64,000 nt of DNA from assembly GCA_965198115.1 (NCBI GenBank), contig OZ240241.1:6816001-6880000 (forward strand). The letters are read 5' to 3'. The position numbers and the translations under genes are program-made. The stretch comes from Candidatus Latescibacterota bacterium. Lineage in GTDB: Bacteria; Latescibacterota; UBA2968. Each line of letters opens with the position of its first letter. Position 1 is the first letter of the stretch. Positions 1-64,000 of this stretch are shown in pieces. The notes under the pieces are model-generated. The model made no database searches and was not told the origin of the DNA. It saw only the letters and a list, made by a program, of their open reading frames with translations.

Positions 1-1
1 A

Positions 2-502
2 GAAGGAGGATTCGTTCCAGGCCTTGAAGATGATGTCGACCTGCTCCTCGAACAGCTCGCGGTTGGCGTCGTCATCGTTCAACGGGGAACCCAGGGTTTC
101 GACTTCGCGAGCGATGTAGCCTCGACCGATGCCGAAACGGAAGCGGCCCCCAGTGAGGACGTCGGCCATGGCGTAGTCCTCAGCCAGTCGCAGGGGATGC
201 CACGCCGGAACGGTGTTGAACATGCATCCATAGTTGAGGCGCTCGGTGACCTGCGAGAGGTAAACGGCGAGCATGGGAATGTTTGGAATGCCACCATAGC
301 CTTCGCGCTGGAAGTGGTGCTCGGCGAGCCACAACGTGTCATAGCCGGATTCATCCATAATGTGAGCGAAGGATCGAGCTTCCTCGAAAACAGTCGCATT
401 ATGTTCGTCGGACTCGATGCGCTCGTCAACCGGCAATCCCTCGAAGCCGAGATTATCCATCTCGACGTGGCCGCCGAAGAAACAATCGAAGTCTGTGATC
501 AT
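2..502 (-). CDS. LLM-class (luciferase-like) flavin-dependent oxidoreductase, 5' part; runs off the window edge
   Basis: Not in the ORF track; translated by hand from ATG at 502: MITDFDCFFGGHVEM...YDTLWLAEHHFQREGYG...WHPLRLAEDYAMADVLTGGRFRFGIGRGY. WLAEHH, HPLRLAED and GIGRGY are typical LLM motifs. Confidence 0.9.
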   Translation of the reverse strand, partial: MITDFDCFFGGHVEMDNLGFEGLPVDERIESDEHNATVFEEARSFAHIMDESGYDTLWLAEHHFQREGYGGIPNIPMLAVYLSQVTERLNYGCMFNTVPAWHPLRLAEDYAMADVLTGGRFRFGIGRGYIAREVETLGSPLNDDDANRELFEEQVDIIFKAWNESSF

Positions 503-675
503 CCTCTACCTGCTTGAAAAGCGGAACACGAAGGCGCGAAAACACGAAGAAATGAAAGACGTTCAGTTCGATGACTGACAATTCGGTCGACCAGAGTGCC
601 GGCCATCTGCGTGGACACCGTCGACTGACAGAGCGTTCTCAATGCATCCGTGATGGTGTCCTCCGTCACTTCAGT

Positions 676-1605
676 CTACTCGTTCGGGACCCAGTCGGGA
701 TAATGTTCGTGCAGAACCCCCTTGCAGGCTTGGTATTCATCTTCGGTGAAACCCTGATAGGGGGACAGCAGGCGCAACGGCATCTCCTCAAATCCTCCCA
801 GGCGCACGATTATCTTGTCGTAGGCGCCATCGATTCGATTTTTTCCTCCCATTAGCGGACCCAGCACATCCTCGAGGAGACTACTGTACTCTCTCTGGAG
901 CACGGTCACTTCAGGCTCCCGTCGATGGATTCCAGCGTCGAAAAACTGTTTGGCCTTTTCTGGACTCAGGGGACCCCACGACGAAAGCAACGAGCACTCG
1001 CCGTGCGTGCAGCCCAAGGGGAAATTTCGTTCGCCGAGGAAGTGTTGCAGCTCTGAAGCTTCGGTCACCAAGGCCTTTGTGCCTGCCTCATCGGCACCTG
1101 TGTTCTTCGTGGCTACGAGATTGGGTACGGCGTCGATGAGACGACGGTAGTCGGCGGCCTTTAAAACACGGCGGGCCCTCGGCAGGTTATAGTGCAGGAA
1201 GCGTGCATCCGGAAAGGCTTCGCACACGTCTTTGAAATACGTAAGCAGTTCGATGTCGTTGAGGGCTTCCCAAGCGGGCAGCGACATCTGGAAGATCCGG
1301 AATCCCGTGTCGTAGGCGAATTTTACACGTTCCACGACGTTCGCTGTGGATAACCCGATGACGCCTACCTGGAAGTGTTTGTCCTCGGCGCACTCAACTG
1401 TCTCCTCGCGGAAGATCTCGACGATCCGCTGGAAGCGTGCCGTGTCTACGGCGTAGCCCTCTCCCGCCGTTCCGAAGATGTAGACGTGGTCGAAGTGTTC
1501 GACCGCGTCTCGGATCTCCTGTCGGAACACGTCTTCCAGCAGCTGCTCGTTCGGATCCCACGGGATTTCGCAGGAAACCAGGATGGCTTGTGGATAGCGC
1601 GGCAT
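676..1605 (-). CDS. Dihydrodipicolinate synthase / N-acetylneuraminate lyase family aldolase
   Basis: FGTAGEG motif, HYNLP, Schiff-base Lys in ATKNT; 309 aa. Confidence 0.85.
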   Translation of the reverse strand: MPRYPQAILVSCEIPWDPNEQLLEDVFRQEIRDAVEHFDHVYIFGTAGEGYAVDTARFQRIVEIFREETVECAEDKHFQVGVIGLSTANVVERVKFAYDTGFRIFQMSLPAWEALNDIELLTYFKDVCEAFPDARFLHYNLPRARRVLKAADYRRLIDAVPNLVATKNTGADEAGTKALVTEASELQHFLGERNFPLGCTHGECSLLSSWGPLSPEKAKQFFDAGIHRREPEVTVLQREYSSLLEDVLGPLMGGKNRIDGAYDKIIVRLGGFEEMPLRLLSPYQGFTEDEYQACKGVLHEHYPDWVPNE

Positions 1606-1711
1606 GATCTTCTTCTCCGAATCGATTCTCAGGGATGCTCGATCTGCAGTCCCGTACGGTTCCGTTTAAATTCGTAGCCAGCGCGACGATCCGGATATGC
1701 CGATCGGGGCG

Positions 1712-2488
1712 TCATCTTTCGCCAGCCGGTCGCCGGTCGAACTCTGTCGTGAAGCGAATGTCGAGGACGCTTTCTGCCCGGGCGACATCGAACCGCTCCC
1801 TGGCCGAGGGTGCTCCGACGAGGTGGAATACATCGTGGCCTTCGTGCGGGATCTCCAGCGCCCGAACGCAGGCCAATCCGACATCGTACCGATGCACCCA
1901 GCTCTTGTCGGCTATCGCTTGTTGCCAGGCCTCGTCCCCGCGCTTGCTCATCCCAAGCTCGAGATCGACGATATCGCCGAGACGAAGAGAGACGATGTTC
2001 ATGCCAAAGAGCTGAACGAACCAGCGGCAGATTTCCTCCTGAAGTCGCTTGGTGAGGTCATAGATGCTTCCGACGCCCGCATAGGGTGTGTCCCGATCCA
2101 CGAACGTGCCGGGCGGATGATCCACGTGCGTTTCTGCCGCGGCGATCTGGATCACTCGGTCCACACCTTCACGGCGTGCCGCTTCGAGAACGTTGTAGGT
2201 GCCACGCACGTTCACAGCCGTGGGCACTGGATCGTCCGGTTCGTAAAGGCCACGTAACACGGTGCTGGCCACGGCTGCGTGAATCACCGCTTCCTGGCCT
2301 TCGACCGCCGACTGCACCGACTCGTATTCGGTCACGCTCCCATAAACGATCTCCCCGTCAAAGTTCAGCTCTTCACGCGGTGCTTCAGGCGATTCTAGAT
2401 CGAACACGCGCACCGTGTGATGCCGGCTCACTGTTTCTGTGAGTGCTTTCCCGAGCCAGCCCAGACCACCTGTTATCAATACGTTCAC
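1712..2488 (-). CDS. NAD-dependent epimerase/dehydratase (extended SDR)
   Basis: ITGGLGWLG Rossmann motif, VIHAA, NVRGTYNVLEAA, catalytic YxxxK (YDLTK). Confidence 0.9.
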   Translation of the reverse strand: MNVLITGGLGWLGKALTETVSRHHTVRVFDLESPEAPREELNFDGEIVYGSVTEYESVQSAVEGQEAVIHAAVASTVLRGLYEPDDPVPTAVNVRGTYNVLEAARREGVDRVIQIAAAETHVDHPPGTFVDRDTPYAGVGSIYDLTKRLQEEICRWFVQLFGMNIVSLRLGDIVDLELGMSKRGDEAWQQAIADKSWVHRYDVGLACVRALEIPHEGHDVFHLVGAPSARERFDVARAESVLDIRFTTEFDRRPAGER

Positions 2489-2500
2489 GTGATCTCCCCT

Positions 2501-3577
2501 TCACCCGGTCAAACACGCTGGGTCGAAGGCGTAGCCCTCTTGAAGCCAGTCGACGATCTCTTCGGCGAATGGCGACTGAAAAGCGGTGTACTTCTCGATC
2601 GTTGCGCGCTTCTCGTCCTCGTTCATCCCATCCAGACCCCGATCCTGAAAGACGGGTACATCCTCCGCAATCGCAGCCACCAGGCCGGCATCGCAGAGGG
2701 CATCGACCGCATCCGGAAGGGCGACCTGTGGATCGTATCGATCTTTCAGATCATAGCTCGCTGCGAGCGTCCTGATCGGTATCTGTGACAGCCAGGCTTG
2801 ATTCATAGGGTTCACCGCGTGGCCAGACGTCCACTCGGCCATCTGATGCGGTCGGTTTTCGTAGGCCCTCATCAGAAGGAATCGGGACCGCTTTTCGCTG
2901 TCGTTCACGGGGTAGTTATCCCAGATGAACGGTTTCCGACCCAATCGCTCCGTGGCTTCCCTCAGATGGTCTTCCGGATATCCTGTCGAGCAGACATCGG
3001 GTCCGGTCCAGAAGATGTCGACTTCAGGGTCGATGCGGGCGCCCAGCGTCTCCCAGTAGCCCTCAGGCATTTCCCCGAAGATCTTCTCAAGAATGGGGTC
3101 GAACGTGTAGTAGGTCGGACAGAGGATGAAACGACGCGCCGTGCTCTGATCCGCGATCCACTTGAAGACCTCCGCCTGCGTTTCCGCCAACCGGGGCACG
3201 TCTCCCTTCATGTCGTCCAGCAGGACACACAGAATGTCAGGATCGATTCGATTGATCTCGTCGATCTTCTGCCTCAGAGCTTGCCTGGCCGTGTCGTCGA
3301 ACGCCAGGTAGATCTCAAACGGGCTCAATCCGATCCCCCAAGCCACGTTCTGATCTTTGTAGACCGAGCCCAGCTGCATCAAGCTTTCGACTTGGTCTTC
3401 CGGCCAGCTCTCCCGCCATCTGCGTCTCAAGTAGGCATCGTCTTTGGGCGCGTAGATGTAGAAGCCGAATCCGTTCGCTCGCAGGAAGTCGGCGTACGCC
3501 TCCCGCGCGTCCCAGCTCCAGGACCGTCCGTAGAATCCCTCGATGACGCCGCGAACGAAAAGATGAGACACGCTCAC
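2501..3577 (-). CDS. GH84 beta-N-acetylglucosaminidase (O-GlcNAcase/hyaluronidase-like) catalytic-domain protein
   Basis: RGVIEGFYG, YIYAPKDD, catalytic DD (LLDDM), CPTYY, FWTG, IWDNYPVND, NPMNQ: the full GH84 motif set. Confidence 0.93.
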   Translation of the reverse strand: MSVSHLFVRGVIEGFYGRSWSWDAREAYADFLRANGFGFYIYAPKDDAYLRRRWRESWPEDQVESLMQLGSVYKDQNVAWGIGLSPFEIYLAFDDTARQALRQKIDEINRIDPDILCVLLDDMKGDVPRLAETQAEVFKWIADQSTARRFILCPTYYTFDPILEKIFGEMPEGYWETLGARIDPEVDIFWTGPDVCSTGYPEDHLREATERLGRKPFIWDNYPVNDSEKRSRFLLMRAYENRPHQMAEWTSGHAVNPMNQAWLSQIPIRTLAASYDLKDRYDPQVALPDAVDALCDAGLVAAIAEDVPVFQDRGLDGMNEDEKRATIEKYTAFQSPFAEEIVDWLQEGYAFDPACLTG

Positions 3578-3622
3578 TCAGGCCTCTGGCCGACGAACGC
3601 ACGCCGTTGGAGCGCTGGGCGA

Positions 3623-4384
3623 TCAGCACGCATCGCAGGCGGTGCGGAACTGATCGAAGGTCGTGCCATAGCCGAGGCTCCACTCGAAGATGTGGATGCC
3701 ATAGTTCGTCGCAAGTCGTTGAGGGAAGGACTCCGGCGTCTCGACGCCGAGCGTGGCGTCGCGTACGAGGACACTGCGATAGCCGCGGGCCACCATCGCT
3801 CGCGCACCGCCTTCGGCCCCTAGGATGCACATGTCCGTGGCGAATCCCGTGTAGATGAGTGTGTCGACACCGTGGTCACGCAAGTAGGAGTCCAGCTGGT
3901 CGGAGTAGAAGACGAGGGGTTCGTCATCCCGGGGCGATACGATCTCGGCTCGGCGCATATTTGCCAGGGGGGATTTCGTCATGTAGTCCCGGCCGTGGGC
4001 TCGATCCAGCATGGCACGTCGGTGGGGATGTACGTCTTCGGTCTCTGACGAACGTCGGGTGGCTATCTCTGGATACTGATGGTCCATCCAGTCCGTCTCG
4101 ACGTGGCAGACGTGCAAACCGACCGACCGAGCCGCGTCCATGGCCGGGCGGATGACTTCGGCCATGATGCGAGCCGCTTCCTCGGTTGCTTGAGGCCAGC
4201 CCATGCCCACGCAGTAATCCAAGTCGACCGGTGGCCCGTCCGAACAGCCAATGTTCCAACAGTGCAGAGCGACGAGGGCGGTCTTGCCGACTGGAAGGGA
4301 CAGCGTCTTTTCCTCGTAGCCTGGACGGTCGACGGGGAGCGATCGATAGTAGCGAGCGCTCAGCTCGAGGTTAGATCCTCCCAC
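3623..4384 (-). CDS. Isochorismatase-like cysteine hydrolase
   Basis: KTALVALHCWN, LIYTGFATDMC, LVRDAT; paralogue of 39724-40482. Start moved to GTG 4384, just after the upstream PhyH stop. Confidence 0.8.
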   Translation of the reverse strand: MGGSNLELSARYYRSLPVDRPGYEEKTLSLPVGKTALVALHCWNIGCSDGPPVDLDYCVGMGWPQATEEAARIMAEVIRPAMDAARSVGLHVCHVETDWMDHQYPEIATRRSSETEDVHPHRRAMLDRAHGRDYMTKSPLANMRRAEIVSPRDDEPLVFYSDQLDSYLRDHGVDTLIYTGFATDMCILGAEGGARAMVARGYRSVLVRDATLGVETPESFPQRLATNYGIHIFEWSLGYGTTFDQFRTACDAC

Positions 4385-4386
4385 CG

Positions 4387-5157
4387 CTATTTCAGCCCCA
4401 GCTCCACCCACTTGGAGGTCAGTCGCTTGATACGTGGGTTGTCGTTGTGAAGAAATGCGTCGGTGAAAGCGCGTCCAGGCTGGCTGTACTGAAGGTTCTC
4501 GATGTTTCGGAGGACGCCGTCGTAGTTGTCCTTCATCATCTTGACGTGCGTATCCGACGTGGGTTCGGGCACGAAGTTCACTGCGAGGTGACGGCGCCCC
4601 GGATGCCCGCCGAACGAGGCGTGCCACGTGTTCATGTCAGAGAAGACGACGTCTCCCGGGTGGGTTTCGAGGGAACAGCTGGGGATCTCTGTACCCGGCC
4701 GATCGGACTGGGCAATCGGTCTGACATCGTCGTGATAAGGGAGCCGATGGGAGCCGGGAATCACGCGGAGACTCCCCGTATTGGCTGTCAGCGGGTCGAG
4801 ATAAAGCGAAACCTTCATGGGGCGATAGTCCAGGCGCGTGCCATCGGGATGCCATTTCGTATCGCCGACGTAGAGGTTGCCTTCAGAACAAAGCCAGAGG
4901 AACCCTTCTCCTAGGAGGGACTCGACCGTACTGTAGATGCGGTCATCGGCTACCAGCTCGGTGATAAGGGGTTCGAGTTCCGCGATGCCATAGAGGGACT
5001 GCCGGCTCGCACCTGGAAAGGGCGCGCCGTCTCTTTCGGCGTCCAACCAATGGTCGTAGCGCTCGCTGATAGCCTCCATCTCGTCGGAGTCAAACAGCCG
5101 AGGGCGGAAGAGATACCCGAAGGTCCGAAAGAAGGCAATCTGGTCGTCTGATATCAC
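4387..5157 (-). CDS. Phytanoyl-CoA dioxygenase (PhyH) family Fe(II)/2OG dioxygenase
   Basis: FFRTFGY, WHPD, LRVIPGSH, PGDVV, WHAS, RR; GTG start at 5157 with a GGAGAG RBS. Confidence 0.9.
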   Translation of the reverse strand: MISDDQIAFFRTFGYLFRPRLFDSDEMEAISERYDHWLDAERDGAPFPGASRQSLYGIAELEPLITELVADDRIYSTVESLLGEGFLWLCSEGNLYVGDTKWHPDGTRLDYRPMKVSLYLDPLTANTGSLRVIPGSHRLPYHDDVRPIAQSDRPGTEIPSCSLETHPGDVVFSDMNTWHASFGGHPGRRHLAVNFVPEPTSDTHVKMMKDNYDGVLRNIENLQYSQPGRAFTDAFLHNDNPRIKRLTSKWVELGLK

Positions 5158-5170
5158 GGTTCTCTCCGTG

Positions 5171-5199
5171 TTGTGAGATGACGGGATGAGCGGTAGTAT
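5171..5199 (+). promoter_or_regulatory. Putative sigma70-type promoter for the 5306 PhyH gene
   Basis: TTGTGA (5171-5176), 17-nt spacer, TAGTAT (5194-5199) in the divergent intergenic region. Confidence 0.4.
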
Positions 5200-5305
5200 A
5201 AACCGGTGGCCTGCTGCGTGTCGAGCTGCTTGACGGGTGGTAGAGAGGTTCAGCCATGAGTCCAGACATCGTTGATTCAAGATTTCTGAAGACGGAGGTG
5301 AAACA

Positions 5306-6115
5306 ATGACTCCCGAGCAGGAAAAGACCCATTTCGACACCTTCGGATTCATCGTCAAGCGTGAGCTCTTCCAGCCCGACGAGATGGAAGCGATGTCACG
5401 ATGGTTCGATGAAGGCTTTGCGAACTATCACGGGGAGCTTGGTAAGGAAAAGCAGTTCATCGAGCCGGGCCTTCAGCTGCATCCGGGTTTGTGCGAGTCC
5501 TATCTCGACGACCCGCGCATCCTGGATGCGCTCGAGAATCTGATCGGTGAGGGTTGTGTGCTCTGCGCTTCTGACGCCCAGCGGACAGTCGGCAACAGCA
5601 AGTGGCATCACGACTCGACCATCCCGATGGAAGAGGGCAGACCGGACGAATACGTGATGCTCAAAGTGCAGATGTATTTCGAGGACCTGAAGCGCGGGCG
5701 AGGATGTCTGTCAGTACTTCCCGGTAGCCACAAGAAAGGTTACGGCGAGGCACTTCGCGCGGTATGGAAGATCGAAAGCCCGATCGATCCGCAGACACCG
5801 ACGCCAATGGGCGCGACTCCGCCCGAAATGCCTGGTGCGCTACCCATCGAGACGCGACCAGGTGATATCATCTTCTTCAACCAGAAGCTGGGCCACTCGT
5901 CGTGGGGTGGACCAAGGGGCCGTCGTTTTCTTGGGCTGACGTTCGGGGAGAAGCCGACGAAGGGCTGGCACCACGAGTGGCTGATTCATCACGCTGACAG
6001 GTGGCAGAAGGCGTGCATGAACGAGGCCAAGACCCAGTTCCCCGAGCACCTGGTAAAGAACGCGGGGCCCCGTTTGAAAAAGGCTATCGAGTATCTTCAC
6101 AGCAAAGGCTATTAG
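5306..6115 (+). CDS. PhyH-family dioxygenase
   Basis: HFDTFGF, WHHD, LSVLPGSH, PGDIIFF, GHSS; GGAGG RBS. Confidence 0.9.
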   Translation: MTPEQEKTHFDTFGFIVKRELFQPDEMEAMSRWFDEGFANYHGELGKEKQFIEPGLQLHPGLCESYLDDPRILDALENLIGEGCVLCASDAQRTVGNSKWHHDSTIPMEEGRPDEYVMLKVQMYFEDLKRGRGCLSVLPGSHKKGYGEALRAVWKIESPIDPQTPTPMGATPPEMPGALPIETRPGDIIFFNQKLGHSSWGGPRGRRFLGLTFGEKPTKGWHHEWLIHHADRWQKACMNEAKTQFPEHLVKNAGPRLKKAIEYLHSKGY

Positions 6116-6136
6116 ACGTTGTAATTGAAGATGGAA

Positions 6137-7871
6137 TCACCCCGGAGTCTGGTAGGTGAGGTCGTAGTCCCCGACTCGCAGCAAGGGTATGGGCTCAGCT
6201 GCAATCTTCGGCTCGCCCTGGCTGATCCAATCCTCGATTTCCTCGCGATGACCGAGCCTGCGTAAGACGTTCCACGCTAGACTATGGTTCGCCCGCCCAA
6301 AAGCTCCTGCTGAATCCCAGAAGAAGAGTCGCTCAACACCCAGCCCATACAAGAAAGCCGCCTTCCGACAGAAGGCTTCTGGCGTCATGTGACGGGGCAT
6401 GATGTTGAGCCCGAGCTCGCAGTCTTTCCCCTCAGTCAGGTTCACGAAGTGCAGCACTTCGTCATCGTCGATCCATGCCTCTGCTCCACTGTTCAGCTCG
6501 GGGGCAGACGTGTATGGAATCAGCGTGTCCAGAAGACCCTCATCGATCCACGTCTCCAGGTCGAGTCCGTTCAGCTCGTTTTCGACACGATTCATCACGC
6601 ACGCGGAAACGGAGACGCGCTCACGATTCTCCTGCTCGGCGAGTCCGTCCAGCGCGGCGCGAAGTTCCCTGTGGAAATCCGTGAGAGCTGAACAACGATG
6701 GACCAGCCAACTCGTCGTGGTCGTCCAATTGGCAGGGATCTTCGCCATACGCATCGATAAAGCTTTCGACGAGGGGCGGATCGTATCCCGTCAGCGGCGG
6801 CCGGCGATTATAGAGGATGCAGACGCCGTCGATCGGCTTTCGGGCGACTTCGGTCAACAGTCCGATGACGAATCGACGAGCGTCGGGAAAAGCGTATGAG
6901 ATCCGGGGAGCCGGGCGCCCGTCCTTGCCGAACATCCTGAGGTCCGGTCGCTGGAAGTAGAGGCTGCCAGGGTTCCATTGCTCCAGCGGCGATGGATAGA
7001 AGAAACCGGCCGTGCGATAGCTGGCGTGGAATTCCATCCCCATCTCGTGGGCGCTGTCCACGACGATATCGAGGGGGTCCAGCTGCTTCTCGCGGAATGT
7101 GCGCCAGGTTTGGGCGTGAAGCCGGTCGCCCTGGCGTTCGAAGTCGTCGATGCCGTCGCAAGTCGGCAGACGTCCGGCTTCACCCAGATAGGACAGAACG
7201 TCACCGGAGGCGCATTCCCAGTAGATGCGGGCGAAGTCGGTATGACGATAGGGTTCGAGCTCGCGCCGAACTGCTTCTTCTGTTGCTGAGCCGAACAAGT
7301 AGAGATAACCGTGTGCATCGTTGTGGGCGAACAGCCTGCGTGTTTCGGTCTGGTCCCGATCGGCCACCAACGCCTCGACATCCTCTTCCGACAGAGGGAC
7401 CAGCTTGACGTAGGCCAATCGCGTGCGCTCGCACCGGAAGGATGCGGGTTCGTCTGCGGCGCCCGCTTCGGTGCAGACCTGGCGGATGGCTAGAGACTGT
7501 CCCGTCAGGTCGGCTTCTTTCCACCACAACTCTTGAATGCTGTGGCGATGTGCCAATTCCGTGCTCACGCCAACGTGCAGGATGGAGAATGCTGCGTCGT
7601 CACTCAGCTTCAGCTCGATGGCGCCACGGGATCGGTGTTCGGGATAGACACCGACCTCGATTCGATGCCAGCCCGACCGATCGAGATCGAGGGTCACTTC
7701 CGGTGCGGCCGTTTCCTCGCCTGCGCTGAGAAGCGTGCCGGTGAGGTTTGCCGTCTCATAGTGTTGAAGTAGCCAGGTGCGCCGCAGGGGCGATGTGGAC
7801 AAGGATGACGCAGGCTGGCAGCGATCTAAATTCGTCATGCAGATCGCAGATTCTGTGAATTCGTTGGTCAC
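6137..7871 (-). CDS. Glycoside-hydrolase-like (GHL10-type TIM barrel) protein, split by a frameshift near 6710
   Basis: ORFs 6621-7871 and 6137-6754 join at DDHDE/WLVHR. Motifs SYAFPDAR, DGVCILYNRRPP and DLETWIDEGLLD are shared with the 24573-27154 protein. Confidence 0.6.
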
Positions 7872-7880
7872 GGCTCGGCC

Positions 7881-10643
7881 TCACACCTTGGTGATCGGTC
7901 TTTGAACGATCTTGGATTGTTCAGTGCGCATTCTCCGATTTCTATAGACGAACTGCTCGAGGCCCCGCGGGGGTGCGTCGGTCTCCAGTCCGAGTGAGAA
8001 CTCGACAATCGTTCCACTTGGTAAGACATACGAACAGGAGACTGGTGCGGGTACGTCCAGCGACGAGATTTCCCGATCTAAGGGTTCGGGCCTCCCCGCC
8101 GGCAGCATTTTGTAGCGCGCTCCCGCAACCGTATCGAAGCAGATCAGGTCCGTATCGAACCGATCAGCTTTATCTGCTGTAGTCACTGTGACCGCGGTGT
8201 TCCACGGGTTGCGCACACGACAGGTTTCTCCGAGACGAGACTCGATTTCCACGAATTCGATCTCGCCGTCGCGTATTGAGGCGGTGACGAGAAAGCCCCC
8301 GAAGACGAGCATACGAAACAAGGCGTCCCACGCTTGGGGCCAGGAAGGGAAAAGGAGTATCACCTCAGGCTCGCCTGGCGCCGGAGCGGCTGCGTGGACG
8401 AGGGCGTCCTGGATCGTTGATGTGACCATACCCGACGGCTCCAGGCCCTGGGACTGGACGCCTTGCTCGAAGCAATTCAGGCCGTTGGCCAGCTGGGGCG
8501 TATACGCACCAAAGTGCGCGGCCAGAATATCGGGCAATTCGTCCCCTCTACCAGCGCGGGCACAGGGCATGGGGGTCCGTACCAAAGACGGTCGCCAGTG
8601 TTTGCCGGTCATGACATCCTTGTGATTCGGGCATTCGTCGATGGTCTTCTGGGCGATTTTGTCGACTTCCGGGTCACGCGTTTCCAGCGTCCACGTGGCG
8701 AAGGGGTAGATGGGAGAGATCCAGACGTCCTCGTATGGATATTTATCTCGCTCCACGTCGAGCTCGAGAAGGTGGCCGGCTGCCCACGCGCCTTCGTCGA
8801 GTACACTGAGGTTCAGGTTCTTTGCTCCCTGATCGCTCCCCAGCGGATAGGGTGTGAGGTGGTCTACGATGTCCTGCCACTCGGTGCGAATACCGGGGTC
8901 GAGATCGAGTATCTCGGCGGCCTGAATCGCGGCGGGTGTGATGGCCCGAATAGCCGCCAGATCCTTGAGGCTGTCTTTGACGACGTAGAAGGACTCCATG
9001 ACGTGTGTGCCATAGAGATGGTAGTGTCCGTCGTTCTCCTTCCTGAGTAGGTGTCGGTAGAGCTCGGTCGTTCCCTTGAGGAGCGGGTAGGCGTGCGAGC
9101 GCAACCACGCTCGGTCTCCCGTAGCGCGGAATCTCCACCAGGCGTGTAGCGCGATCTTGGGACCCGTCGAGACGATGTGGCTGATGGCCGCGAACGGTTT
9201 TTCCCAGCCTGGGGCGTCGCCCCGCTTCTTGTCGTAACGGGTGACGTGGTGGGCGTGCGATTCGTGCTGGCAGAGGGCGAGTGTTTCCGTCGACAGCGTT
9301 TCCTCGTTAGCACGCCAGAGGAAGTAGTCGCGAAACTCGCGTGCACACCCGTCGGGAAGTACAACGGGACCGTCCGTCGGACACGTCTCCGGGAAGTAGG
9401 CGCCGCTTTCGACGCCCCATCGCTGCCGAGCGGCGGTTTCACACAGCGGAAGCTGGCGCACATACGTGTCGAAGTACGGGTCGGTCACGTCAATCGCATC
9501 GGCCGCGATGAGCGGCGCGTAGGCCGTCTCCGCGATCCATTGCCAGATCTGGGTACCGAGTTGATGGCTGTCGCCGTTGGTCTGAAAGTTAAGCCCTGAT
9601 ATCTGCGGTACCGGGACATCGCCACGCGAAGCGCACGCGGCATAGTAGAGGTGCAACGTGCGGATTCGTTCAAAGTAGTCGGCGAGCCCGTCTTCGCTGT
9701 GCAGGTGGACGAATGTGCGAGACCAGTAGGCGTGCCACCATTCGACGTGCTGTTGGCGAAGGGCGTCGTAAGAGTGAGATGCATCGTCGAGGAGGGACAA
9801 CGCGTCGGCAACTACGTCTGTATCCGGGTCCGCCGACGCGGCGCTCGAAACCAGGATCGTCCGCCTGCCGGTCGCAGCAGGAAGGACGATGGCGCGAGCC
9901 TGGGGCGATCCCTCCGTTCGTGGCGGATGGTCAACGGGCTTCAGGCCTTCGTCCCACCAGACCGGTTGAATGGGGAGTGGTTCGGCCTCTTGGATGTGCG
10001 TGTTGTCTGCGATGGCTGAGGCAGCCACGGCGGCTGAAGCGTCGTAGACTTCCTCGCGGAATACACGCGTCTCGTGGAATCGCTGGGTCAGCAGGATCCG
10101 GTCTCCGATTTCGTCGAACGCACTGCGCGCGACGTGTGTGCCCGTGTCGATCTCCTCTTCGATTCGTGGGTGGACGAGCTTGAGAGGCGTTTCAACAACA
10201 GGTGCGCGCCACATCGACACAGTGAATCGTATGTCCTTCGGGTCATCACGTCGGTCGTCGATTTCCATGACGACGAGATCGGCGATGGAGGAAACGAAGC
10301 ATCGTACGCTCAGGTCGGAACCCGATATCGTGCACTCGGCGTCGTAGATTGAGAGATGCTGGCGATACGCGTCGCCTTCGAAGACGAGGCTTCCCACGTC
10401 GAGGTCGATTCTGGCACAGGGCCCGCGATAGTCCACGGGATTCTTGTGGTTGCCAGCGTGGTTTCGGTCGGAAGAGAAGACGTCGTTGCGATTGATCTGG
10501 GCCCTGACCGAACTGGCCGTAGGCCAAACGGTCATTCCCACACAGCCGTTGCCGATGGGCGTGCCTTCGAGGGACACTTCGGGTGGGGACAGGTAGACGA
10601 TGTCGGCCCGAGATACGAGGGAATGGTGATCGGCGGTCAACAT
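7881..10643 (-). CDS. GH95-like (alpha-fucosidase-related) glycoside hydrolase
   Basis: PIGNG near the N-terminus, HVEWWHAYWSR, GAYFPET, AYPLLKG, LFPSWPQAWD...GGFLVTAS C-terminal sandwich; start moved to ATG 10643. Confidence 0.75.
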   Translation of the reverse strand: MLTADHHSLVSRADIVYLSPPEVSLEGTPIGNGCVGMTVWPTASSVRAQINRNDVFSSDRNHAGNHKNPVDYRGPCARIDLDVGSLVFEGDAYRQHLSIYDAECTISGSDLSVRCFVSSIADLVVMEIDDRRDDPKDIRFTVSMWRAPVVETPLKLVHPRIEEEIDTGTHVARSAFDEIGDRILLTQRFHETRVFREEVYDASAAVAASAIADNTHIQEAEPLPIQPVWWDEGLKPVDHPPRTEGSPQARAIVLPAATGRRTILVSSAASADPDTDVVADALSLLDDASHSYDALRQQHVEWWHAYWSRTFVHLHSEDGLADYFERIRTLHLYYAACASRGDVPVPQISGLNFQTNGDSHQLGTQIWQWIAETAYAPLIAADAIDVTDPYFDTYVRQLPLCETAARQRWGVESGAYFPETCPTDGPVVLPDGCAREFRDYFLWRANEETLSTETLALCQHESHAHHVTRYDKKRGDAPGWEKPFAAISHIVSTGPKIALHAWWRFRATGDRAWLRSHAYPLLKGTTELYRHLLRKENDGHYHLYGTHVMESFYVVKDSLKDLAAIRAITPAAIQAAEILDLDPGIRTEWQDIVDHLTPYPLGSDQGAKNLNLSVLDEGAWAAGHLLELDVERDKYPYEDVWISPIYPFATWTLETRDPEVDKIAQKTIDECPNHKDVMTGKHWRPSLVRTPMPCARAGRGDELPDILAAHFGAYTPQLANGLNCFEQGVQSQGLEPSGMVTSTIQDALVHAAAPAPGEPEVILLFPSWPQAWDALFRMLVFGGFLVTASIRDGEIEFVEIESRLGETCRVRNPWNTAVTVTTADKADRFDTDLICFDTVAGARYKMLPAGRPEPLDREISSLDVPAPVSCSYVLPSGTIVEFSLGLETDAPPRGLEQFVYRNRRMRTEQSKIVQRPITKV

Positions 10644-10714
10644 GGTGGAAAAGGTCCTCGGGACCGCTCTGCAGCGGAAAACACGGTCACAGGCCATCGG
10701 TTGTTGCGCAGGGA

Positions 10715-10786
10715 TCTCTCCACGGTGGTGATGGCACCCCCAAGAGGTCGGGTCATCCCATCTTGTGATACCGTGTCGAGATGACG
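10715..10786. repeat. Structured intergenic element (stem-TC...TC-stem-TGACG family) with an expanded inner loop
   Basis: TCTC-TC-CACGGT...ACCGTG-TC-GAGA-TGACG; same architecture as the copies at 32197 and 55185. Confidence 0.6.
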
Positions 10787-10805
10787 GACGGGTATCGGGC
10801 GCACG

Positions 10806-11681
10806 CTATCGATCGAAGAAGAAAGCGTTGGCGGTTCCGCCGAGGATCCAATCACGGTCGGACGGGCTGAGGAAGTCGGCCTCTTTGATCAGGTCGATGG
10901 AGGCCACGAATTCCTGCATCGGATCCTTCATCTCGATTGGGCCGCCGCTGTCGCTTTCCCACATGCATCGATCGGGGCCGAAGGCATCGACGACGCGCCT
11001 GATCATCGGAAGAAGATCGTGGAAGGGGGCCATCCCGTCTCCAATGCCGTGGATGGGGCCGATCTTGACCAGTACGCGGGGGTGACGGCTGAGCCGACAA
11101 AGGGTCTGCATCTGATCCTCGGGGAAGGCCCCATCGCGAACGCGTACACCTTCGACGTGATCGAGGATGACCGGCGTTTCCGGAAAACGCTCGCACATAT
11201 GGTCGATGGCGGGAAGGTCGACGGCCCCCGTCAGGAAACTGATCGCCAGGTTCTCATCCGCTCCCGTGGCGAACATCCGCTCGTAGCCTTCCACGTTGAG
11301 CCAATCCTCTCGCTGCCCCCACTGAGGTTGAGCACCCTTGCCCCTCACGCGGAAGGCGTGGATCCCGTGTTCAGACAGGGCCTTCATCTGACGGCCGGGA
11401 TCAGCGAGCGATACGTCGCTGACAGCGGGGACCATGCCTGTGCCGACAAACGTATTCGGGTACGATTTGATCAGGTCGATGATGTAGCTGTGGTCCAGCC
11501 CATACCATGTCATCTGGACGAGGTTGATCCGGACGTGGCCGACCTGCCTGCTATAGACAGCATGATCGTCGGGTGTGAAGGAGGGATGCCATAGGTCCTC
11601 GGTCGTGAATCCAGGTGCGAGCGGGTATCGATCGAGGTCCGGACTCCAGACGTGGATGTGGGCGTCGACGATATCTGACAC
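10806..11681 (-). CDS. Amidohydrolase_2 family protein (sugar-lactonase-like)
   Basis: IVDAHIHVW metal motif, VILDH, FGPDRCMWESD. Confidence 0.88.
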   Translation of the reverse strand: MSDIVDAHIHVWSPDLDRYPLAPGFTTEDLWHPSFTPDDHAVYSRQVGHVRINLVQMTWYGLDHSYIIDLIKSYPNTFVGTGMVPAVSDVSLADPGRQMKALSEHGIHAFRVRGKGAQPQWGQREDWLNVEGYERMFATGADENLAISFLTGAVDLPAIDHMCERFPETPVILDHVEGVRVRDGAFPEDQMQTLCRLSRHPRVLVKIGPIHGIGDGMAPFHDLLPMIRRVVDAFGPDRCMWESDSGGPIEMKDPMQEFVASIDLIKEADFLSPSDRDWILGGTANAFFFDR

Positions 11682-11690
11682 GGTGAGAGC

Positions 11691-12578
11691 CTATCTCACG
11701 AACCAGCGGATGGCGTGGCGAGTGGTGTGGTCGTTGAATTTCAGCGTGTAGGGGTCGCAGCGGCGGTAAACCGCGTGTCCATCCGTTCGAAGGACGAGCC
11801 AGCCGAAGTCCCAGCCTCGGGATTCGTATTTCATCGGGATCGACGGTTTGATACGGGGGACGGGATGGGAACCGCCAATAAAAAGTTTCTGGTCCTGGTA
11901 GAAGTAGCACGAACCGATCTCGACGAAGACTTCGTGGGACATCGCTTCATCCGACAGGTCCGAGCAGAGATCGCTGACACCGACCTTGACCGCGCATCCA
12001 TCCGAAAAGGCGGAGGCGAGCGCGTCGACCGACCCGGATTGAACGTGCCCCTCCGAGTCATGACCGCAGATTTCCTCCCACGAATTGCATACGTAGTATT
12101 CGAACTCTTCGAAGTCATAAATGAAGTTGTGACTGGGTGCGTTCGTGTCTATGTCGTAACTGTCGAAGGCGTGATACTTGACCATGTCCGGTTCACCGTG
12201 GGTCGCGGATGGACGCGGTGAGCCTGCAGAAGGAGCCCCATCGAGGTGAGGGCGCGCGATGGCTTGATTGCCGTCCTGGTTGTAGAGAAAGAAAGACATG
12301 GAGGGACGCGGACCGAATCCGTCCGGGAGGGCAACGGGCTGGCGGAGGCTCATGATGCCGGCCACCCAGTGATCGTCGATCAGATAGGTCACGCCGAACT
12401 CTGCAACTTCGCGCACACGCTCTAGGCTGTCGGAACTCGTGTCGATGTGCTCGTTGTGGATGAATTCTGTACGAATACGAAGATCGCTGCCTCGGCGGAC
12501 GGCGTCGACCAAGTCTGTTTCGCTCCCAGAGACGCGCTTCCGCTCCGAATCCAATCTCAGTGCACACGTCCAAGGCAT
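11691..12578 (-). CDS. Hypothetical protein with an internal duplication
   Basis: Coding-like 295 aa from MPWTC; the two halves resemble each other (VSGSETDLVDAVRRG / QSGSVDALASAFSDG). Confidence 0.7.
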   Translation of the reverse strand: MPWTCALRLDSERKRVSGSETDLVDAVRRGSDLRIRTEFIHNEHIDTSSDSLERVREVAEFGVTYLIDDHWVAGIMSLRQPVALPDGFGPRPSMSFFLYNQDGNQAIARPHLDGAPSAGSPRPSATHGEPDMVKYHAFDSYDIDTNAPSHNFIYDFEEFEYYVCNSWEEICGHDSEGHVQSGSVDALASAFSDGCAVKVGVSDLCSDLSDEAMSHEVFVEIGSCYFYQDQKLFIGGSHPVPRIKPSIPMKYESRGWDFGWLVLRTDGHAVYRRCDPYTLKFNDHTTRHAIRWFVR

Positions 12579-12722
12579 CACAATGAATCCCTTCTTGTCT
12601 TCGGCCCTTCCGATCTCCACCAAAGCTGTGGAGGAGAGGGAAGTGAAATCCACCGGGATGTAACACGTCAAGCAGGGTCAGTGAAGATGACTTCACCGAT
12701 TCGAAATAGCCAACGCGTGGAT

Positions 12723-13370
12723 CTAAGCGTCGGTTTTCAGAACATCGGCAGTTCCACTCCACTCGCCCCTGATCGCAGACAGTAGCAACCCGGGCTGAAT
12801 GACTGCATCAATCAGGAAGTGTGCCGCTATACAGGGGGCCAGACTGCGATCACCAATTACATAGACCATGGCCAGTCCCGCGCCGATCACGCCGGTGGCG
12901 ACTGCGGCGGTTAGAGCAACGTGGAGGCTTCCCTTGATCAGACCCCAAAGGGCGTGAGCGGCGCCAAAGATCAATGCGGAGGCCATGATCTGAAAAGGCA
13001 CATTACCTCCGACCCGCATAGCGCCGTCCATGATGATGCGTCTGAAGAAAGCTTCCTCAACAACTGCTGCACCGATCGCGGCCCATAATGAGATCCCTTT
13101 GAGGACCGAGATTTCCCGCCACGTTGCCCGCACCTGAGGGAAATTCTTAACTGTGAAAGCGATACAGCCTGTCGCAATGAGAAAGGCCAAAAGCCAAGCG
13201 GTGAGTGTACCCGTAATGCCAGACTCGAAACCCAGTGGGTGGAGGAAAGAGTCACCCCGCAAATAGTCTATGATCGGAATGCTAAGAACGATGGCGGCGA
13301 TAGAGAGGAAAGCCATCGTTGTGGCTCGTGGATCTCTCCGCTTCATCTTCTCCACCTGATAATCAGACAC
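12723..13370 (-). CDS. CPBP family intramembrane glutamic endopeptidase (CAAX protease/Abi)
   Basis: EEAFFRR, FGAAH, AAHFLID motifs; several hydrophobic segments. Confidence 0.9.
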   Translation of the reverse strand: MSDYQVEKMKRRDPRATTMAFLSIAAIVLSIPIIDYLRGDSFLHPLGFESGITGTLTAWLLAFLIATGCIAFTVKNFPQVRATWREISVLKGISLWAAIGAAVVEEAFFRRIIMDGAMRVGGNVPFQIMASALIFGAAHALWGLIKGSLHVALTAAVATGVIGAGLAMVYVIGDRSLAPCIAAHFLIDAVIQPGLLLSAIRGEWSGTADVLKTDA

Positions 13371-13395
13371 AGTGGTAGAGGCGGGGTTTATTATT

Positions 13396-14815
13396 GGCTC
13401 TATCCGGGTTTCTCAACGGTGAAACTATAGAATGACAAGGTCATAGATCGTTCCCTACGCTTGGTTGTGTGTGTAGGACAATCAAAGCGAAGGGGGTGCG
13501 ACCTATGACCGGGAGCAGATTACTATCGAAACTGCTGAGATTCAAGGGGTTCCGTGTTGTCAGCTGGTGGTTTGAGGGGAGAAGCTGCTTCGTCATCGCC
13601 GTAAAGCCACATAAGAATGGTTGTTGTTGTCCGGAGTGCGGCCGTCGAGGTAAAATCGTCCGCACAATGCCCCATCCGCGTCGGTGGCGTGACATTCCGG
13701 TGTGCGGGTGGAGGGTCTGGCTTCTCTACCATCCTCGGGAGATTCGGTGTCCTACCCACGGTCGTGTGGTCGAGGAGATTCCGTGGGCGGAGCGGTTCTC
13801 TCGGGTGACGTATCGCTTCGAGTATGCCATGCTGCGCTACTGCCAGACCATGACGCAGAAGGCGGCGTCCGAGTTACTGCGCATCTCTGCCTCGACGCTG
13901 TCGGATCTCCTTCACCGATCCATCACGCGGCTTCGTGAAGGTCATCGTATCCGAGGGCTCAAAACCATCGGGATCGACGAGATCTCCTACGCCAAGCGTC
14001 ACAGGTACGCCACGCTCGTTTACGATCTGGACCGCTCCTGCGTGGTGTGGGTTGGCCGCGGCAGGGCGCGTAAAACGATCGATCGGTTCTTCACAGAGGC
14101 TCTCAGTCCCTACCGGAGATCCAAGATCGAGTGGGCCTGCTGCGACATGAGCGAAGCTTACATCGGAGCCATCCAGGAACACTGTCCGAATGCCAAGCTG
14201 GTCCTCGATCGCTTTCACCTCGTCAAGGCTCTCAATGCCGCCGTTGACGAGGTCCGTAAGGACCAGTGGCGTAAAGCTGCCCCGGATGAGCGCAAAGCCA
14301 TGAAGGGCCTCCGATGGCTCCTCTACCGGCACTCAGCGACACGCTCCAGAGGGGATACTCGGACACTCAAAGCACTGGAGAAGGCGAACTACCGAATCTA
14401 TAGAGCCTGGAGACTCAAGGACGAGTTCGAGCAGTTCTGGGAATACAAAGCGCCCTGGGCTGCCGAACGCTTCCTGAAATGCTGGACGACGTCCGCACTC
14501 AGAAGTCGACTTGAACCCCTGCGAAAGTTCGTCAGGACCCTGCGACAGCACTTCTTCGGCGTCCTCGCATTCGTGAACACGCGTCTTACCAACGCCATCG
14601 CCGAAGGCCTCAACCGAATCGTCCAAATCGTCAAGAACCGAGCCAGCGGATTCCGCACACTCGACGCATTCAACGATATGATCTTCCTTACCGTCGGAGA
14701 CATAAACATCCCTGAGCAGATTCCGAAGAGGTTCCGCACACGCTAACCGCGCCCCCATGCCAGGAACCACGGCACCTTCACCCACTTCAGCTCGTTGAGA
14801 GATCCGAATATAGCC
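13396..14815 (+). mobile_element. ISL3-family insertion sequence, 1420 bp, complete
   Basis: IRL GGCTCTATCCGGGTTTCTCAACG versus reverse complement of IRR GGCTATATTCGGATCTCTCAACG (19/23); 8-bp direct repeat TTATTATT at 13388-13395 and 14816-14823. Confidence 0.95.
13505..14746 (+). CDS. ISL3-family transposase
   Basis: CPECG zinc finger, IGIDE, CCDMS, LDRFH, TNAIAEGLN, ASGFR; DDE intact. Confidence 0.96.
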   Translation: MTGSRLLSKLLRFKGFRVVSWWFEGRSCFVIAVKPHKNGCCCPECGRRGKIVRTMPHPRRWRDIPVCGWRVWLLYHPREIRCPTHGRVVEEIPWAERFSRVTYRFEYAMLRYCQTMTQKAASELLRISASTLSDLLHRSITRLREGHRIRGLKTIGIDEISYAKRHRYATLVYDLDRSCVVWVGRGRARKTIDRFFTEALSPYRRSKIEWACCDMSEAYIGAIQEHCPNAKLVLDRFHLVKALNAAVDEVRKDQWRKAAPDERKAMKGLRWLLYRHSATRSRGDTRTLKALEKANYRIYRAWRLKDEFEQFWEYKAPWAAERFLKCWTTSALRSRLEPLRKFVRTLRQHFFGVLAFVNTRLTNAIAEGLNRIVQIVKNRASGFRTLDAFNDMIFLTVGDINIPEQIPKRFRTR

Positions 14816-14871
14816 TTATTATTAGGTCCGGTACGTAGGGGCTTGTCAAGTCAGGAAGAGATTGCGCGTCT

Positions 14872-15966
14872 TTATGCTCTTCCCACGGGTCCGATAAACA
14901 GTTCTTCAGGCAGGAAGCTCGTCGTCTCCGTGGCGTGCTTGTATTCAATGCCTTCGGTCGTGACGACCCCCATGGCTGTGAAGTATTTCCCTTCGCCGCT
15001 CGCCCCGCTTTTGTTCCCGCCGCTGTGACTTCGCAGCCAATCGGGATCGATGATTTGCTCACCTTTCCAGATACCATGGGTAGCGTTCAGGTGGCCAAAC
15101 CGGGCCAGGTCCGATGCGTTCATGACCACCCAACCTGGTCCGCTGCGAACAGGCTTTCCATTGATCTCATAGGGCGGATCGAGATAGGTGTACGTGTCCG
15201 GAATTGCTGGGTAGAGGTATTTCTCGTCCTTGATGTAGGCTCCAGTCAGCCAGTCCCATCGTTCCGCCGGGATGCCCATCCGGTCAAAGAGCCGCTCTTG
15301 GATGACGTCCTTGATGTCTCGATCCCAGACGTAGGTGAGAGCCTGACCCAGACGCCAGAACCCGGCGCTGCTGTAGTGACCGACCGTACCCGGTTCGATG
15401 TGGGCGTAGAGGTCGTAAAAAGGATCGCCGGTCCAGGTCGCCCACTCGGGAACGCCCGGTTCGGCGACCGCGTCTTCGAGCCCAGTACGCTTCTCCTGCC
15501 AGCGGATGCCCAGCTCCATGGGGAATCCCCCGTAGTGCAGGGACTCGTGCTTTGGCCCGACGAGGTGCCTCCACGTCAGCTTCTCGTGATGACCCTCGGT
15601 CAGGACTTTGTGAGGATGGGAGAGCTGGCCCTCGCCGGTCCAGGACTTGTTGATCGGCTCGTCAGGATCGATGAGGCCGTCGGCGACCGCGAAACCGAGA
15701 ACTGCCCACGTGAAGGCCTTGCCTACCGAGGCGGTCTGATGCTGATAGTGTCGATCACCCCAGGCGTGGAACAGATAACCGCCTCGCGTGATCACGGCAC
15801 CGTGGTTGTTGCCGGGGTGATCCTCTCCTCCGAATGACGCTCCCCTGATCTCCAATCCGGCAAGGAAGGTCTCGAACTTTTCGGGGTCGAGGCCAGCTTC
15901 CTCGGGCGGGATTTGCACCCAATCTTCCTCTGGAAACGTCACCCAGTCTGGTAGTTCAGTCGCCAT
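14872..15966 (-). CDS. Serine hydrolase, beta-lactamase class C-like family
   Basis: SxxK (SVGK), PGTVGHYSS, LFDRMGI, ASDLARFG. Confidence 0.85.
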   Translation of the reverse strand: MATELPDWVTFPEEDWVQIPPEEAGLDPEKFETFLAGLEIRGASFGGEDHPGNNHGAVITRGGYLFHAWGDRHYQHQTASVGKAFTWAVLGFAVADGLIDPDEPINKSWTGEGQLSHPHKVLTEGHHEKLTWRHLVGPKHESLHYGGFPMELGIRWQEKRTGLEDAVAEPGVPEWATWTGDPFYDLYAHIEPGTVGHYSSAGFWRLGQALTYVWDRDIKDVIQERLFDRMGIPAERWDWLTGAYIKDEKYLYPAIPDTYTYLDPPYEINGKPVRSGPGWVVMNASDLARFGHLNATHGIWKGEQIIDPDWLRSHSGGNKSGASGEGKYFTAMGVVTTEGIEYKHATETTSFLPEELFIGPVGRA

Positions 15967-15991
15967 TCAGACGTCCCTTCTTGCTTTCTGA

Positions 15992-17125
15992 CTATGTGGA
16001 GATTCCAAAAAGCGAGGCTGCGTTTTTGCCCAGAATCAGGTCCTTCTCTTCCCGAGACAGGAAGTCACAGTGGATCCTGATGAAATCCAGTGCCTGACGA
16101 TACGTGCACCACGTGTTTGTGCCGTATGGGCTGTCCGTGCCCCACAACAGCTTGTGAGCACCAACCCGATCGCGCAAGCCCTTTAGCTGTTTCTGCCCCT
16201 CAGGGAAAGGGTAGTCCGGCCACTTGGCAGGGAAGAGGATCTCGGCGTGCATGGCTGGTCGCTTCAGGAGGCGGACCACAATATCGGGGATGCCGATTTC
16301 GTGGATGATAGCCGCGGGAACGAGGCCGTGTGTGATGACAGATGGTACATGTGGATGCTTCTGCGCCCACGTATCCAACTCTGCGACTCGGCGCTTGAAC
16401 ATCTCGACGCGATCGGCCGTGCGGTCGTCGATGTACCAGAAGACTGGCAGCTCCAGTCTTTCTACCGTGCTCCAGAGGTCACCGAACATCGGGTCGTTGA
16501 TCGAGACGTCCATCTGCAGGACGGACAGCGGCTCGACGCTGAAGTAGAGTCCTCTGTTGCCGTGTTCGACGATGGCACGTTCGAGACTTTCGAGCCGCTG
16601 TGGGTCGTCGGCTTCAGGCTCCCAGATCTGTCCCAGGCCGATGAATCGACTGGGATAGGCTTTCATCGCCTTACCGAAGTATTCGGATAGATCCCCGTAA
16701 ACGTGGTCGCATTGCAGAACACCCGCATCGACGCCCGCCAGGTTCATTTCCGCGACCATTCGATCGGGCGGCGCTTCGTTGTTCACGAGGTTGGGCGGAT
16801 AGAACTGCATGACATAGTCGACACCATTGACGGTGATTTCGACTTGGCCGAAGTCCGTCAGACGGAAGTCGACATCGGGCATCTCGTCGATGTTGTCGGA
16901 GTCGAACTCCAGGAATTGTTCGGAGGTGTGGGCGCCGTCGCTTTTGCGCCAGAAGTTGTTCCACTCGCGGGAGTGGTATTGCCAGAATTTGAGGCGAAGT
17001 TCGGGATCGATCCCTTCGCGCTGCGATCCGAGGCGTGGGAAGATGTGATAGTGTGCGTCGATGATTGGGGATGAGTTCTCGCTAGAGTTACCATCGATGA
17101 CCCAGCCGCCCCCGGTGAAGGTCAT
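15992..17125 (-). CDS. Amidohydrolase_2 family protein
   Basis: IIDAHYH, KLLWGTDSP, ILGKNA; exact start uncertain. Confidence 0.85.
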   Translation of the reverse strand: MTFTGGGWVIDGNSSENSSPIIDAHYHIFPRLGSQREGIDPELRLKFWQYHSREWNNFWRKSDGAHTSEQFLEFDSDNIDEMPDVDFRLTDFGQVEITVNGVDYVMQFYPPNLVNNEAPPDRMVAEMNLAGVDAGVLQCDHVYGDLSEYFGKAMKAYPSRFIGLGQIWEPEADDPQRLESLERAIVEHGNRGLYFSVEPLSVLQMDVSINDPMFGDLWSTVERLELPVFWYIDDRTADRVEMFKRRVAELDTWAQKHPHVPSVITHGLVPAAIIHEIGIPDIVVRLLKRPAMHAEILFPAKWPDYPFPEGQKQLKGLRDRVGAHKLLWGTDSPYGTNTWCTYRQALDFIRIHCDFLSREEKDLILGKNAASLFGIST

Positions 17126-17150
17126 TTTGTCAGACACCACAGAGAGCATC

Positions 17151-17655
17151 CTACAGTTCCCGCCAGTCCTCGTGCTGCTCGAATGCATAAGCCGCACGAT
17201 AGATTGTCGATTCCTCCCAATATCTTCCCACGAGCATCATTCCGACGGGCAGTCCATCGACCACGCCACAAGGAATGGACATTGCCGGATGATGGCTGAC
17301 GTTGAATGGCGATGTGTTGGCGAGGCCTATCCAGGCAGCACCGACACTGGCTTCGATCGGCGCATCGGCCGGGGGTAGTTCCTGGGCGCGCATCGCCGTT
17401 GTGGGGAGCAGCAACAGATCCACATTTTCAAACAACACATCGTAGCTGGCGCGCAGTTGACGGAAGAGATTCACACTCTTGGCGTGGAGCCCATATCCGT
17501 ATTCTCTGCGAAGGAACTCCGCCAAAATCATACAACACTTCACGGTTTCAGGCAGGTCATCGGGTCTCTCACGCCACTTGCTTTGTGCTGTAAGGAATCC
17601 CGTTTCGAATACGTCTTCGCGTCCCATTCCCAATCCGTCCGAATCGAATACTGAG
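17151..17655 (-). pseudogene. 3' remnant of an amidase-signature family amidase
   Basis: DLLLLPTT, NTSPFNVSHHPAMSIPCG...GLPVGMMLVGR...YAFEQ is an amidase C-terminus. The N-terminal GGSS signature is absent and upstream DNA belongs to a Gfo/Idh/MocA gene. Confidence 0.85.
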
Positions 17656-18370
17656 TACCGTCCGACATCCGGCAGAGCATCGTCTCGTTGCTGAACGGGT
17701 TCTTCCAGATGTTGTCCTGGCGCGCGTAGAGGTTGTCCTCGTGGCGATCCACGAAGCCCATGCCTGATACGTGTGTCACGTGTGCACCGGTGACGGAGAC
17801 GATCATGCTCGTCGAATGGGTCGGATAAAACATGGGCGACATGCCGAAGTAGCGTTCCCAATCTTCGCCGTGACGCCGCTTCGCCACGTTATACATCCCG
17901 TGGACATAGTCGTGATAGTACTCGGCCTCGCCGTAAACGATGTGGCCGAAGTCGCCAGCCTCATAGCGTGACCGACAGTAGATGGCGCAGGGATAGTAAT
18001 AGCTGGTCTCTCCGATCATATAGATGAGACACGTCTTTTCGACGGTCTTGACCAGCCTCGTGATTTCTTCGAGCGAAATGGCCGAAGGAACGGCGGAATA
18101 GACGTGTTTGCCGGCCTCCAGAACCTGAACGGCCTGGGGTCCGTGGAGATGGTGCTGGGTGATGATGGCGATGGCGTCGACGTCCATCGCGCAGAGGTCA
18201 TCGAGCGAGGGACAGAGGTCGGAAATCTCGAATTCTTCACTTTTGGATAACAGCTTCTCCTCATCCAGATCGCACAGGACGACGTTTTCGACTTGTGGAT
18301 GGTGTTTGAAAAGGGGGATAAAGGCCCGTGCGAAGGACCCAGCGCCGCATATGCCGACTCGAATGCCCAC
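17540..18370 (-). pseudogene. Gfo/Idh/MocA oxidoreductase, 3'-truncated
   Basis: VGICGAG, GKHVYSAVP, GETSYY, YPTHS; family-like sequence stops at CRMSDG (about 17655), where amidase sequence begins in another frame. Confidence 0.75.
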
Positions 18371-18394
18371 GTGATTTCTCGATCAGATGAAGAC

Positions 18395-18787
18395 CTAGCG
18401 CGACCAGAACGCCAGGGCTGAAATCAGGAAGCAGAATATCCACTGAGCCATTTTCAGCAGAGACCGGTCGACATCCCGGCCTGAGATCACGACGGTTACG
18501 AACCACACAATCCCACAGAGTCCGAAGTAAGCACCGATCACAGACAGTACTACCCGCTCGGCGGGAATCAGGTCGGTCAGGCCAATGGTGAGGAGAGTAG
18601 CCGATGCAAGAAGCAGGTCGACCGATACCCAATGCCAGCCACAGAGTGCCTGTAACCAAACTTCCAGAGGCTTTTCCGGATTCTCCGGCCTGATCAGGCC
18701 GAACTTTCGTCCGCCCACGAAGGCGTGGATGCCTACGGCAACGAGTGTCAAGGCACCTGCGACTGCTGCGAGTACATTCACGGACAA
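18395..18787 (-). CDS. Small hypothetical membrane protein (about 4 TM)
   Basis: Hydrophobic 130 aa with IHAFVGG and GWHWVSVDL motifs. Confidence 0.7.
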   Translation of the reverse strand: MSVNVLAAVAGALTLVAVGIHAFVGGRKFGLIRPENPEKPLEVWLQALCGWHWVSVDLLLASATLLTIGLTDLIPAERVVLSVIGAYFGLCGIVWFVTVVISGRDVDRSLLKMAQWIFCFLISALAFWSR

Positions 18788-18796
18788 TTCTATTCG

Positions 18797-19135
18797 CTAA
18801 GGACGTTCGTGTCGAGGTTGGTAGACACCCAGTTTGCCGCCGCCGGGCAAGGTGAGGTGGGTCAGCAGGCCCCACCCCTGGTCGTCGACGGGTGTCGTCT
18901 TGATGTTCTGTTGTTCCATTTCTGCCGTGAAAGCTTCTACGTCGTCACACATCAGATAGAGTTCGTGATCCGTGTCCGCACTAGAGGGATGTAAGGCCAC
19001 CTCGGCCGGAGGAAGTCCGAAGATCAACCAGCCCTCACCGACGTCGACGTTCGGCAGTTTCAAAACGTCGCGGAAGAATGCCCGATCGGCTTCGACATCC
19101 GTCGTGTAGATGATGACGTGTGCACCGTTGATCAT
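18797..19135 (-). CDS. VOC (glyoxalase/bleomycin resistance) family protein
   Basis: GAHVIIY, AFFRDVL, LYLMCDDV, DQGWG, LPGGGKLGVYQP. Confidence 0.88.
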   Translation of the reverse strand: MINGAHVIIYTTDVEADRAFFRDVLKLPNVDVGEGWLIFGLPPAEVALHPSSADTDHELYLMCDDVEAFTAEMEQQNIKTTPVDDQGWGLLTHLTLPGGGKLGVYQPRHERP

Positions 19136-19171
19136 ATCATCCCCAGTGTCTCTCACGGCTGACTCCGATAG

Positions 19172-20124
19172 TCATGCCTCAGGCCACCGCTGAAAAGATG
19201 GGAGCGATTCGGCTGCGAGCCGCTCCCGCGCTCCGTGCCAAAGGGCCGTCCAGGCCTCTACGCCGGTCAGCACACTTTCCGGCTTCTTTCGACTACGGGC
19301 GACGAAGCCCGGGAACCAGGGCCTGCCGGTGGGCTCGCCGATCGGTTGGTAGCGCAGATCCACACTCCAACGAATGTCGCTGCTCAGGTTGGGCAACGAG
19401 GCGTGCATCGTGAGCTTTGTCAAGAACAGCACGTCGCCGGGTTGCATTTCGAGGATGACGCGCCGGTCACCAACCTGCTCATCGGGTATGGCCTGCCGGC
19501 TGTAGTTCGATCGCGGGTCGTGGCTGTGCGTGACGAGGCCATGCTTGTGGCTTCCCGGCGCGACCAGCAGACAGCCATTCTCCCGCGTGGCTTCGGTAAT
19601 GGCGATCCAAACGGTCAGGATTCGGCTCTCATCGGCTTCGGGCATCACAGTGGCGAGGTCCTGATGCCAGACGGTCTGGGCGATTTCGCCAATGATCGTG
19701 CATCCTGGTTGAGACAGTCCTCCGGCGGCTTGATCCGCACGTGCTGGGTCGGATTCGCGTAGATCTCCGAGCCGACGATCGCCTCGACAGCATCGAGCAG
19801 GCGCGGGTTGGTTAGCAGCCCAAAGACGGCCGAACCGCAGTGGACAGGTGTGTCGGCTGTGATACCCTTCTGCGGCAGACTGATGTCCAGATGGTTGATC
19901 AGTGTTCCCCCCGTTTCCCTGACGAGGGCGCAGAAGCGCTGACCGAACGGCAGGCTCGAATACACTGAGGAAACGGTGCCGTCTGAATGGAGTCGAGTCG
20001 CTACCGTTCCCAGTAGTGACCCGTACTCCCGGCGAAGCGGTCTGAGGTCACGCTGCGGATCGAGGAGACCGCGCAAGACCAGGTAGCCTTCCTCGGCGAA
20101 GCGGGCGCGTGCAGCCTTATCCAC
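19172..20124 (-). CDS. PhyH-family dioxygenase, split by a 1-nt frameshift near 19700
   Basis: FAEEGYL...HVRIKPP, then after a frame change IGEIAQTVWHQDLATVMPE, VWIAI, PGSHK, MHAS, RWSVDLRY. Confidence 0.88.
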
Positions 20125-20191
20125 AGATCTCCATCTTTTTTCCCCACGGTGATCGCTGTTTCACTGGCTTGGTCAGCCAGTCACTCAATTA

Positions 20192-21485
20192 GGATTTGCC
20201 ACGAAATAAGTGCTGCACTTTTCAAGGTAATGATCTTACGCTCGGAGTGTGGACGTCGAAACTCTCCGAACGAAGTATGAAGCCTTGGCTCCGGTGCTGA
20301 CGGAACGCACGCGTCGTCTGTGGGCCGCCACGGAAGCCGAAGCGTTGGGTCACGGTGGGATCGCGATTGTGGCTCTGGCGACAGGAATGTCCAGAGAGCG
20401 GATCTTTCGTGGCATTCAGGAGTTGAGGTCGGACGAACCTTTGGACCCGGCTCGCATCCGGCGTCCAGGCGGCGGTCGTAAGCGGAAGGCCGACACGGAC
20501 CCGACGCTGTGGCAGGACCTGAATGATCTGGTCGAGCCAACGACTGCGGGGTCGCCTGACGACAATCCTCTGAGATGGACATCGAAGAGCACTCGCAAAC
20601 TGGCCGCCGAGTTGCAAGCGATGGGGCATTCGGTGAGCCCCAGGATCGTTGCCAATCTCCTGCACGAACACGATTACACGCTGCAGGCGAATCGGAAGAC
20701 AAGGGAGGGATCTGCACACCCGGATCGGGACGCTCAGTTCGTTTACCTCGATGATCGGATTAGCCAGCAGCAGCAGCAGGGCCTTCCCGTTATCTCGGTG
20801 GACACCAAGAAGAAAGAGTTGATCGGCGACTTCAAGAATCCTGGCCGAGAATGGCGACCCAAGGGAGACCCGGAGCGTGTGAAGGTACACGATTTCATAG
20901 TGCCTGCTCAGGGCAAGGCGATCCCTTATGGAGTGTATGATCTGAGCCGTGATGAAGGCTGGGTAAGTGTCGGTATCGATCACGACACGGCCAGCTTCGC
21001 CGTGAATGCGATCCGAAGTTGGTGGAAGAACATGGGACGGCCCGCCTACGGCACTTCGACGCATCTGCTAATCACGGCGGACGCAGGCGGCAGCAACGGC
21101 GCCAAGACGCGGCTGTGGAAGTGGGAGCTGCAGCGCTTTGCGAATCGCACTGGCCTGACGATCACCGTATGCCACTACCCTCCTGGCACTAGTAAGTGGA
21201 ACAAGATCGAACATCGCCTGTTCTCCTTCATCGCTATGAACTGGCGAGGCAAGCCCCTGGTCAGCCTGGCTGCAACCGTGAATCTCATTGCCGGAACGAC
21301 CACTCAAGCCGGTCTCCGAGTACGCTCCGAGATCGACAAGCGACCCTACCCTAACGGGGTCAAGGTGACCGATGAACAGATGACCCAAATCGATCTCACT
21401 CCGCACGATTTCCACGGCGACTGGAACTACACGATCCGGCCAATGGCTCAACATTGAGATCGACCGTTTATTTATTCGCGAACCC
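20192..21485 (+). mobile_element. ISAzo13-family insertion sequence, 1294 bp
   Basis: IRL GGATTTGCCACGAAATAA versus reverse complement of IRR GGGTTCGCGAATAAATAA (13/18); 3-bp repeat TTA at 20189-20191 and 21486-21488. Confidence 0.85.
20249..21457 (+). CDS. ISAzo13-family transposase
   Basis: RIRRPGGGRK, LRWTSKS, VISVDTKKKE, AIPYGVYD, LITADAGGSN, PPGTSKWNKIEHRLF. Confidence 0.96.
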   Translation: MDVETLRTKYEALAPVLTERTRRLWAATEAEALGHGGIAIVALATGMSRERIFRGIQELRSDEPLDPARIRRPGGGRKRKADTDPTLWQDLNDLVEPTTAGSPDDNPLRWTSKSTRKLAAELQAMGHSVSPRIVANLLHEHDYTLQANRKTREGSAHPDRDAQFVYLDDRISQQQQQGLPVISVDTKKKELIGDFKNPGREWRPKGDPERVKVHDFIVPAQGKAIPYGVYDLSRDEGWVSVGIDHDTASFAVNAIRSWWKNMGRPAYGTSTHLLITADAGGSNGAKTRLWKWELQRFANRTGLTITVCHYPPGTSKWNKIEHRLFSFIAMNWRGKPLVSLAATVNLIAGTTTQAGLRVRSEIDKRPYPNGVKVTDEQMTQIDLTPHDFHGDWNYTIRPMAQH

Positions 21486-21842
21486 TTAGCGGTTGGACAA
21501 CTGCAGGACGTTCCCGTCAGGATCCTTGAAATCACAGCTCTCGTAATCGGACATCGACTGGAGTTTTCCCATCCTCACACCGAGTCCAGCAAGCCGATCA
21601 CGCCATTCGGACACATTGTCAACCACGAACACAAGCTTGTTCCGGTTTCTTTCGAGACATCCCGGTTTCGAAGCTCGATGAATGCCGATTTCAAGACCTC
21701 CTTTCCCGAGTTGGACCCATCCCTCCGGATCGTAGTCCATGGCTTCCGGGGGTTCGAGGACCGACATCCCCATGGCGTCTCGGTAAAAGGAGACCATCTC
21801 CGCAACCTGGTTCGTGAAGTAGATATAACGTGCTGTAGTCAT
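21486..21842 (-). CDS. VOC family protein
   Basis: MVSFYRDAMG, LVFVVDNV, FKDPDGNVLQL. Confidence 0.88.
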   Translation of the reverse strand: MTTARYIYFTNQVAEMVSFYRDAMGMSVLEPPEAMDYDPEGWVQLGKGGLEIGIHRASKPGCLERNRNKLVFVVDNVSEWRDRLAGLGVRMGKLQSMSDYESCDFKDPDGNVLQLSNR

Positions 21843-21902
21843 TCTTGGCCCTGTCGTCGCTTTTCTGTCCGGCTACTCGCAGTCCTCTTTTAGCAAAAGA
21901 CA

Positions 21903-22346
21903 TCACTCCGGTTCAAGCATCGCTTTCAGGTTCTCCCCCTCCTCACGCATATGTTGACGCACAGCATCGAACTCTCGCCGATTGAGCCAGGCACCTAGTG
22001 GCCCTGTTCTGACATAGATTTCAGCGGTGACTCGAACACCATCATCCTCGGGGTCAATCTGGAAACTCATTCGCGGAAGAAACAATCGAAGCAAGCGATT
22101 CTTGAAAGTGAACTCGATGTGCCGTCCTGGAACGAGGTGGGTGAACACCACTCTCTTTTTCATCAGTTTTCCACCGATTGTCTCCTCGAAATAGAACTCG
22201 ACGCCCTCGTGCAATCCTCGGCCACGCTCCCAGCGAAACAACCGGTGAGCTGGATGCCATTCCAGGTAGTGGTTCTCCATACTTTCGAAGAATGCGGAGA
22301 CGCTTTCCGCCGAGGTGCGGATCCAAACAGAGTCTACAAGCTGCAA
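21903..22346 (-). CDS. SRPBCC (START-like) family protein
   Basis: VWIRTSAESV...YLEWHPAH...HMREEGENLKAMLE pattern; TTG start with a GGAG RBS. Confidence 0.75.
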   Translation of the reverse strand: MQLVDSVWIRTSAESVSAFFESMENHYLEWHPAHRLFRWERGRGLHEGVEFYFEETIGGKLMKKRVVFTHLVPGRHIEFTFKNRLLRLFLPRMSFQIDPEDDGVRVTAEIYVRTGPLGAWLNRREFDAVRQHMREEGENLKAMLEPE

Positions 22347-22376
22347 AGGGAATCTCCGTGCAGTCCAGCATCGCGT

Positions 22377-23651
22377 TCAGTTCTGTTCGTTCAACCATTC
22401 GATGTTGAATCGTGCGACGCTGATCTTGTCCCGATCTCTCTGGACTCCGTTGGTGTAAATGCAAAGGATCGTGCCATCGTTCGTTGCGGCGAGATCGCTG
22501 TATCGCGAAAGATTACCGTCAATGGGTCGAAATGAATGCCACGAGGCGCTTTCGTCGCGGCTCAGAGCGATGGTCATCTGACGTGCTTCCCCCTGCGGAC
22601 TCGAAAAGAGAACCGTGTCACCGTATCGGATCAGGCCGGCGTGGAGCCGCGGGTCAGGAAGGTCCACGTGCTGACCGATCTCGTAAAAGGTCCGTCCTCC
22701 GTCGACGCTCCTGGCGAAGTGACGCTTGCCAGTGAACTTCGTGTTCATCCGGTGGCTGAGGTAAATTTCGCCCTGGCCTCCCGTTTCGACGAGGCTTACC
22801 TCGTCGGATCCGTCTCTTAGCACTGCCCCTGCCTTCCACGTGCCGGCGTGATCATCGCTGTAGAGGAGACCGCCTCGGACGCCAGGTGCCTGACCCGGCT
22901 CTCCATCCTTGAAGAGAAAAGCGGGCATGACCAATCGACCTGCGTGAGTCCCGGACACGAGCTGGATTCCGTGGACACAGTTGTTCGGCCATCCCACCCA
23001 GCCCTCACTGTTGGGCTCCGGGAGAACGTGGAACGGTTCGGACCACGTCTTGCCCTCATCATTGCTCTTCAGCATCCAGAAGCCGCCGACCTCCTTCGCG
23101 TACATGCCGAAGTACCCCAGATCGTCTTCGATATCGGCTGGCATCTTCCAGAAGGTCACGAACACGGTCGTTGTTTCGCGATCCTCAAAGATGGATCCAA
23201 GGATGGTTGCGACACCTTCCTCCTCGAAGATGACGGTCTGTGGTGACCACGTCCGTGCATCGTCTTCGCTCCGGGACAGCAGGATGTCGATCTTGTTGCC
23301 GCAATCCGAGGTCGAGTGGTGTCGTTTCTGACAGACAGCAATGGCCGTTCCCTTCGACGTGACGATCAGTCCTGGGAGATGGAGCGAGAAGCCGTCGATG
23401 TCATTGTGACGGCTGGCTCCGGGCAGATCGACCGACGCTTCGGGTCCGGGAAGTGGACCCCGATGGCCTTCCACGCGAAGTCGAACAAGAATCTGACTGG
23501 GATCGTTCGTGCTTCGATAGGCTGATACATCCACATCGTCCGCGGGAACCCATTGGTAGGCAGGGGCCTCGGTCAGGCTGTCGCCTTGTCCGGGGAGGAA
23601 CACGTCGACCTTGTCGTGGAAGGGCTTATTCAAGGGGCGAACCCGATTCAA
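22377..23651 (-). CDS. Sialidase-family (GH33-like, Asp-box) beta-propeller protein
   Basis: Asp-boxes SEDDARTW, SNDEGKTW, SDDHAGTW, SVDGGRTF, SRDESASW; C-terminal YSDL. Confidence 0.85.
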   Translation of the reverse strand: MNRVRPLNKPFHDKVDVFLPGQGDSLTEAPAYQWVPADDVDVSAYRSTNDPSQILVRLRVEGHRGPLPGPEASVDLPGASRHNDIDGFSLHLPGLIVTSKGTAIAVCQKRHHSTSDCGNKIDILLSRSEDDARTWSPQTVIFEEEGVATILGSIFEDRETTTVFVTFWKMPADIEDDLGYFGMYAKEVGGFWMLKSNDEGKTWSEPFHVLPEPNSEGWVGWPNNCVHGIQLVSGTHAGRLVMPAFLFKDGEPGQAPGVRGGLLYSDDHAGTWKAGAVLRDGSDEVSLVETGGQGEIYLSHRMNTKFTGKRHFARSVDGGRTFYEIGQHVDLPDPRLHAGLIRYGDTVLFSSPQGEARQMTIALSRDESASWHSFRPIDGNLSRYSDLAATNDGTILCIYTNGVQRDRDKISVARFNIEWLNEQN

Positions 23652-24559
23652 TAGTTCGTGTAATATTCCTGCACACCTGAAGGGAGACCCTCCAGAAAGT
23701 CCGGCTTCCAGCTGTCATCGTAGACATCGATGAATCGTTGATAGAAATCACGAGCGTCTGGTGAGCAGCCATCCAAATAGCCTGGCTTTCTGAACCAAGG
23801 CTGGTAGGAAGGAACGTAGCCAGTTCGATGCGCCATGGTCTCAACCGTTGCTGGACGAGGATCGGAGACGCGGTTGAACGTGACCGCGATTGTTCGACGC
23901 AGGACACCGGCTTCATATGTGCCGCGGTGAAGTGAATTGACGTGGAAGAATGCGGCGTCTCCCGGTTCTAGAGGGAGCTGACACGCATTCGGCATGTCTT
24001 CGGAGTGCGGGTCCTCGGTCCGAATACGGCTCTCCTCAGGCGTATCCACGCGGATGTGCGAGCCGGGCACGACCTGGGAGGCCGAGGTCGAGGCGAGCGG
24101 GATGTGCATGTGAATCTCGCGCGGAGGGTCGCCCTCACGGACGATCAGATCGTTCATGTCTTCGCCGGTCCACCTCGCGGTGAACTGGCAGTCACGGTGC
24201 CAGTTTGTCGGACGTGTCTCCGACGGATCGATGTAGTAGTTGATTTGCGTGTGGACCACGGGCTCTCGGAAGACGTCGTCAAGGATCTCGACGACGATCG
24301 GATCGGCGACCGCATTCAATAGATCGGCCAGACCTTCGGGGCGCTGGTGATGGTAACGGGGGTGGTTCAGGTGAAGCATGATCCAGGCGTCAGGCTTCTG
24401 GCAATAGCCGCCAGGCTCCCCCTCCGGCGTGCTCTCCCGGCGCCACTGATCGAGGGCAGCGTCGCAGGTGGTTCGAAGCGCCTCGATCACACCCGCATCG
24501 AAGAGGCTGTGAAACATGAGGTAACCATCCCGAATCCATCTTTCAGTGTGATCCGCCAC
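23648..24559 (-). CDS. PhyH-family dioxygenase
   Basis: RDGYL, NWHRD, VVPGSH, PGDAAFF, LHRG, RRT; GTG start with a GGAG RBS. Confidence 0.88.
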   Translation of the reverse strand: MADHTERWIRDGYLMFHSLFDAGVIEALRTTCDAALDQWRRESTPEGEPGGYCQKPDAWIMLHLNHPRYHHQRPEGLADLLNAVADPIVVEILDDVFREPVVHTQINYYIDPSETRPTNWHRDCQFTARWTGEDMNDLIVREGDPPREIHMHIPLASTSASQVVPGSHIRVDTPEESRIRTEDPHSEDMPNACQLPLEPGDAAFFHVNSLHRGTYEAGVLRRTIAVTFNRVSDPRPATVETMAHRTGYVPSYQPWFRKPGYLDGCSPDARDFYQRFIDVYDDSWKPDFLEGLPSGVQEYYTNY

Positions 24560-24572
24560 GTCAGCTCCGACT

Positions 24573-27154
24573 TCAGATCTGGTGTTGGGCACCACGAAGG
24601 GAGACACCGGGATCGTGAAGATAGTGTCCGGTGCTCCAGTGGTTGTCGTGTCCTCGGACGGCGTTCGAGGCCGTGATCGGGAAGACCGCCTCTAGATTCG
24701 ATTCGTTCAGGAAGGTTCGAGCATCTGCCGGATTGCCGAACAGCGGGACCAACCAGCGCGCGTGTGTGCAGTACGCGAACAGCTCGGATTCGTAAACCTC
24801 GATTCCATCGACGCCGGCGTCAGCCAAACCGATCGCGCGTCGGAGGCCCACGGTCGGCGCGTAACCGGGACCCTTCAGCACCTCACCTGCCACGACCCGA
24901 GACAGATCCCGCGTCGCGGTCGTTCCGTTGACGCCTCCGAAGACGACGATGCCGTGTTGACGACACCGTTCGACGTAGGGTCCGACATCGTGGCTTCCGA
25001 GATCGGCGCAGTCACCGCCTCGATTCTCAAGCGGATCGAGCTGAAGCTCGTCGATCAATTCCTCCTCGATCCAGGTCTCGATATCCATCCCCATTGCCGT
25101 GTTGAAATAGAATCCTTCAGAAGGCACTCTGGCGACGATCGGTACCCGATGACCGGTTTCCTTTTCGAGTTCCGTCATTGCCCGTCGAACCTCGCGCATG
25201 AATCGCGTCGTCCCGTGCTCGCACCGCCACTTCAGCCAGGCCGTGTGTCTTTCTCCGTCAGACAAGCCGAGTGACAGGGGATCAATGCCGGTTTCTTCTT
25301 CGTACTGTTTCAGAATGTCCGGATGATAGCCGGCGTGAGGTGGCTGCCTGCACCATCCGAGGACCAGACCGTCGGGTGCAAATCGGGAAGACTCAAGTAT
25401 GATGTCGAGTCGTTCGCTGCGCGTTTCCTCGAAGTGATACTCGACACGGCTTCCATCGAGAGTGCCGTCTCTATTGCACAAGAGCAGCTCCGGATGCGAG
25501 CGCACCCACGGCGACGTGTGCGACCAGCCACGAGCACCCGCGTAGTGGCGGTTCATGCCCAGCCAGTTGTAGATCTGCGTGTCGTGATGCGCCCTTCGCT
25601 CCAACGGATAGCCAAGGGCGTCGAAGTCTTGGACCATTCGTTCGACGGCAGCCAGATTCGGAGGTTTTCCAGCGTTTCTTCCGGAATCGGATGGCAGGGA
25701 TATTGGGAGGCGCGGGGAAGCTTGCTTTCATACGTCACCCACGAACGTCCGATCGCCCACGCCTCGCTCGATAGGCCAACCTCGCGCTGGCCGGCCAGGA
25801 TCGTGTCGAACTGATCTTCTTCGAGGTAGGACGTCTGGAATCCCGAGCCCAAGAAATAGACCCACCAGTCGCTCACGCCTCGTAGGGGAAGCGGAGGGTT
25901 TCTCACCCCTGCCTGGAAACGGTCCAGCGACTCGGAACCGATCGGTATGAGCCGGAGCCCCCCGATCGCGGCATCATCCTGAGCGCCAAATACTTCGATG
26001 GCTGAGTTCGTCATATCGCGGGCGCAGACGAACGCCGGGCCGAGACCGACTGGATCACCCGATATGTGCCTTGGGGCGACCGCCCGGATCAGTCCATCGC
26101 CGCAGCTGATGTGGATGGGTCCGATCGCTTCGAGGTAGATGGCGTAGGCCCCGTTCAACTCGAATGGTAGGGCCAGCCTCCGGTTCGGCGTGAAGCCGTC
26201 GCAGCGCAAAATCGAGCGATCGTCAGGTGTTGTTTCGACGATTTCCGAAAACTCCGTTGGAAGGTCGACGTCTTCCCACGAATCGACATCCCATTCCGGG
26301 CGGCTGTCGTCTCTGACGAGTGCGAAGGGGGCGAGGGGTGAGATCATCACGCTTTTCGAGTCCGGTGGTCGTCTCCGGTAGGTGATGGTCGGGCCTTCGT
26401 AGGAGACGCCGTTGGTCGAGGGTTGTAGCTCGAACGAATATTCGTCCGGGGGCCAATCGGTGACGTCGATCGCCATCTCCTCCCACTCTGCTGACACGGT
26501 CACTTCCTGGGGAGCCAGACAGGTTTCGCTTTCCCCGTTGATACCAGTCAGGATTCCGTCGATGGGTGACAGTTCAGGCGAGTCCTGGCGCAGTCTGTAT
26601 CGGATGCGGACATCGTCTCGATCGATCAACACGCCTTCTCCGAGCCTGATATCGATCGGCGGGTCCATGGGGCGTCCACTGAATTCGAAGGGCTTCCAGG
26701 TTTCGCCCTCGGGAATCCACCCGTCGGTGTAGGGCACACGTTCTTCAGTTCCGAGGAAGAACCATTCGACGTCCTGGTCCTGTGTGCAGCCCTGATGGAG
26801 CTCGTATCGGACGTTAGGGGAGGCTTTGTCGTCGGGGGGACCAACGAATGCGGATATGACAAGCCGATACCCTCTACGGTAAACGACGCCCGCCTCGTAC
26901 TCGTAGACCGCAGGAACGGAAAGCGGACCTATATCGAACTCTGTCGAGCCCGTAGGTCTGATCTGCTGGGTTTCCGATCCGACTCGGCCATCAGGGGCAA
27001 ACCTCTCCAACACGACAAACCAGGGATCGTCGCCTACGGCATCAAACGCGACCGTGAGATAGTTAGGCCTGCCAGGGTAAGCGTAGAGACGTCTGCTTGG
27101 ACCAGACAGTCGTGTTCCGTTCAGTGAGATGATGGGATTCGCCGTTTTGTTCAC
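24573..27154 (-). CDS. Large GHL10-like hypothetical protein (about 860 aa), split by a frameshift near 25665
   Basis: ORFs 25553-27262 and 24573-25637 join if one A is added to the A4 run. The C-terminal half has EYHFEETR, DGLVLGWCRQPP and DIETWIEEELID, like 6137-7871. Confidence 0.6.
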
Positions 27155-27323
27155 TGCTATTCCCGCTTGCCCGAGAAACGTGACTGCCAGCTCGTTGGTA
27201 CATGACAACTCGAGGGGTCGCACACGCCGATCACTGCCCGGGGCGCTGCCGCGCGACCCCAAGGGCCGACTATCGTGGTGCCCATCGAATCCACAACCCC
27301 AAAACGCGTTGTGTCTCCGTACT

Positions 27324-28286
27324 TCAGGAGGCCATCGATCGGTCGATGCCGCTCAACACGCGATAGCACGCATCGACCGTCGGCACCTGAACTCCGAGTC
27401 GTTTTGCTTCACGAACGGTATATCCGAGCGTCTCCTCGATTTCTAACCGAAACCCTCGCTCCACATCCTGGAGCGTCGACATGCGATGCTGCGGTGCCCG
27501 TTCCCTCAGTCCTGCGCCTTCCCTCTGAAGGATGGATGTCGCTTCGTCTTCCGTCGCCCTTGCTACCTGGCCTGCCGGGAACGGCGACTTGTCCTCGATC
27601 GGGACACCGAGGGTCGCGGCGACAGCCGCGGTTTCCTGTATGACGCGGGCCGTGATCCGGGCCGAATCCGAGTCCGACAGGAATTGCCAGGTGGCCAGTC
27701 TGGACAGCACTGACACACTCGCGTAGCCAGACCAGCCGACGAACTTCGACCACTCGACTGATTGGATCGATGCGCTTTCCCCGGAGTTGATGCCCGCGTT
27801 ATTGAGATCGGCCACGATCGCTCCGGTCCGTGTAGACGTGCCCTCTGGTAGCTCACCCAGTTCGACGATCTGATTCAGCGTGAAGCGGACTACACCGTTC
27901 TCGAGAAGCTCGCCGCTCAGGATACCGATGGATCCGAGGACTGCCTCTTCGCCGAAGACATCGATCAACTGCTGGTTTTTGAGGACCCCGTTTTGAACGG
28001 AGAAGACGCTGTCGGCCTGCAAATGCCTCAGTGGCTGGATCGCATCGACGGTGTGGTAGGTCTTAACCGCGACAACTAGGACGTCCGTTTCTGTGACCTG
28101 TCCGGGATCTGTTTCAACACGGCAGGGCGTTGAGATTTCCACGAGCCCAGCAATGGACAGGCCGTGTGTTCGGAGATGTTCCGCCCGTGCACCACGCGCG
28201 AGGAGGGTGACATCTTCGCCTGCTTTGATTAGATGCGCTCCGATGATGCTGCCGAGCGCACCGGCCCCAAGGATGGTGTAGGTCAT
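27324..28286 (-). CDS. panE: 2-dehydropantoate 2-reductase (ApbA/PanE family)
   Basis: ILGAGALG, VAVKTY, SVQNG, EWSKF, STLQDVERG..LE. Confidence 0.85.
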   Translation of the reverse strand: MTYTILGAGALGSIIGAHLIKAGEDVTLLARGARAEHLRTHGLSIAGLVEISTPCRVETDPGQVTETDVLVVAVKTYHTVDAIQPLRHLQADSVFSVQNGVLKNQQLIDVFGEEAVLGSIGILSGELLENGVVRFTLNQIVELGELPEGTSTRTGAIVADLNNAGINSGESASIQSVEWSKFVGWSGYASVSVLSRLATWQFLSDSDSARITARVIQETAAVAATLGVPIEDKSPFPAGQVARATEDEATSILQREGAGLRERAPQHRMSTLQDVERGFRLEIEETLGYTVREAKRLGVQVPTVDACYRVLSGIDRSMAS

Positions 28287-28331
28287 GGACTATGTGGGAA
28301 TGGAAGATAGAACATCGAACATCGACCAGCG

Positions 28332-29015
28332 CTATTGCACATCGCTGTCTGTTACGATGTGAACGGTTTGGTAACACGGGGGATCGCCTTCGAAGGTTCC
28401 GCCGTGTTCCACAAGGCGCGTCGACGACAGCGCCGTTTCGGGCAGCGCCTGGACCGCTGAGGTGTCGTAGCCGTCCACCAGGACGATCCAGTCGGCGATG
28501 TCATCAGGCCTTTCGCGTAGTCGTTTCTCTTCGGTGTCAACCTGGCTTGCCGCTTGATCACACTCCAGCAGACTGGTGCTGACGCAGCCGGGTTGGATCG
28601 CGAGGTTCGGCAAGGCGTCACCGACGAGCCAGTCCCGGAGGTCACCGGCGCGATTGGTCTCGGGTGAAACGCGAAGGGTGAGAACCTGAGTCCCGATTCC
28701 GGATCCGAAGGTTGCCGTCACTTTGCACAGCGAGCGGTTGACATTCTGGAGCGTGGGCACGATGCGCTGCGTCCAGGGCGTCGGATTGTTCAGCCGCTCC
28801 AGGTAAGGAGACGAGGTGAGCGTCGCCAGGCTTTCGACCTCATACATAACCAGATACCTGGGGTTGCCCGAGACCGCGACACCTCGGCGCCCGCGCAGGA
28901 AACCCGGCACTCCAACGCGCTCCATCAGATGCTCGTGGGAGTGCCACGCGTCGTGATCAACCTCGGCCGTGCTGTCGCACCAGATGACCATTGCGCCATC
29001 GCCAAGTAGGCTCAT
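28332..29015 (-). CDS. Hypothetical dimeric alpha-beta barrel protein (DUF4286/EthD-like)
   Basis: WHSHEHLMERVGVPGFLRGRR, YLVMYE, YLERLNNPTPWT. Confidence 0.7.
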   Translation of the reverse strand: MSLLGDGAMVIWCDSTAEVDHDAWHSHEHLMERVGVPGFLRGRRGVAVSGNPRYLVMYEVESLATLTSSPYLERLNNPTPWTQRIVPTLQNVNRSLCKVTATFGSGIGTQVLTLRVSPETNRAGDLRDWLVGDALPNLAIQPGCVSTSLLECDQAASQVDTEEKRLRERPDDIADWIVLVDGYDTSAVQALPETALSSTRLVEHGGTFEGDPPCYQTVHIVTDSDVQ

Positions 29016-29333
29016 ATCGGGTTATCTGGGTCCACTGGAAGACGATGGTCCCCGTTTCCACGGCTGACGGTGCCGTATTTCTCTTCCAGAAGTTCACCGA
29101 CTTCACGGAAGGCTTCCAATGGCTGGATCGTCAAGCCAATGGTACTTGAACGATTCATCCACCCCGAATCCGACGAAAGTGTAAGAAGGAAAACTCAACG
29201 TTGATGGAAAGGTCGTTCAATTTTCCTCACAGTCTTGCCGTTTCGTCATCCGGCGATGCGGCCTCGAGACGTGTTAGCGATGAGCATCCCAGCGATGACA
29301 GCCCCAGCGCCAAGAAGGAGTATCGCCTTCTAC

Positions 29334-29371
29334 TTTAACGTCTTGATGCTTAAGCGTTAAAACGCTATACA
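29334..29371 (+). promoter_or_regulatory. TA-operon promoter with overlapping operator palindromes
   Basis: TTGATG-N17-TATACA; inverted repeats TTTAACG/CGTTAAA and AGCGTT-AA-AACGCT; palindrome GCTTAAGC. Confidence 0.65.
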
Positions 29372-29377
29372 TGAAGT

Positions 29378-29611
29378 ATGTCCGAATCCACGAAAAGAAG
29401 CACTGTCTACTTCGATCCGGTCATTCATCGGGCCCTTCGCCTCAAAGCAGCGGAAACGGAACGTTCCATTTCAGATCTTGTGAACGATGCCGTCAAAGCT
29501 GCCCTGGCTGAAGATGCCGAAGATATAGCCGCGTTCGAAGAGCGCTCCAATGAGCCCGATCTATCGTTCGAAGAGGTCGTCAAGGACCTAAAACGCAGTG
29601 GCAAGATATAG
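29378..29611 (+). CDS. CopG/ribbon-helix-helix antitoxin
   Basis: KRSTVYF...ALRLKAA...SISDLVNDAV, acidic tail; overlaps the toxin gene. Confidence 0.88.
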   Translation: MSESTKRSTVYFDPVIHRALRLKAAETERSISDLVNDAVKAALAEDAEDIAAFEERSNEPDLSFEEVVKDLKRSGKI

Positions 29612-29858
29612 GGTTCTGATCAAGCCATCTGCCGTTCGCGAGATCGAGGCGATACCTCAGAAGGGCCATCGCCAGCGCATTGTGTCCCGAATCCGGGCTT
29701 TGGCGAACGATCCCCGTCCGGCTGGATGCGAAAAGCTATCGGGCCAGGATCGCTATCGCGTCAGACAGGGCACCTATCGGATTGTCTACTCAGTCGAGGA
29801 CGATGCCCTCGTCGTCTTTGTGTTCAAAGTGGGTCACCGGGGGCAGGTCTACCGGTAG
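29598..29858 (+). CDS. RelE/ParE family type II toxin
   Basis: DPRPAGCEKLSG, YRVRQGTYRIVY, KVGHRGQVYR. Confidence 0.92.
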   Translation: MARYRVLIKPSAVREIEAIPQKGHRQRIVSRIRALANDPRPAGCEKLSGQDRYRVRQGTYRIVYSVEDDALVVFVFKVGHRGQVYR

Positions 29859-29891
29859 TCTGATCAGTACATCGTTCCGGCGTCTTCATTG

Positions 29892-30284
29892 TCATTCGTA
29901 TATGTTCTGCATCTGCCACACGTCGAGCCCGCGCAGCGTCGCCTCTGATCCCTGGGCGCGCAGCGAGACGCCCACGCTCTCCTTTCGGCCGGGGTAGACG
30001 CGAACGGCCATACACTGTCGGTCGTTGGCGAAGACTTCGACGACGCTCCTGTCGATGAACACGCGCAGCTTCAGCGTTTCATCTGGTTTCACATAGACGG
30101 GTGCAACCTCCGGAGCTCGAGACTGGACGTCCGGCAGTCCAGACGAGTAGGCGGTATCGATTGAAATCAGGCTGTCACGCCCTTCCTGGAAGCCTTCCCA
30201 GACATTACAACGCCGCCACTCGACGAAGCCCCGCTGCTTGAAGAAAGCGATGCGCGTGTATTCCTCTTTGCTCGGCGCAAGGAT
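29892..30284 (-). pseudogene. 3' remnant of a GH32 glycoside hydrolase (C-terminal beta-sandwich only)
   Basis: Open frame PSKEEYTRIAFF...LKLRVFIDRSVVEVFANDRQCMAVRVYP, bounded upstream by TAA; the catalytic propeller is absent. Confidence 0.8.
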
Positions 30285-30299
30285 TTAATCAAGTTTGGC

Positions 30300-30890
30300 T
30301 CAATGCGTCGCTTCTTCGCCCCAGATCTCTTTCAATCGACGATCGCGCCCACAGTTCCATCTGTAAACTCTGTACCGAACCGGGCTCTTCTTGTAGAAGT
30401 CCTGGTGGTAGCTTTCGTCACCCTTGATTGGATAGAAGGTTGAGGCACTCAGTATTGGCGTCACAACGTGGTTGTCGGGGAATCTTCTCTGAACGTTTTT
30501 CTTCGTCTCTTCAGCAATCTTCTGCTCAGCCTCGTTGCTGACGAAAATAGCACTCAAGTAGCTGAATCCTTTGTCGCAAAACTGCCCGTCCGCATCGAAA
30601 GGATCGATGTTCACCCAATAGTAGTCCAACAATGCCCTGTAGCTGACAATGTCGGGATCGTAGGTAATCTCGACAGCTTCATAGTGGCCTCGATGATTGC
30701 CGTTGTAAGTCGGATTCTCAACCACGCCCCCAGTGAATCCAGAGATCACATCGGTTACACCCTCGAGCTTCTCGAAGTCCGACTCCATGCACCAGAAGCA
30801 TCCTCCAGCCAATACTGTCTTTTCAGCTCGTGCGCTGGTGACAGAGAGAAGGGCAATCCCCAGGAACAGAAATCCAAACGCTCTTTTCAT
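30300..30890 (-). CDS. msrA: Peptide-methionine (S)-S-oxide reductase with signal peptide
   Basis: AGGCFWCME, HYEAVEITYDP, GQFCDKG, ESYHQDFY; leader MKRAFGFLFLGIALLSVTSARA. Confidence 0.95.
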   Translation of the reverse strand: MKRAFGFLFLGIALLSVTSARAEKTVLAGGCFWCMESDFEKLEGVTDVISGFTGGVVENPTYNGNHRGHYEAVEITYDPDIVSYRALLDYYWVNIDPFDADGQFCDKGFSYLSAIFVSNEAEQKIAEETKKNVQRRFPDNHVVTPILSASTFYPIKGDESYHQDFYKKSPVRYRVYRWNCGRDRRLKEIWGEEATH

Positions 30891-30967
30891 CTTCCGTCCC
30901 CGCTCCTGGTGGGGATCGCGGTCTTCCGCCACGTGCTGGTTCGAATCCAGCCGTTCGCGGTGATTGC

Positions 30968-32068
30968 TCATACTACCTTGCCTCCTATGGCGGTTGCGGA
31001 CTCACCCTCGAGCATCCACGCGAGGTTGAACCGAGCGAGCATCACCTTGTGGTGGTCGATGTCTGACCCGACGTTCGCGCTGCGGCCGATCTCGAAGAGA
31101 AGGTAGACGTTGCCCTGATCGTCGGCGGTGATGGACGAGTAGGCGCTGGGTCCAGGGTAGACGAGACGCTTGACGGTCCAGGTTGTCGCGCCATCGAAGC
31201 TTGCCCAGACCGTCATACGGACACGTGTGCTGCCGGGATTGTCGGGTGTACTGAAGAGGAGCACGTCCTTCCCGTTGGTTGCCTCAGGAGGGATTCGCAC
31301 GAGGCCCGACCCACAACCATAGGCGGGTTTCGTTCCGTACTTGTAGTAGAAGGGCTCGCCTATTTCACGGAGTGTATCACAGACGTGCCAGTCCGTCCAC
31401 CGTTCGCCGCCGTCGTGGCTCCAGGCAATGCGACGTCGATGATCGATCGCCATGTGACAGCGTGAGTTGTAGTAGATGCGTCCATCGGAGAGTTCAGCGA
31501 GTCCGCCTTCTCCGGTGCCGCTCTGCACCGGTTCGCTGACCTGCCACGTCTTGCCGCCGTCGTCGCTGTAGATGGAGGTGTTGTAGTTGTAGGGCCAGTA
31601 CTCCATTGCGTTGTCGCCGACGGAAGGCTGCACGCGAACCGGTACGAGGAGACGACCTCGATGGTCACCGTGCTGCAGCGTCACGCCAGGATCGGAGGCG
31701 GTGCCGTCCGCGGGCGAATTATCCGGTCCGCCGTGGCCGGCTGCGTTTGGAGCAATCGTAGTCGTTTCGTGTTGCCAGGTCTTTCCGTGGTCAGGGCTCC
31801 GCCAGAGGGAGGCATCTTTAGCGCGTACAAGCAGGATGTCGTCGGTGTTCCGGTCGACGACGACGTTACATCCACCTGCTTCCAGCTCTTCGACCGGGCT
31901 CCACGTCTGTCCAGCGTTTTCGCTGCGTCGCATCAGTCGACCGCCCTGGAGGAAGGCGAGGATGGATCCGTTTGCGGCGACGGCGATCTTCGGGCCACGG
32001 ATCCTGGGCGAAATCTCGAAGAGCTCATTCAGGTCGAAGAACGGTTCTTCACGAACGTTGTCGTTCAC
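30968..32068 (-). CDS. Sialidase-family (GH33-like) protein
   Basis: Asp-boxes SENAGQTW, SPDHGKTW, SDDGGKTW, SHDGGERW, SFDGATTW; GPSAYS; GTG start with a GGAG RBS. Confidence 0.85.
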   Translation of the reverse strand: MNDNVREEPFFDLNELFEISPRIRGPKIAVAANGSILAFLQGGRLMRRSENAGQTWSPVEELEAGGCNVVVDRNTDDILLVRAKDASLWRSPDHGKTWQHETTTIAPNAAGHGGPDNSPADGTASDPGVTLQHGDHRGRLLVPVRVQPSVGDNAMEYWPYNYNTSIYSDDGGKTWQVSEPVQSGTGEGGLAELSDGRIYYNSRCHMAIDHRRRIAWSHDGGERWTDWHVCDTLREIGEPFYYKYGTKPAYGCGSGLVRIPPEATNGKDVLLFSTPDNPGSTRVRMTVWASFDGATTWTVKRLVYPGPSAYSSITADDQGNVYLLFEIGRSANVGSDIDHHKVMLARFNLAWMLEGESATAIGGKVV

Positions 32069-32196
32069 ATCTTCTCCGAGTGGTTTAATTGCATATTGGC
32101 CACCTGTAGTATGGACAGAGGCAGGATTACTCTTGTCCTTCGTCAGGCTCGGATAAACTCCATTAGTAGTCCTTGCTTGCGATTCGCAATGGGCGT

Positions 32197-32222
32197 GTTC
32201 TCGACTCCCGCTCGAACTGACG
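32197..32222. repeat. Structured intergenic element GTTC-TCGACTCCCGCTC-GAAC-TGACG
   Basis: 13-nt core and TGACG tail identical to the 55185 copy, with a different but complementary 4-bp stem. Confidence 0.75.
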
Positions 32223-32291
32223 CCGCGAGGAGTGTACCAAAAGAGGACGTTACGACTTCGTTGGATTCCGCTATTTATGTGTACTCGCGCG

Positions 32292-33179
32292 CTACGAGCC
32301 GTCTTTGTGCCGTGGACGGTAGGGAACGGCCTCCTGAACCCCATAGGTAAGACTCGTCCCGTCGTCTTCAACCACGGGCCGGTTGTAGACGTAAGGGGGT
32401 TCCACAACGGCGCGCTGCACATCTGTCAGTTCGCTCACCCAATCGGGCTGGCTCGTCTCGATGAAGCCCTGATGAAAATTGAGGTATCTGGATACGTATC
32501 GGTAGAGAAGGGAGCGCCGGTTGTGGTCTGCCTTCCAGGGCAATGCGCCGTGGAGCGTCGCCTCGAGGAAGATCACCATGTCCCCGGCTTTGCTGGCTAC
32601 GTTGTGCACCGCTTCTTGGTCCTCGCTGTGGAGCAGAATGTCCTCGGGACACTTGAAATTCGCCTTGTGGCTGCCTGGTATGACCGTGACGCCGCCATCG
32701 CCGGGATTGATATCTGCCAGCTGGAATTGGAAGACGGCCATGCCGGTACGGATCTGGCCGTTCTGATAGTGGTAGAACATCCCCTCGTCGAAATACCAGC
32801 TTGAAGCTCCGTGGAGGCCGTGACCTCCGGACCCCTTCCTGGCCATGATGATGAAAGGCTCCTGGTCCATTCGCCAACCCTGACCGAAGAGAGTGTTGAG
32901 GTACGGGATGAGCTTCGGGTGGGCGATGATGTCACGGAATGGCTGGCACCACGGCTGGTCCCACGTCAGCATATCTCTCACGGACGCGGCCTGGTAAGGG
33001 CCGTCCATTCCGCCGCCGTAGGTGCTTCCTTCGGCGTAGAACCCTTCCGCCCCTTCGTCGACGTTGGCATCGACGGCTTCGTTGAGCGCTCGGACTTCGT
33101 CGTCGGTCAGAAAGTTCTTCACGACCAGGTAGCCCTGCAGGTCGAAGAGAAACTTTTCGCGATCTGTCATTTCAAGCAT
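32292..33179 (-). CDS. PhyH-family Fe(II)/2OG enzyme with HxA in place of HxD
   Basis: FDLQGYL, GLHGA, VIPGSHK, AGDMVIF, LHGA, RRSLLYRY. Confidence 0.88.
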   Translation of the reverse strand: MLEMTDREKFLFDLQGYLVVKNFLTDDEVRALNEAVDANVDEGAEGFYAEGSTYGGGMDGPYQAASVRDMLTWDQPWCQPFRDIIAHPKLIPYLNTLFGQGWRMDQEPFIIMARKGSGGHGLHGASSWYFDEGMFYHYQNGQIRTGMAVFQFQLADINPGDGGVTVIPGSHKANFKCPEDILLHSEDQEAVHNVASKAGDMVIFLEATLHGALPWKADHNRRSLLYRYVSRYLNFHQGFIETSQPDWVSELTDVQRAVVEPPYVYNRPVVEDDGTSLTYGVQEAVPYRPRHKDGS

Positions 33180-33300
33180 GGCAATCCCCCATCGCATATT
33201 CTTTGGTCACCCACGTGATTTCAGGCCCCAGACCACCGCCTCATCCGACGGGAAGGTTAAAGGGGGGTGCCGCACCGGGCAACGGGAATGTGGGGCGGCA

Positions 33301-33335
33301 TTGACCAGTGACAAATGACCATTGACAATTGACAA
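33301..33335. repeat. Degenerate heptamer tandem array
   Basis: TTGACCA GTGACAA ATGACCA TTGACAA TTGACAA. Confidence 0.85.
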
Positions 33336-33393
33336 AAGGGTCTATTGGATTCCCTTACGTCAGTCGGTGATCAGTGGTTAACGGGAGGACCTA

Positions 33394-35613
33394 ATGGACA
33401 TTGTCGGCTACAGCGATCGTTTCGGCGTCCAGCCGGGAGAGTCGGTCAGCTTCATGGTCAGCAGTCGGTCGCCCACCTATCACGCCGAGATCGTGCGCTT
33501 GAGGCATATCGACGAGAGTCCCGATGGGCCCGGCTTCAAGTCCGATCCGGTGGCGTCAGATATCAGCGGTGACTACGAGGGCAAGCCGCACGCGATCCGG
33601 ACCGGGTCGTACGTCAATGTCCCGCACGACCGGAAGCTCGATTGTGCCGATGAGTTCACGCTGCGGGCCTTGATCTACCCTACGACGCCCGAGAAAGGCG
33701 TGCAGGGCCTACTCACCAAATGGGATGATCGTGAGCAGTCAGGCTACGCGATGGTGATCGAGGAAGATGGGAGCCTGGGACTTTGGATCGGCGACGGGAA
33801 AGGACAAGTCCAGAAAGTCCGAACCGGCGTCGGCTTGAAAGCCTCGCACTGGTACCTTATCGGTGCGACCTACGACGCCGCATCAGGGAGGGTGTGCCTC
33901 TATCAGGAGCCCATCGCTCGGTGGCCCGTCGAGAATCCTTCAGCCGCGGTCGAAGAAACCATCCGATCGGGGGCCATCGGTATCAACTCGGACGCCTTCT
34001 TGATGGCGGCCTACTGGCAAAAGAAGAAGGACGATGACAACGTCACAACAGCGCACTTCAACGGAAAGATCGAGGGACCACGTCTCTACCATCGGTCGTT
34101 CGAGCGGATCGAGCAGCTGAGAGGCGCAGAGGTCGAAGCGGATGAAGGTCTTGTCGCTAGCTGGGATTTCTCCCGCGATTTCTCTTCGAGTAAGGTGACG
34201 GACACGTCGTCTCAGGGCCTGCATGGACGAACGGTGAACATCCCGATGCGCGCTGCAATTGGTCACAACTGGACAGGAGAGGAAGCCGATTTCCGCGCCA
34301 AGCCATCAGAGTACGGTGCCATCTATTTCCACGATGATGATCTGGAGGATGCGGGCTGGGATGTCGGGTTCGAATGGACGATTCCCGATGAACTGCCGAG
34401 CGGCATCTACGCGGCTCATCTGCACGCAGAGGATGGTGAAGACTACGTTCCGTTCGCAGTGAGACCATCAAAGAATGCCGCTCGATCTCCCATCGCCTTT
34501 CTAGCGCCCTCAGTCACTTACCTCGCATATGCAAACCAGCAGTATAACGATCCGATGAGGGTCGAGCTGGGGCGTGTTGATAGTGAAGATGTGAATCCGC
34601 GAGATCAGTACATGCGTGACCAGAAATTGATGAGTCTCTACGACATGCACAGCGATGGTACGGGGGTGTGCTATTCATCGCGATTGCGGCCCATCATGAA
34701 CATGAAGCCGGGATATCGTAACGCGGCGTTGTCACTCGCTGCCGGCTGGCCACACGGATTGAACGCGGACATGCATCTGCTCGACTGGATGGATGCGAAG
34801 CCGTTCGACTACGACGTGATCACGGATGACGACTTGCATCACGAAGGCACGGAACTTCTCGAACCCTATCGTGTAATCGTAACGGGCACGCATCCCGAAT
34901 ACTGGACCCTTCAGATGCTCGATGGGATGGCATCGTATCTCGCCGGTGGTGGGCGGATCATGTATCTAGGCGGGAACGGATTTTACTGGGTGACCTCATT
35001 CGATCCGGAACGCCCGCACATCATCGAGATCAGACGGTGGGGCGGGACACGTGCCTGGGAGGCGTTGCCCGGCGAGTATCATCACAGCACGACCGGCGAG
35101 CTCGGTGGTCTCTGGCGGTTTCGGAACCGGGCGCCGCAGCGATTGGTCGGTGTGGGTTTCGTATCGATGGGCAGCGGGGTGAACCGGCCCTACAGACGCC
35201 AGCCGGACAGTTTCGACGATAGGGCCGCTTTCATCTTCGAGGGAATCGAAGATGAGGAGCTGATTGGAGACTTTCCATCGCTGGTCTACGGACACGGGGC
35301 CGCGGGCTTCGAGATCGACCGTATAGATCACGCCTTGGGAACCCCGAGCCATGCTCTGCTCTTGGCGCAATCTTTCGGCCACTCGGATGAGTACCAGCTG
35401 GTCATCGAAGATCAGAAAGCGTCTGGCGGTCCAACTGGTGGTAGCGAGAGCCGGCTCGTCCACGCTGATATGGTCTACCACGAAGGGCCCAACGACGGTG
35501 CAGTGTTCTCAGTCGGATCCATCAGCTGGTGCGGAAGCCTCTCTTACAACGACTATATCAACAATGTTTCGAAGGTGACGGAGAACGTGCTTCGCCGCTT
35601 CTCGTCGGGCTAG
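33394..35613 (+). CDS. N,N-dimethylformamidase beta-subunit family protein with a LamG-like domain
   Basis: TYLAYAN, SLYDMHSDGTG, SSRLRP, GTHPEYWT, YLGGNGFYW, VFSVGSISW; GGAGG RBS. Confidence 0.92.
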   Translation: MDIVGYSDRFGVQPGESVSFMVSSRSPTYHAEIVRLRHIDESPDGPGFKSDPVASDISGDYEGKPHAIRTGSYVNVPHDRKLDCADEFTLRALIYPTTPEKGVQGLLTKWDDREQSGYAMVIEEDGSLGLWIGDGKGQVQKVRTGVGLKASHWYLIGATYDAASGRVCLYQEPIARWPVENPSAAVEETIRSGAIGINSDAFLMAAYWQKKKDDDNVTTAHFNGKIEGPRLYHRSFERIEQLRGAEVEADEGLVASWDFSRDFSSSKVTDTSSQGLHGRTVNIPMRAAIGHNWTGEEADFRAKPSEYGAIYFHDDDLEDAGWDVGFEWTIPDELPSGIYAAHLHAEDGEDYVPFAVRPSKNAARSPIAFLAPSVTYLAYANQQYNDPMRVELGRVDSEDVNPRDQYMRDQKLMSLYDMHSDGTGVCYSSRLRPIMNMKPGYRNAALSLAAGWPHGLNADMHLLDWMDAKPFDYDVITDDDLHHEGTELLEPYRVIVTGTHPEYWTLQMLDGMASYLAGGGRIMYLGGNGFYWVTSFDPERPHIIEIRRWGGTRAWEALPGEYHHSTTGELGGLWRFRNRAPQRLVGVGFVSMGSGVNRPYRRQPDSFDDRAAFIFEGIEDEELIGDFPSLVYGHGAAGFEIDRIDHALGTPSHALLLAQSFGHSDEYQLVIEDQKASGGPTGGSESRLVHADMVYHEGPNDGAVFSVGSISWCGSLSYNDYINNVSKVTENVLRRFSSG

Positions 35614-35637
35614 CTGGGGCGTTGCCCAAGACGGTTG

Positions 35638-36123
35638 CTATAACCAGCGTCGTACAGTGCTACGATAGGCGGTGTACTCTTCCTTAAAAGCCGTCGAGAG
35701 GTAGCGCTCCTCGCGGCAAATTACGAGGAAATGCAGAGACGCGATCACAGCAGGAAAGAAGAAGAAAGGCCAGCAGGCGTTGACCAGGACGGACACACCG
35801 AGAAAGAGCGCAGACAAGGAAAGATACATGGGATTTCGGCTGAGGCGATAAGGGCCCCAAGTGACCAGACGCGTCGCCGGGCGGTTCGGGAAGACCGGTG
35901 TACGTTGTTGCCAGAAGGTCAGCATCGCCCACCCAGAAAGGCCTGCCCAGGCACCGATCAGGAGCCACCCGACAATGACGCTGGCAGCCCTCCAATGAGC
36001 AGGGACGATGTGCAGCGGTACCCACTGGTGAAGCAGGATCCCCGCACCCAAGGGAAGAACGAAGATCAAGGGCGGCGGAAAGCCCACCCCAGGGTGGAGC
36101 GGAGCTTCATCGCCCCGCGCCAT
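35638..36123 (-). CDS. Isoprenylcysteine carboxylmethyltransferase / PEMT family membrane protein
   Basis: LVTWGPYRLSRNPMYL, REERYL, YRSTVRRW. Confidence 0.9.
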   Translation of the reverse strand: MARGDEAPLHPGVGFPPPLIFVLPLGAGILLHQWVPLHIVPAHWRAASVIVGWLLIGAWAGLSGWAMLTFWQQRTPVFPNRPATRLVTWGPYRLSRNPMYLSLSALFLGVSVLVNACWPFFFFPAVIASLHFLVICREERYLSTAFKEEYTAYRSTVRRWL

Positions 36124-36183
36124 CCCTTCTTCGGCATTAGGTCGCTCCACGTGTTGTCCAGCTGTCTCGAGTGTTCGAGGTCG

Positions 36184-36444
36184 TCATCGGGTTGCTTCGT
36201 TGTCGTTAAACCTCGATTGGTTCAACCCCGATAATGTGTGGAAGAAGATCGCGTAGGGGACGATGAACAATGGGATCATCCCGGTTGGGAAAGCGATCAT
36301 CTGGTTGGGCACGGTTGGAAAGAACAGCTGGAGCGGTGTTTCTTTCACGCTCGCCCCACTGAACGTGTAGGTGCCCAACACGTGGAAGGGTATGAACATC
36401 ATTGAACCCGCAACAATGATGTATGTCAGGGGATGTGCGTCCAT
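36184..36444 (-). pseudogene. Probable membrane-protein fragment
   Basis: Hydrophobic 86 aa; PNQMIAFPTGMIPLFIVPYAIFFH looks like the C-terminus of a larger membrane protein; no clear RBS. Confidence 0.4.
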
Positions 36445-36631
36445 CGGCTATGGTATTGATAGACCCTCAACGACGGGATCGACTCTCGAGCGGAACCCGC
36501 TGCCGCAAGAAGAGATCCTCGGTTTCCAGTGGACAGGACAGTAGAGATCGGAGAATTGGCCCCGGCTCTAAGAACTGGGATGACAACCCTTCGTTGGATC
36601 TATGCAACCCAGTTTCGACTCCCAGTGCTTG

Positions 36632-37603
36632 TTATCGTCTGTCGCGGCGGAGGTCCAGCCACTCCATTTCTTCGTCCGTGAGCCTGACTTCCAGGGCGCG
36701 GATGTTCTCTCGATACTCATCGCCGGTGAAAGTCCCGATCAGGGCGTAGATGTCGAGGCCGGGCTGTTGAACAACGTAGGCCAGTGCGACCTGCGGAACA
36801 GATATTCCCTTCTCTTTCCCTAGCTCTTCCGCTCGATCCATCCGTTTGAAATTGTCTTCGTGAGCATAGCAACGCGTAACCGGTTCGGGGAAGTCGCCTT
36901 TGACCTCTTCCCAGTTGCCGCGTGTGATTCGACCCGAAAAGAACCCCTGGGCCAGCGATGACCACGTGAAGAGGGGAATGTTTTGCTGCGCGTACCAAGC
37001 GCGATCGTCGGTCGCCTGCGGACCACTGATCGAGATGCAGTCCGCCCACGGCTCGTCTGCTTGCTCGGCCAGACTGAAATTAGGGCTGCTGACGGTGAAC
37101 GGCCGCAGACCGTGCTTCTCTGCGTATTCGTTCGCTTCCTCAAGCCGGGTGGGTCTCCAGTTGGAACCGCCGAACGTTCCGATCTGGCCTGCCGCGTGAT
37201 ATTCGTTCAGGATTTCCACAATAGGGCCGACCGATACATCGGGATCGTCGCGATGTAGAACGTAGATGTCAAGAAAGTCCGTCCGCAATCTGGCGAAAGA
37301 GTCGTGGATGTCGGCGGAAATGTCGAAAGGAGTTACGCGTTTGCGGTCAGCGCTGTGATGTGCCCCTTTTGTAAGAATGACGACATCGTCTCGGTTGCCT
37401 CTCGTCTCCATCCATTGGCCAAGAACACGCTCGGAGTGACCGCCCCCATAGCCGTGGGCCGTGTCCCACGTGCGGCACCCAGCTTCGTAAACCGCGTCGA
37501 GGAGTTCGAACCCTTCCTCAAGCTTGTCCCCTCTCAGCATGATGGCGCCGTGGACGAGGCGGCTTACCGGCTTGTTCACGCCATCGATGTTTCCGTATTC
37601 CAT
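36632..37603 (-). CDS. Aldo/keto reductase
   Basis: WDTAHGYG, ILTKG, DIYVLHRDD, GGSNW, WSSLAQG. Confidence 0.93.
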   Translation of the reverse strand: MEYGNIDGVNKPVSRLVHGAIMLRGDKLEEGFELLDAVYEAGCRTWDTAHGYGGGHSERVLGQWMETRGNRDDVVILTKGAHHSADRKRVTPFDISADIHDSFARLRTDFLDIYVLHRDDPDVSVGPIVEILNEYHAAGQIGTFGGSNWRPTRLEEANEYAEKHGLRPFTVSSPNFSLAEQADEPWADCISISGPQATDDRAWYAQQNIPLFTWSSLAQGFFSGRITRGNWEEVKGDFPEPVTRCYAHEDNFKRMDRAEELGKEKGISVPQVALAYVVQQPGLDIYALIGTFTGDEYRENIRALEVRLTDEEMEWLDLRRDRR

Positions 37604-37644
37604 TGAAACTCCAGTGAGAAGGGAGTAGGCAGAAGGAAAGGCGG

Positions 37645-38625
37645 CTACTCCATGGGATATTTCAATCCCCAGTGGGTGCGGATGCGGTCGAGGGTGTTCA
37701 TGATTGCGATGGTTTCGTCCAGCGGCATGATGTCGCTTTCGGTTTTCCCCTCATTCACGCATTTGGCGACTTCAGCGGCCTCGCAGTTGTAGCCGTTGCC
37801 CTCGTAAGGCGCGTCGATGACTTCCTCGTTGTTGCCCTTGACGAGGATGGCCCTGGTGCCGCTCCAGAATGTTAGGAGTCGGATGTACCCATCGGTGCCG
37901 ATGATGGTCGCATCGTGAGGGGTCCTCGATCGGATTGCGCAGGACAGCAAGGCGAGACGGCCTTCCTCCCCATAGCCGAAGACTATCGCGCCCTGTTCGT
38001 CAACGCCTGTCTCGCCGATCTGGGCACCACCTGCGATGTCCGTTGGTTGCCCACCCATGATCATCGAGGCGAGCGACACGGTGTAGACGCCGATGTCGAG
38101 CAGGGCACCGCCTGCCAGGGCCGGGCTGAAGAGACGGCCCTCCGGATTGACATTCGCTCGGAAGCCGAAGTCGGCGGAAACCATGCGTACATCACCAATA
38201 TCGCCGTTCGCGATCCGCTTCCGGGCCTCTATGATCACCGGGAGGAAGCGCGTCCACATGGCTTCCATGAGAAAGAGGTTTTTCTCTCTCGCGACGGAGA
38301 CGAGTTCGCGTGCTTCGGCTTCGTTGACGGTAAACGGTTTTTCGCAGAGTACGGCCTTGCCGTGCTCGAGACAGAGGATGCTGTTGTCCTTGTGCATCGG
38401 GTGGGGCGTCGCGACATAAATAGCGTCGACGAGCGGATCGGCAGCGAGATCTTCATAGCTGCTGTGCCGCGTCGGGACGTTGAACTCGTTGCCGAACGCA
38501 TCCGCGTTGTCCTGCGTACGGGATCCGACTGCGACAAGCTGGGCATCGTCCAGCGCCTGGAGTCCTGTTGCAAACTTCCGGGCGATGCTGCCACAACCGA
38601 GGATACCCCAACGGAGTGCGTTCAC
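37645..38625 (-). CDS. Gfo/Idh/MocA oxidoreductase
   Basis: WGILGCGSIA, YVATPH, VLCEKP, MEAMWTRF, GGALLDIGVY. Confidence 0.95.
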   Translation of the reverse strand: MNALRWGILGCGSIARKFATGLQALDDAQLVAVGSRTQDNADAFGNEFNVPTRHSSYEDLAADPLVDAIYVATPHPMHKDNSILCLEHGKAVLCEKPFTVNEAEARELVSVAREKNLFLMEAMWTRFLPVIIEARKRIANGDIGDVRMVSADFGFRANVNPEGRLFSPALAGGALLDIGVYTVSLASMIMGGQPTDIAGGAQIGETGVDEQGAIVFGYGEEGRLALLSCAIRSRTPHDATIIGTDGYIRLLTFWSGTRAILVKGNNEEVIDAPYEGNGYNCEAAEVAKCVNEGKTESDIMPLDETIAIMNTLDRIRTHWGLKYPME

Positions 38626-38643
38626 AGTAAAACCTCTATAGCT

Positions 38644-38708
38644 GGTGGACAGTGGGCGGTCGACCCACCTTCGCCAAGGCTTCGGCGGGCAGGCAGTGGA
38701 CGGTGTCT
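38644..38708. repeat. GGTGGAC-type heptamer array interrupted by a 30-nt hairpin element ending CAGG
   Basis: GGTGGAC AGTGGGC GGTCGA[CCCACCTTCGCCAAGGCTTCGGCGGGCAGG]C AGTGGAC GGTGTCT. Confidence 0.8.
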
Positions 38709-38742
38709 CTGGTTTGCGTGACTGAATCGCATCGGGGTTCGG

Positions 38743-39513
38743 CTATCGTGCCGCTTTTAGCGGGGTTCTAGATGGGCGGGCGTCGATGGCGAAGGGGAAG
38801 GTGCCTTCGTAGCCGCGGGCGCGAGAAACGAACCAGGCGCCCTCATACATGGGAGTTAATTGATAGTGACAGACGACGTTGCTCCGTTCGACACTGTCGT
38901 CTTCTTTTACGCCCTGATGAGGGATGTGGCTGATGAAGACGACGGCGTCACCGGCCTTAGGATAAATGACGACGTGCTCCTGAGCCTCACACCAGGCCTC
39001 GAACTTTGCCCGATCGAACGGATCTTCGTCCAGGTGACCTGGCTCGAAGGTGTGCCCGCGCTTGATGAACTTGAGGTGGGCGATGCCGGGGCCGTTGTCC
39101 TGAAAATAGAAGGTCGTGTTGACACCGACGGGTGGAACGGCGAGACGATATTTTTCAGCCCGTCGCTTCTCCTGCCAGTAGCCGTAGAAGTCCAGGTGCC
39201 ATTCCTGGTGGTAGGGCCCTGGGTTGATGTGCGCCCTGAAACTCCGCAGCTGGCATTGAGGGCCCATCATTCCCTCGAGCACAGGGCGGATGCTTTCGTG
39301 TCCGACGAGCGGTCCGAAGACTTCGGGTTCCCTGTCGAGGAGGGTGTCGAACCACATGTTTTCGACCTCGTTCAGCCCCTCCTCCCAGCCCTTCTCCCGC
39401 GCCTGATTGATGTGGACGCGGACTTCCTCGGTTTGTTCAGTGTCGAGCGCGTTTGGGATCAGGATGAAGCCTTCGGATTCCAATTCATCGAGTACTTCTT
39501 CAAGGTTGTTCAT
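38743..39513 (-). CDS. PhyH-family dioxygenase
   Basis: ESEGFI, EWHLD, AGDAVVF, IPHQG, RSN. Confidence 0.88.
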   Translation of the reverse strand: MNNLEEVLDELESEGFILIPNALDTEQTEEVRVHINQAREKGWEEGLNEVENMWFDTLLDREPEVFGPLVGHESIRPVLEGMMGPQCQLRSFRAHINPGPYHQEWHLDFYGYWQEKRRAEKYRLAVPPVGVNTTFYFQDNGPGIAHLKFIKRGHTFEPGHLDEDPFDRAKFEAWCEAQEHVVIYPKAGDAVVFISHIPHQGVKEDDSVERSNVVCHYQLTPMYEGAWFVSRARGYEGTFPFAIDARPSRTPLKAAR

Positions 39514-39723
39514 CTTTTTCTATGCTGAGCGGGTGATGGGGGGACGGGGCGAGTGGGAGAGCAGGCGTGGCGATGTCTTCTCCCTTCAGGTGAACACTCG
39601 AAGTCTACTCCTCTCCGCGGTTTTCCGTTGTTTCCTAGTGTCTTTCTGGTCATAGGGATACTTTGCGATTCCAGATTCGTTAAGGTCGATAGTGAGGTAA
39701 GGCAGTCGGGATGTGGCGACGGG

Positions 39724-40482
39724 TCAGGGTTTCACAGCGTCGCAGGCGGTGAAGAAATCCTCGTTCGATACACTGAAGCCATATTTCTGCTCGACTTCGC
39801 GGATGGCGATCTCGGTGGCGAAGAGCTGATCGAGAGTATCGGGGAATTCGACGCCGGTGGTTGCGTCGCGGAGCAGGATGACATTGTAGCCACGTCCTCT
39901 CATGTCCTTTACGCCATAGTCCCGATTGATGACGCACCAGTTCGTGGCGAAGCCGGCGTAGAGGAGGTGTAGGATGCCAGAAGATTCCAGTCGCTCGTGG
40001 AGCTGCTGTCCCGTGGCGATAACCACATCGTCCTCGCATACTTCCACGAGATCAGACATTCGATATTCGAAGTCTCGAATGCCCGGGTATTGCTGCCGGG
40101 GACCCCGATAGGCGTGGTAGTCGCCTTCACGATTCCGGAATGCTCTCGGGGGCCAATCCGGTTCGGGGTCTGGTTTGGGGGGCGTGTGTTCTTTGACCTT
40201 GTCATACCGTGTGGCGACTTGGGGACAGGGGCCGTGAATCACCTTGATACCGGCCTGCCTGGCTGCCTCAATCGCGGGCAGAATGTTGTCCTTCAACACG
40301 TTGCCCGCCCGCTCGAGCCAGCTTTCGATGAAATGGTCGTTCCACAGATCGACAAGGACGAGCGCCGTCTGGTCGATGGGCATTGACATAGGAATTTCAC
40401 GACGCTCGAAGTTTTCTTCACGAACGGGGATGCCTTCTGGCGTCGAATCTTGGAAATAACGGACTGTGAGATCGAGAGTCAT
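39724..40482 (-). CDS. Isochorismatase-like cysteine hydrolase
   Basis: TALVLVDLWN, LLYAGFATNWC, LLRDAT. Confidence 0.85.
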   Translation of the reverse strand: MTLDLTVRYFQDSTPEGIPVREENFERREIPMSMPIDQTALVLVDLWNDHFIESWLERAGNVLKDNILPAIEAARQAGIKVIHGPCPQVATRYDKVKEHTPPKPDPEPDWPPRAFRNREGDYHAYRGPRQQYPGIRDFEYRMSDLVEVCEDDVVIATGQQLHERLESSGILHLLYAGFATNWCVINRDYGVKDMRGRGYNVILLRDATTGVEFPDTLDQLFATEIAIREVEQKYGFSVSNEDFFTACDAVKP

Positions 40483-40508
40483 CAGTTGCCCCTGAGGTTT
40501 TAAACATC

Positions 40509-40558
40509 AGCCCGCTTCAGCGGGCTTCGGGCTATCAGCGTGGGACTTCAGTCCCACG
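40509..40558. repeat. REP-like palindrome doublet
   Basis: AGCCCGC-TTCA-GCGGGCT and CGTGGGAC-TTCA-GTCCCACG, two perfect hairpins with the same TTCA loop. Confidence 0.8.
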
Positions 40559-40685
40559 TGTATTTCGTTTGCGATATACGCGAAGACAAATCCGACCCCG
40601 GCCAACAACCGTACCGGGGTGATCTCCTTCCCTCCAAGCACGACGTCGGCGGTACCGTGATGCAGTCCCTCCTAGATTCCCCGTT

Positions 40686-42497
40686 TCATTCCCCTTCGCT
40701 CTCTGCGTTAAGAGCCGTTGGCAGGAGCGCTTCCAATTGGGCCATGGGGTCTTCAAGTGAATTGATGGCGTCGATCCAGAAGTCGGGTTCTTCAATGTCG
40801 ACGTCGATGCTTCGCTTGGCCACGCCTTCGGCAGAATCCGATCCTGTGAGACGCAGGAAATCTTCGTAGCGGGGAAGGAAGTCTGGGCCTTCCTGTTTGA
40901 ATCGGGCGAAGAGGCCACGGCTGAGGAGGAAGCCGAAGGTGTAAGGGAAGTTGTAAAAGGACACGCCCGTGATGTAGAAGTGCAATTTCGAAGCCCAGAA
41001 GTAGGGGTCCTCCGCTCCTTCGACGAGGACATCCCCGAAAACACGACGCTGTGTCTGGACCATCAGATCCTTGAGTTGCGTGACCGAAAGCTCGCCTTCC
41101 TCACGCTGCTCGTAGAGCGCACGTTCGAACTCGAAGCGGACCGGTATGTCGAGGAGGAAGATGGCACCGTGGCCGACGTCGGCGTCCAGCATGAGCGCTT
41201 TCTGGGGGTCGGTGGTGCCCGGGTCGTTCAAAACGCCTTCCGTGAGGATCATCTCACCGAAGGTGGATGCAGACTCGGCGAGGGTCATCGGATAGCTCCG
41301 CGCGAATGGGCGCAGATCGCGCATCACGTGGTTATGAAACGCGTGGCCCGCTTCGTGAGCGAGCGTTCGCACGTCCCCCATGGCCCTGTTGTATGTCATG
41401 AAAATGCGGGATTCACGCGTTAGGAGAGATCCCGTGCAAAATCCCCCTGGACGTTTGCCTTCGCGGGGGCTCCAATCGATCCAGCGACGGTCGAACATGC
41501 TTTGTGTGAATTCGCCGAGAGCGGGATACGCCTTGTCGAAAGCATTGTGGACGAGGGTGGTGGCGTGATCCCAATCGAGCGACTCGGGTTCTGCCAGGGG
41601 GAGCGGGGCGCCCAGATCATACCAGGCGATCCCCGGTTCGCCCATGGTTTTTGCTTTGAGCGCCAGGATGCGTCTCGGCAGTTCCCTTTGCGTCACGATG
41701 GCATCGAACATGGCATCGAGCGTTTTCTTTGAGACGGCTGCGTCGAAGAGGGCAACTTCCAGAAAGTGTGGGATCTCGCGGTGACGATAGAGGGTGAGCC
41801 GAGTACCCGAAATGGCGTTCAGGGCGGCTGCCGCAACGTCTTCGACACGTGCCCACGCTTCGTTCCCGCACTCGAACGCCGCACGCCTCACGTCTCGATC
41901 TGCTTGTTCCATGAGCGAGCGTCGTTGTGACATGGGGAGTCGTTCCGTTCGGCCGTCGGGGTAGGCCATGTCGAATTCCAGTTTTCCGGACACGGTGTCG
42001 TAGAGACGTCCCCAGGCTGAGATCCCATCGACTCCCAGGTCGGCAGCCAGTGCTTCCCGATCGGTAGACATCATGTATCGTGCTTCCTGTCGATCGCGTC
42101 GCAAGCTGTGCGCTGCGGAGATCAGCTTCTCCCGGTCGCAGAAGATTTCGAAGACACGATCCTCAGAATCCTTCAGACCTCGCAGGATTTCCACGTTGAG
42201 CTTGGCCATCGTAGCACCAAGTTGAGCGAACGCACCCTCGGCGCGTTGATAGTCCTCGTTTCGTGCGTCTGCGGACGTCAGGCATCCTAAGTACGAACCG
42301 AGATGGGAATAGCGCGTCACGAGCTCTTCCGTGTCGAGATACAGCCTTTCCCAGGCATCCTGGTTGGTCTCGTCTAGCACCTTGAGAGCCGAGGCGCGCT
42401 CGAGCAGGATCTGAATATCCCCCTGCAGGGCGTCGCGGAAGGTGTTCATTTCGTTTCCGCCGAATTCTGGAAAATATGACGCGAGGTCCCAGTCCAT
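40686..42497 (-). CDS. pepF: M3-family oligoendopeptidase F
   Basis: MDWDL start, GKRPGGFC, HEAGH zinc motif, TLAESASTFGE, FYNFPYTFG. Confidence 0.9.
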   Translation of the reverse strand: MDWDLASYFPEFGGNEMNTFRDALQGDIQILLERASALKVLDETNQDAWERLYLDTEELVTRYSHLGSYLGCLTSADARNEDYQRAEGAFAQLGATMAKLNVEILRGLKDSEDRVFEIFCDREKLISAAHSLRRDRQEARYMMSTDREALAADLGVDGISAWGRLYDTVSGKLEFDMAYPDGRTERLPMSQRRSLMEQADRDVRRAAFECGNEAWARVEDVAAAALNAISGTRLTLYRHREIPHFLEVALFDAAVSKKTLDAMFDAIVTQRELPRRILALKAKTMGEPGIAWYDLGAPLPLAEPESLDWDHATTLVHNAFDKAYPALGEFTQSMFDRRWIDWSPREGKRPGGFCTGSLLTRESRIFMTYNRAMGDVRTLAHEAGHAFHNHVMRDLRPFARSYPMTLAESASTFGEMILTEGVLNDPGTTDPQKALMLDADVGHGAIFLLDIPVRFEFERALYEQREEGELSVTQLKDLMVQTQRRVFGDVLVEGAEDPYFWASKLHFYITGVSFYNFPYTFGFLLSRGLFARFKQEGPDFLPRYEDFLRLTGSDSAEGVAKRSIDVDIEEPDFWIDAINSLEDPMAQLEALLPTALNAESEGE

Positions 42498-42533
42498 TAT
42501 GAGAAGCAGAACGGGTGATTGGGCGAAAAAGCA

Positions 42534-42561
42534 AGTGGGCGGTGGACAGTGGACGGTGGAC
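42534..42561. repeat. Uninterrupted GGTGGAC heptamer array
   Basis: AGTGGGC GGTGGAC AGTGGAC GGTGGAC. Confidence 0.85.
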
Positions 42562-42653
42562 GGACAAGACGGCTTCGCCCCGATGGACACTGCCACTGCA
42601 CGGGGAAGCAGTGAGGGCGTGGCGAACGAAGGTGCGAAAGGCTACCCATGCGG

Positions 42654-43427
42654 CTACACGCCCAGTTTTCGGACGAAGGCGAGGTTGCGGGCGTTGTCGG
42701 CGGCGGGATCATCTTCGCTCACAGGGGTTTCGAGCACGATGTAGCCGTCGTAGCCAATCTCGCGCATGGCTTCGTCGACGGCCTGGAAGTCGACTCTTCC
42801 ATCCCCGAGTGCCTGCCGGTCGGTATCCTTGGCGTGGATCATGCCGACTCTGGATGGACCGAGTTTACGCAACTCCATCGCGGGGTCCTGGTCTCGCATC
42901 ATTGTATTGCCCGTGTCGTGATAGACCTTGAGATGGTCGGATGCGACACTGTCGACGACGCGAACATACTGATCGGCGTCGAAGGTGGCTTCGAGATTCA
43001 GGGTTACATCGTGCTTCCCGGCGACTTCGCTCAGTGCCTTGAGACCGTCGAACAGCTGTGTCCAAGTGTCTTCCGGCCAGTCGTACATGTCCTTCGGGAA
43101 CATGGGAACCAGGATCTGATTCGTGTCGAGAGGTTGGCAGCATTCGATCGTGTGCGTGAGAATCGCCACTCCCTCTTCGCGCAATTCGGCTTCTGGCAAT
43201 GCCGGATGGAAGCGTGAGAAGACGCCCGGAGAGAGAGACGAAATCTCCGTGCCAGCAGCGGCGGCCATGCCCTTCAGACGGTCGATACCGCCGTCTTGCC
43301 ACAGGATATTGTCGGCGTATTCCGCTCCGATACAGAATTCAACACCGTCGAAGCCGATTTCGGCCGCGGCCATAAACGTGTCTTCGAGACCAACCTTCAG
43401 CATGCCGTCTCGGATTCCGTATTTCAT
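42654..43427 (-). CDS. Sugar phosphate isomerase/epimerase (AP-endonuclease-2-like TIM barrel)
   Basis: GFDGVE, LNLE, YHDTGN, IHAKD, GYDGYIVLE. Confidence 0.9.
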   Translation of the reverse strand: MKYGIRDGMLKVGLEDTFMAAAEIGFDGVEFCIGAEYADNILWQDGGIDRLKGMAAAAGTEISSLSPGVFSRFHPALPEAELREEGVAILTHTIECCQPLDTNQILVPMFPKDMYDWPEDTWTQLFDGLKALSEVAGKHDVTLNLEATFDADQYVRVVDSVASDHLKVYHDTGNTMMRDQDPAMELRKLGPSRVGMIHAKDTDRQALGDGRVDFQAVDEAMREIGYDGYIVLETPVSEDDPAADNARNLAFVRKLGV

Positions 43428-43502
43428 GGTGTACTCCAAGGAGAAGCGCCACTGAGGGCACTGAGAAACTTGAGAAAACCTATTACCGGGACCACGGAGA
43501 GC

Positions 43503-44309
43503 CTACGTGCGCCCTTCCAGTGCTTTCTTCAACCGGGCGGATCGTTCCTCGATGGCCTTTACGTACTCTGGCGTTCCGCAGAAGTCGTGGAGAGTGGCCC
43601 GTTTGCGGTAGGGTACGTAGTTGCCGAGGTGCCACGCACTCGATCGATAGAGCGCAAAATCGCCCGGATTCAATCGGAGTTGTACGCCTCCAGGCATGCA
43701 TTTTACGTAGTCCAGACAGTCGCGTTCCAGCTGCTCATCTGGATCGGTCGGAGACTCTCTGAACCGTTCCCGGTCATAAGCGTCCCGGGCGGCTTCCTCT
43801 CCAGGTGTGTTGTCCTGACGGTAGTGGCTGCCAGGGACGAACCAGGTGGAAGGATCCTCGTAGAGCGCACAGTTGACCTGGTTCATGTAGCGAATGTCGA
43901 AGACTTGGCGATCCCAGTCCTCGCGGAATTCTCTTTCGAAGATGTCCTTGGGGACGTGGTCGCGGTGGTCCCGATGCCAGTTAGTACACCACGGATGGTC
44001 AGCGGGTTCGAGGAGGATGCCGAGCCGGTTGGTGTCGGCGTGTGTATGACGCGGGGTTAAAACTCGCTGGATCGCGTCGTTCAGTTCCGGCAGTTCGCCG
44101 TAGTCCTGAAACGGTCGGAGGTCGAGGTCGAAAGCCCCAACGGGCTGCAGCCGCTGGGTCTGCGAACCCTTTTCGTCGCGGGCGATCTCTCGCGCTCGAT
44201 CGGAGACCCTTCGAAGGTCCGCAATCAGGGACGTCGGGAGGATTTCCCGAAAGATCGTACACCCCGTTGTGTGGTAATCGGTGATGTGCTTTTCAGAAAA
44301 GGTGAACAC
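43503..44309 (-). CDS. PhyH-family dioxygenase
   Basis: NWHRD, FVPGSH, PGDFALY, WHLG, RATLH. Confidence 0.88.
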   Translation of the reverse strand: MFTFSEKHITDYHTTGCTIFREILPTSLIADLRRVSDRAREIARDEKGSQTQRLQPVGAFDLDLRPFQDYGELPELNDAIQRVLTPRHTHADTNRLGILLEPADHPWCTNWHRDHRDHVPKDIFEREFREDWDRQVFDIRYMNQVNCALYEDPSTWFVPGSHYRQDNTPGEEAARDAYDRERFRESPTDPDEQLERDCLDYVKCMPGGVQLRLNPGDFALYRSSAWHLGNYVPYRKRATLHDFCGTPEYVKAIEERSARLKKALEGRT

Positions 44310-44500
44310 AGTAGCCCCAGTTAGAAGCGAGAAGGGAGTGGGCAGAAGGCTATGGGATTCGAGTGAAGCTGATGGTTTGAGATTCACCCCCGCGTAAAGG
44401 AGGGTGATGAGGGGTTGACCTTACCCCCAAAGATAGGCTCGGAATCGTAGTCGCGCAGCTGTGCGGTGCTCGAGTCAAGTGCGGGGTGGGAAACGGACAC

Positions 44501-46087
44501 TCACACCGTGCCCAGGTCTTTCAGACTGCCATTGCCGCGTTGCGGCCATTGGCGGCGATGACGCTGCCGCCGGGATGGGTTCCTGCTCCACAAAGGTAGA
44601 AGCCAGGCATGGGGCGTACGAGCAGAGAGACGACGATCCCACATCTGATCCGGGAGGCACTCGCCGTGAAAGATGTGGCCTCCAGTGATACGGATTTTCC
44701 TTTCGATATCAGGAGGGCCGAGGACTTCGAATTGTTCCACGGCATCGGGGATGTTGTCACAGAAGCGACCGATGGAGGCCAGCGCGAGGGAGGCGACTTC
44801 GTTCCGACGGTTATCCCAATCACCCTCGTGAAACGCGTACGGAACATATTGTGCGAACACGCTCATGACGTGACGACCGTCCGGGACGATGGAACGGTCG
44901 AGAGCGGACTGGAAATAGAGTTCCGTCCACAGGCGGTCGGGGAGCCTGCCTGCGTTTGCGATCGCGCAGTTTTCTCGCCACTCTCCTTTGGTCAGAGGCG
45001 TGTTGATCTGACCGCGGTGATGAAGGCAATCCTTGCCTGGACGAGCGGTGAAGCTGGGGAGCTCGTGAAGTGCGACGTTGAGCTTGACGGTGCAGCCTCG
45101 CATTGGAATGGCATCGATGGAGGATTTCCACGAGGGATCGCGGTGTGAGCCAAGAAGGGCCGATGTGGTGATCGGATCAGCGTTGGATATGACGACGGGT
45201 GAGGCAATCTTTTCACCGCTTTCGAGACATACGCCCTCGCCCGGCTCGATGGACCCGACGGGCAACCCAGCGGCAACGACAGCGCCCTCCTCTCGTGCGA
45301 TGTCGCACAAGATGAAACTGACGGTGCCCATGCCGCCCCTGACATAGCCCCATTCGCCCGCTCGGCCGAACATTCGCCCGCTCGAGTGATGAAAGCGGAT
45401 TGATGCGGTTCCCCTGTCGAAAGGGTTGGCGTTGGTGCCGATGACCCCTTGCCCTAGGAGCGCGACGTGCAGTCGCTCGTCTTCGAGGAACCGTTCGACG
45501 AAGTCGGCCATGGACCACTCGAAGAGGAAAGCAAGCGCATCGCCGTCACCTTTCAACCGATCGAAGATCTCGTCACGGGTGGGGGAGAGGGACAGCCAGA
45601 GGTCGCGTTCGTCGGCTGGCCGTAGCGCGTCGCGAATGCGGGTCACAAAGCGGCCCATTTCCTGCCATCCCTTCACATCGGGTGGCGATAGTTTCTTGAC
45701 TTCGTCGAGGCACCGCTCCTCGTTGCTCCAGAACCGGACGGAGGAGCCGTCCTCGAACGGCACGAACATGCCGGCTTCCGCGGGAATCCACTCGAATCCG
45801 TGGCCTTGAAGATCGAGTTCGTCGATGACGAGAGGGTGGAGCAGACCGCATAGGTAGGCGCAGGGCGAAATCTTGTAGCCGGGCCAGGTCTCTTCGAGCG
45901 TACAGGCGCCACCAACACGGTCGTTCGATTCGAGGACAAGGACTCGTTTACCGGTGCGGGCGAGATAGGCGGCGCACGTGAGTCCGTTGTGCCCCGCGCC
46001 GACGACGATGACGTCCCAGGACTTCCGTGTGAGCTCACGGATGGGTGGGTGGCCGATGAGGCCGAGAGTGGAGACGGCGGAGATCAT
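44501..46087 (-). CDS. Phytoene-desaturase-like NAD(P)/FAD-dependent oxidoreductase; C-terminus scrambled by compensating indels
   Basis: VVGAGHNGLTCAAYLA, VGGAC, GGMG, GGHIFHGE. The conserved YLCGAGTHPGG...NGRNAA is in another frame (44521-44610). Confidence 0.9.
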   Translation of the reverse strand: MISAVSTLGLIGHPPIRELTRKSWDVIVVGAGHNGLTCAAYLARTGKRVLVLESNDRVGGACTLEETWPGYKISPCAYLCGLLHPLVIDELDLQGHGFEWIPAEAGMFVPFEDGSSVRFWSNEERCLDEVKKLSPPDVKGWQEMGRFVTRIRDALRPADERDLWLSLSPTRDEIFDRLKGDGDALAFLFEWSMADFVERFLEDERLHVALLGQGVIGTNANPFDRGTASIRFHHSSGRMFGRAGEWGYVRGGMGTVSFILCDIAREEGAVVAAGLPVGSIEPGEGVCLESGEKIASPVVISNADPITTSALLGSHRDPSWKSSIDAIPMRGCTVKLNVALHELPSFTARPGKDCLHHRGQINTPLTKGEWRENCAIANAGRLPDRLWTELYFQSALDRSIVPDGRHVMSVFAQYVPYAFHEGDWDNRRNEVASLALASIGRFCDNIPDAVEQFEVLGPPDIERKIRITGGHIFHGECLPDQMWDRRLSARTPHAWLLPLWSRNPSRRQRHRRQWPQRGNGSLKDLGTV

Positions 46088-46124
46088 TAGGAAATTAGGG
46101 AATTACGAAAATAGGGAATTGCGG
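46087..46124. repeat. Degenerate octamer tandem array
   Basis: TTAGGAAA TTAGGGAA TTACGAAA ATAGGGAA TTGCGG. Confidence 0.8.
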
Positions 46125-46230
46125 TCACTGGCTCCTGGCATTGGAAGTCAATAGGCTCTTTCGGAAATAATCGGGCTATGATACCGCATAGACCTGTTTC
46201 ACGCTACGAGACCCGTGAAGGAGTGCCGTC

Positions 46231-47061
46231 GTGAATACCACGAATAAACGCAGAGAGCCCGTTCGGCGACTGGTGACGTTTGGAGAAAGCCACACGGTTG
46301 GGATCTCGGCGACCCGACCTGGAGACGGATGGGCGGTGGTTCTGAAAAGGCTGATCGATCGATTTCAGGATGAAACGGTGGAACTGATCAATCAGGGGAT
46401 CGGGGTGGATGTATTGTCGAAGGCGTGTCCCATCTACCAGGAATACGAGGGGAGACGTCCGATCGGAATCGAGCGCTACCACCGCCACGTGATCGAGGAA
46501 CGCCCTGACCTGGTCGTGGTGAGCTTCGGCTACAATGACATGAGAGGGGGGACACCGATCGATGCTTTCGAAAGAGACCTCCGGACGGTCATCGGAGATG
46601 TCCAACGCGAAACGGATGCGCTCGTGGTGCTGATGGATACGTACGCCATTCCCGGCGTGGGCCACACGGGTCGAACGGGAGGCACGGTGGCCGGATCGGC
46701 GTGGAATCGAGGCACGCGCGAAAGCCAGTCGGCCTATAACCGAATGCTCGAAGATGTGGCCGGAACGATGGATCTCGTCTTCGCCAGGGTATTCGAGGCG
46801 CAGGACGCCGCACCGTGGACGTTCTGCAGCCCGGAAGGAACAGAGGACATCCACGCGAACGATCTTGGTCACCTGCTTATCGCCCACCGCGTGTTCGAAG
46901 CGATCGCGACGCAATGCAGTTTCCTGTCGATCAAACCGCTACGAGATCGGGAGCAATCCGGGAAGAGCCCTTGGCGGTATGGTGATGACTCGCGGGAGGC
47001 GAAGTTGGTTGCGGACTTCTACCCGAAGAGCCCGGACGCGCGAAGTTTCCGCCGCAGGTAA
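46231..47061 (+). CDS. SGNH/GDSL hydrolase
   Basis: FGESHT (block I, GES variant), NQGIG, GYND, DIHANDLGH. Confidence 0.88.
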   Translation: MNTTNKRREPVRRLVTFGESHTVGISATRPGDGWAVVLKRLIDRFQDETVELINQGIGVDVLSKACPIYQEYEGRRPIGIERYHRHVIEERPDLVVVSFGYNDMRGGTPIDAFERDLRTVIGDVQRETDALVVLMDTYAIPGVGHTGRTGGTVAGSAWNRGTRESQSAYNRMLEDVAGTMDLVFARVFEAQDAAPWTFCSPEGTEDIHANDLGHLLIAHRVFEAIATQCSFLSIKPLRDREQSGKSPWRYGDDSREAKLVADFYPKSPDARSFRRR

Positions 47062-47119
47062 TTGCTTCTGACATTCACCCCCGTTTGTTCGCTAGAGGCG
47101 GGACAAGGGGCCACAGTGC

Positions 47120-49078
47120 TCAATACAGCCCCCACGAGTGCCCTTGACCAGGGAACCAGATGACGTCGACGATGAACGAGACGCTCACACCGACGAAGTA
47201 TCCGAGGGCCAGGCCGAAAAACAACGGCATCGCACGCTGGTAGAACCGGATACCGCCGGTTCGCAAGATGATCAGCTTGGACAGCCAGGCTACGAATATG
47301 GGAAGCGTGTTTCGCCGGTTCGTCGGATGAGCGGTCGCAGCAACGAACCCGATCGGGTGGAGCGGCCATCCCGGGAACACATAACGGAGGATGACGGTCG
47401 ACCCGGCCGAGACAACACCGAGGAGTGACCAGAGCATCTGTTTCCGCTTGAGCTTGAAAGGATCGCGGATGTGTCCCGCCGCCGTGTCGAAAACGCCCTG
47501 GATGTAGTCGCCGTATATGCCCCCGTAGTTGAAGGCGCCGGTCTGGTAGCTGGACGCGACCTGGTAGAATGCGCTAGTCAGGACAACGGTTCCGAAAGCA
47601 GTCAGGACGGCGACCAGCAGTCTTCGACGATCGTGCGTATAGGCCTCGAATAGCCGATTGGCGTTGGCGAGATCGGTCATGAGAATCGTTTTGATGTCCT
47701 TATGCCACGCCTCAGTCAGAGACAATGCCGCGATGCCTGTGGGGGAAAAATTCATGGGTCCAACCAGGTGAAGCATGACGGGTTGGGCTCGCTGCATGCG
47801 AGCACTGATAACCCCACCCTCGATCGTCACCCGCGTGATGCCGAGCCAAATGAGGACAACGACTGCTAAGAAGCCTGTTGCCACCGGAACGGACATTCCG
47901 GATGCCACACACCAAGCGATGATGAACAGGCCGCTGACGCCCAGGCCGATCAGCGCGGACCGGTGGGACAGGATTTCACGGCTGTCGTCGACATCCGTCG
48001 CGTTTTGCACCGCCTTTCGAAACACGTCTCGCAGATGCCCCCTCGCGATCCACAGACTCCACGGTACTATGACACATAACGCGCCGAATCCCTGCCAGTT
48101 CTCGAATTGAGATGTTGCGACGGTATGGGCCGATTTCAATGCCCATTCGATTCAAAACCCCCATTTCCAAAATCAGCAGCCCTGGAAGAAGAGAATGCTC
48201 GAGAGCACGTCGAGTTCGATGAAGTAGGAGACGCCGAGAATCATGGGGTAGATGCGGGTGTGAAAGCCGGGGAAGTCTCTGCCGAAGTCGAGCTGGCCGA
48301 AATCTCTGGGGAGTTCGGGGAACAATGGCACGAAATAGCCGATGATGCCCCAGGCGATTTGGAAGAAGGCCAGACCGAAGCCGATCCAGAAGATCGGCTG
48401 GTTCATGAACCCAACCAAGTGAAAGCCCTTCGGTTGCCGCTTCGCCAGAGCAAGGGATAGCGACATGAGCGGGAAGGTCAGACGCTCGTGCTCGACCCAC
48501 TGCTTTCGAAGGATGGAGACGGCGCAGAGACAAAAGACGCCGATGGCGGCGACCTGACTGAGACGCCAGAACAGAGGCAGCACCCAGACGTCCCACGGGA
48601 TGTCGGCCCCCGCGGGAAGCCCCTCGAAGAACCAACGAACGGCAGTGGGCTCCCTGATGACCGCCCATTCGGGGAGGAGAGGATGTAGATCGATAGCCCA
48701 TCGATTCTCTGTGTTTGCGAAGTAGAAGGGCGCAGCCGTGTTGGCGATGACATAGCCCATGAAGTAGCTGGGTAGCGCAGAAGCGATGAGGGCCATACCC
48801 GTGATCACGAGGATCTCTGCACGGGTCAAGACCCACTTCCGATTCGTTTTTGCGAGGAGCTTGTTGAGGACAACGGCGATGAGAAAGACGGGAACGATCA
48901 CGCCCCAGGGTAGGTGATCCTGGGCCATTTTCGTTGTGTGTGAGATGTGGCGCGTATAGTGGCCGCCCCAGCCCAGGAAGGCGGAACATAGGGTGCCAAG
49001 CACGAGAGCCCTTGCCGTGACGACGTGCTCTGGGACGCTCCCTTGCTCCGGGGTTAGGTCGGGTTGGGAGGCGGTCAT
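47120..49078 (-). CDS. DUF6785/DUF6784-type polytopic membrane protein (putative transporter), two frameshifts
   Basis: RALVLG, FFEGLP, LRKQWVEHERLTFPL, WPLHPIGF, PLFFGLALG. Frames join if one base is added in each of the runs at 48180-48182 and 48127-48129. Confidence 0.75.
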
Positions 49079-49080
49079 CG

Positions 49081-49151
49081 CGGACGGTGGGCGGTAGACG
49101 GTGGGCCTTCGCTACGCCTGCTGCGCAGGCTACTCAGGACAGGCGGTCGGC
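49081..49151. repeat. GGTGGGC/GGTAGAC heptamer array interrupted by a 38-nt element ending CAGG
   Basis: GGTGGGC GGTAGAC GGTGGG[CCTTCGCTACGCCTGCTGCGCAGGCTACTCAGGACAGG]C GGTCGGC. Confidence 0.78.
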
Positions 49152-49156
49152 TGAGG

Positions 49157-50296
49157 CTATGCGCCGGTGAGGTCGGAGACGTCGGCGATCCAGATCTGGC
49201 GCGTGTCTCCGTGGACGGAGTCGAAGGTTATGGTTCTTCCATCACGTGACCAGCGGGGATGGAGATCGCAGCGGATGTCTTTCGTGTATTGAGGCTCGGA
49301 GTGGAAGTGGCCGAGAACCGTTTTTTCACCGGTCTCCATTTCGTAGACCATCACCTCGGACATACGTTCCTCACCCACGGGATACGTGTCACAGACGACC
49401 CACTTCCGATCGGGGGAGAAGGCGTTGTGACCGTCTGCGGGGAAAGCACCACCGCCGAAAGGCTCGAAGTCTTTGACACGATCCCCGAATTCAACGAACT
49501 GCATGGATCCGAGTGCGTCGGTCGACACCATAATCCGTTCGGAGTCGCGCCAGGCGAAGTGTGATGTCTTCTTGCCAGCCGGTATCTGCAGCTCGAGATC
49601 GGTGCCATCTGTATTGACCGTCCACATGGAGGTGGTACGGATACCTTCGCCCTCGCCAGCTCGACACAGAAAGAGGACCCGCGTGCCGTTCGTGTTGAAG
49701 TAGACGTGATTGAACCACGCGCGGCCCTCGGGAGGACCTTCGGGGAACGCGTTTGCCACATCGGCAATGGACAGGAGGAGTTTCGAGGATCCATCCCTGA
49801 AGTCCAAGAGATGGAGACCATCGTCTTCTGGGCGATCGACCCATTCTCCCTGCCACTCGTTGCCGTAGCCCACGACGGCGCGGCAGTGCGCCATCCGTGC
49901 GAAATTCAGACCCAGCCCAATCGGTTCTGTCGGGGAGATTGCGGCCACTGCGCCTTCGATCGTACGTGTCTTCCCCGTTTCCGGATTCAAGGCGCGAGAG
50001 ACGAGACGATCACGCACCCAGTGGTTGTAGGTGAATTCCGCGCCGAAACCCCCATCGATCCAGTGCATCATACTTCCCTGTTGCAGGTTGAACGCGGAGG
50101 TTTCGGCCAGCGGCTCGAATTCTCCCGTGTCGCGATCTGCCAGACCGACTTTCGCCACATCTGACCGCACGGGCCTGTGGTCATCGAAGTCGGTTTCGAG
50201 GGCAAGGTGGCGCTGATTGGCGGGGTCCCACGCATCGACACCGTAGTAGCCGAAGAAATGATGCTTGGGACCGCAGGTCATGGGTTCGACTGTCAT
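49157..50296 (-). CDS. TolB-like / oligogalacturonate-lyase-like beta-propeller protein
   Basis: HHFFGYY, NLQQG, WFNH, DGHNAFSPD, DTYP, RCDLHPRWSRDG. Confidence 0.75.
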   Translation of the reverse strand: MTVEPMTCGPKHHFFGYYGVDAWDPANQRHLALETDFDDHRPVRSDVAKVGLADRDTGEFEPLAETSAFNLQQGSMMHWIDGGFGAEFTYNHWVRDRLVSRALNPETGKTRTIEGAVAAISPTEPIGLGLNFARMAHCRAVVGYGNEWQGEWVDRPEDDGLHLLDFRDGSSKLLLSIADVANAFPEGPPEGRAWFNHVYFNTNGTRVLFLCRAGEGEGIRTTSMWTVNTDGTDLELQIPAGKKTSHFAWRDSERIMVSTDALGSMQFVEFGDRVKDFEPFGGGAFPADGHNAFSPDRKWVVCDTYPVGEERMSEVMVYEMETGEKTVLGHFHSEPQYTKDIRCDLHPRWSRDGRTITFDSVHGDTRQIWIADVSDLTGA

Positions 50297-50700
50297 TGAT
50301 CCTCGTGTCTTTCAGTTTCTTCAGGTGCTTTAGGCTTGGTCGAGATGTAAAGCGTATCACCGACGGCGCACCCGAGCTCGGTCGCGGCGTGTCCGTAGCT
50401 GATGGCGATCTGCAGTCTGTGGTCCTCTTCGATCAGGGCGACCCAGTCCCCGCGGGGCACATCCTTGTAGTCCCTCCCCAGGAACGGTTCGACGGTTCGG
50501 TCACGAAAACGGGCTGCGAAAGTATCGCCGTGCGTGATGCCGTACTCTGCAAGCGTCGTGTCGCTGACGCTGGTGTTGATGTTCGCGAATTCTTCGCTGA
50601 TGCGCGTGACGGTAATCATCAGCTCGGGTCGCGCGTGATGGTCGGCGAGCGCAGATGCCACGAAAACGTTCAGGATGAGGATGAGTGAAATGGTTTTCAC
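50293..50700 (-). CDS. Secreted protein consisting of a SAM hydroxide adenosyltransferase (DUF62) C-terminal-like domain
   Basis: Signal-like VKTISLILILNVFVASALA; EFANINTSV...YKDVPRGDWVALI...LQIAISYGHAATELG..VGD matches my recollection of the SAM_HAT_C pattern. Confidence 0.65.
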   Translation of the reverse strand: MKTISLILILNVFVASALADHHARPELMITVTRISEEFANINTSVSDTTLAEYGITHGDTFAARFRDRTVEPFLGRDYKDVPRGDWVALIEEDHRLQIAISYGHAATELGCAVGDTLYISTKPKAPEETERHEDQ

Positions 50701-50858
50701 GATGGCTCCTTGGGTTGCACGTCTTCTTTCAGAACTGGCAATCGGCAACCAGTCCTCCTTCGATACAACCTAGTTATTGGTTGCAGTGTTTGCTACGCGG
50801 TCGTTGGATTCGCCACGAGGTCACTCAGGATGACCGGTTGCTGGCAAGTGTATTCTTC

Positions 50859-52092
50859 TCAGAGCCCACGATGAACCAAGTCGTCGTGCTCTTTTCGGAA
50901 TCCATCGCTTCCGTCATCCTCGATGACTTCGAGTGAGACGCCTGGTTGGAATCCTGGGAGGTTTCCCGCGTAGAAGGCGGCCTGATAGTTGCCTTCGTCG
51001 GTGAAGGACCAGACACGATGCTGGCCGGAATCACCAGGCCAGGTGACTCGCAGAATTCGGTTTCTGTGCGCGATAACGTTCCTTCGGGTTGGGGGAATCT
51101 TCGTCGACGCGATAGCGGTCGATCGCGGATTCGTCGACTTCGATGCCGAGGCCCGGCGCGTCACTGACGTCGATGTAACCGTCGCGCACTTCGAGGCGTT
51201 GCGTGAGAAGATCGCTTTCCCAGAGCTCGTGGCACGTGATGGCGGGATGTTGTGCGTGGGAAAGGACGGCGCCGAGGTGTGTGACGAAGGCGGTGGTGAT
51301 GCCCGTTCCAACTTGCTGGATCCAGAACGGCTTGTTGTGGGTGGCCGCCAGCGCGGCCTCCTTTCTGAACTCGGTGATGCCTCGACCGATGACGAATCCG
51401 TCGCAACAGTCGGCCTGCACGAGCTCGACGCGAAAGTGTTCGACGATGGGTTTTTGAATGTTCTGTCTCAACCTCGCTGCGCCAGGCATGTCTTCTGCCA
51501 GTCGAAACGGCGTCTCGAAGATGCCGACGTTGGGATGGAGATCGAGCTTTCGTAGGACCGTCTCCGCGTTGGCCTCGTTGAGAAGGAAACCGTTGAAGTC
51601 GATGTCGAATTTGTAGTCATCGGGTACGACGTTTCCAACTTGTTCGATCTGATCGTGTATATCGCGCCAGGGTCGGGCCTTCATCTTGAAGGAGGTGTAG
51701 CCCCGGCGCACCGATTCCTGCGCTTCGGCTATCCAATCATCGGGCGGCATGTCGATGTCCCACCAGGATATGGGACATCGGTCGCGGAGTTTCTTCCCGA
51801 GGAGGGCGTGTGCTGGCGAGCCGACCGCCCTTCCAGCCGCGTCGGTCACGGCGACCTGAAGACCCAGACCGATGTCGTCGTCGAGCAAGACATCGAAGAG
51901 GCCTTTGCCAACGACAACATTCGCATCGTGAGGCGAGAGGCTGTCGCCCCACCCGACAACGTCGTCGTCGGTGACGACGCGATAGACGAAGACGCGTTCA
52001 CTATGCGTGTTCGCCCTTTGCATGTGAGTGGTGACGTGATCTGCGTAGAAGGGGATGTCGAGCGCGATGCGTTCGGCTTTGGTGACTTTCAT
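50859..52092 (-). CDS. Enolase-superfamily (mandelate racemase/MLE) enzyme, frameshift near 51061
   Basis: FKMK, IDFN, FETP, PIVEH, APGLGIEVD; the C-terminal RILRVTW...HRGL is in an adjacent frame. Confidence 0.85.
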
Positions 52093-52093
52093 G

Positions 52094-53188
52094 TCAGTCC
52101 CTTCTTTGTTTCTCGATCAGTTCCTCGTCCCATTCGATGCCGAGACCCGGCTTGTCACTCATGTATATGAAGCCGTCTGATCGAAAATCGACGGGGAGCA
52201 TGAGCTTGTTCTTGAAAGCGGTCGGGTAGTTCTCGGTGATGAGACCGTTGTCGACGGCAGCCACACAGGTAGAGCCGATGTTGGGATTTCCGTGAGGGGC
52301 CATTTTGAGATGATGGGCACTGGCAAACGCGGCAACCTTGAGCCACTCGCTGATACCACCACACGTGTTGGGATCGAGCTGGATGATGTCTGCGGCCCCT
52401 GCGTCGATCAGGTCGCGCGCGCCCCAACGGGTGAATTCATTTTCTCCGCTCGCGATGGGTATGTCGAGCTTCTCGGCAAGTAGCGCGCCGCCACGAAAGT
52501 CGTCGGCGCGTACGGGTTCTTCGAACCAATACGGATCGTAAGGCTCCATCATTCGGGCGAAGCGGAGAGCCGTGCGTGCATCCCAGGCATTGTTGGCATC
52601 GACCATCAGTTCGATGTCGGGTCCGATTGCCTCGCGCACGGCCCGGACGCGTTCGGCGTCGTGAAGAAGCGTGACGCCGTCCCACCCGACCTTCATTTTG
52701 ACCGCCCGAAACCCGGCGTCGACGTAGCTCGTCAGCTCAGCGCAGAGGTCTTCGACCGTTTTCCCTTCCTCGTAATATCCGCCGGCAGCATAGGCAGCAA
52801 CTCTGTCCTGGACACCGCCGGCGAGCTTCCAGACGGGCTGGTTCAGCGCCTTACCCTTGAGATCCCACAGCGCGATGTCGACAGGGCTCATGCTGTTGAT
52901 GTAATCACCCTTGGCGACGGGTTTCCTCGCACCCCCCATGTACATCTGTTCCCACAGGTAACCGATCCGTAGGGGATCCTCGTCGATCAGCTTCTTGCGG
53001 ATGGCTCCGAGGATTTGGGCCTTCTTGACGCCCGACGCGCTGGTAGGGGACATTCCGACGATGCCCCCATCGGTGTGGATTTCGAGACGGCCGCCGCCGG
53101 AGGTCGTGGTCTTTTTAATCGAATTCCAGAACGGATTTTGGAGGGGGCCGAAGCTGACACCTGTGAGTTTCAGGTCGGTGATTTTCAT
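52094..53188 (-). CDS. Mandelate racemase / muconate lactonizing enzyme family protein
   Basis: DIALWDLKGK, VKMKVG, MVDANN, WFEEP, SGENE, APHG, KPGLG. Confidence 0.95.
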   Translation of the reverse strand: MKITDLKLTGVSFGPLQNPFWNSIKKTTTSGGGRLEIHTDGGIVGMSPTSASGVKKAQILGAIRKKLIDEDPLRIGYLWEQMYMGGARKPVAKGDYINSMSPVDIALWDLKGKALNQPVWKLAGGVQDRVAAYAAGGYYEEGKTVEDLCAELTSYVDAGFRAVKMKVGWDGVTLLHDAERVRAVREAIGPDIELMVDANNAWDARTALRFARMMEPYDPYWFEEPVRADDFRGGALLAEKLDIPIASGENEFTRWGARDLIDAGAADIIQLDPNTCGGISEWLKVAAFASAHHLKMAPHGNPNIGSTCVAAVDNGLITENYPTAFKNKLMLPVDFRSDGFIYMSDKPGLGIEWDEELIEKQRRD

Positions 53189-53248
53189 GGTGGCCCTGGG
53201 TAGACAGGAGTTTGTCGGCCATCGTAGGGGTCACGGCATGTCGTGAAC

Positions 53249-54097
53249 CTACTCGTCGATGACGCGCTTGAGGACGTTGGTGGCTTCCATTTCCCAGACC
53301 TCGTTGAAGACGAGAGGCTTGGGGCGAGGAGGCGGATACCCTGGGGGTGGATTGTTGGAGTCGTGGAGCTCGAGACGGTCCAGACCCCGAACCTGGTCCA
53401 GCCACTCGCGTTCTTCGGGGGAAGCATCGCATTTGCGTCGAAGGATGAATTCGACCCAGTCGAAAGCCGTAATGGCCACGTCCGCGACGAAGATGCGTTG
53501 GATGTCGTCGCCCGTCCAGGTTGCGAGGTCCGGCAGAAGGATGGGGCCGGTGCAGACCTGAAACTGTGGATCGTCCTGATTGATGTTGATGAGATTGACG
53601 GGGTACTCAGCCGTGACCGTGAATCCCTTGTCCTTATAGGTCGAAAACGCGCTCATCACGTCGTTACTGAGTGTGGCCTCGACGACCGCCTTGTCGTCTG
53701 CGAGGTCCTCGGTCTTTTCGAAAGATCGGATGTCGATCTTGTAGTCCTGATATCCCTCGTCAAGGGGTTTAGTCGAAATTGGTTCTGTTTCGGTGCTTGG
53801 CCGAACGGCAATGCCGAGGCCCGACTTTCGACTGAATGCCATCCGCCACTCGTTGCTGGGTATCTGGAAGAGATTCCGTCGGGCGATGGTGTACTCGCTA
53901 CGGCAGGGGGAGCCCAGGAAGCACTCGGAGGATGTGCCCGTTGAATCCTCGACGATTTCGCAGCGGGCGACGAGGTTGAAACGAACCTGGTAGGCTTCAC
54001 CTGGCTCGCCTACGTACCCGCCCATCCATTTGTAGTGCGGGTCAGGTTTCCACGGATGGCCGAACCACGTGAAGGTCGAACGGAAGAAGTCGATCAT
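53249..54097 (-). CDS. Hypothetical protein
   Basis: 282-aa ORF with GAGG RBS and coding-like composition; no family recognised. Confidence 0.75.
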   Translation of the reverse strand: MIDFFRSTFTWFGHPWKPDPHYKWMGGYVGEPGEAYQVRFNLVARCEIVEDSTGTSSECFLGSPCRSEYTIARRNLFQIPSNEWRMAFSRKSGLGIAVRPSTETEPISTKPLDEGYQDYKIDIRSFEKTEDLADDKAVVEATLSNDVMSAFSTYKDKGFTVTAEYPVNLININQDDPQFQVCTGPILLPDLATWTGDDIQRIFVADVAITAFDWVEFILRRKCDASPEEREWLDQVRGLDRLELHDSNNPPPGYPPPRPKPLVFNEVWEMEATNVLKRVIDE

Positions 54098-54119
54098 AGA
54101 AACCTCTTAAAAGCGGGGA

Positions 54120-54268
54120 CCACGGAATACACGGAACACACGGGAAAGAAAATCCAGAAACGGAACCACGAAATACACGAACGGATGGGCCAACCTAGGT
54201 GCCCTTATCAAGCACCGACACTTCCCCTCACATTCGTTCGGGGCAGGCTCCCGCTCAGTGTGTGACGG
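54120..54268. repeat. Composite repeat cluster: 9-mer arrays plus nested structured elements
   Basis: CCACGGAAT ACACGGAAC ACACGGGAA; CCACGAAAT ACACGAACG; CACTTC[CCCTCACATTCGTTCGGGGCAGG]CTCCCGCTCAGTGTGTGACGG. Confidence 0.8.
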
Positions 54269-54308
54269 TATTAATGTGCTCGGCCGAAGGGAATGTGTGG
54301 ATTGGTGT

Positions 54309-55131
54309 TCATTTGTGGTTCCCGTTTTCGAAACCGGCGAAGCCGTATTCCCTGAGGAAGTCGATCCACTTTTGGCGGACGGGGCTGTTGTCGGGGTTGG
54401 CTATCCAGTGCGCGGGGCGTTTTACGAGAGGAAAGGAATCAATTAGGCTGGTCTCTTGCTCAGCCCGTTCGCGGATCGACGCTTCGTCGTCCTCGCTCGG
54501 CGCGAAATATCCCACGCTGCACATCCTGCGGTCCGGTCCTCCGCCCCAGCTGGCGTGCCAGACGCGATTGTCGAAGGCAATGACGTCGCCCGGTGTGGAG
54601 TCGGCAGCGAAGGCGGGCACTTCATGCACGTCGAGGCCGGTTTCGTCTTCGACGCCTCGGTTGCTCTCCCTCAGGCGGATGTTCTCGCGGATGCTTGTGT
54701 GAAGCGGGTTCCGATGCGAGCCCGGGATGAAGCGCAGTGCACCCGTGGCGCCGTCGAGCGGCTGGAGATAGAAGGCGAACTTGACGCCTTTTCGATCGAG
54801 GTGTCCCGTGTCGGGATGCCATTCGGTGCGGTCGCCAGAGAAGGCGTTTCCGTTTGCGTACATGCCGACAACTTCGTCATCGAGAAGCTGTTCGGCGGGT
54901 TCGTGGAAACGCGAATCCTCCAGGAGTGATCCCAGGAAAGGCGAATCCGGTCCGAGGTTCGTCCAATTGTATTGTTTCCCGGATGCCGCGTTCGTCCGTT
55001 TGTTGGCGTGCGGTTGACAGCCGCACGTTGAATTCTTCGTCGGCGGTTGTGATCTCCTTCTGCAACAGGAGACCTCGGAAGATCACGAATCCGAAGACCT
55101 GGAAATGTCGTACCTGGCTATCGGTCAGCAT
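54309..55131 (-). CDS. PhyH-family dioxygenase, +1 frameshift at 54978-54980
   Basis: HFQVFGF...GIR, then KQYNWTNLGP...EWHPD, FIPGSH, PGDVIAFD, WHAS. Confidence 0.88.
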
Positions 55132-55184
55132 GTTGTCCTCCGTAGAACCGAATGCATCGTGCTTCGTAATTACCGAATCCGTCG

Positions 55185-55211
55185 CACTTCGACTCCCGCT
55201 CAGTGTGACGG
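55185..55211. repeat. Structured intergenic element CACT-TCGACTCCCGCTC-AGTG-TGACG
   Basis: Uninterrupted counterpart of 54219-54268; core identical to 32197. Confidence 0.8.
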
Positions 55212-55252
55212 GTCGTTTTTTGAGAAGGATGACGGCGAACCGCCCCTGTCAT

Positions 55253-56266
55253 TCATTTGCTGGGAAGCTTGACCATTTTCCGGAGCGCGTTAAGTGGATC
55301 GGGTGTCGGGATGTCCGGTTTGAGCTGTGGCCAGGCCGTGGCGGCGACTTCTCCAACGTAGACGTCCCCTCTCGAATCGACGGTGAGGCCGTGGGGTGAG
55401 ATGAACTGGCCCGGATCGTTCCCGGCTCCGTGGTAGTCCCCGATGCGTGCGAGCAGGTTACCCCCATTGTCGACGATGCTGACGCGCGGACCGAGATTCG
55501 GCACGTTCCGGTTGACGGCCATCGTCGGACCACATTCCCCGATGTAGCAGACCGAACATTTGCCCGGTGGCATGTAGAGGCCGCTCGGCCGGTGAAGGTT
55601 GTTCCACTGCGTTTCGTAGTTCCCCTGGCCATCGAAGACCTGGACGCGGTGGCTCTCGCGGTCGGCAACGTAGACCCAACCATCTGCGTCGCAGCAAATG
55701 TTGTGCGGAATGTTGAATTCGCCCGGCATTGTGCCGGGCCCGCCCCACGAAAGCATGAGTTTTCCGTCGGGCGAGAATTTATGGATGCGTGCGTTCCCAT
55801 AGCCATCGGAGACGTAGAGATCGCCTTCAGGCGACATGGCCGTATGCGTGCAGCGATGGAAAGGCTCCTGACTCATATACGGTGACGGCTTGCCAGGAAT
55901 GCCGAGGGTCATCAGGACTTTGCCATCGAGCGTGCACTTGCGGACGGTATGGTCGCCGTCATCCGTCAGGTAAAGGGTATCATCGGGTGCGTAGTGCGCG
56001 CCGTGAGCGCGAGGGAAGGTGCCTTCGCCCCACGAGCGCAGGAAGTTTCCTTCTCGGTCGAAAACGAGCATTGGATGAGGGCCGCGATTGAACACATAGA
56101 CGTTGTCGTTGCCGTCGACGGTGACGGATCCGACCTCGCGCCAGGCCATTTCGGGTGGCACCTTCGCCCAGCCGTTGATGATCTCGTAGCGGTATTCGCC
56201 TTCTCCCTGGATGTTCAGTGCTGTTTGCTCTCTGCCGGTGGTGGTAGTGCCTACGGCCATGATCAA
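55253..56266 (-). CDS. NHL-repeat protein, peptidyl-alpha-hydroxyglycine alpha-amidating lyase (PAL)-like
   Basis: VYVFNRG, RAHG, YVSDGYGNARIHKFS, FNIPHNI, YVADRESHRVQVFD, SPHG. Confidence 0.88.
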   Translation of the reverse strand: MIMAVGTTTTGREQTALNIQGEGEYRYEIINGWAKVPPEMAWREVGSVTVDGNDNVYVFNRGPHPMLVFDREGNFLRSWGEGTFPRAHGAHYAPDDTLYLTDDGDHTVRKCTLDGKVLMTLGIPGKPSPYMSQEPFHRCTHTAMSPEGDLYVSDGYGNARIHKFSPDGKLMLSWGGPGTMPGEFNIPHNICCDADGWVYVADRESHRVQVFDGQGNYETQWNNLHRPSGLYMPPGKCSVCYIGECGPTMAVNRNVPNLGPRVSIVDNGGNLLARIGDYHGAGNDPGQFISPHGLTVDSRGDVYVGEVAATAWPQLKPDIPTPDPLNALRKMVKLPSK

Positions 56267-56381
56267 GCCCTTTCATCGAGGGAACAGCGATATCCGATGT
56301 CAGACTGATGATATCAGATATCTGGTATGCAGATGTCGGGCCATCTACGCAATGCTCAATTTAGCATCGAGCGTCGAGTAT

Positions 56382-56856
56382 TCAAGAATCGAGAGACTGG
56401 AGGGTGTCTGATGACCCGAGCGTGAGGATGAAGTTGACGGTCTGCTGGACTTCGCGAAAGCCGATCGCTTTGTGGAACTTCTGGCTTCGCTTGTTTTCGA
56501 CTTCGGTACTGCTGGCGAGGACTGACGCACCGACTCGGGTGGCGAGTTCGCGGACGAGGTGGGTCGCTACATCTTGACGGCTCGTGGGGCTCGACGTAGA
56601 TCCCTTCGAGATACCAAACTGGACGTTCGTCGGCTCCCGTCACATAGTCCGTTCGGAGCTCGCCCTCGGTGAATCCGACGGGGTTGTCGGCCTCATCGAA
56701 CGCCAGCAGCGTGAGTGCCTCGCCCTGGCGTTGCCGGTTCTGGTAGTAGGTCAGCGCTTCGCGACAGTCGTCTTCGTCGTCCTCCCAGAAGCGGTATCGC
56801 ATTCCGGCCCAGATGTCGAAGAGGTCCGGGGTGAGTGGTTTGAAGTGGATGTTCAT
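56382..56856 (-). CDS. GNAT acetyltransferase, AAC(6')-I-like, +1 frameshift at 56586-56589
   Basis: GFTEGELRTDYVTG...YLEGIYVEP, then in the corrected frame SRQDVA...LASSTEVEN..SQKFHKAIGFREV. Confidence 0.75.
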
Positions 56857-56872
56857 TTGGTCTGGGCCGGGT

Positions 56873-56900
56873 GTAGGACCACGGCATGGTGTGGTCCTAC
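56873..56900. repeat. GTAG-type REP hairpin
   Basis: GTAGGACCAC...GTGGTCCTAC, perfect 10-bp stem just downstream of the 56908 gene. Confidence 0.75.
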
Positions 56901-56907
56901 GGTCACG

Positions 56908-57900
56908 TCAGCCATTCAATCCCGGGGTAAACAGGACCATGTCGTCTTCCAGCGACCGGGCGGGCTTGATCCCTAGCTTGTCGAGTTTATTTCGGTAGGC
57001 TTTGACGCCTTCCTCGGGGCAGATCTGGTCGTCGGCGACATCGCGGAGTACTTCTACGAAGGCGCGCGGGTCTTCGGCGCCTTTGATGCGGCGACCGAAG
57101 AGGGATACGCGAGCGCCGTGCTTTTTGGCCTCGGAGATGAGTTTGTAAGCATCGTAGGTAGTGCTTGTGACGCCGCCCAGAATGCCGACGATGACGGAGG
57201 GGTCATAGTTGACGAGGGCTTCCATCGATTCCGGGCCGTTATAGGCGATCTTGAGAAACTTGGGGCGGGAAGCCCGTGGGATGCCGGCAAGCATCCTGGC
57301 GATCTGATCGATGACGTAGGTTGGAATGTCGTCTTCCGGAATTCCGCAGTCCTCGACGTTGGGGTTGAAGACCTCCAGGAAGTAGCGAAACTCCTTCTGG
57401 GCGGCTTCGATGCGGAACTCCTTGAACATTTCGAGGGAATACCAGTCGGCGTCGAGATCGTTGTTGAAGGTGACAGAGTAAAGGCCGAGATCGACGTCGG
57501 GTGTCTGATCCGCGCTTGGAAGAAGGGTGCCATACTGCCCCTCTTCGATCGTCGTTGTCGCATAGGGTCGTGATGGCTCGTTCGAATATCGGGCACCTCG
57601 CGCTTTCCAAAGATCGGTCGTGTCGTTGGCGCGAATGGCCGGCGTGACGGATGAACTGTCGAAGCAGCGCTTTTCTCTTGCGAGGATGTCCATGCTCGAT
57701 ACCGATGTAAGCAGGATGTCGATTTTGGCTTGCTCGATCAGATCGACGAGGGTCTTGCAGTACATCTGGATGGAATAGTTCGGTCCGAATGTGGCGACGC
57801 CGCCAGACATATCGGAGTCAGCGGCATACGCGATGATGAATGCATCGCTGTTCGGGTTCGTGCGAATATCTTCCAGCTTCTTATCGAGCGACTTCTGCAT
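56908..57900 (-). CDS. Putative class I aldolase-like TIM-barrel protein (DeoC/LacD-like)
   Basis: RANDTTD, YFLEVFNPN, FLKIAY (candidate Schiff-base Lys), GILGG, LFGRRI. Confidence 0.6.
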   Translation of the reverse strand: MQKSLDKKLEDIRTNPNSDAFIIAYAADSDMSGGVATFGPNYSIQMYCKTLVDLIEQAKIDILLTSVSSMDILAREKRCFDSSSVTPAIRANDTTDLWKARGARYSNEPSRPYATTTIEEGQYGTLLPSADQTPDVDLGLYSVTFNNDLDADWYSLEMFKEFRIEAAQKEFRYFLEVFNPNVEDCGIPEDDIPTYVIDQIARMLAGIPRASRPKFLKIAYNGPESMEALVNYDPSVIVGILGGVTSTTYDAYKLISEAKKHGARVSLFGRRIKGAEDPRAFVEVLRDVADDQICPEEGVKAYRNKLDKLGIKPARSLEDDMVLFTPGLNG

Positions 57901-57915
57901 GGGACTCCTCTTCGA

Positions 57916-58872
57916 TCAGGTCATTCTGTAGGCGCGGGCAGCCGTGTCGTGGAATAGCGAGACGCGATCTGAATCGGGCAAGTGAGCGACCCACGCGTCG
58001 AACATCTCGTAAAGTCGGTGAAGGTTGATGCCCTGGACCTTTTCGACAGGGTAGTTGCTCGCGAACATACAGCGTTCGCAGCCGAACCGTTCGATCGTCT
58101 CGAGCACGTGTTGTTGGACGACGGCCTCTTTGTCGGCATCCTCGTGAAAACCTGCGCATCCGAACCAGAGCATCGACAGCTTGACGTGAACGTGCGTAAG
58201 TTCGCAGAGCGCTTGCATGCCCTCGCGCCACAGTTGCTCGTGCGCATCGTCTTCCCCGTCGTGAATGTGACCGAGATGGTCGAGGATGATCGTGGTTTGC
58301 GGGATGTCGCGTAGGGCTTCTGCGGCCTCCGTCAGTTGGTGAGGATTACATTGCAGGTCGAAGGAAAGGCTCTTGTCGCCCAGGAGTGAGATGCTTTCAC
58401 GGAAAATTTGGCTCTCCATAAATTCGCCGTGCTCGATCTGGGACCACGTCAGATCCGGATTGGACGGATGGTGGTTCAGGATCATCCGGACGCCTCTGAA
58501 TCGCCCCATCGCCGCTTCAGCGTGTCGTTCGAGCATTCGTTCGGTATTCGCCACATCGCGAGCAAGGTGAACGTAACCGACGATGCCAAACGGATGCTCG
58601 GTCTCAGTCGGCTCCATCTGTTCGGAAACCCATCGGGTCTCACCGACGGCGTCGAGGCGATGCCCTCCGTCCATTTGGCCGACGACCGTTTCGACGTGAA
58701 CGCTCGAGGCGATCCTGAGCGATCCCGGCAAACCGGCCATCTCGCTGCGGTAGTCTCCACCACGGTAGACGGGGAGGTGATGTTCGACTGCAGCTCCGAG
58801 ATTCGGATTCGGTCGGGTGTTGATGTCCCACAGATGAAAATGAGGGTCGCAGACGGGAATCGTATTGCTCAG
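57916..58872 (-). CDS. Amidohydrolase_2 family (lactonase-like) protein with an apparent CTG start
   Basis: The frame extends 44 codons upstream of ATG 58740 to include CDPHFHLWD; SVHVE, FRGVR, ILDHLG, RCMFASNYP. Confidence 0.85.
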   Translation of the reverse strand: MSNTIPVCDPHFHLWDINTRPNPNLGAAVEHHLPVYRGGDYRSEMAGLPGSLRIASSVHVETVVGQMDGGHRLDAVGETRWVSEQMEPTETEHPFGIVGYVHLARDVANTERMLERHAEAAMGRFRGVRMILNHHPSNPDLTWSQIEHGEFMESQIFRESISLLGDKSLSFDLQCNPHQLTEAAEALRDIPQTTIILDHLGHIHDGEDDAHEQLWREGMQALCELTHVHVKLSMLWFGCAGFHEDADKEAVVQQHVLETIERFGCERCMFASNYPVEKVQGINLHRLYEMFDAWVAHLPDSDRVSLFHDTAARAYRMT

Positions 58873-60329
58873 GATGCCTCTCCTAACCAGAAAGAGTAGA
58901 CCTTAGCACCCTCCAATTGGAACCTGGCTCGGACCAACCCTGTCACAGATTCAGACGTGTTCCAGTTCACTCGAGCACGCAGCTGATCTCCACGAATCGC
59001 ATCACAGTTCTCCGCCGCGTATCCTTTCAGGGTCTTACCCGTCTCAACGTTCAGTAGTTCGACTCGCAAGCTGCCCTCGACCGTCGTATTGAGGTAAAGA
59101 TCTCCACCAGTCCATTCGAAGGGTTCGGTAACCACTGTGCCGTGACCAGCATCGAGGGAGATAAAACCGTCCAGCCGAAGCTTGGCCAGACACAAGGCCC
59201 CGATGTCATCGTGGTATGCCCCGTCAACAACGTCCCCGTAGAGCTCCTGCGGGCCTCGGAAGCGGTAGGCGTTGTAGTAAATCCAGATCTCGTCGTCGCG
59301 AATTTGGGGTCGCCCGGCAAGAAGGTTCTGTGCGCAGCCGTAGTTGACGCCATCCCAGGGGTCTATCCCAATGAAGAGTGCCCGGTCTCCGACTCTGTCC
59401 CAGTGATACAGGTCGCGCGAGGTCGTTAGTTCGACCTGATTCAGCGCCGTGTAGTTCAGATGCGGAGGTGGAATTGCAGCGGCGGGATTGAAGAGGACGG
59501 GGAATCCGACGTAGATGCCTTCGTAGGGGAGAATGGGCATCTGGTAGACTTCGGCGATGAAATCGGTATCGTGGATGAGTGGTGGAGAAAGATAATCTGG
59601 GTGCTCGACGACCTCCTGAATGCGTCGAGCGCGGTTCTCACGATCGACTTCGTCGGAGTGGAAGATCAGCTCTGGCTTCGACCATTGCACGAAGTCTTTG
59701 CTGGTGCAGAGCCAGACGGACCGCCCCCAATCGGTTTTGTGTTTCACGGTCGCGACGAACTGTTCCGTCTGCTCATCGTAGGTACAATGGGATTCGTCTT
59801 GGCTCGGTACGGGCGGCACATCGAGCGCGGTCCAGTCGAATCCGTCGGGAGAAACCTTGACGACACGATCGATTTTGCCGAAGAGTCCTTTGTATCGGCG
59901 CGCTGGATTCGGATCACGATCATCGCGAAGGACATGGTAGACCGTCTGCTTGCCTTCGGCTGGATCGAGGGCCACGCTGTTGTCCGTGTTCCCCTGCCAC
60001 TCGTGAAGCCCGAGGGGGGACGTGTCCCACGTCTCGCCGTCGCCCGACGTCGCGTAATGCGGGAGATAGATGCTCGCGGTGTGACGTGGTCCATACGGTT
60101 CGGTTGGGTAGTAGGCCCAGTACCACCATTCCCAGACCTTCTTTTCCGGGTTCCAGAACGGGGCGCTGCGGCTCTGGACGGCGTTTTGGTTTCGTGATTG
60201 ATCGGGCCGGATGACGGGGCCGCATTTCTCCGCCTGATGGAGCGTTCGCGTGACACCTTCCAGGCTCTGGATAGCGCCATCGTCGAGGAAGAGCTGTCTG
60301 TGTTTATCGGGATGGAGTATTCGTGACCC
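58869..60329 (-). CDS. GH32/GH43-like beta-propeller hypothetical protein; canonical start missing
   Basis: The frame is open about 118 codons upstream of GTG 59975 (HRQLFLDD, YATSGDGETW); SPDGFDW, SRDLYHW, LRLDGFISL. Confidence 0.7.
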   Translation of the reverse strand, partial: GSRILHPDKHRQLFLDDGAIQSLEGVTRTLHQAEKCGPVIRPDQSRNQNAVQSRSAPFWNPEKKVWEWWYWAYYPTEPYGPRHTASIYLPHYATSGDGETWDTSPLGLHEWQGNTDNSVALDPAEGKQTVYHVLRDDRDPNPARRYKGLFGKIDRVVKVSPDGFDWTALDVPPVPSQDESHCTYDEQTEQFVATVKHKTDWGRSVWLCTSKDFVQWSKPELIFHSDEVDRENRARRIQEVVEHPDYLSPPLIHDTDFIAEVYQMPILPYEGIYVGFPVLFNPAAAIPPPHLNYTALNQVELTTSRDLYHWDRVGDRALFIGIDPWDGVNYGCAQNLLAGRPQIRDDEIWIYYNAYRFRGPQELYGDVVDGAYHDDIGALCLAKLRLDGFISLDAGHGTVVTEPFEWTGGDLYLNTTVEGSLRVELLNVETGKTLKGYAAENCDAIRGDQLRARVNWNTSESVTGLVRARFQLEGAKVYSFWLGEAS

Positions 60330-60365
60330 CTGGAACTTGCTGGAAGAAGCGCCTGACCACCGCAG

Positions 60366-60407
60366 ATTGAGAATTCGTAATTCCCAATTGGTAATTCGAA
60401 ATCTGTG
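60366..60407. repeat. Degenerate heptamer tandem array
   Basis: ATTGAGA ATTCGTA ATTCCCA ATTGGTA ATTCGAA ATCTGTG. Confidence 0.8.
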
Positions 60408-60411
60408 GAAA

Positions 60412-60729
60412 TCATTTCTCGATGTGGAATACTTCTCTCAGTTCTTTCATAATTGGGCTGTTGTCGGGGTTTGAGGCCATGATTTCACGCATGTGGGCCC
60501 ACCATTTCTTGCAGATTTCCATCTCGGCGACGGCCGCCCAGCGTTCCTCGTCTTCGATCTCGGCGTAGGCGAAGAGCTGATGTGTGTCGGCATCCAGGTA
60601 GATCGAGTAGTCAAGAACTCCCTGAGCTTTGAGCGCTTCTTCGAGCTCTGGCCAGATCGGCCTGTGACGTCTCTCGTATTCTTCGTGCTGGTCGGGGTTG
60701 ACGCTCATGACGAAGGCTTTACGGATCAT
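60412..60729 (-). CDS. rhaM: L-rhamnose mutarotase
   Basis: [36 protein letters not shown]. Confidence 0.93.
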
Positions 60730-60755
60730 GGTTTACCTCGTGAAATACTATCCCA

Positions 60756-60781
60756 CCCCTCACGTTCGTTCGGGGCAGGCT
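60756..60781. repeat. CAGG-ended element, second copy
   Basis: CCCCTCACGTTCGTTCGGGGCAGGCT, 25/26 identical to 54224-54249, beside a CACGGAATATACGGA 9-mer array. Confidence 0.85.
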
Positions 60782-60863
60782 ACACACACGGAATATACGG
60801 ACGAAAAGAACCAGAAGATCGAGACCCTATTCGGGGGGATGCTTGAGATACACGGGAGGGTGG

Positions 60864-61994
60864 TTATTCGACCACCTTGCCCGCGCGGATGGTGGTGACT
60901 GGTTCCCAGCAACCGCCGGGGCGCTGTTGACCATCGACGTCGACGAGGGGGAGCGCGTTTTCGTTCCAGCGGAGGACGCAGAGGTCGGCGCATGAACCCG
61001 TGGCGAGTGTGCCGACTTCCCCTGCGAGACCCAGTGCTTCGGCCGGTTTTTCTGTGACGCGGGCGAACGCATCCGTTTCGGTCATGCCGGCGGCGATGAG
61101 TTTCGACATCGTTCGGGGCAGGTCGTGTTGAGGTTCGCTTCCGACGTGACGGTTATACTGGTCGGTGGAAATCGTGTCTGGCAGAAATCCGTCGGCGATG
61201 GCGGCTTCGGCGGTCTCGAAGCTGAAAGAGTTCATGCCGTGACCGATGTCGAACAGGATGCCACGCTCGCGGGCGTCCCTGACAGCACCCCTGATTCGCC
61301 CGTTTTCGATGAGGCTCTCCTCCTTGGCGTTGAAGCAGTAGGTGAGGACATCACCAGTGCGCAGCAGGGAGAGTTGCTCGGGAAGCGGCACATCCGTGGC
61401 GAGCCGGCTGCCGAAAAGCAAAGGTCGATCCGCCTGCTGTGCAGCGTCTATCGCTTGTTTCAGAACATCGCGGGGATCGAATTCGCCGCACGACGCCTCA
61501 CTCGTGTTGACGGCAATGCCCCAAATGAGATCGCCGCCTTCGATTGCTGTGTTCGTGCAGGCGGCGATGTCGAGATCCTCGGGGTTTTCCAGACATCGTG
61601 TCGAGTTCGTTTCGCCCGGGGCGCTGATGCTGAGGGCGAGTCGGACACGCGTGGTCGATCCGTCAATGACATTGTCACGGTACCGGGGCCAGTTGTCGGC
61701 TCCTGCGTCGCCCTGCGACATGACGGTGGTGACGCCACGGGGCAGGAAATGGACATCGGGGTCGACTCCGTAGCGAGAGCTGTCTCGATCCGGATGCGCG
61801 TGGAGATCGACGAGGCCGGGCAGTAGTAGCGCATTGGGATAGCTCAGCGTCTCACGCGCCGAGCCGGATACGTCGGGTCCAGCGGCGACGATGCGGTCTC
61901 CTCGGACTGCGACGGCGCCTGGGCCATCGAGGCCGGTATCGGAACAGAAAACGCGGTCGCATTGGATCAGAAGATCATATTCGGTGTCCGTCAT
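60864..61994 (-). CDS. Amidohydrolase/deacetylase family metallohydrolase (dihydroorotase-like)
   Basis: LPGLVDLHAH, GVTTVMSQGDAG, FDIGHG, TISTD, GTLATGSCAD. Confidence 0.9.
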   Translation of the reverse strand: MTDTEYDLLIQCDRVFCSDTGLDGPGAVAVRGDRIVAAGPDVSGSARETLSYPNALLLPGLVDLHAHPDRDSSRYGVDPDVHFLPRGVTTVMSQGDAGADNWPRYRDNVIDGSTTRVRLALSISAPGETNSTRCLENPEDLDIAACTNTAIEGGDLIWGIAVNTSEASCGEFDPRDVLKQAIDAAQQADRPLLFGSRLATDVPLPEQLSLLRTGDVLTYCFNAKEESLIENGRIRGAVRDARERGILFDIGHGMNSFSFETAEAAIADGFLPDTISTDQYNRHVGSEPQHDLPRTMSKLIAAGMTETDAFARVTEKPAEALGLAGEVGTLATGSCADLCVLRWNENALPLVDVDGQQRPGGCWEPVTTIRAGKVVE

Positions 61995-62026
61995 GCTTTA
62001 CGCACCCAGATAGGTGATGAACCGCT

Positions 62027-63925
62027 TTACAAGTTGACGACGACCCAACTGCTCGTCCCGTGACGACCGAAGGCGTTAATGGGTCGCACCTCGAGGCGGT
62101 TTTCGCCCTTCCCGAGCGACCAGTCGAAACTGCCCTGGCACGTCTCCCATTCACCGTCGCCGTGGCGCGATTCGAATCGGTCGAAGTTCGGCATTTCGAC
62201 GTCCAGGACGACGTAAAGCCGATCCATCGCGTCGGCCTGCTGGAGATGGATCTTCGCTCGATTCACCGACCAGTAAAGGTCTTCCGGCCGCCTCGTGTGA
62301 TGGGAGAACCAGGGGAATGGATCAGTCTTTTCGTCCTGCCAGAAGAGATATCCGTCGTAGTGGTAAGACCCCTTGCCGTGTTCGGGCTCGCCGGGCCCCA
62401 TCGTGACGGTCTCGTCGTTACGCATCGAAATCATGAATCGATCGAAGAGGCTGAGGCGCTTGGCGACTTCGAAACGGTCGTCGGTCGCCGGGGGTGGCTT
62501 GGGGACGAGCGTGACATTGTCGTAATCCTCGTTCACCCAAGCATCGTGGCAGTCGAGTGCGCTCAACGGCACGCCATCGCGTTCGAAGTGATAGGTAAAT
62601 TTGGTCTCGTCGTTGATGTCGCCCCCGACGTCCATGGCCACCCACTTGTCGTGATCTCCAGACCAGACTTCGTTGATGCAATGTGACCGCATGATCTGAG
62701 TACGCGCGACCAGACCGAGGGCGGCACTGCACTGAGACATGACGGTGGCGTAGTGCGTGCACATCCCCAGACTCAGTTTTCTGGAAGTTAGCTCGAGGAT
62801 GAGCGGCGCGTCCCACGGCGGACAGAAGTTGATCTCTCCCATGTTCCACCCGTCTTCCCACTGCTCGCGAACCCATTGTCGGAGGTGAAGGAAGGCATCG
62901 AACTCTGTCTTGGCATCTTGAACGACATTGTTCAGGTTCCAACGATCACGCAACAATCGACCACGCTCGTCGTCGGCCTGCATGTGGGCGAAACGATAGG
63001 GGCTGCGAAGGAGGTCGGGGTTATGGGCGTTGATCACTTGGGACGCGGGTTCGGTCGCGACCTCAAGCTCCGCGGTGAGATGGATTGCGCTCAGAACGGG
63101 TGTGTCGGACGGGGCGTCGGTTTCCAAAACCGCGCGCCACTGTATAAAACGGCCGGGTGCTTCGATTTCGTCTTCGATGAGGTTCCAAGCACTCCACGTT
63201 GCAGGATCGTAGGAAGGTCCTGATCCACTCCGCGTGTAGAGGGTCACGTATGTGCCTGAGGGTGTTTCGGATTCGGTTGTGATCCCCACACGAGTCAGTC
63301 GTCCATCGATCGCGATATCACTGACCGCGAGCAGATCGATCGCTTCCGAACAACAATCCGCCATTGGCAGGTGCTGATCCAGCCAGAGGCGAACCATGTA
63401 CTCCCCGTCCGCTCGGTTGTTGACGCCGAGATCCTCCGATCGCCAGGTCTGCCCGCCATCTTCGCTGAGCGCGCTTCGATCCGGCTGACGGCTGTTCTCG
63501 ATCAACAACGTCCATTGGGCGTCCCCAACAGCTCGAAACACAAATTCGTTCGTTCCCGCGCGAAGATGTTCGACGGGAATCTCGACGGGAGTCCATCGGT
63601 CCTCCCAATAGGGTCGGTCTCCACACCACTTTAGACGAATGGGGTGACCGTTGACGACAATGTCGAGTTCGCCATCGTCCCGATCGCAGTCCAGGTAGGG
63701 GCAGAGTGTGGCTCGGTCTGTGTCGAATTCCCGGATGGCGAATTCTTTTCGAGCCTCGCGGAGACCAGCGACGCGTTCCTGGTCACGAACATTGCAGTTG
63801 CCGATCTCGTCCGCGATGGTCTGACCCCGACGCAAAACGACGCCCTTGTCGGTGACGACCACGTCTTTTCCCGTACACCGCTGGAATGCCGAATGGGTGT
63901 CCCAATGTCTTAGGAGTGAAGTCAT
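62027..63925 (-). CDS. Transglutaminase-like domain protein
   Basis: GMCTHYA...SHCINEVW...KWVAMD gives a Cys-His-Asp triad; Asp-box SEDGGQTW in the N-terminal half. Confidence 0.8.
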   Translation of the reverse strand: MTSLLRHWDTHSAFQRCTGKDVVVTDKGVVLRRGQTIADEIGNCNVRDQERVAGLREARKEFAIREFDTDRATLCPYLDCDRDDGELDIVVNGHPIRLKWCGDRPYWEDRWTPVEIPVEHLRAGTNEFVFRAVGDAQWTLLIENSRQPDRSALSEDGGQTWRSEDLGVNNRADGEYMVRLWLDQHLPMADCCSEAIDLLAVSDIAIDGRLTRVGITTESETPSGTYVTLYTRSGSGPSYDPATWSAWNLIEDEIEAPGRFIQWRAVLETDAPSDTPVLSAIHLTAELEVATEPASQVINAHNPDLLRSPYRFAHMQADDERGRLLRDRWNLNNVVQDAKTEFDAFLHLRQWVREQWEDGWNMGEINFCPPWDAPLILELTSRKLSLGMCTHYATVMSQCSAALGLVARTQIMRSHCINEVWSGDHDKWVAMDVGGDINDETKFTYHFERDGVPLSALDCHDAWVNEDYDNVTLVPKPPPATDDRFEVAKRLSLFDRFMISMRNDETVTMGPGEPEHGKGSYHYDGYLFWQDEKTDPFPWFSHHTRRPEDLYWSVNRAKIHLQQADAMDRLYVVLDVEMPNFDRFESRHGDGEWETCQGSFDWSLGKGENRLEVRPINAFGRHGTSSWVVVNL

Positions 63926-64000
63926 CTCGAAAGCTCCATCGTGTTCAAACGTTGGCCCCGCAAGATCGGTGATCGTTGACGATGAGCAAAGTGTTGCTCG

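Follow-up and report, generated by a model that had tools for sequence, protein, structure and literature searches.

Very small CCTG-tagged hairpins that insert into other repeats, with small GIY-YIG nucleases as candidate movers

The presence of short hairpins inside tandem arrays and inside other repeats raises the question of whether DNA units of this size can be mobile, and of what would move them. In the window, the whole 64,000-nucleotide stretch of DNA that was analysed, an earlier note had picked out four hairpins ending in CAGG on the plus strand, and had proposed that they are very small non-autonomous units with a target preference, moved in trans by an enzyme that is not encoded there. 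The four elements are found where they had been placed, with corrections to their boundaries (Table 1): the third and fourth, E3 and E4, start at 54224 and 60756 and are 24 nt long, rather than starting at 54225 and 60757 with a length of 23 nt. The uninterrupted array and the intact repeat with which they had been compared are present as well. The third element does interrupt a repeat whose intact version lies at 55185, but the insertion is not clean, 2-3 host bases being lost relative to the intact host; this host type occurs across the genome in 8 filled and 27 intact copies. The fourth, which had been described as lying beside a 9-mer array, sits inside the head of that array. The stems of E3 and E4 are CCCC/GGGG. 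Runs X1 and X2 come from one sample, from which the assembly was possibly made; their short-read contigs span the three elements that lie in 38000-57900 and differ from them at no letter.

Table 1. Elements and host repeats in the window (a slash stands at the junction)
Feature	Position	Strand	Remarks
E1-class element, 30 nt	38664..38693	-	CCTG tag, then hairpin with 6-bp stem, on minus strand; clean insertion
Heptamer array hosting E1	38643..38705	+	junction GA/CAGT
Uninterrupted heptamer array, same family	42534..42561	+	
Lg element, 38 nt, inner palindrome	49106..49143	-	core matches hairpins flanking an intact GIY-YIG gene (G000:C1:214177-214467)
Heptamer array hosting the 49106 element	49080..49150	+	junction GG/CGGT
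S element E3, 24 nt, plus 4-nt tail CTCC	54224..54251	-	in stem arm of GTCA-tagged hairpin repeat
GTCA-tagged (CGTC/SRM-like) hairpin, host of E3	54213..54266	-	split by E3
Intact GTCA-tagged hairpin, TGAC-ended sister class	55185..55209	-	
S element E4, 24 nt, plus 4-nt tail CTAC	60756..60783	-	head of 9-mer array; tail replaces host bases
Remaining 9-mer array beside E4	60784..60802	+	kind that flanks GxxExxY genes

The abundance of the family can be evaluated by scanning the genome, outside long repeats, with a pattern for CAGG-ended hairpins. The scan yields 190 copies, a few of which were judged false by eye. With the genome reversed it yields none, and with two Markov-simulated genomes of 7 Mb it yields 3 and 0, so the copy number is above chance; within the window the same pattern matches exactly the four elements. 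The copies comprise 139 with a short loop (class S), 32 with a long loop (Lg) and 19 of class E1, and they represent 121 distinct element sequences with common fixed boundaries. The family spans 23-45 bases, and the window elements 24-38; S copies are 23-24 nt long in 132 of 139 cases, while E1 and Lg copies are longer, mostly 30-45 nt. Units of 30 and 24 nt preserve the reading frame. The tag is CCTG in all 190, by definition of the pattern. Among short-loop cores the main tags are CCTG (139) and GTCA (85), and GTCA-tagged hairpins form a TGAC-ended sister class of 85-100 genomic copies. When tags preceding any hairpin were counted without a family pattern, CCTG was not enriched (ratio 1.03), and family patterns were required. 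A 4-nt tail is frequent in the S copies of the genome (CTCC in 49/139), whereas among 41 viral S copies it is rare, with CTCC occurring in 2.

The stems are visible in covariation: among 81 copies picked by core and tail alone, 84% of stem positions are paired, against 64% (maximum 70%) with shuffled partners. Standard DNA folding energies are weak for the four window elements (z from -0.02 to -1.14). A C-GNA-G motif, of the loop type that gives stable single-stranded DNA mini-hairpins, occurs on the tag-first strand of 99/139 S, 30/32 Lg and 19/19 E1 copies, and on the other strand of 3, 12 and 1 respectively.

Copies insert without target duplication, and most insertions are into small repeats of other kinds. 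For 118 of the 190 hairpins (S 93/139, Lg 18/32, E1 7/19) the host also exists in intact form elsewhere in the genome, whereas the corresponding figures are 3 of 100 for TGAC-ended hairpins and 4 of 150 for random intergenic sites; this search replaced an automatic classifier of hosts by periodicity and hairpins, which was too weak on short hosts. The net offset is 0 in 81 of the 118 reconstructed hosts, S copies often overwrite 3-4 host bases, and no target duplication was seen at the insertions examined, as the earlier note had observed for its four. The 180 distinct junction contexts include a single junction, AACCA/, shared by 19 different element sequences. Among the hosts are arrays of 8- and 9-mers, hairpin repeats of other kinds and, in phages, a plain junction between genes, and elements also nest in each other. 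The preference for heptamer arrays that had been suggested is not supported as it stood, since only 9 copies in 190 scored as heptamer-hosted. Nor is a preferred unit phase as such supported: seven of these nine lie before the unit's C and two at position 5, and at 138 E1 loci across phyla the element is followed by C in 90 cases and by T in 31, so that the apparent phase arises because insertion occurs before a C.

Filled and empty versions of the same site bear on mobility. In the same-genus genome G001 the sites of the 49106 element (an array) and of the 60756 element (an uninterrupted 9-mer array) are both empty. Of three orthologous hosts, one carries different elements that face opposite ways, one has different elements inserted at different places, and one has the same element. 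The place orthologous to the E1 site has no array in G001 and says nothing on filled or empty states. This comparison covers about half a megabase of 5.6 Mb, with 17 pattern matches, of which 12 mapped to the present genome, G000; two of the 12 are false (in genes), and several spacers are too diverged to read. Beyond the genus, the exact E1 pattern occurs at 121 GTDB loci at least and at 17 viral loci, in many bacterial phyla. Where the stop and start of neighbouring phage genes overlap in a conserved way, 68 of 80 loci are uninterrupted and read TGATGTGG; in 3 of the 80 an E1-type hairpin lies exactly between TGA and TGTGG with neither duplication nor deletion (one is the query's own contig, one is CGGG-ended, and one holds a second, nested hairpin), and in 2 an S hairpin lies five bases further on. 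Orthologues and phages thus bear out the description of very small non-autonomous units nested in repeats. The alleles sought were not found within the sequenced sample material: contigs of runs X1-X3, which belong to one study and drop rare variants, contain no joint that skips an element and no empty allele. Within the phylum, the strict E1 pattern is absent from 120 other genomes, G001 having a looser E1 copy. With a looser pattern, CAGG hairpins are found in 15 of 30 relatives.

As had been claimed for the window, no cognate enzyme gene lies beside the elements: none of the 138 E1 loci has a GIY-YIG ORF within 600-700 nt, and no protein family recurs there. Nor was an autonomous element with CAGG hairpins at both ends found in G000, where 14 close pairs enclose ordinary-looking genes or nothing. 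As to nuclease or transposase genes that might themselves be flanked by the motif, the hairpins flank none of 13 inspected Y1 loci, but the hairpin cores do flank small GIY-YIG genes. The Lg core flanks the intact gene listed in Table 1, the S core an IS-split gene (G000 C1:510706), and the E1 core precedes a frameshifted gene (G000 C1:5945432). Each core matches the flanks of a different GIY-YIG clade, which makes these enzymes candidates, and small GIY-YIG nucleases are, on these sequence grounds, the likely movers.

In a quick tree of 86 small GIY-YIG proteins (87 columns, with flank-label patterns tuned after the flanks had been viewed), E1 flanks occur on 14 of 23 rows of one clade, which has a C-terminal "SGSG" motif and a support of 82, on 2 further rows on the SGSG side, and on none of 48 on the other side. 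Among 44 dereplicated SGSG genes, 31 lie after the 3' end of a tRNA or tmRNA gene, and the native E1 hairpins begin at the CCA end of tRNA genes. Thirteen of the 44 have upstream an E1 arm with CAGG (5), CAAG (4), CGGG (3) or CGAG (1), compared to 0/34 downstream controls and 7/5000 random windows; such a CAGG-like tail was seen at gene flanks in this clade only. At 29 GIY-YIG loci of the phylum, read by eye, the terminal hairpins end in TGAC, TGAG or TGAA, and CAGG-ended ones are only nested. Hairpins and SGSG genes do not always coincide: a one-query search found the gene in 3 of 15 hairpin-bearing relatives (G001, G002 and G010), 12 carrying hairpins without it, and 17 of 43 E1-bearing genomes, many of them small drafts, have no SGSG match at E<=1e-10. 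The genes are broken in G000, G002 and G010, and the G001 copy has a stop as its second codon. A co-occurrence obtained with a strict S pattern (3/5 versus 1/26) dissolved under a looser one.

Taken together, these elements may well be, at about an even chance, 23-45-base non-autonomous units, each a CCTG tag with a hairpin, that insert without duplication; small single-domain GIY-YIG nucleases, encoded by genes with the same hairpins in their flanks, would copy them in trans in single-stranded form. The directly observed support consists of the copy number, the filled and empty sites, the lack of duplication, independent arrivals at one host site, and the match of cores to GIY-YIG flanks. The CCTG-first strand would be the one recognised by the enzyme, and a nick 5' of the tag would set that end, at the tag itself for E1 and Lg, but in many S copies four bases beyond it, which would produce the overwriting of 3-4 target bases. 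The excised piece would be joined by host repair at a break that mostly precedes a C. Small repeats of other kinds would probably be favoured because they are nicked or single-stranded and tolerant of insertions, and some filled hosts would then spread as composites. To our knowledge, GIY-YIG enzymes are hydrolytic, and we know of no joining step. SsnA is described in the consulted portions of PMC11893778 as cutting its tagged hairpin on one strand only, at a site a few bases upstream, and the work shows cleavage only, with no insertion; on our reading, 8 nt separate that cut from the stem, as many as CAGG and the S tail have together. A bolder and quite tentative proposal is that small GIY-YIG nucleases are the transposases of a cross-phylum family of 24-30 bases, whose autonomous form would be the tRNA/tmRNA-targeted SGSG gene with its left-end hairpin freed, the CCTG tag having been grafted onto hairpins of other GIY-YIG clades to give parasites of small repeats whose insertion is scarless or replaces four bases.

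If there is no dedicated mobiliser, hairpins could instead be picked up, as repair patches or by template switching, where the host repeats' own enzymes (GxxExxY nucleases, Ssn-like or RAYT) have made nicks, with subsequent gene conversion between host copies. This is unlikely, although the hosts are indeed flanking repeats of GxxExxY, four-helix-bundle and GIY-YIG genes, near-identical composites recur (8 copies of E3 in its host), and the leading-strand bias of the elements (76/118) is matched by host arrays (52/69, 17/24, 20/28). It accounts poorly for precise insertion at a phage junction that lacks repeat or homology, for the presence of one 30-mer across many phyla, its stem ends covarying (C-G 64, T-A 61 of 138), and for the fixed boundaries of so many distinct sequences. 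A HUH tyrosine transposase (RAYT or IS200 TnpA) that reads CCTG as a guide tetranucleotide and moves hairpins like REPs would account for scarless joining; a tag directly 5' of a hairpin with no target duplication is the IS200/REP layout (PMC6006769), and the genome has 75 Y1_Tnp matches. This explanation is distinctly unlikely, given that the 13 inspected Y1 loci, chosen to be unlike the main IS200 copies, lack flanking hairpins, that a word search of the consulted text of the GTAG/CGTC survey does not find CCTG (PMC3733652), and that the cores match GIY-YIG flanks instead, with no family recurring beside E1 loci.

Travel via RNA, by reverse transcription primed at a 3' end, would suit the start of native E1 hairpins at the tRNA CCA end and the CCA that closes 38 of 190 left flanks, though the latter is confounded with ACCAC arrays. 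An RNA route of this kind is said to have been suggested for cyanobacterial small dispersed repeats. Here it is improbable, since the single-contig genome has no reverse transcriptase (RVT_1) match, copies between co-oriented genes have no consistent direction (24 sense, 36 antisense), and an Rfam search of the window gave no match. That the hairpins are immobile terminators or protein-binding sites fits their mostly intergenic location (133/190 by a crude ORF mask) but is scarcely credible: phage junctions occur in precisely filled and in empty form, which contradicts it already, as do filled and empty orthologues, occurrence in both orientations and mutual nesting.

The small dispersed repeats (SDRs) of Nostoc resemble the CAGG family in being very small mobile repeats with precise insertion; Elhai et al. 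in 2008 reportedly described them as 21-27 nt long and inserted in heptamer arrays and in each other. The S class (23-24 nt, nested, with empty hosts) fits that reported size and precision by description; a search of one N. punctiforme plasmid gave no match to its pattern. SDR5 inserts precisely in HIP1 (PMC4390886, PMC5861425). The CAGG family differs in spanning many phyla, whereas among HIP1-rich cyanobacteria no SDR-like repeat is described outside Nostocaceae in the consulted portions of PMC5861425. In the Ssn system, small single-domain GIY-YIG genes are flanked by directional tag-plus-hairpin SRM/NTS repeats, also dispersed, a layout which its authors compare to an insertion sequence (PMC11893778). 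All three cores here likewise flank small single-domain GIY-YIG genes, but the tag is CCTG rather than (C)GTCA (PMC11893778), and the three GIY-YIG proteins of G000 linked here fall outside the NTS-flanked clade on a quick, weak tree. The published SRM pattern matches none of the 190 CAGG or 100 TGAC copies, with 74 matches in the genome against 58 in its reverse, and the text portions of PMC11893778 examined hold no filled/empty insertions or nesting.

REPs and REPINs are imperfect hairpins of 20-40 nt with an unpaired four-base tag (GTAG, CGTC) and a link to RAYTs, and some sit in small palindromes, other REPINs or genes (PMC3733652, PMC3116915, PMC6006769). The present family differs in its tag, which is not GTAG, GTGG or CGTC, in consisting of single hairpins and not doublets, and in the 0/13 Y1 genes flanked. 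MITEs carry terminal inverted repeats and a target-site duplication. The CAGG elements have neither and are much shorter than MITEs or Rickettsia palindromic elements, both of which are non-autonomous palindromes, some in-frame within genes (PMC3733652). The literature searched, which excluded subscription papers, Elhai 2008, bioRxiv supplements and two Ssn supplements, describes no CCTG-tagged family, and no paper in it contains the five core motifs; PMC12306157 has neither CCTG nor CAGG, and the words searched in PMC4692102 and PMC4679880 gave nothing.

On the spread of repeats shorter than 40 bases, work on Ssn has demonstrated that tagged hairpins are cleaved but, in the portions consulted, not that they insert (PMC11893778). 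The family described in the present work, with its precisely filled and empty sites, its two types of junction and its named candidate enzymes, makes the way in which such repeats spread directly testable, and a chemistry of scarless 24-30-base insertion would interest DNA engineers. The elements contribute short peptides and move gene starts in genomes across phyla, and if the reading of GIY-YIG nucleases as their transposases is true, they would be among the smallest mobile DNAs known.

The CAGG-ended hairpins form a genuine family of insertion elements of very small size. When the 8.43-Mb genome (G000), a single contig (C1) that includes the window at 6816001-6880000, is scanned with family patterns of the stem-core-stem-CAGG form, as the earlier note had proposed, 190 copies are found outside long repeats, compared with 0 in the reversed genome and 3 and 0 in two Markov-simulated genomes. 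Within the window the patterns match only the four elements already noticed, whose positions all proved correct on re-inspection of the sequence, as did those of the empty array and of the intact repeat; the neighbours of the four are ordinary metabolic genes. The one other common ending of the S core is TGAC (85 or 100 copies in G000, depending on the count), which reads as a GTCA tag on the opposite strand; the repeat at 55185 is of this kind. Further tails on the S core in the genome are TAAA (20), CAAG (10) and TGTA (8), and one orthologous nested element ends in CAGG in the same-genus genome G001 (C31:64510) and in TGTA in G000 (C1:1293589). In G020 (C1:1060627-1063622) a 32-base CAGG hairpin occurs seven times in a regular cluster, mostly at intervals of about 266 bases.

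Classes of CAGG-ended hairpin in G000 and the small GIY-YIG genes flanked by their cores
Class	Copies	Length, mostly	Window elements	GIY-YIG locus	Core and state of gene
S (short-loop)	139	24 nt	E3 (54224), E4 (60756)	C1:510706	around IS-split gene
Lg (long-loop)	32	39 nt	49106 element	C1:214177	around intact gene
E1	19	30 nt	E1 (38664)	C1:5945432	before frameshifted gene

Insertion can be detected by joining both flanks of each copy and seeking the uninterrupted version, the empty host, elsewhere in non-coding DNA. This search yields an intact host for 118 of the 190 CAGG copies; for TGAC copies the figure is 3 of 100, and for random sites 4 of 150. Serving as hosts are 7-, 8- and 9-mer arrays like those found on either side of GxxExxY and four-helix-bundle genes, as well as GTCA-tagged hairpins, GTGG/GTAG-type palindromes and other CAGG elements. 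The junction contexts that can be told apart number 180, and the junction directly after AACCA is common to 19 different element sequences.

The filled and empty alleles that the earlier note proposed to seek in relatives also exist. In G001, whose genes are 70-84% identical to those of G000, the orthologues of the 49106 and 60756 sites are an empty heptamer array and an empty 9-mer array, respectively; the spacers at 38664 and 54224 contain no host repeat there and are uninformative. Between the two genomes, one orthologous palindrome carries different elements in opposite orientations, one orthologous array carries different elements at positions that do not coincide, and one insertion site is shared. 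The cleanest filled/empty case is a phage junction at which a small gene's stop and the start of a lambda-type portal gene overlap: when the 80 best of 543 relatives are compared, 68 read TGATGTGG, 3 have an E1-type hairpin placed precisely between TGA and TGTGG, with no base duplicated and none lost, and 2 have an S hairpin five bases further on. Insertion is precise, without duplication, and has taken place in independent events, and it is very probable that the CAGG elements are mobile.

Two types of junction are seen among the hosts found at net offset zero: insertion is clean for Lg (14/16) and E1 (5/6), and in 46 of 59 S cases the tail of the element, most often CTCC, takes the place of the 3-4 host bases that follow. 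The tail is mostly absent from viral S copies. Target preference is weak, the base before E1 being A or T in 98 of 138 cross-phylum loci and the base after it C in 90 of 138. The common phase described for heptamer-hosted copies holds for 7 of 9, which lie before the unit's C, and fails for the other 2; it is explained by this weak preference for a following C. The elements have a leading-strand bias (76/118), and the host arrays are biased likewise.

The E1 pattern occurs in at least 121 loci of GTDB genomes, the titles of the loci listed naming Acidobacteriota, Verrucomicrobiota, Planctomycetota, Patescibacteria, Bacteroidota and Omnitrophota, also Alphaproteobacteria and others. Viral matches number 17 loci for the E1 pattern and 41 for the S pattern, a loose version of which is found in 15 of 30 relatives. 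E1 copies lie within long open frames of viral contigs (L100, L101, L103, L105, L113), where 30 bases preserve the frame; at the phage junction the inserted hairpin comes between the stop and the portal start, and a further ATG lies downstream.

Other repeats are also found in the genome. Inverted 8-9-mer arrays flank GxxExxY genes (G000:C1:6612358, 3766748, 1497257, 4556715; loci L063-L068; window 54117-54185) and are also dispersed in intergenic DNA with a leading-strand bias (52/69); these genes and arrays may constitute a separate mobile system. On both sides of four-helix-bundle genes (G000:C1:5507043, 4611338; L061, L062) stand 7- and 8-mer arrays whose families are likewise dispersed, with members at window 33302-33336 and 46086-46120. 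The insertion-sequence load is very high: 862 long repeats cover 1.37 Mb, certain words recur about 244 times, and Y1_Tnp matches number 75.

No GIY-YIG ORF and no recurring protein family is found beside the 138 dispersed E1 copies, as is expected of the non-autonomous units that the earlier note had envisaged. With regard to the mobilising enzyme, a reverse transcriptase was not found in G000, and among 13 Y1 transposase loci inspected none is flanked by CAGG hairpins. Among nuclease genes, G000 has three small GIY-YIG genes, each flanked by one hairpin core. In a quick tree with weak support, for which flank labels were tuned after the flanks had been viewed, the cores sort with GIY-YIG clades; the matches of core to clade count as shown. 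The E1-linked clade, named SGSG after its C-terminal motif, goes under the label SLX1-like; the solved structure nearest to it is 1ZG2 (UPF0213, E=0.0027). Thirty-one of 44 SGSG genes follow a tRNA or tmRNA end, with the E1-type hairpin beginning at CCA, and 13 of 44 have a hairpin arm and then CAGG or a one-base variant, so that the CAGG ending is native to the left end of these genes. Two observations count against a single mobiliser: no SGSG match was obtained in 12 of the 15 relatives that have S-type CAGG hairpins or in 17 of 43 E1-bearing genomes, and the SGSG genes detected in G000 and its relatives, four in number, all look broken; S and Lg copies may instead be moved by their own GIY-YIG clades. 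A GIY-YIG nuclease is a candidate mobiliser whose chances are about even.

The SGSG gene behind a hairpin pair at tRNA/tmRNA 3' ends (L481-L561; L562, G001:C5:162133-162660; G000:C1:5945432-5945870) resembles a tRNA-targeted mini-element that is as yet undescribed. The G000 gene is preceded by 11 bases that repeat the tmRNA end and lies 36 kb from the tmRNA itself, an arrangement that would fit the insertion of an island between the two. At further loci (L236, L241, L243, L248, L261, L269, L270, L278) a small GIY-YIG gene has a tRNA gene on one side and, on the other, a partial copy of the 3' part of that tRNA gene, at times in tandem units, and small hairpins there replace or interrupt tRNA loops.

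The family behaves like the small dispersed repeats (SDRs) of cyanobacteria (PMC4390886, PMC5861425, PMC3116915), and REP and SRM (Ssn-related motif) hairpins have the same build (PMC3733652, PMC6006769); however, CAGG hairpins fail both the REP tag test and the published SRM pattern test. The small GIY-YIG protein SsnA binds its tagged hairpin and, a few bases upstream of it, cuts one strand (PMC11893778). In the CAGG elements, a nick of this sort on the 5' side of CCTG would set one end of the element and the hairpin foot the other, and the single-stranded piece would be joined at a break by host repair. The distance from the stem to the end of the S tail is 8 bases, the same as the SsnA cut distance as it can be read from that paper, which is suggestive only.

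Literature searches returned no paper describing a CCTG-tagged family. The present analysis adds an empty-host test across the whole genome, the two types of junction, the phage series of filled and empty sites, and the link to GIY-YIG clades.
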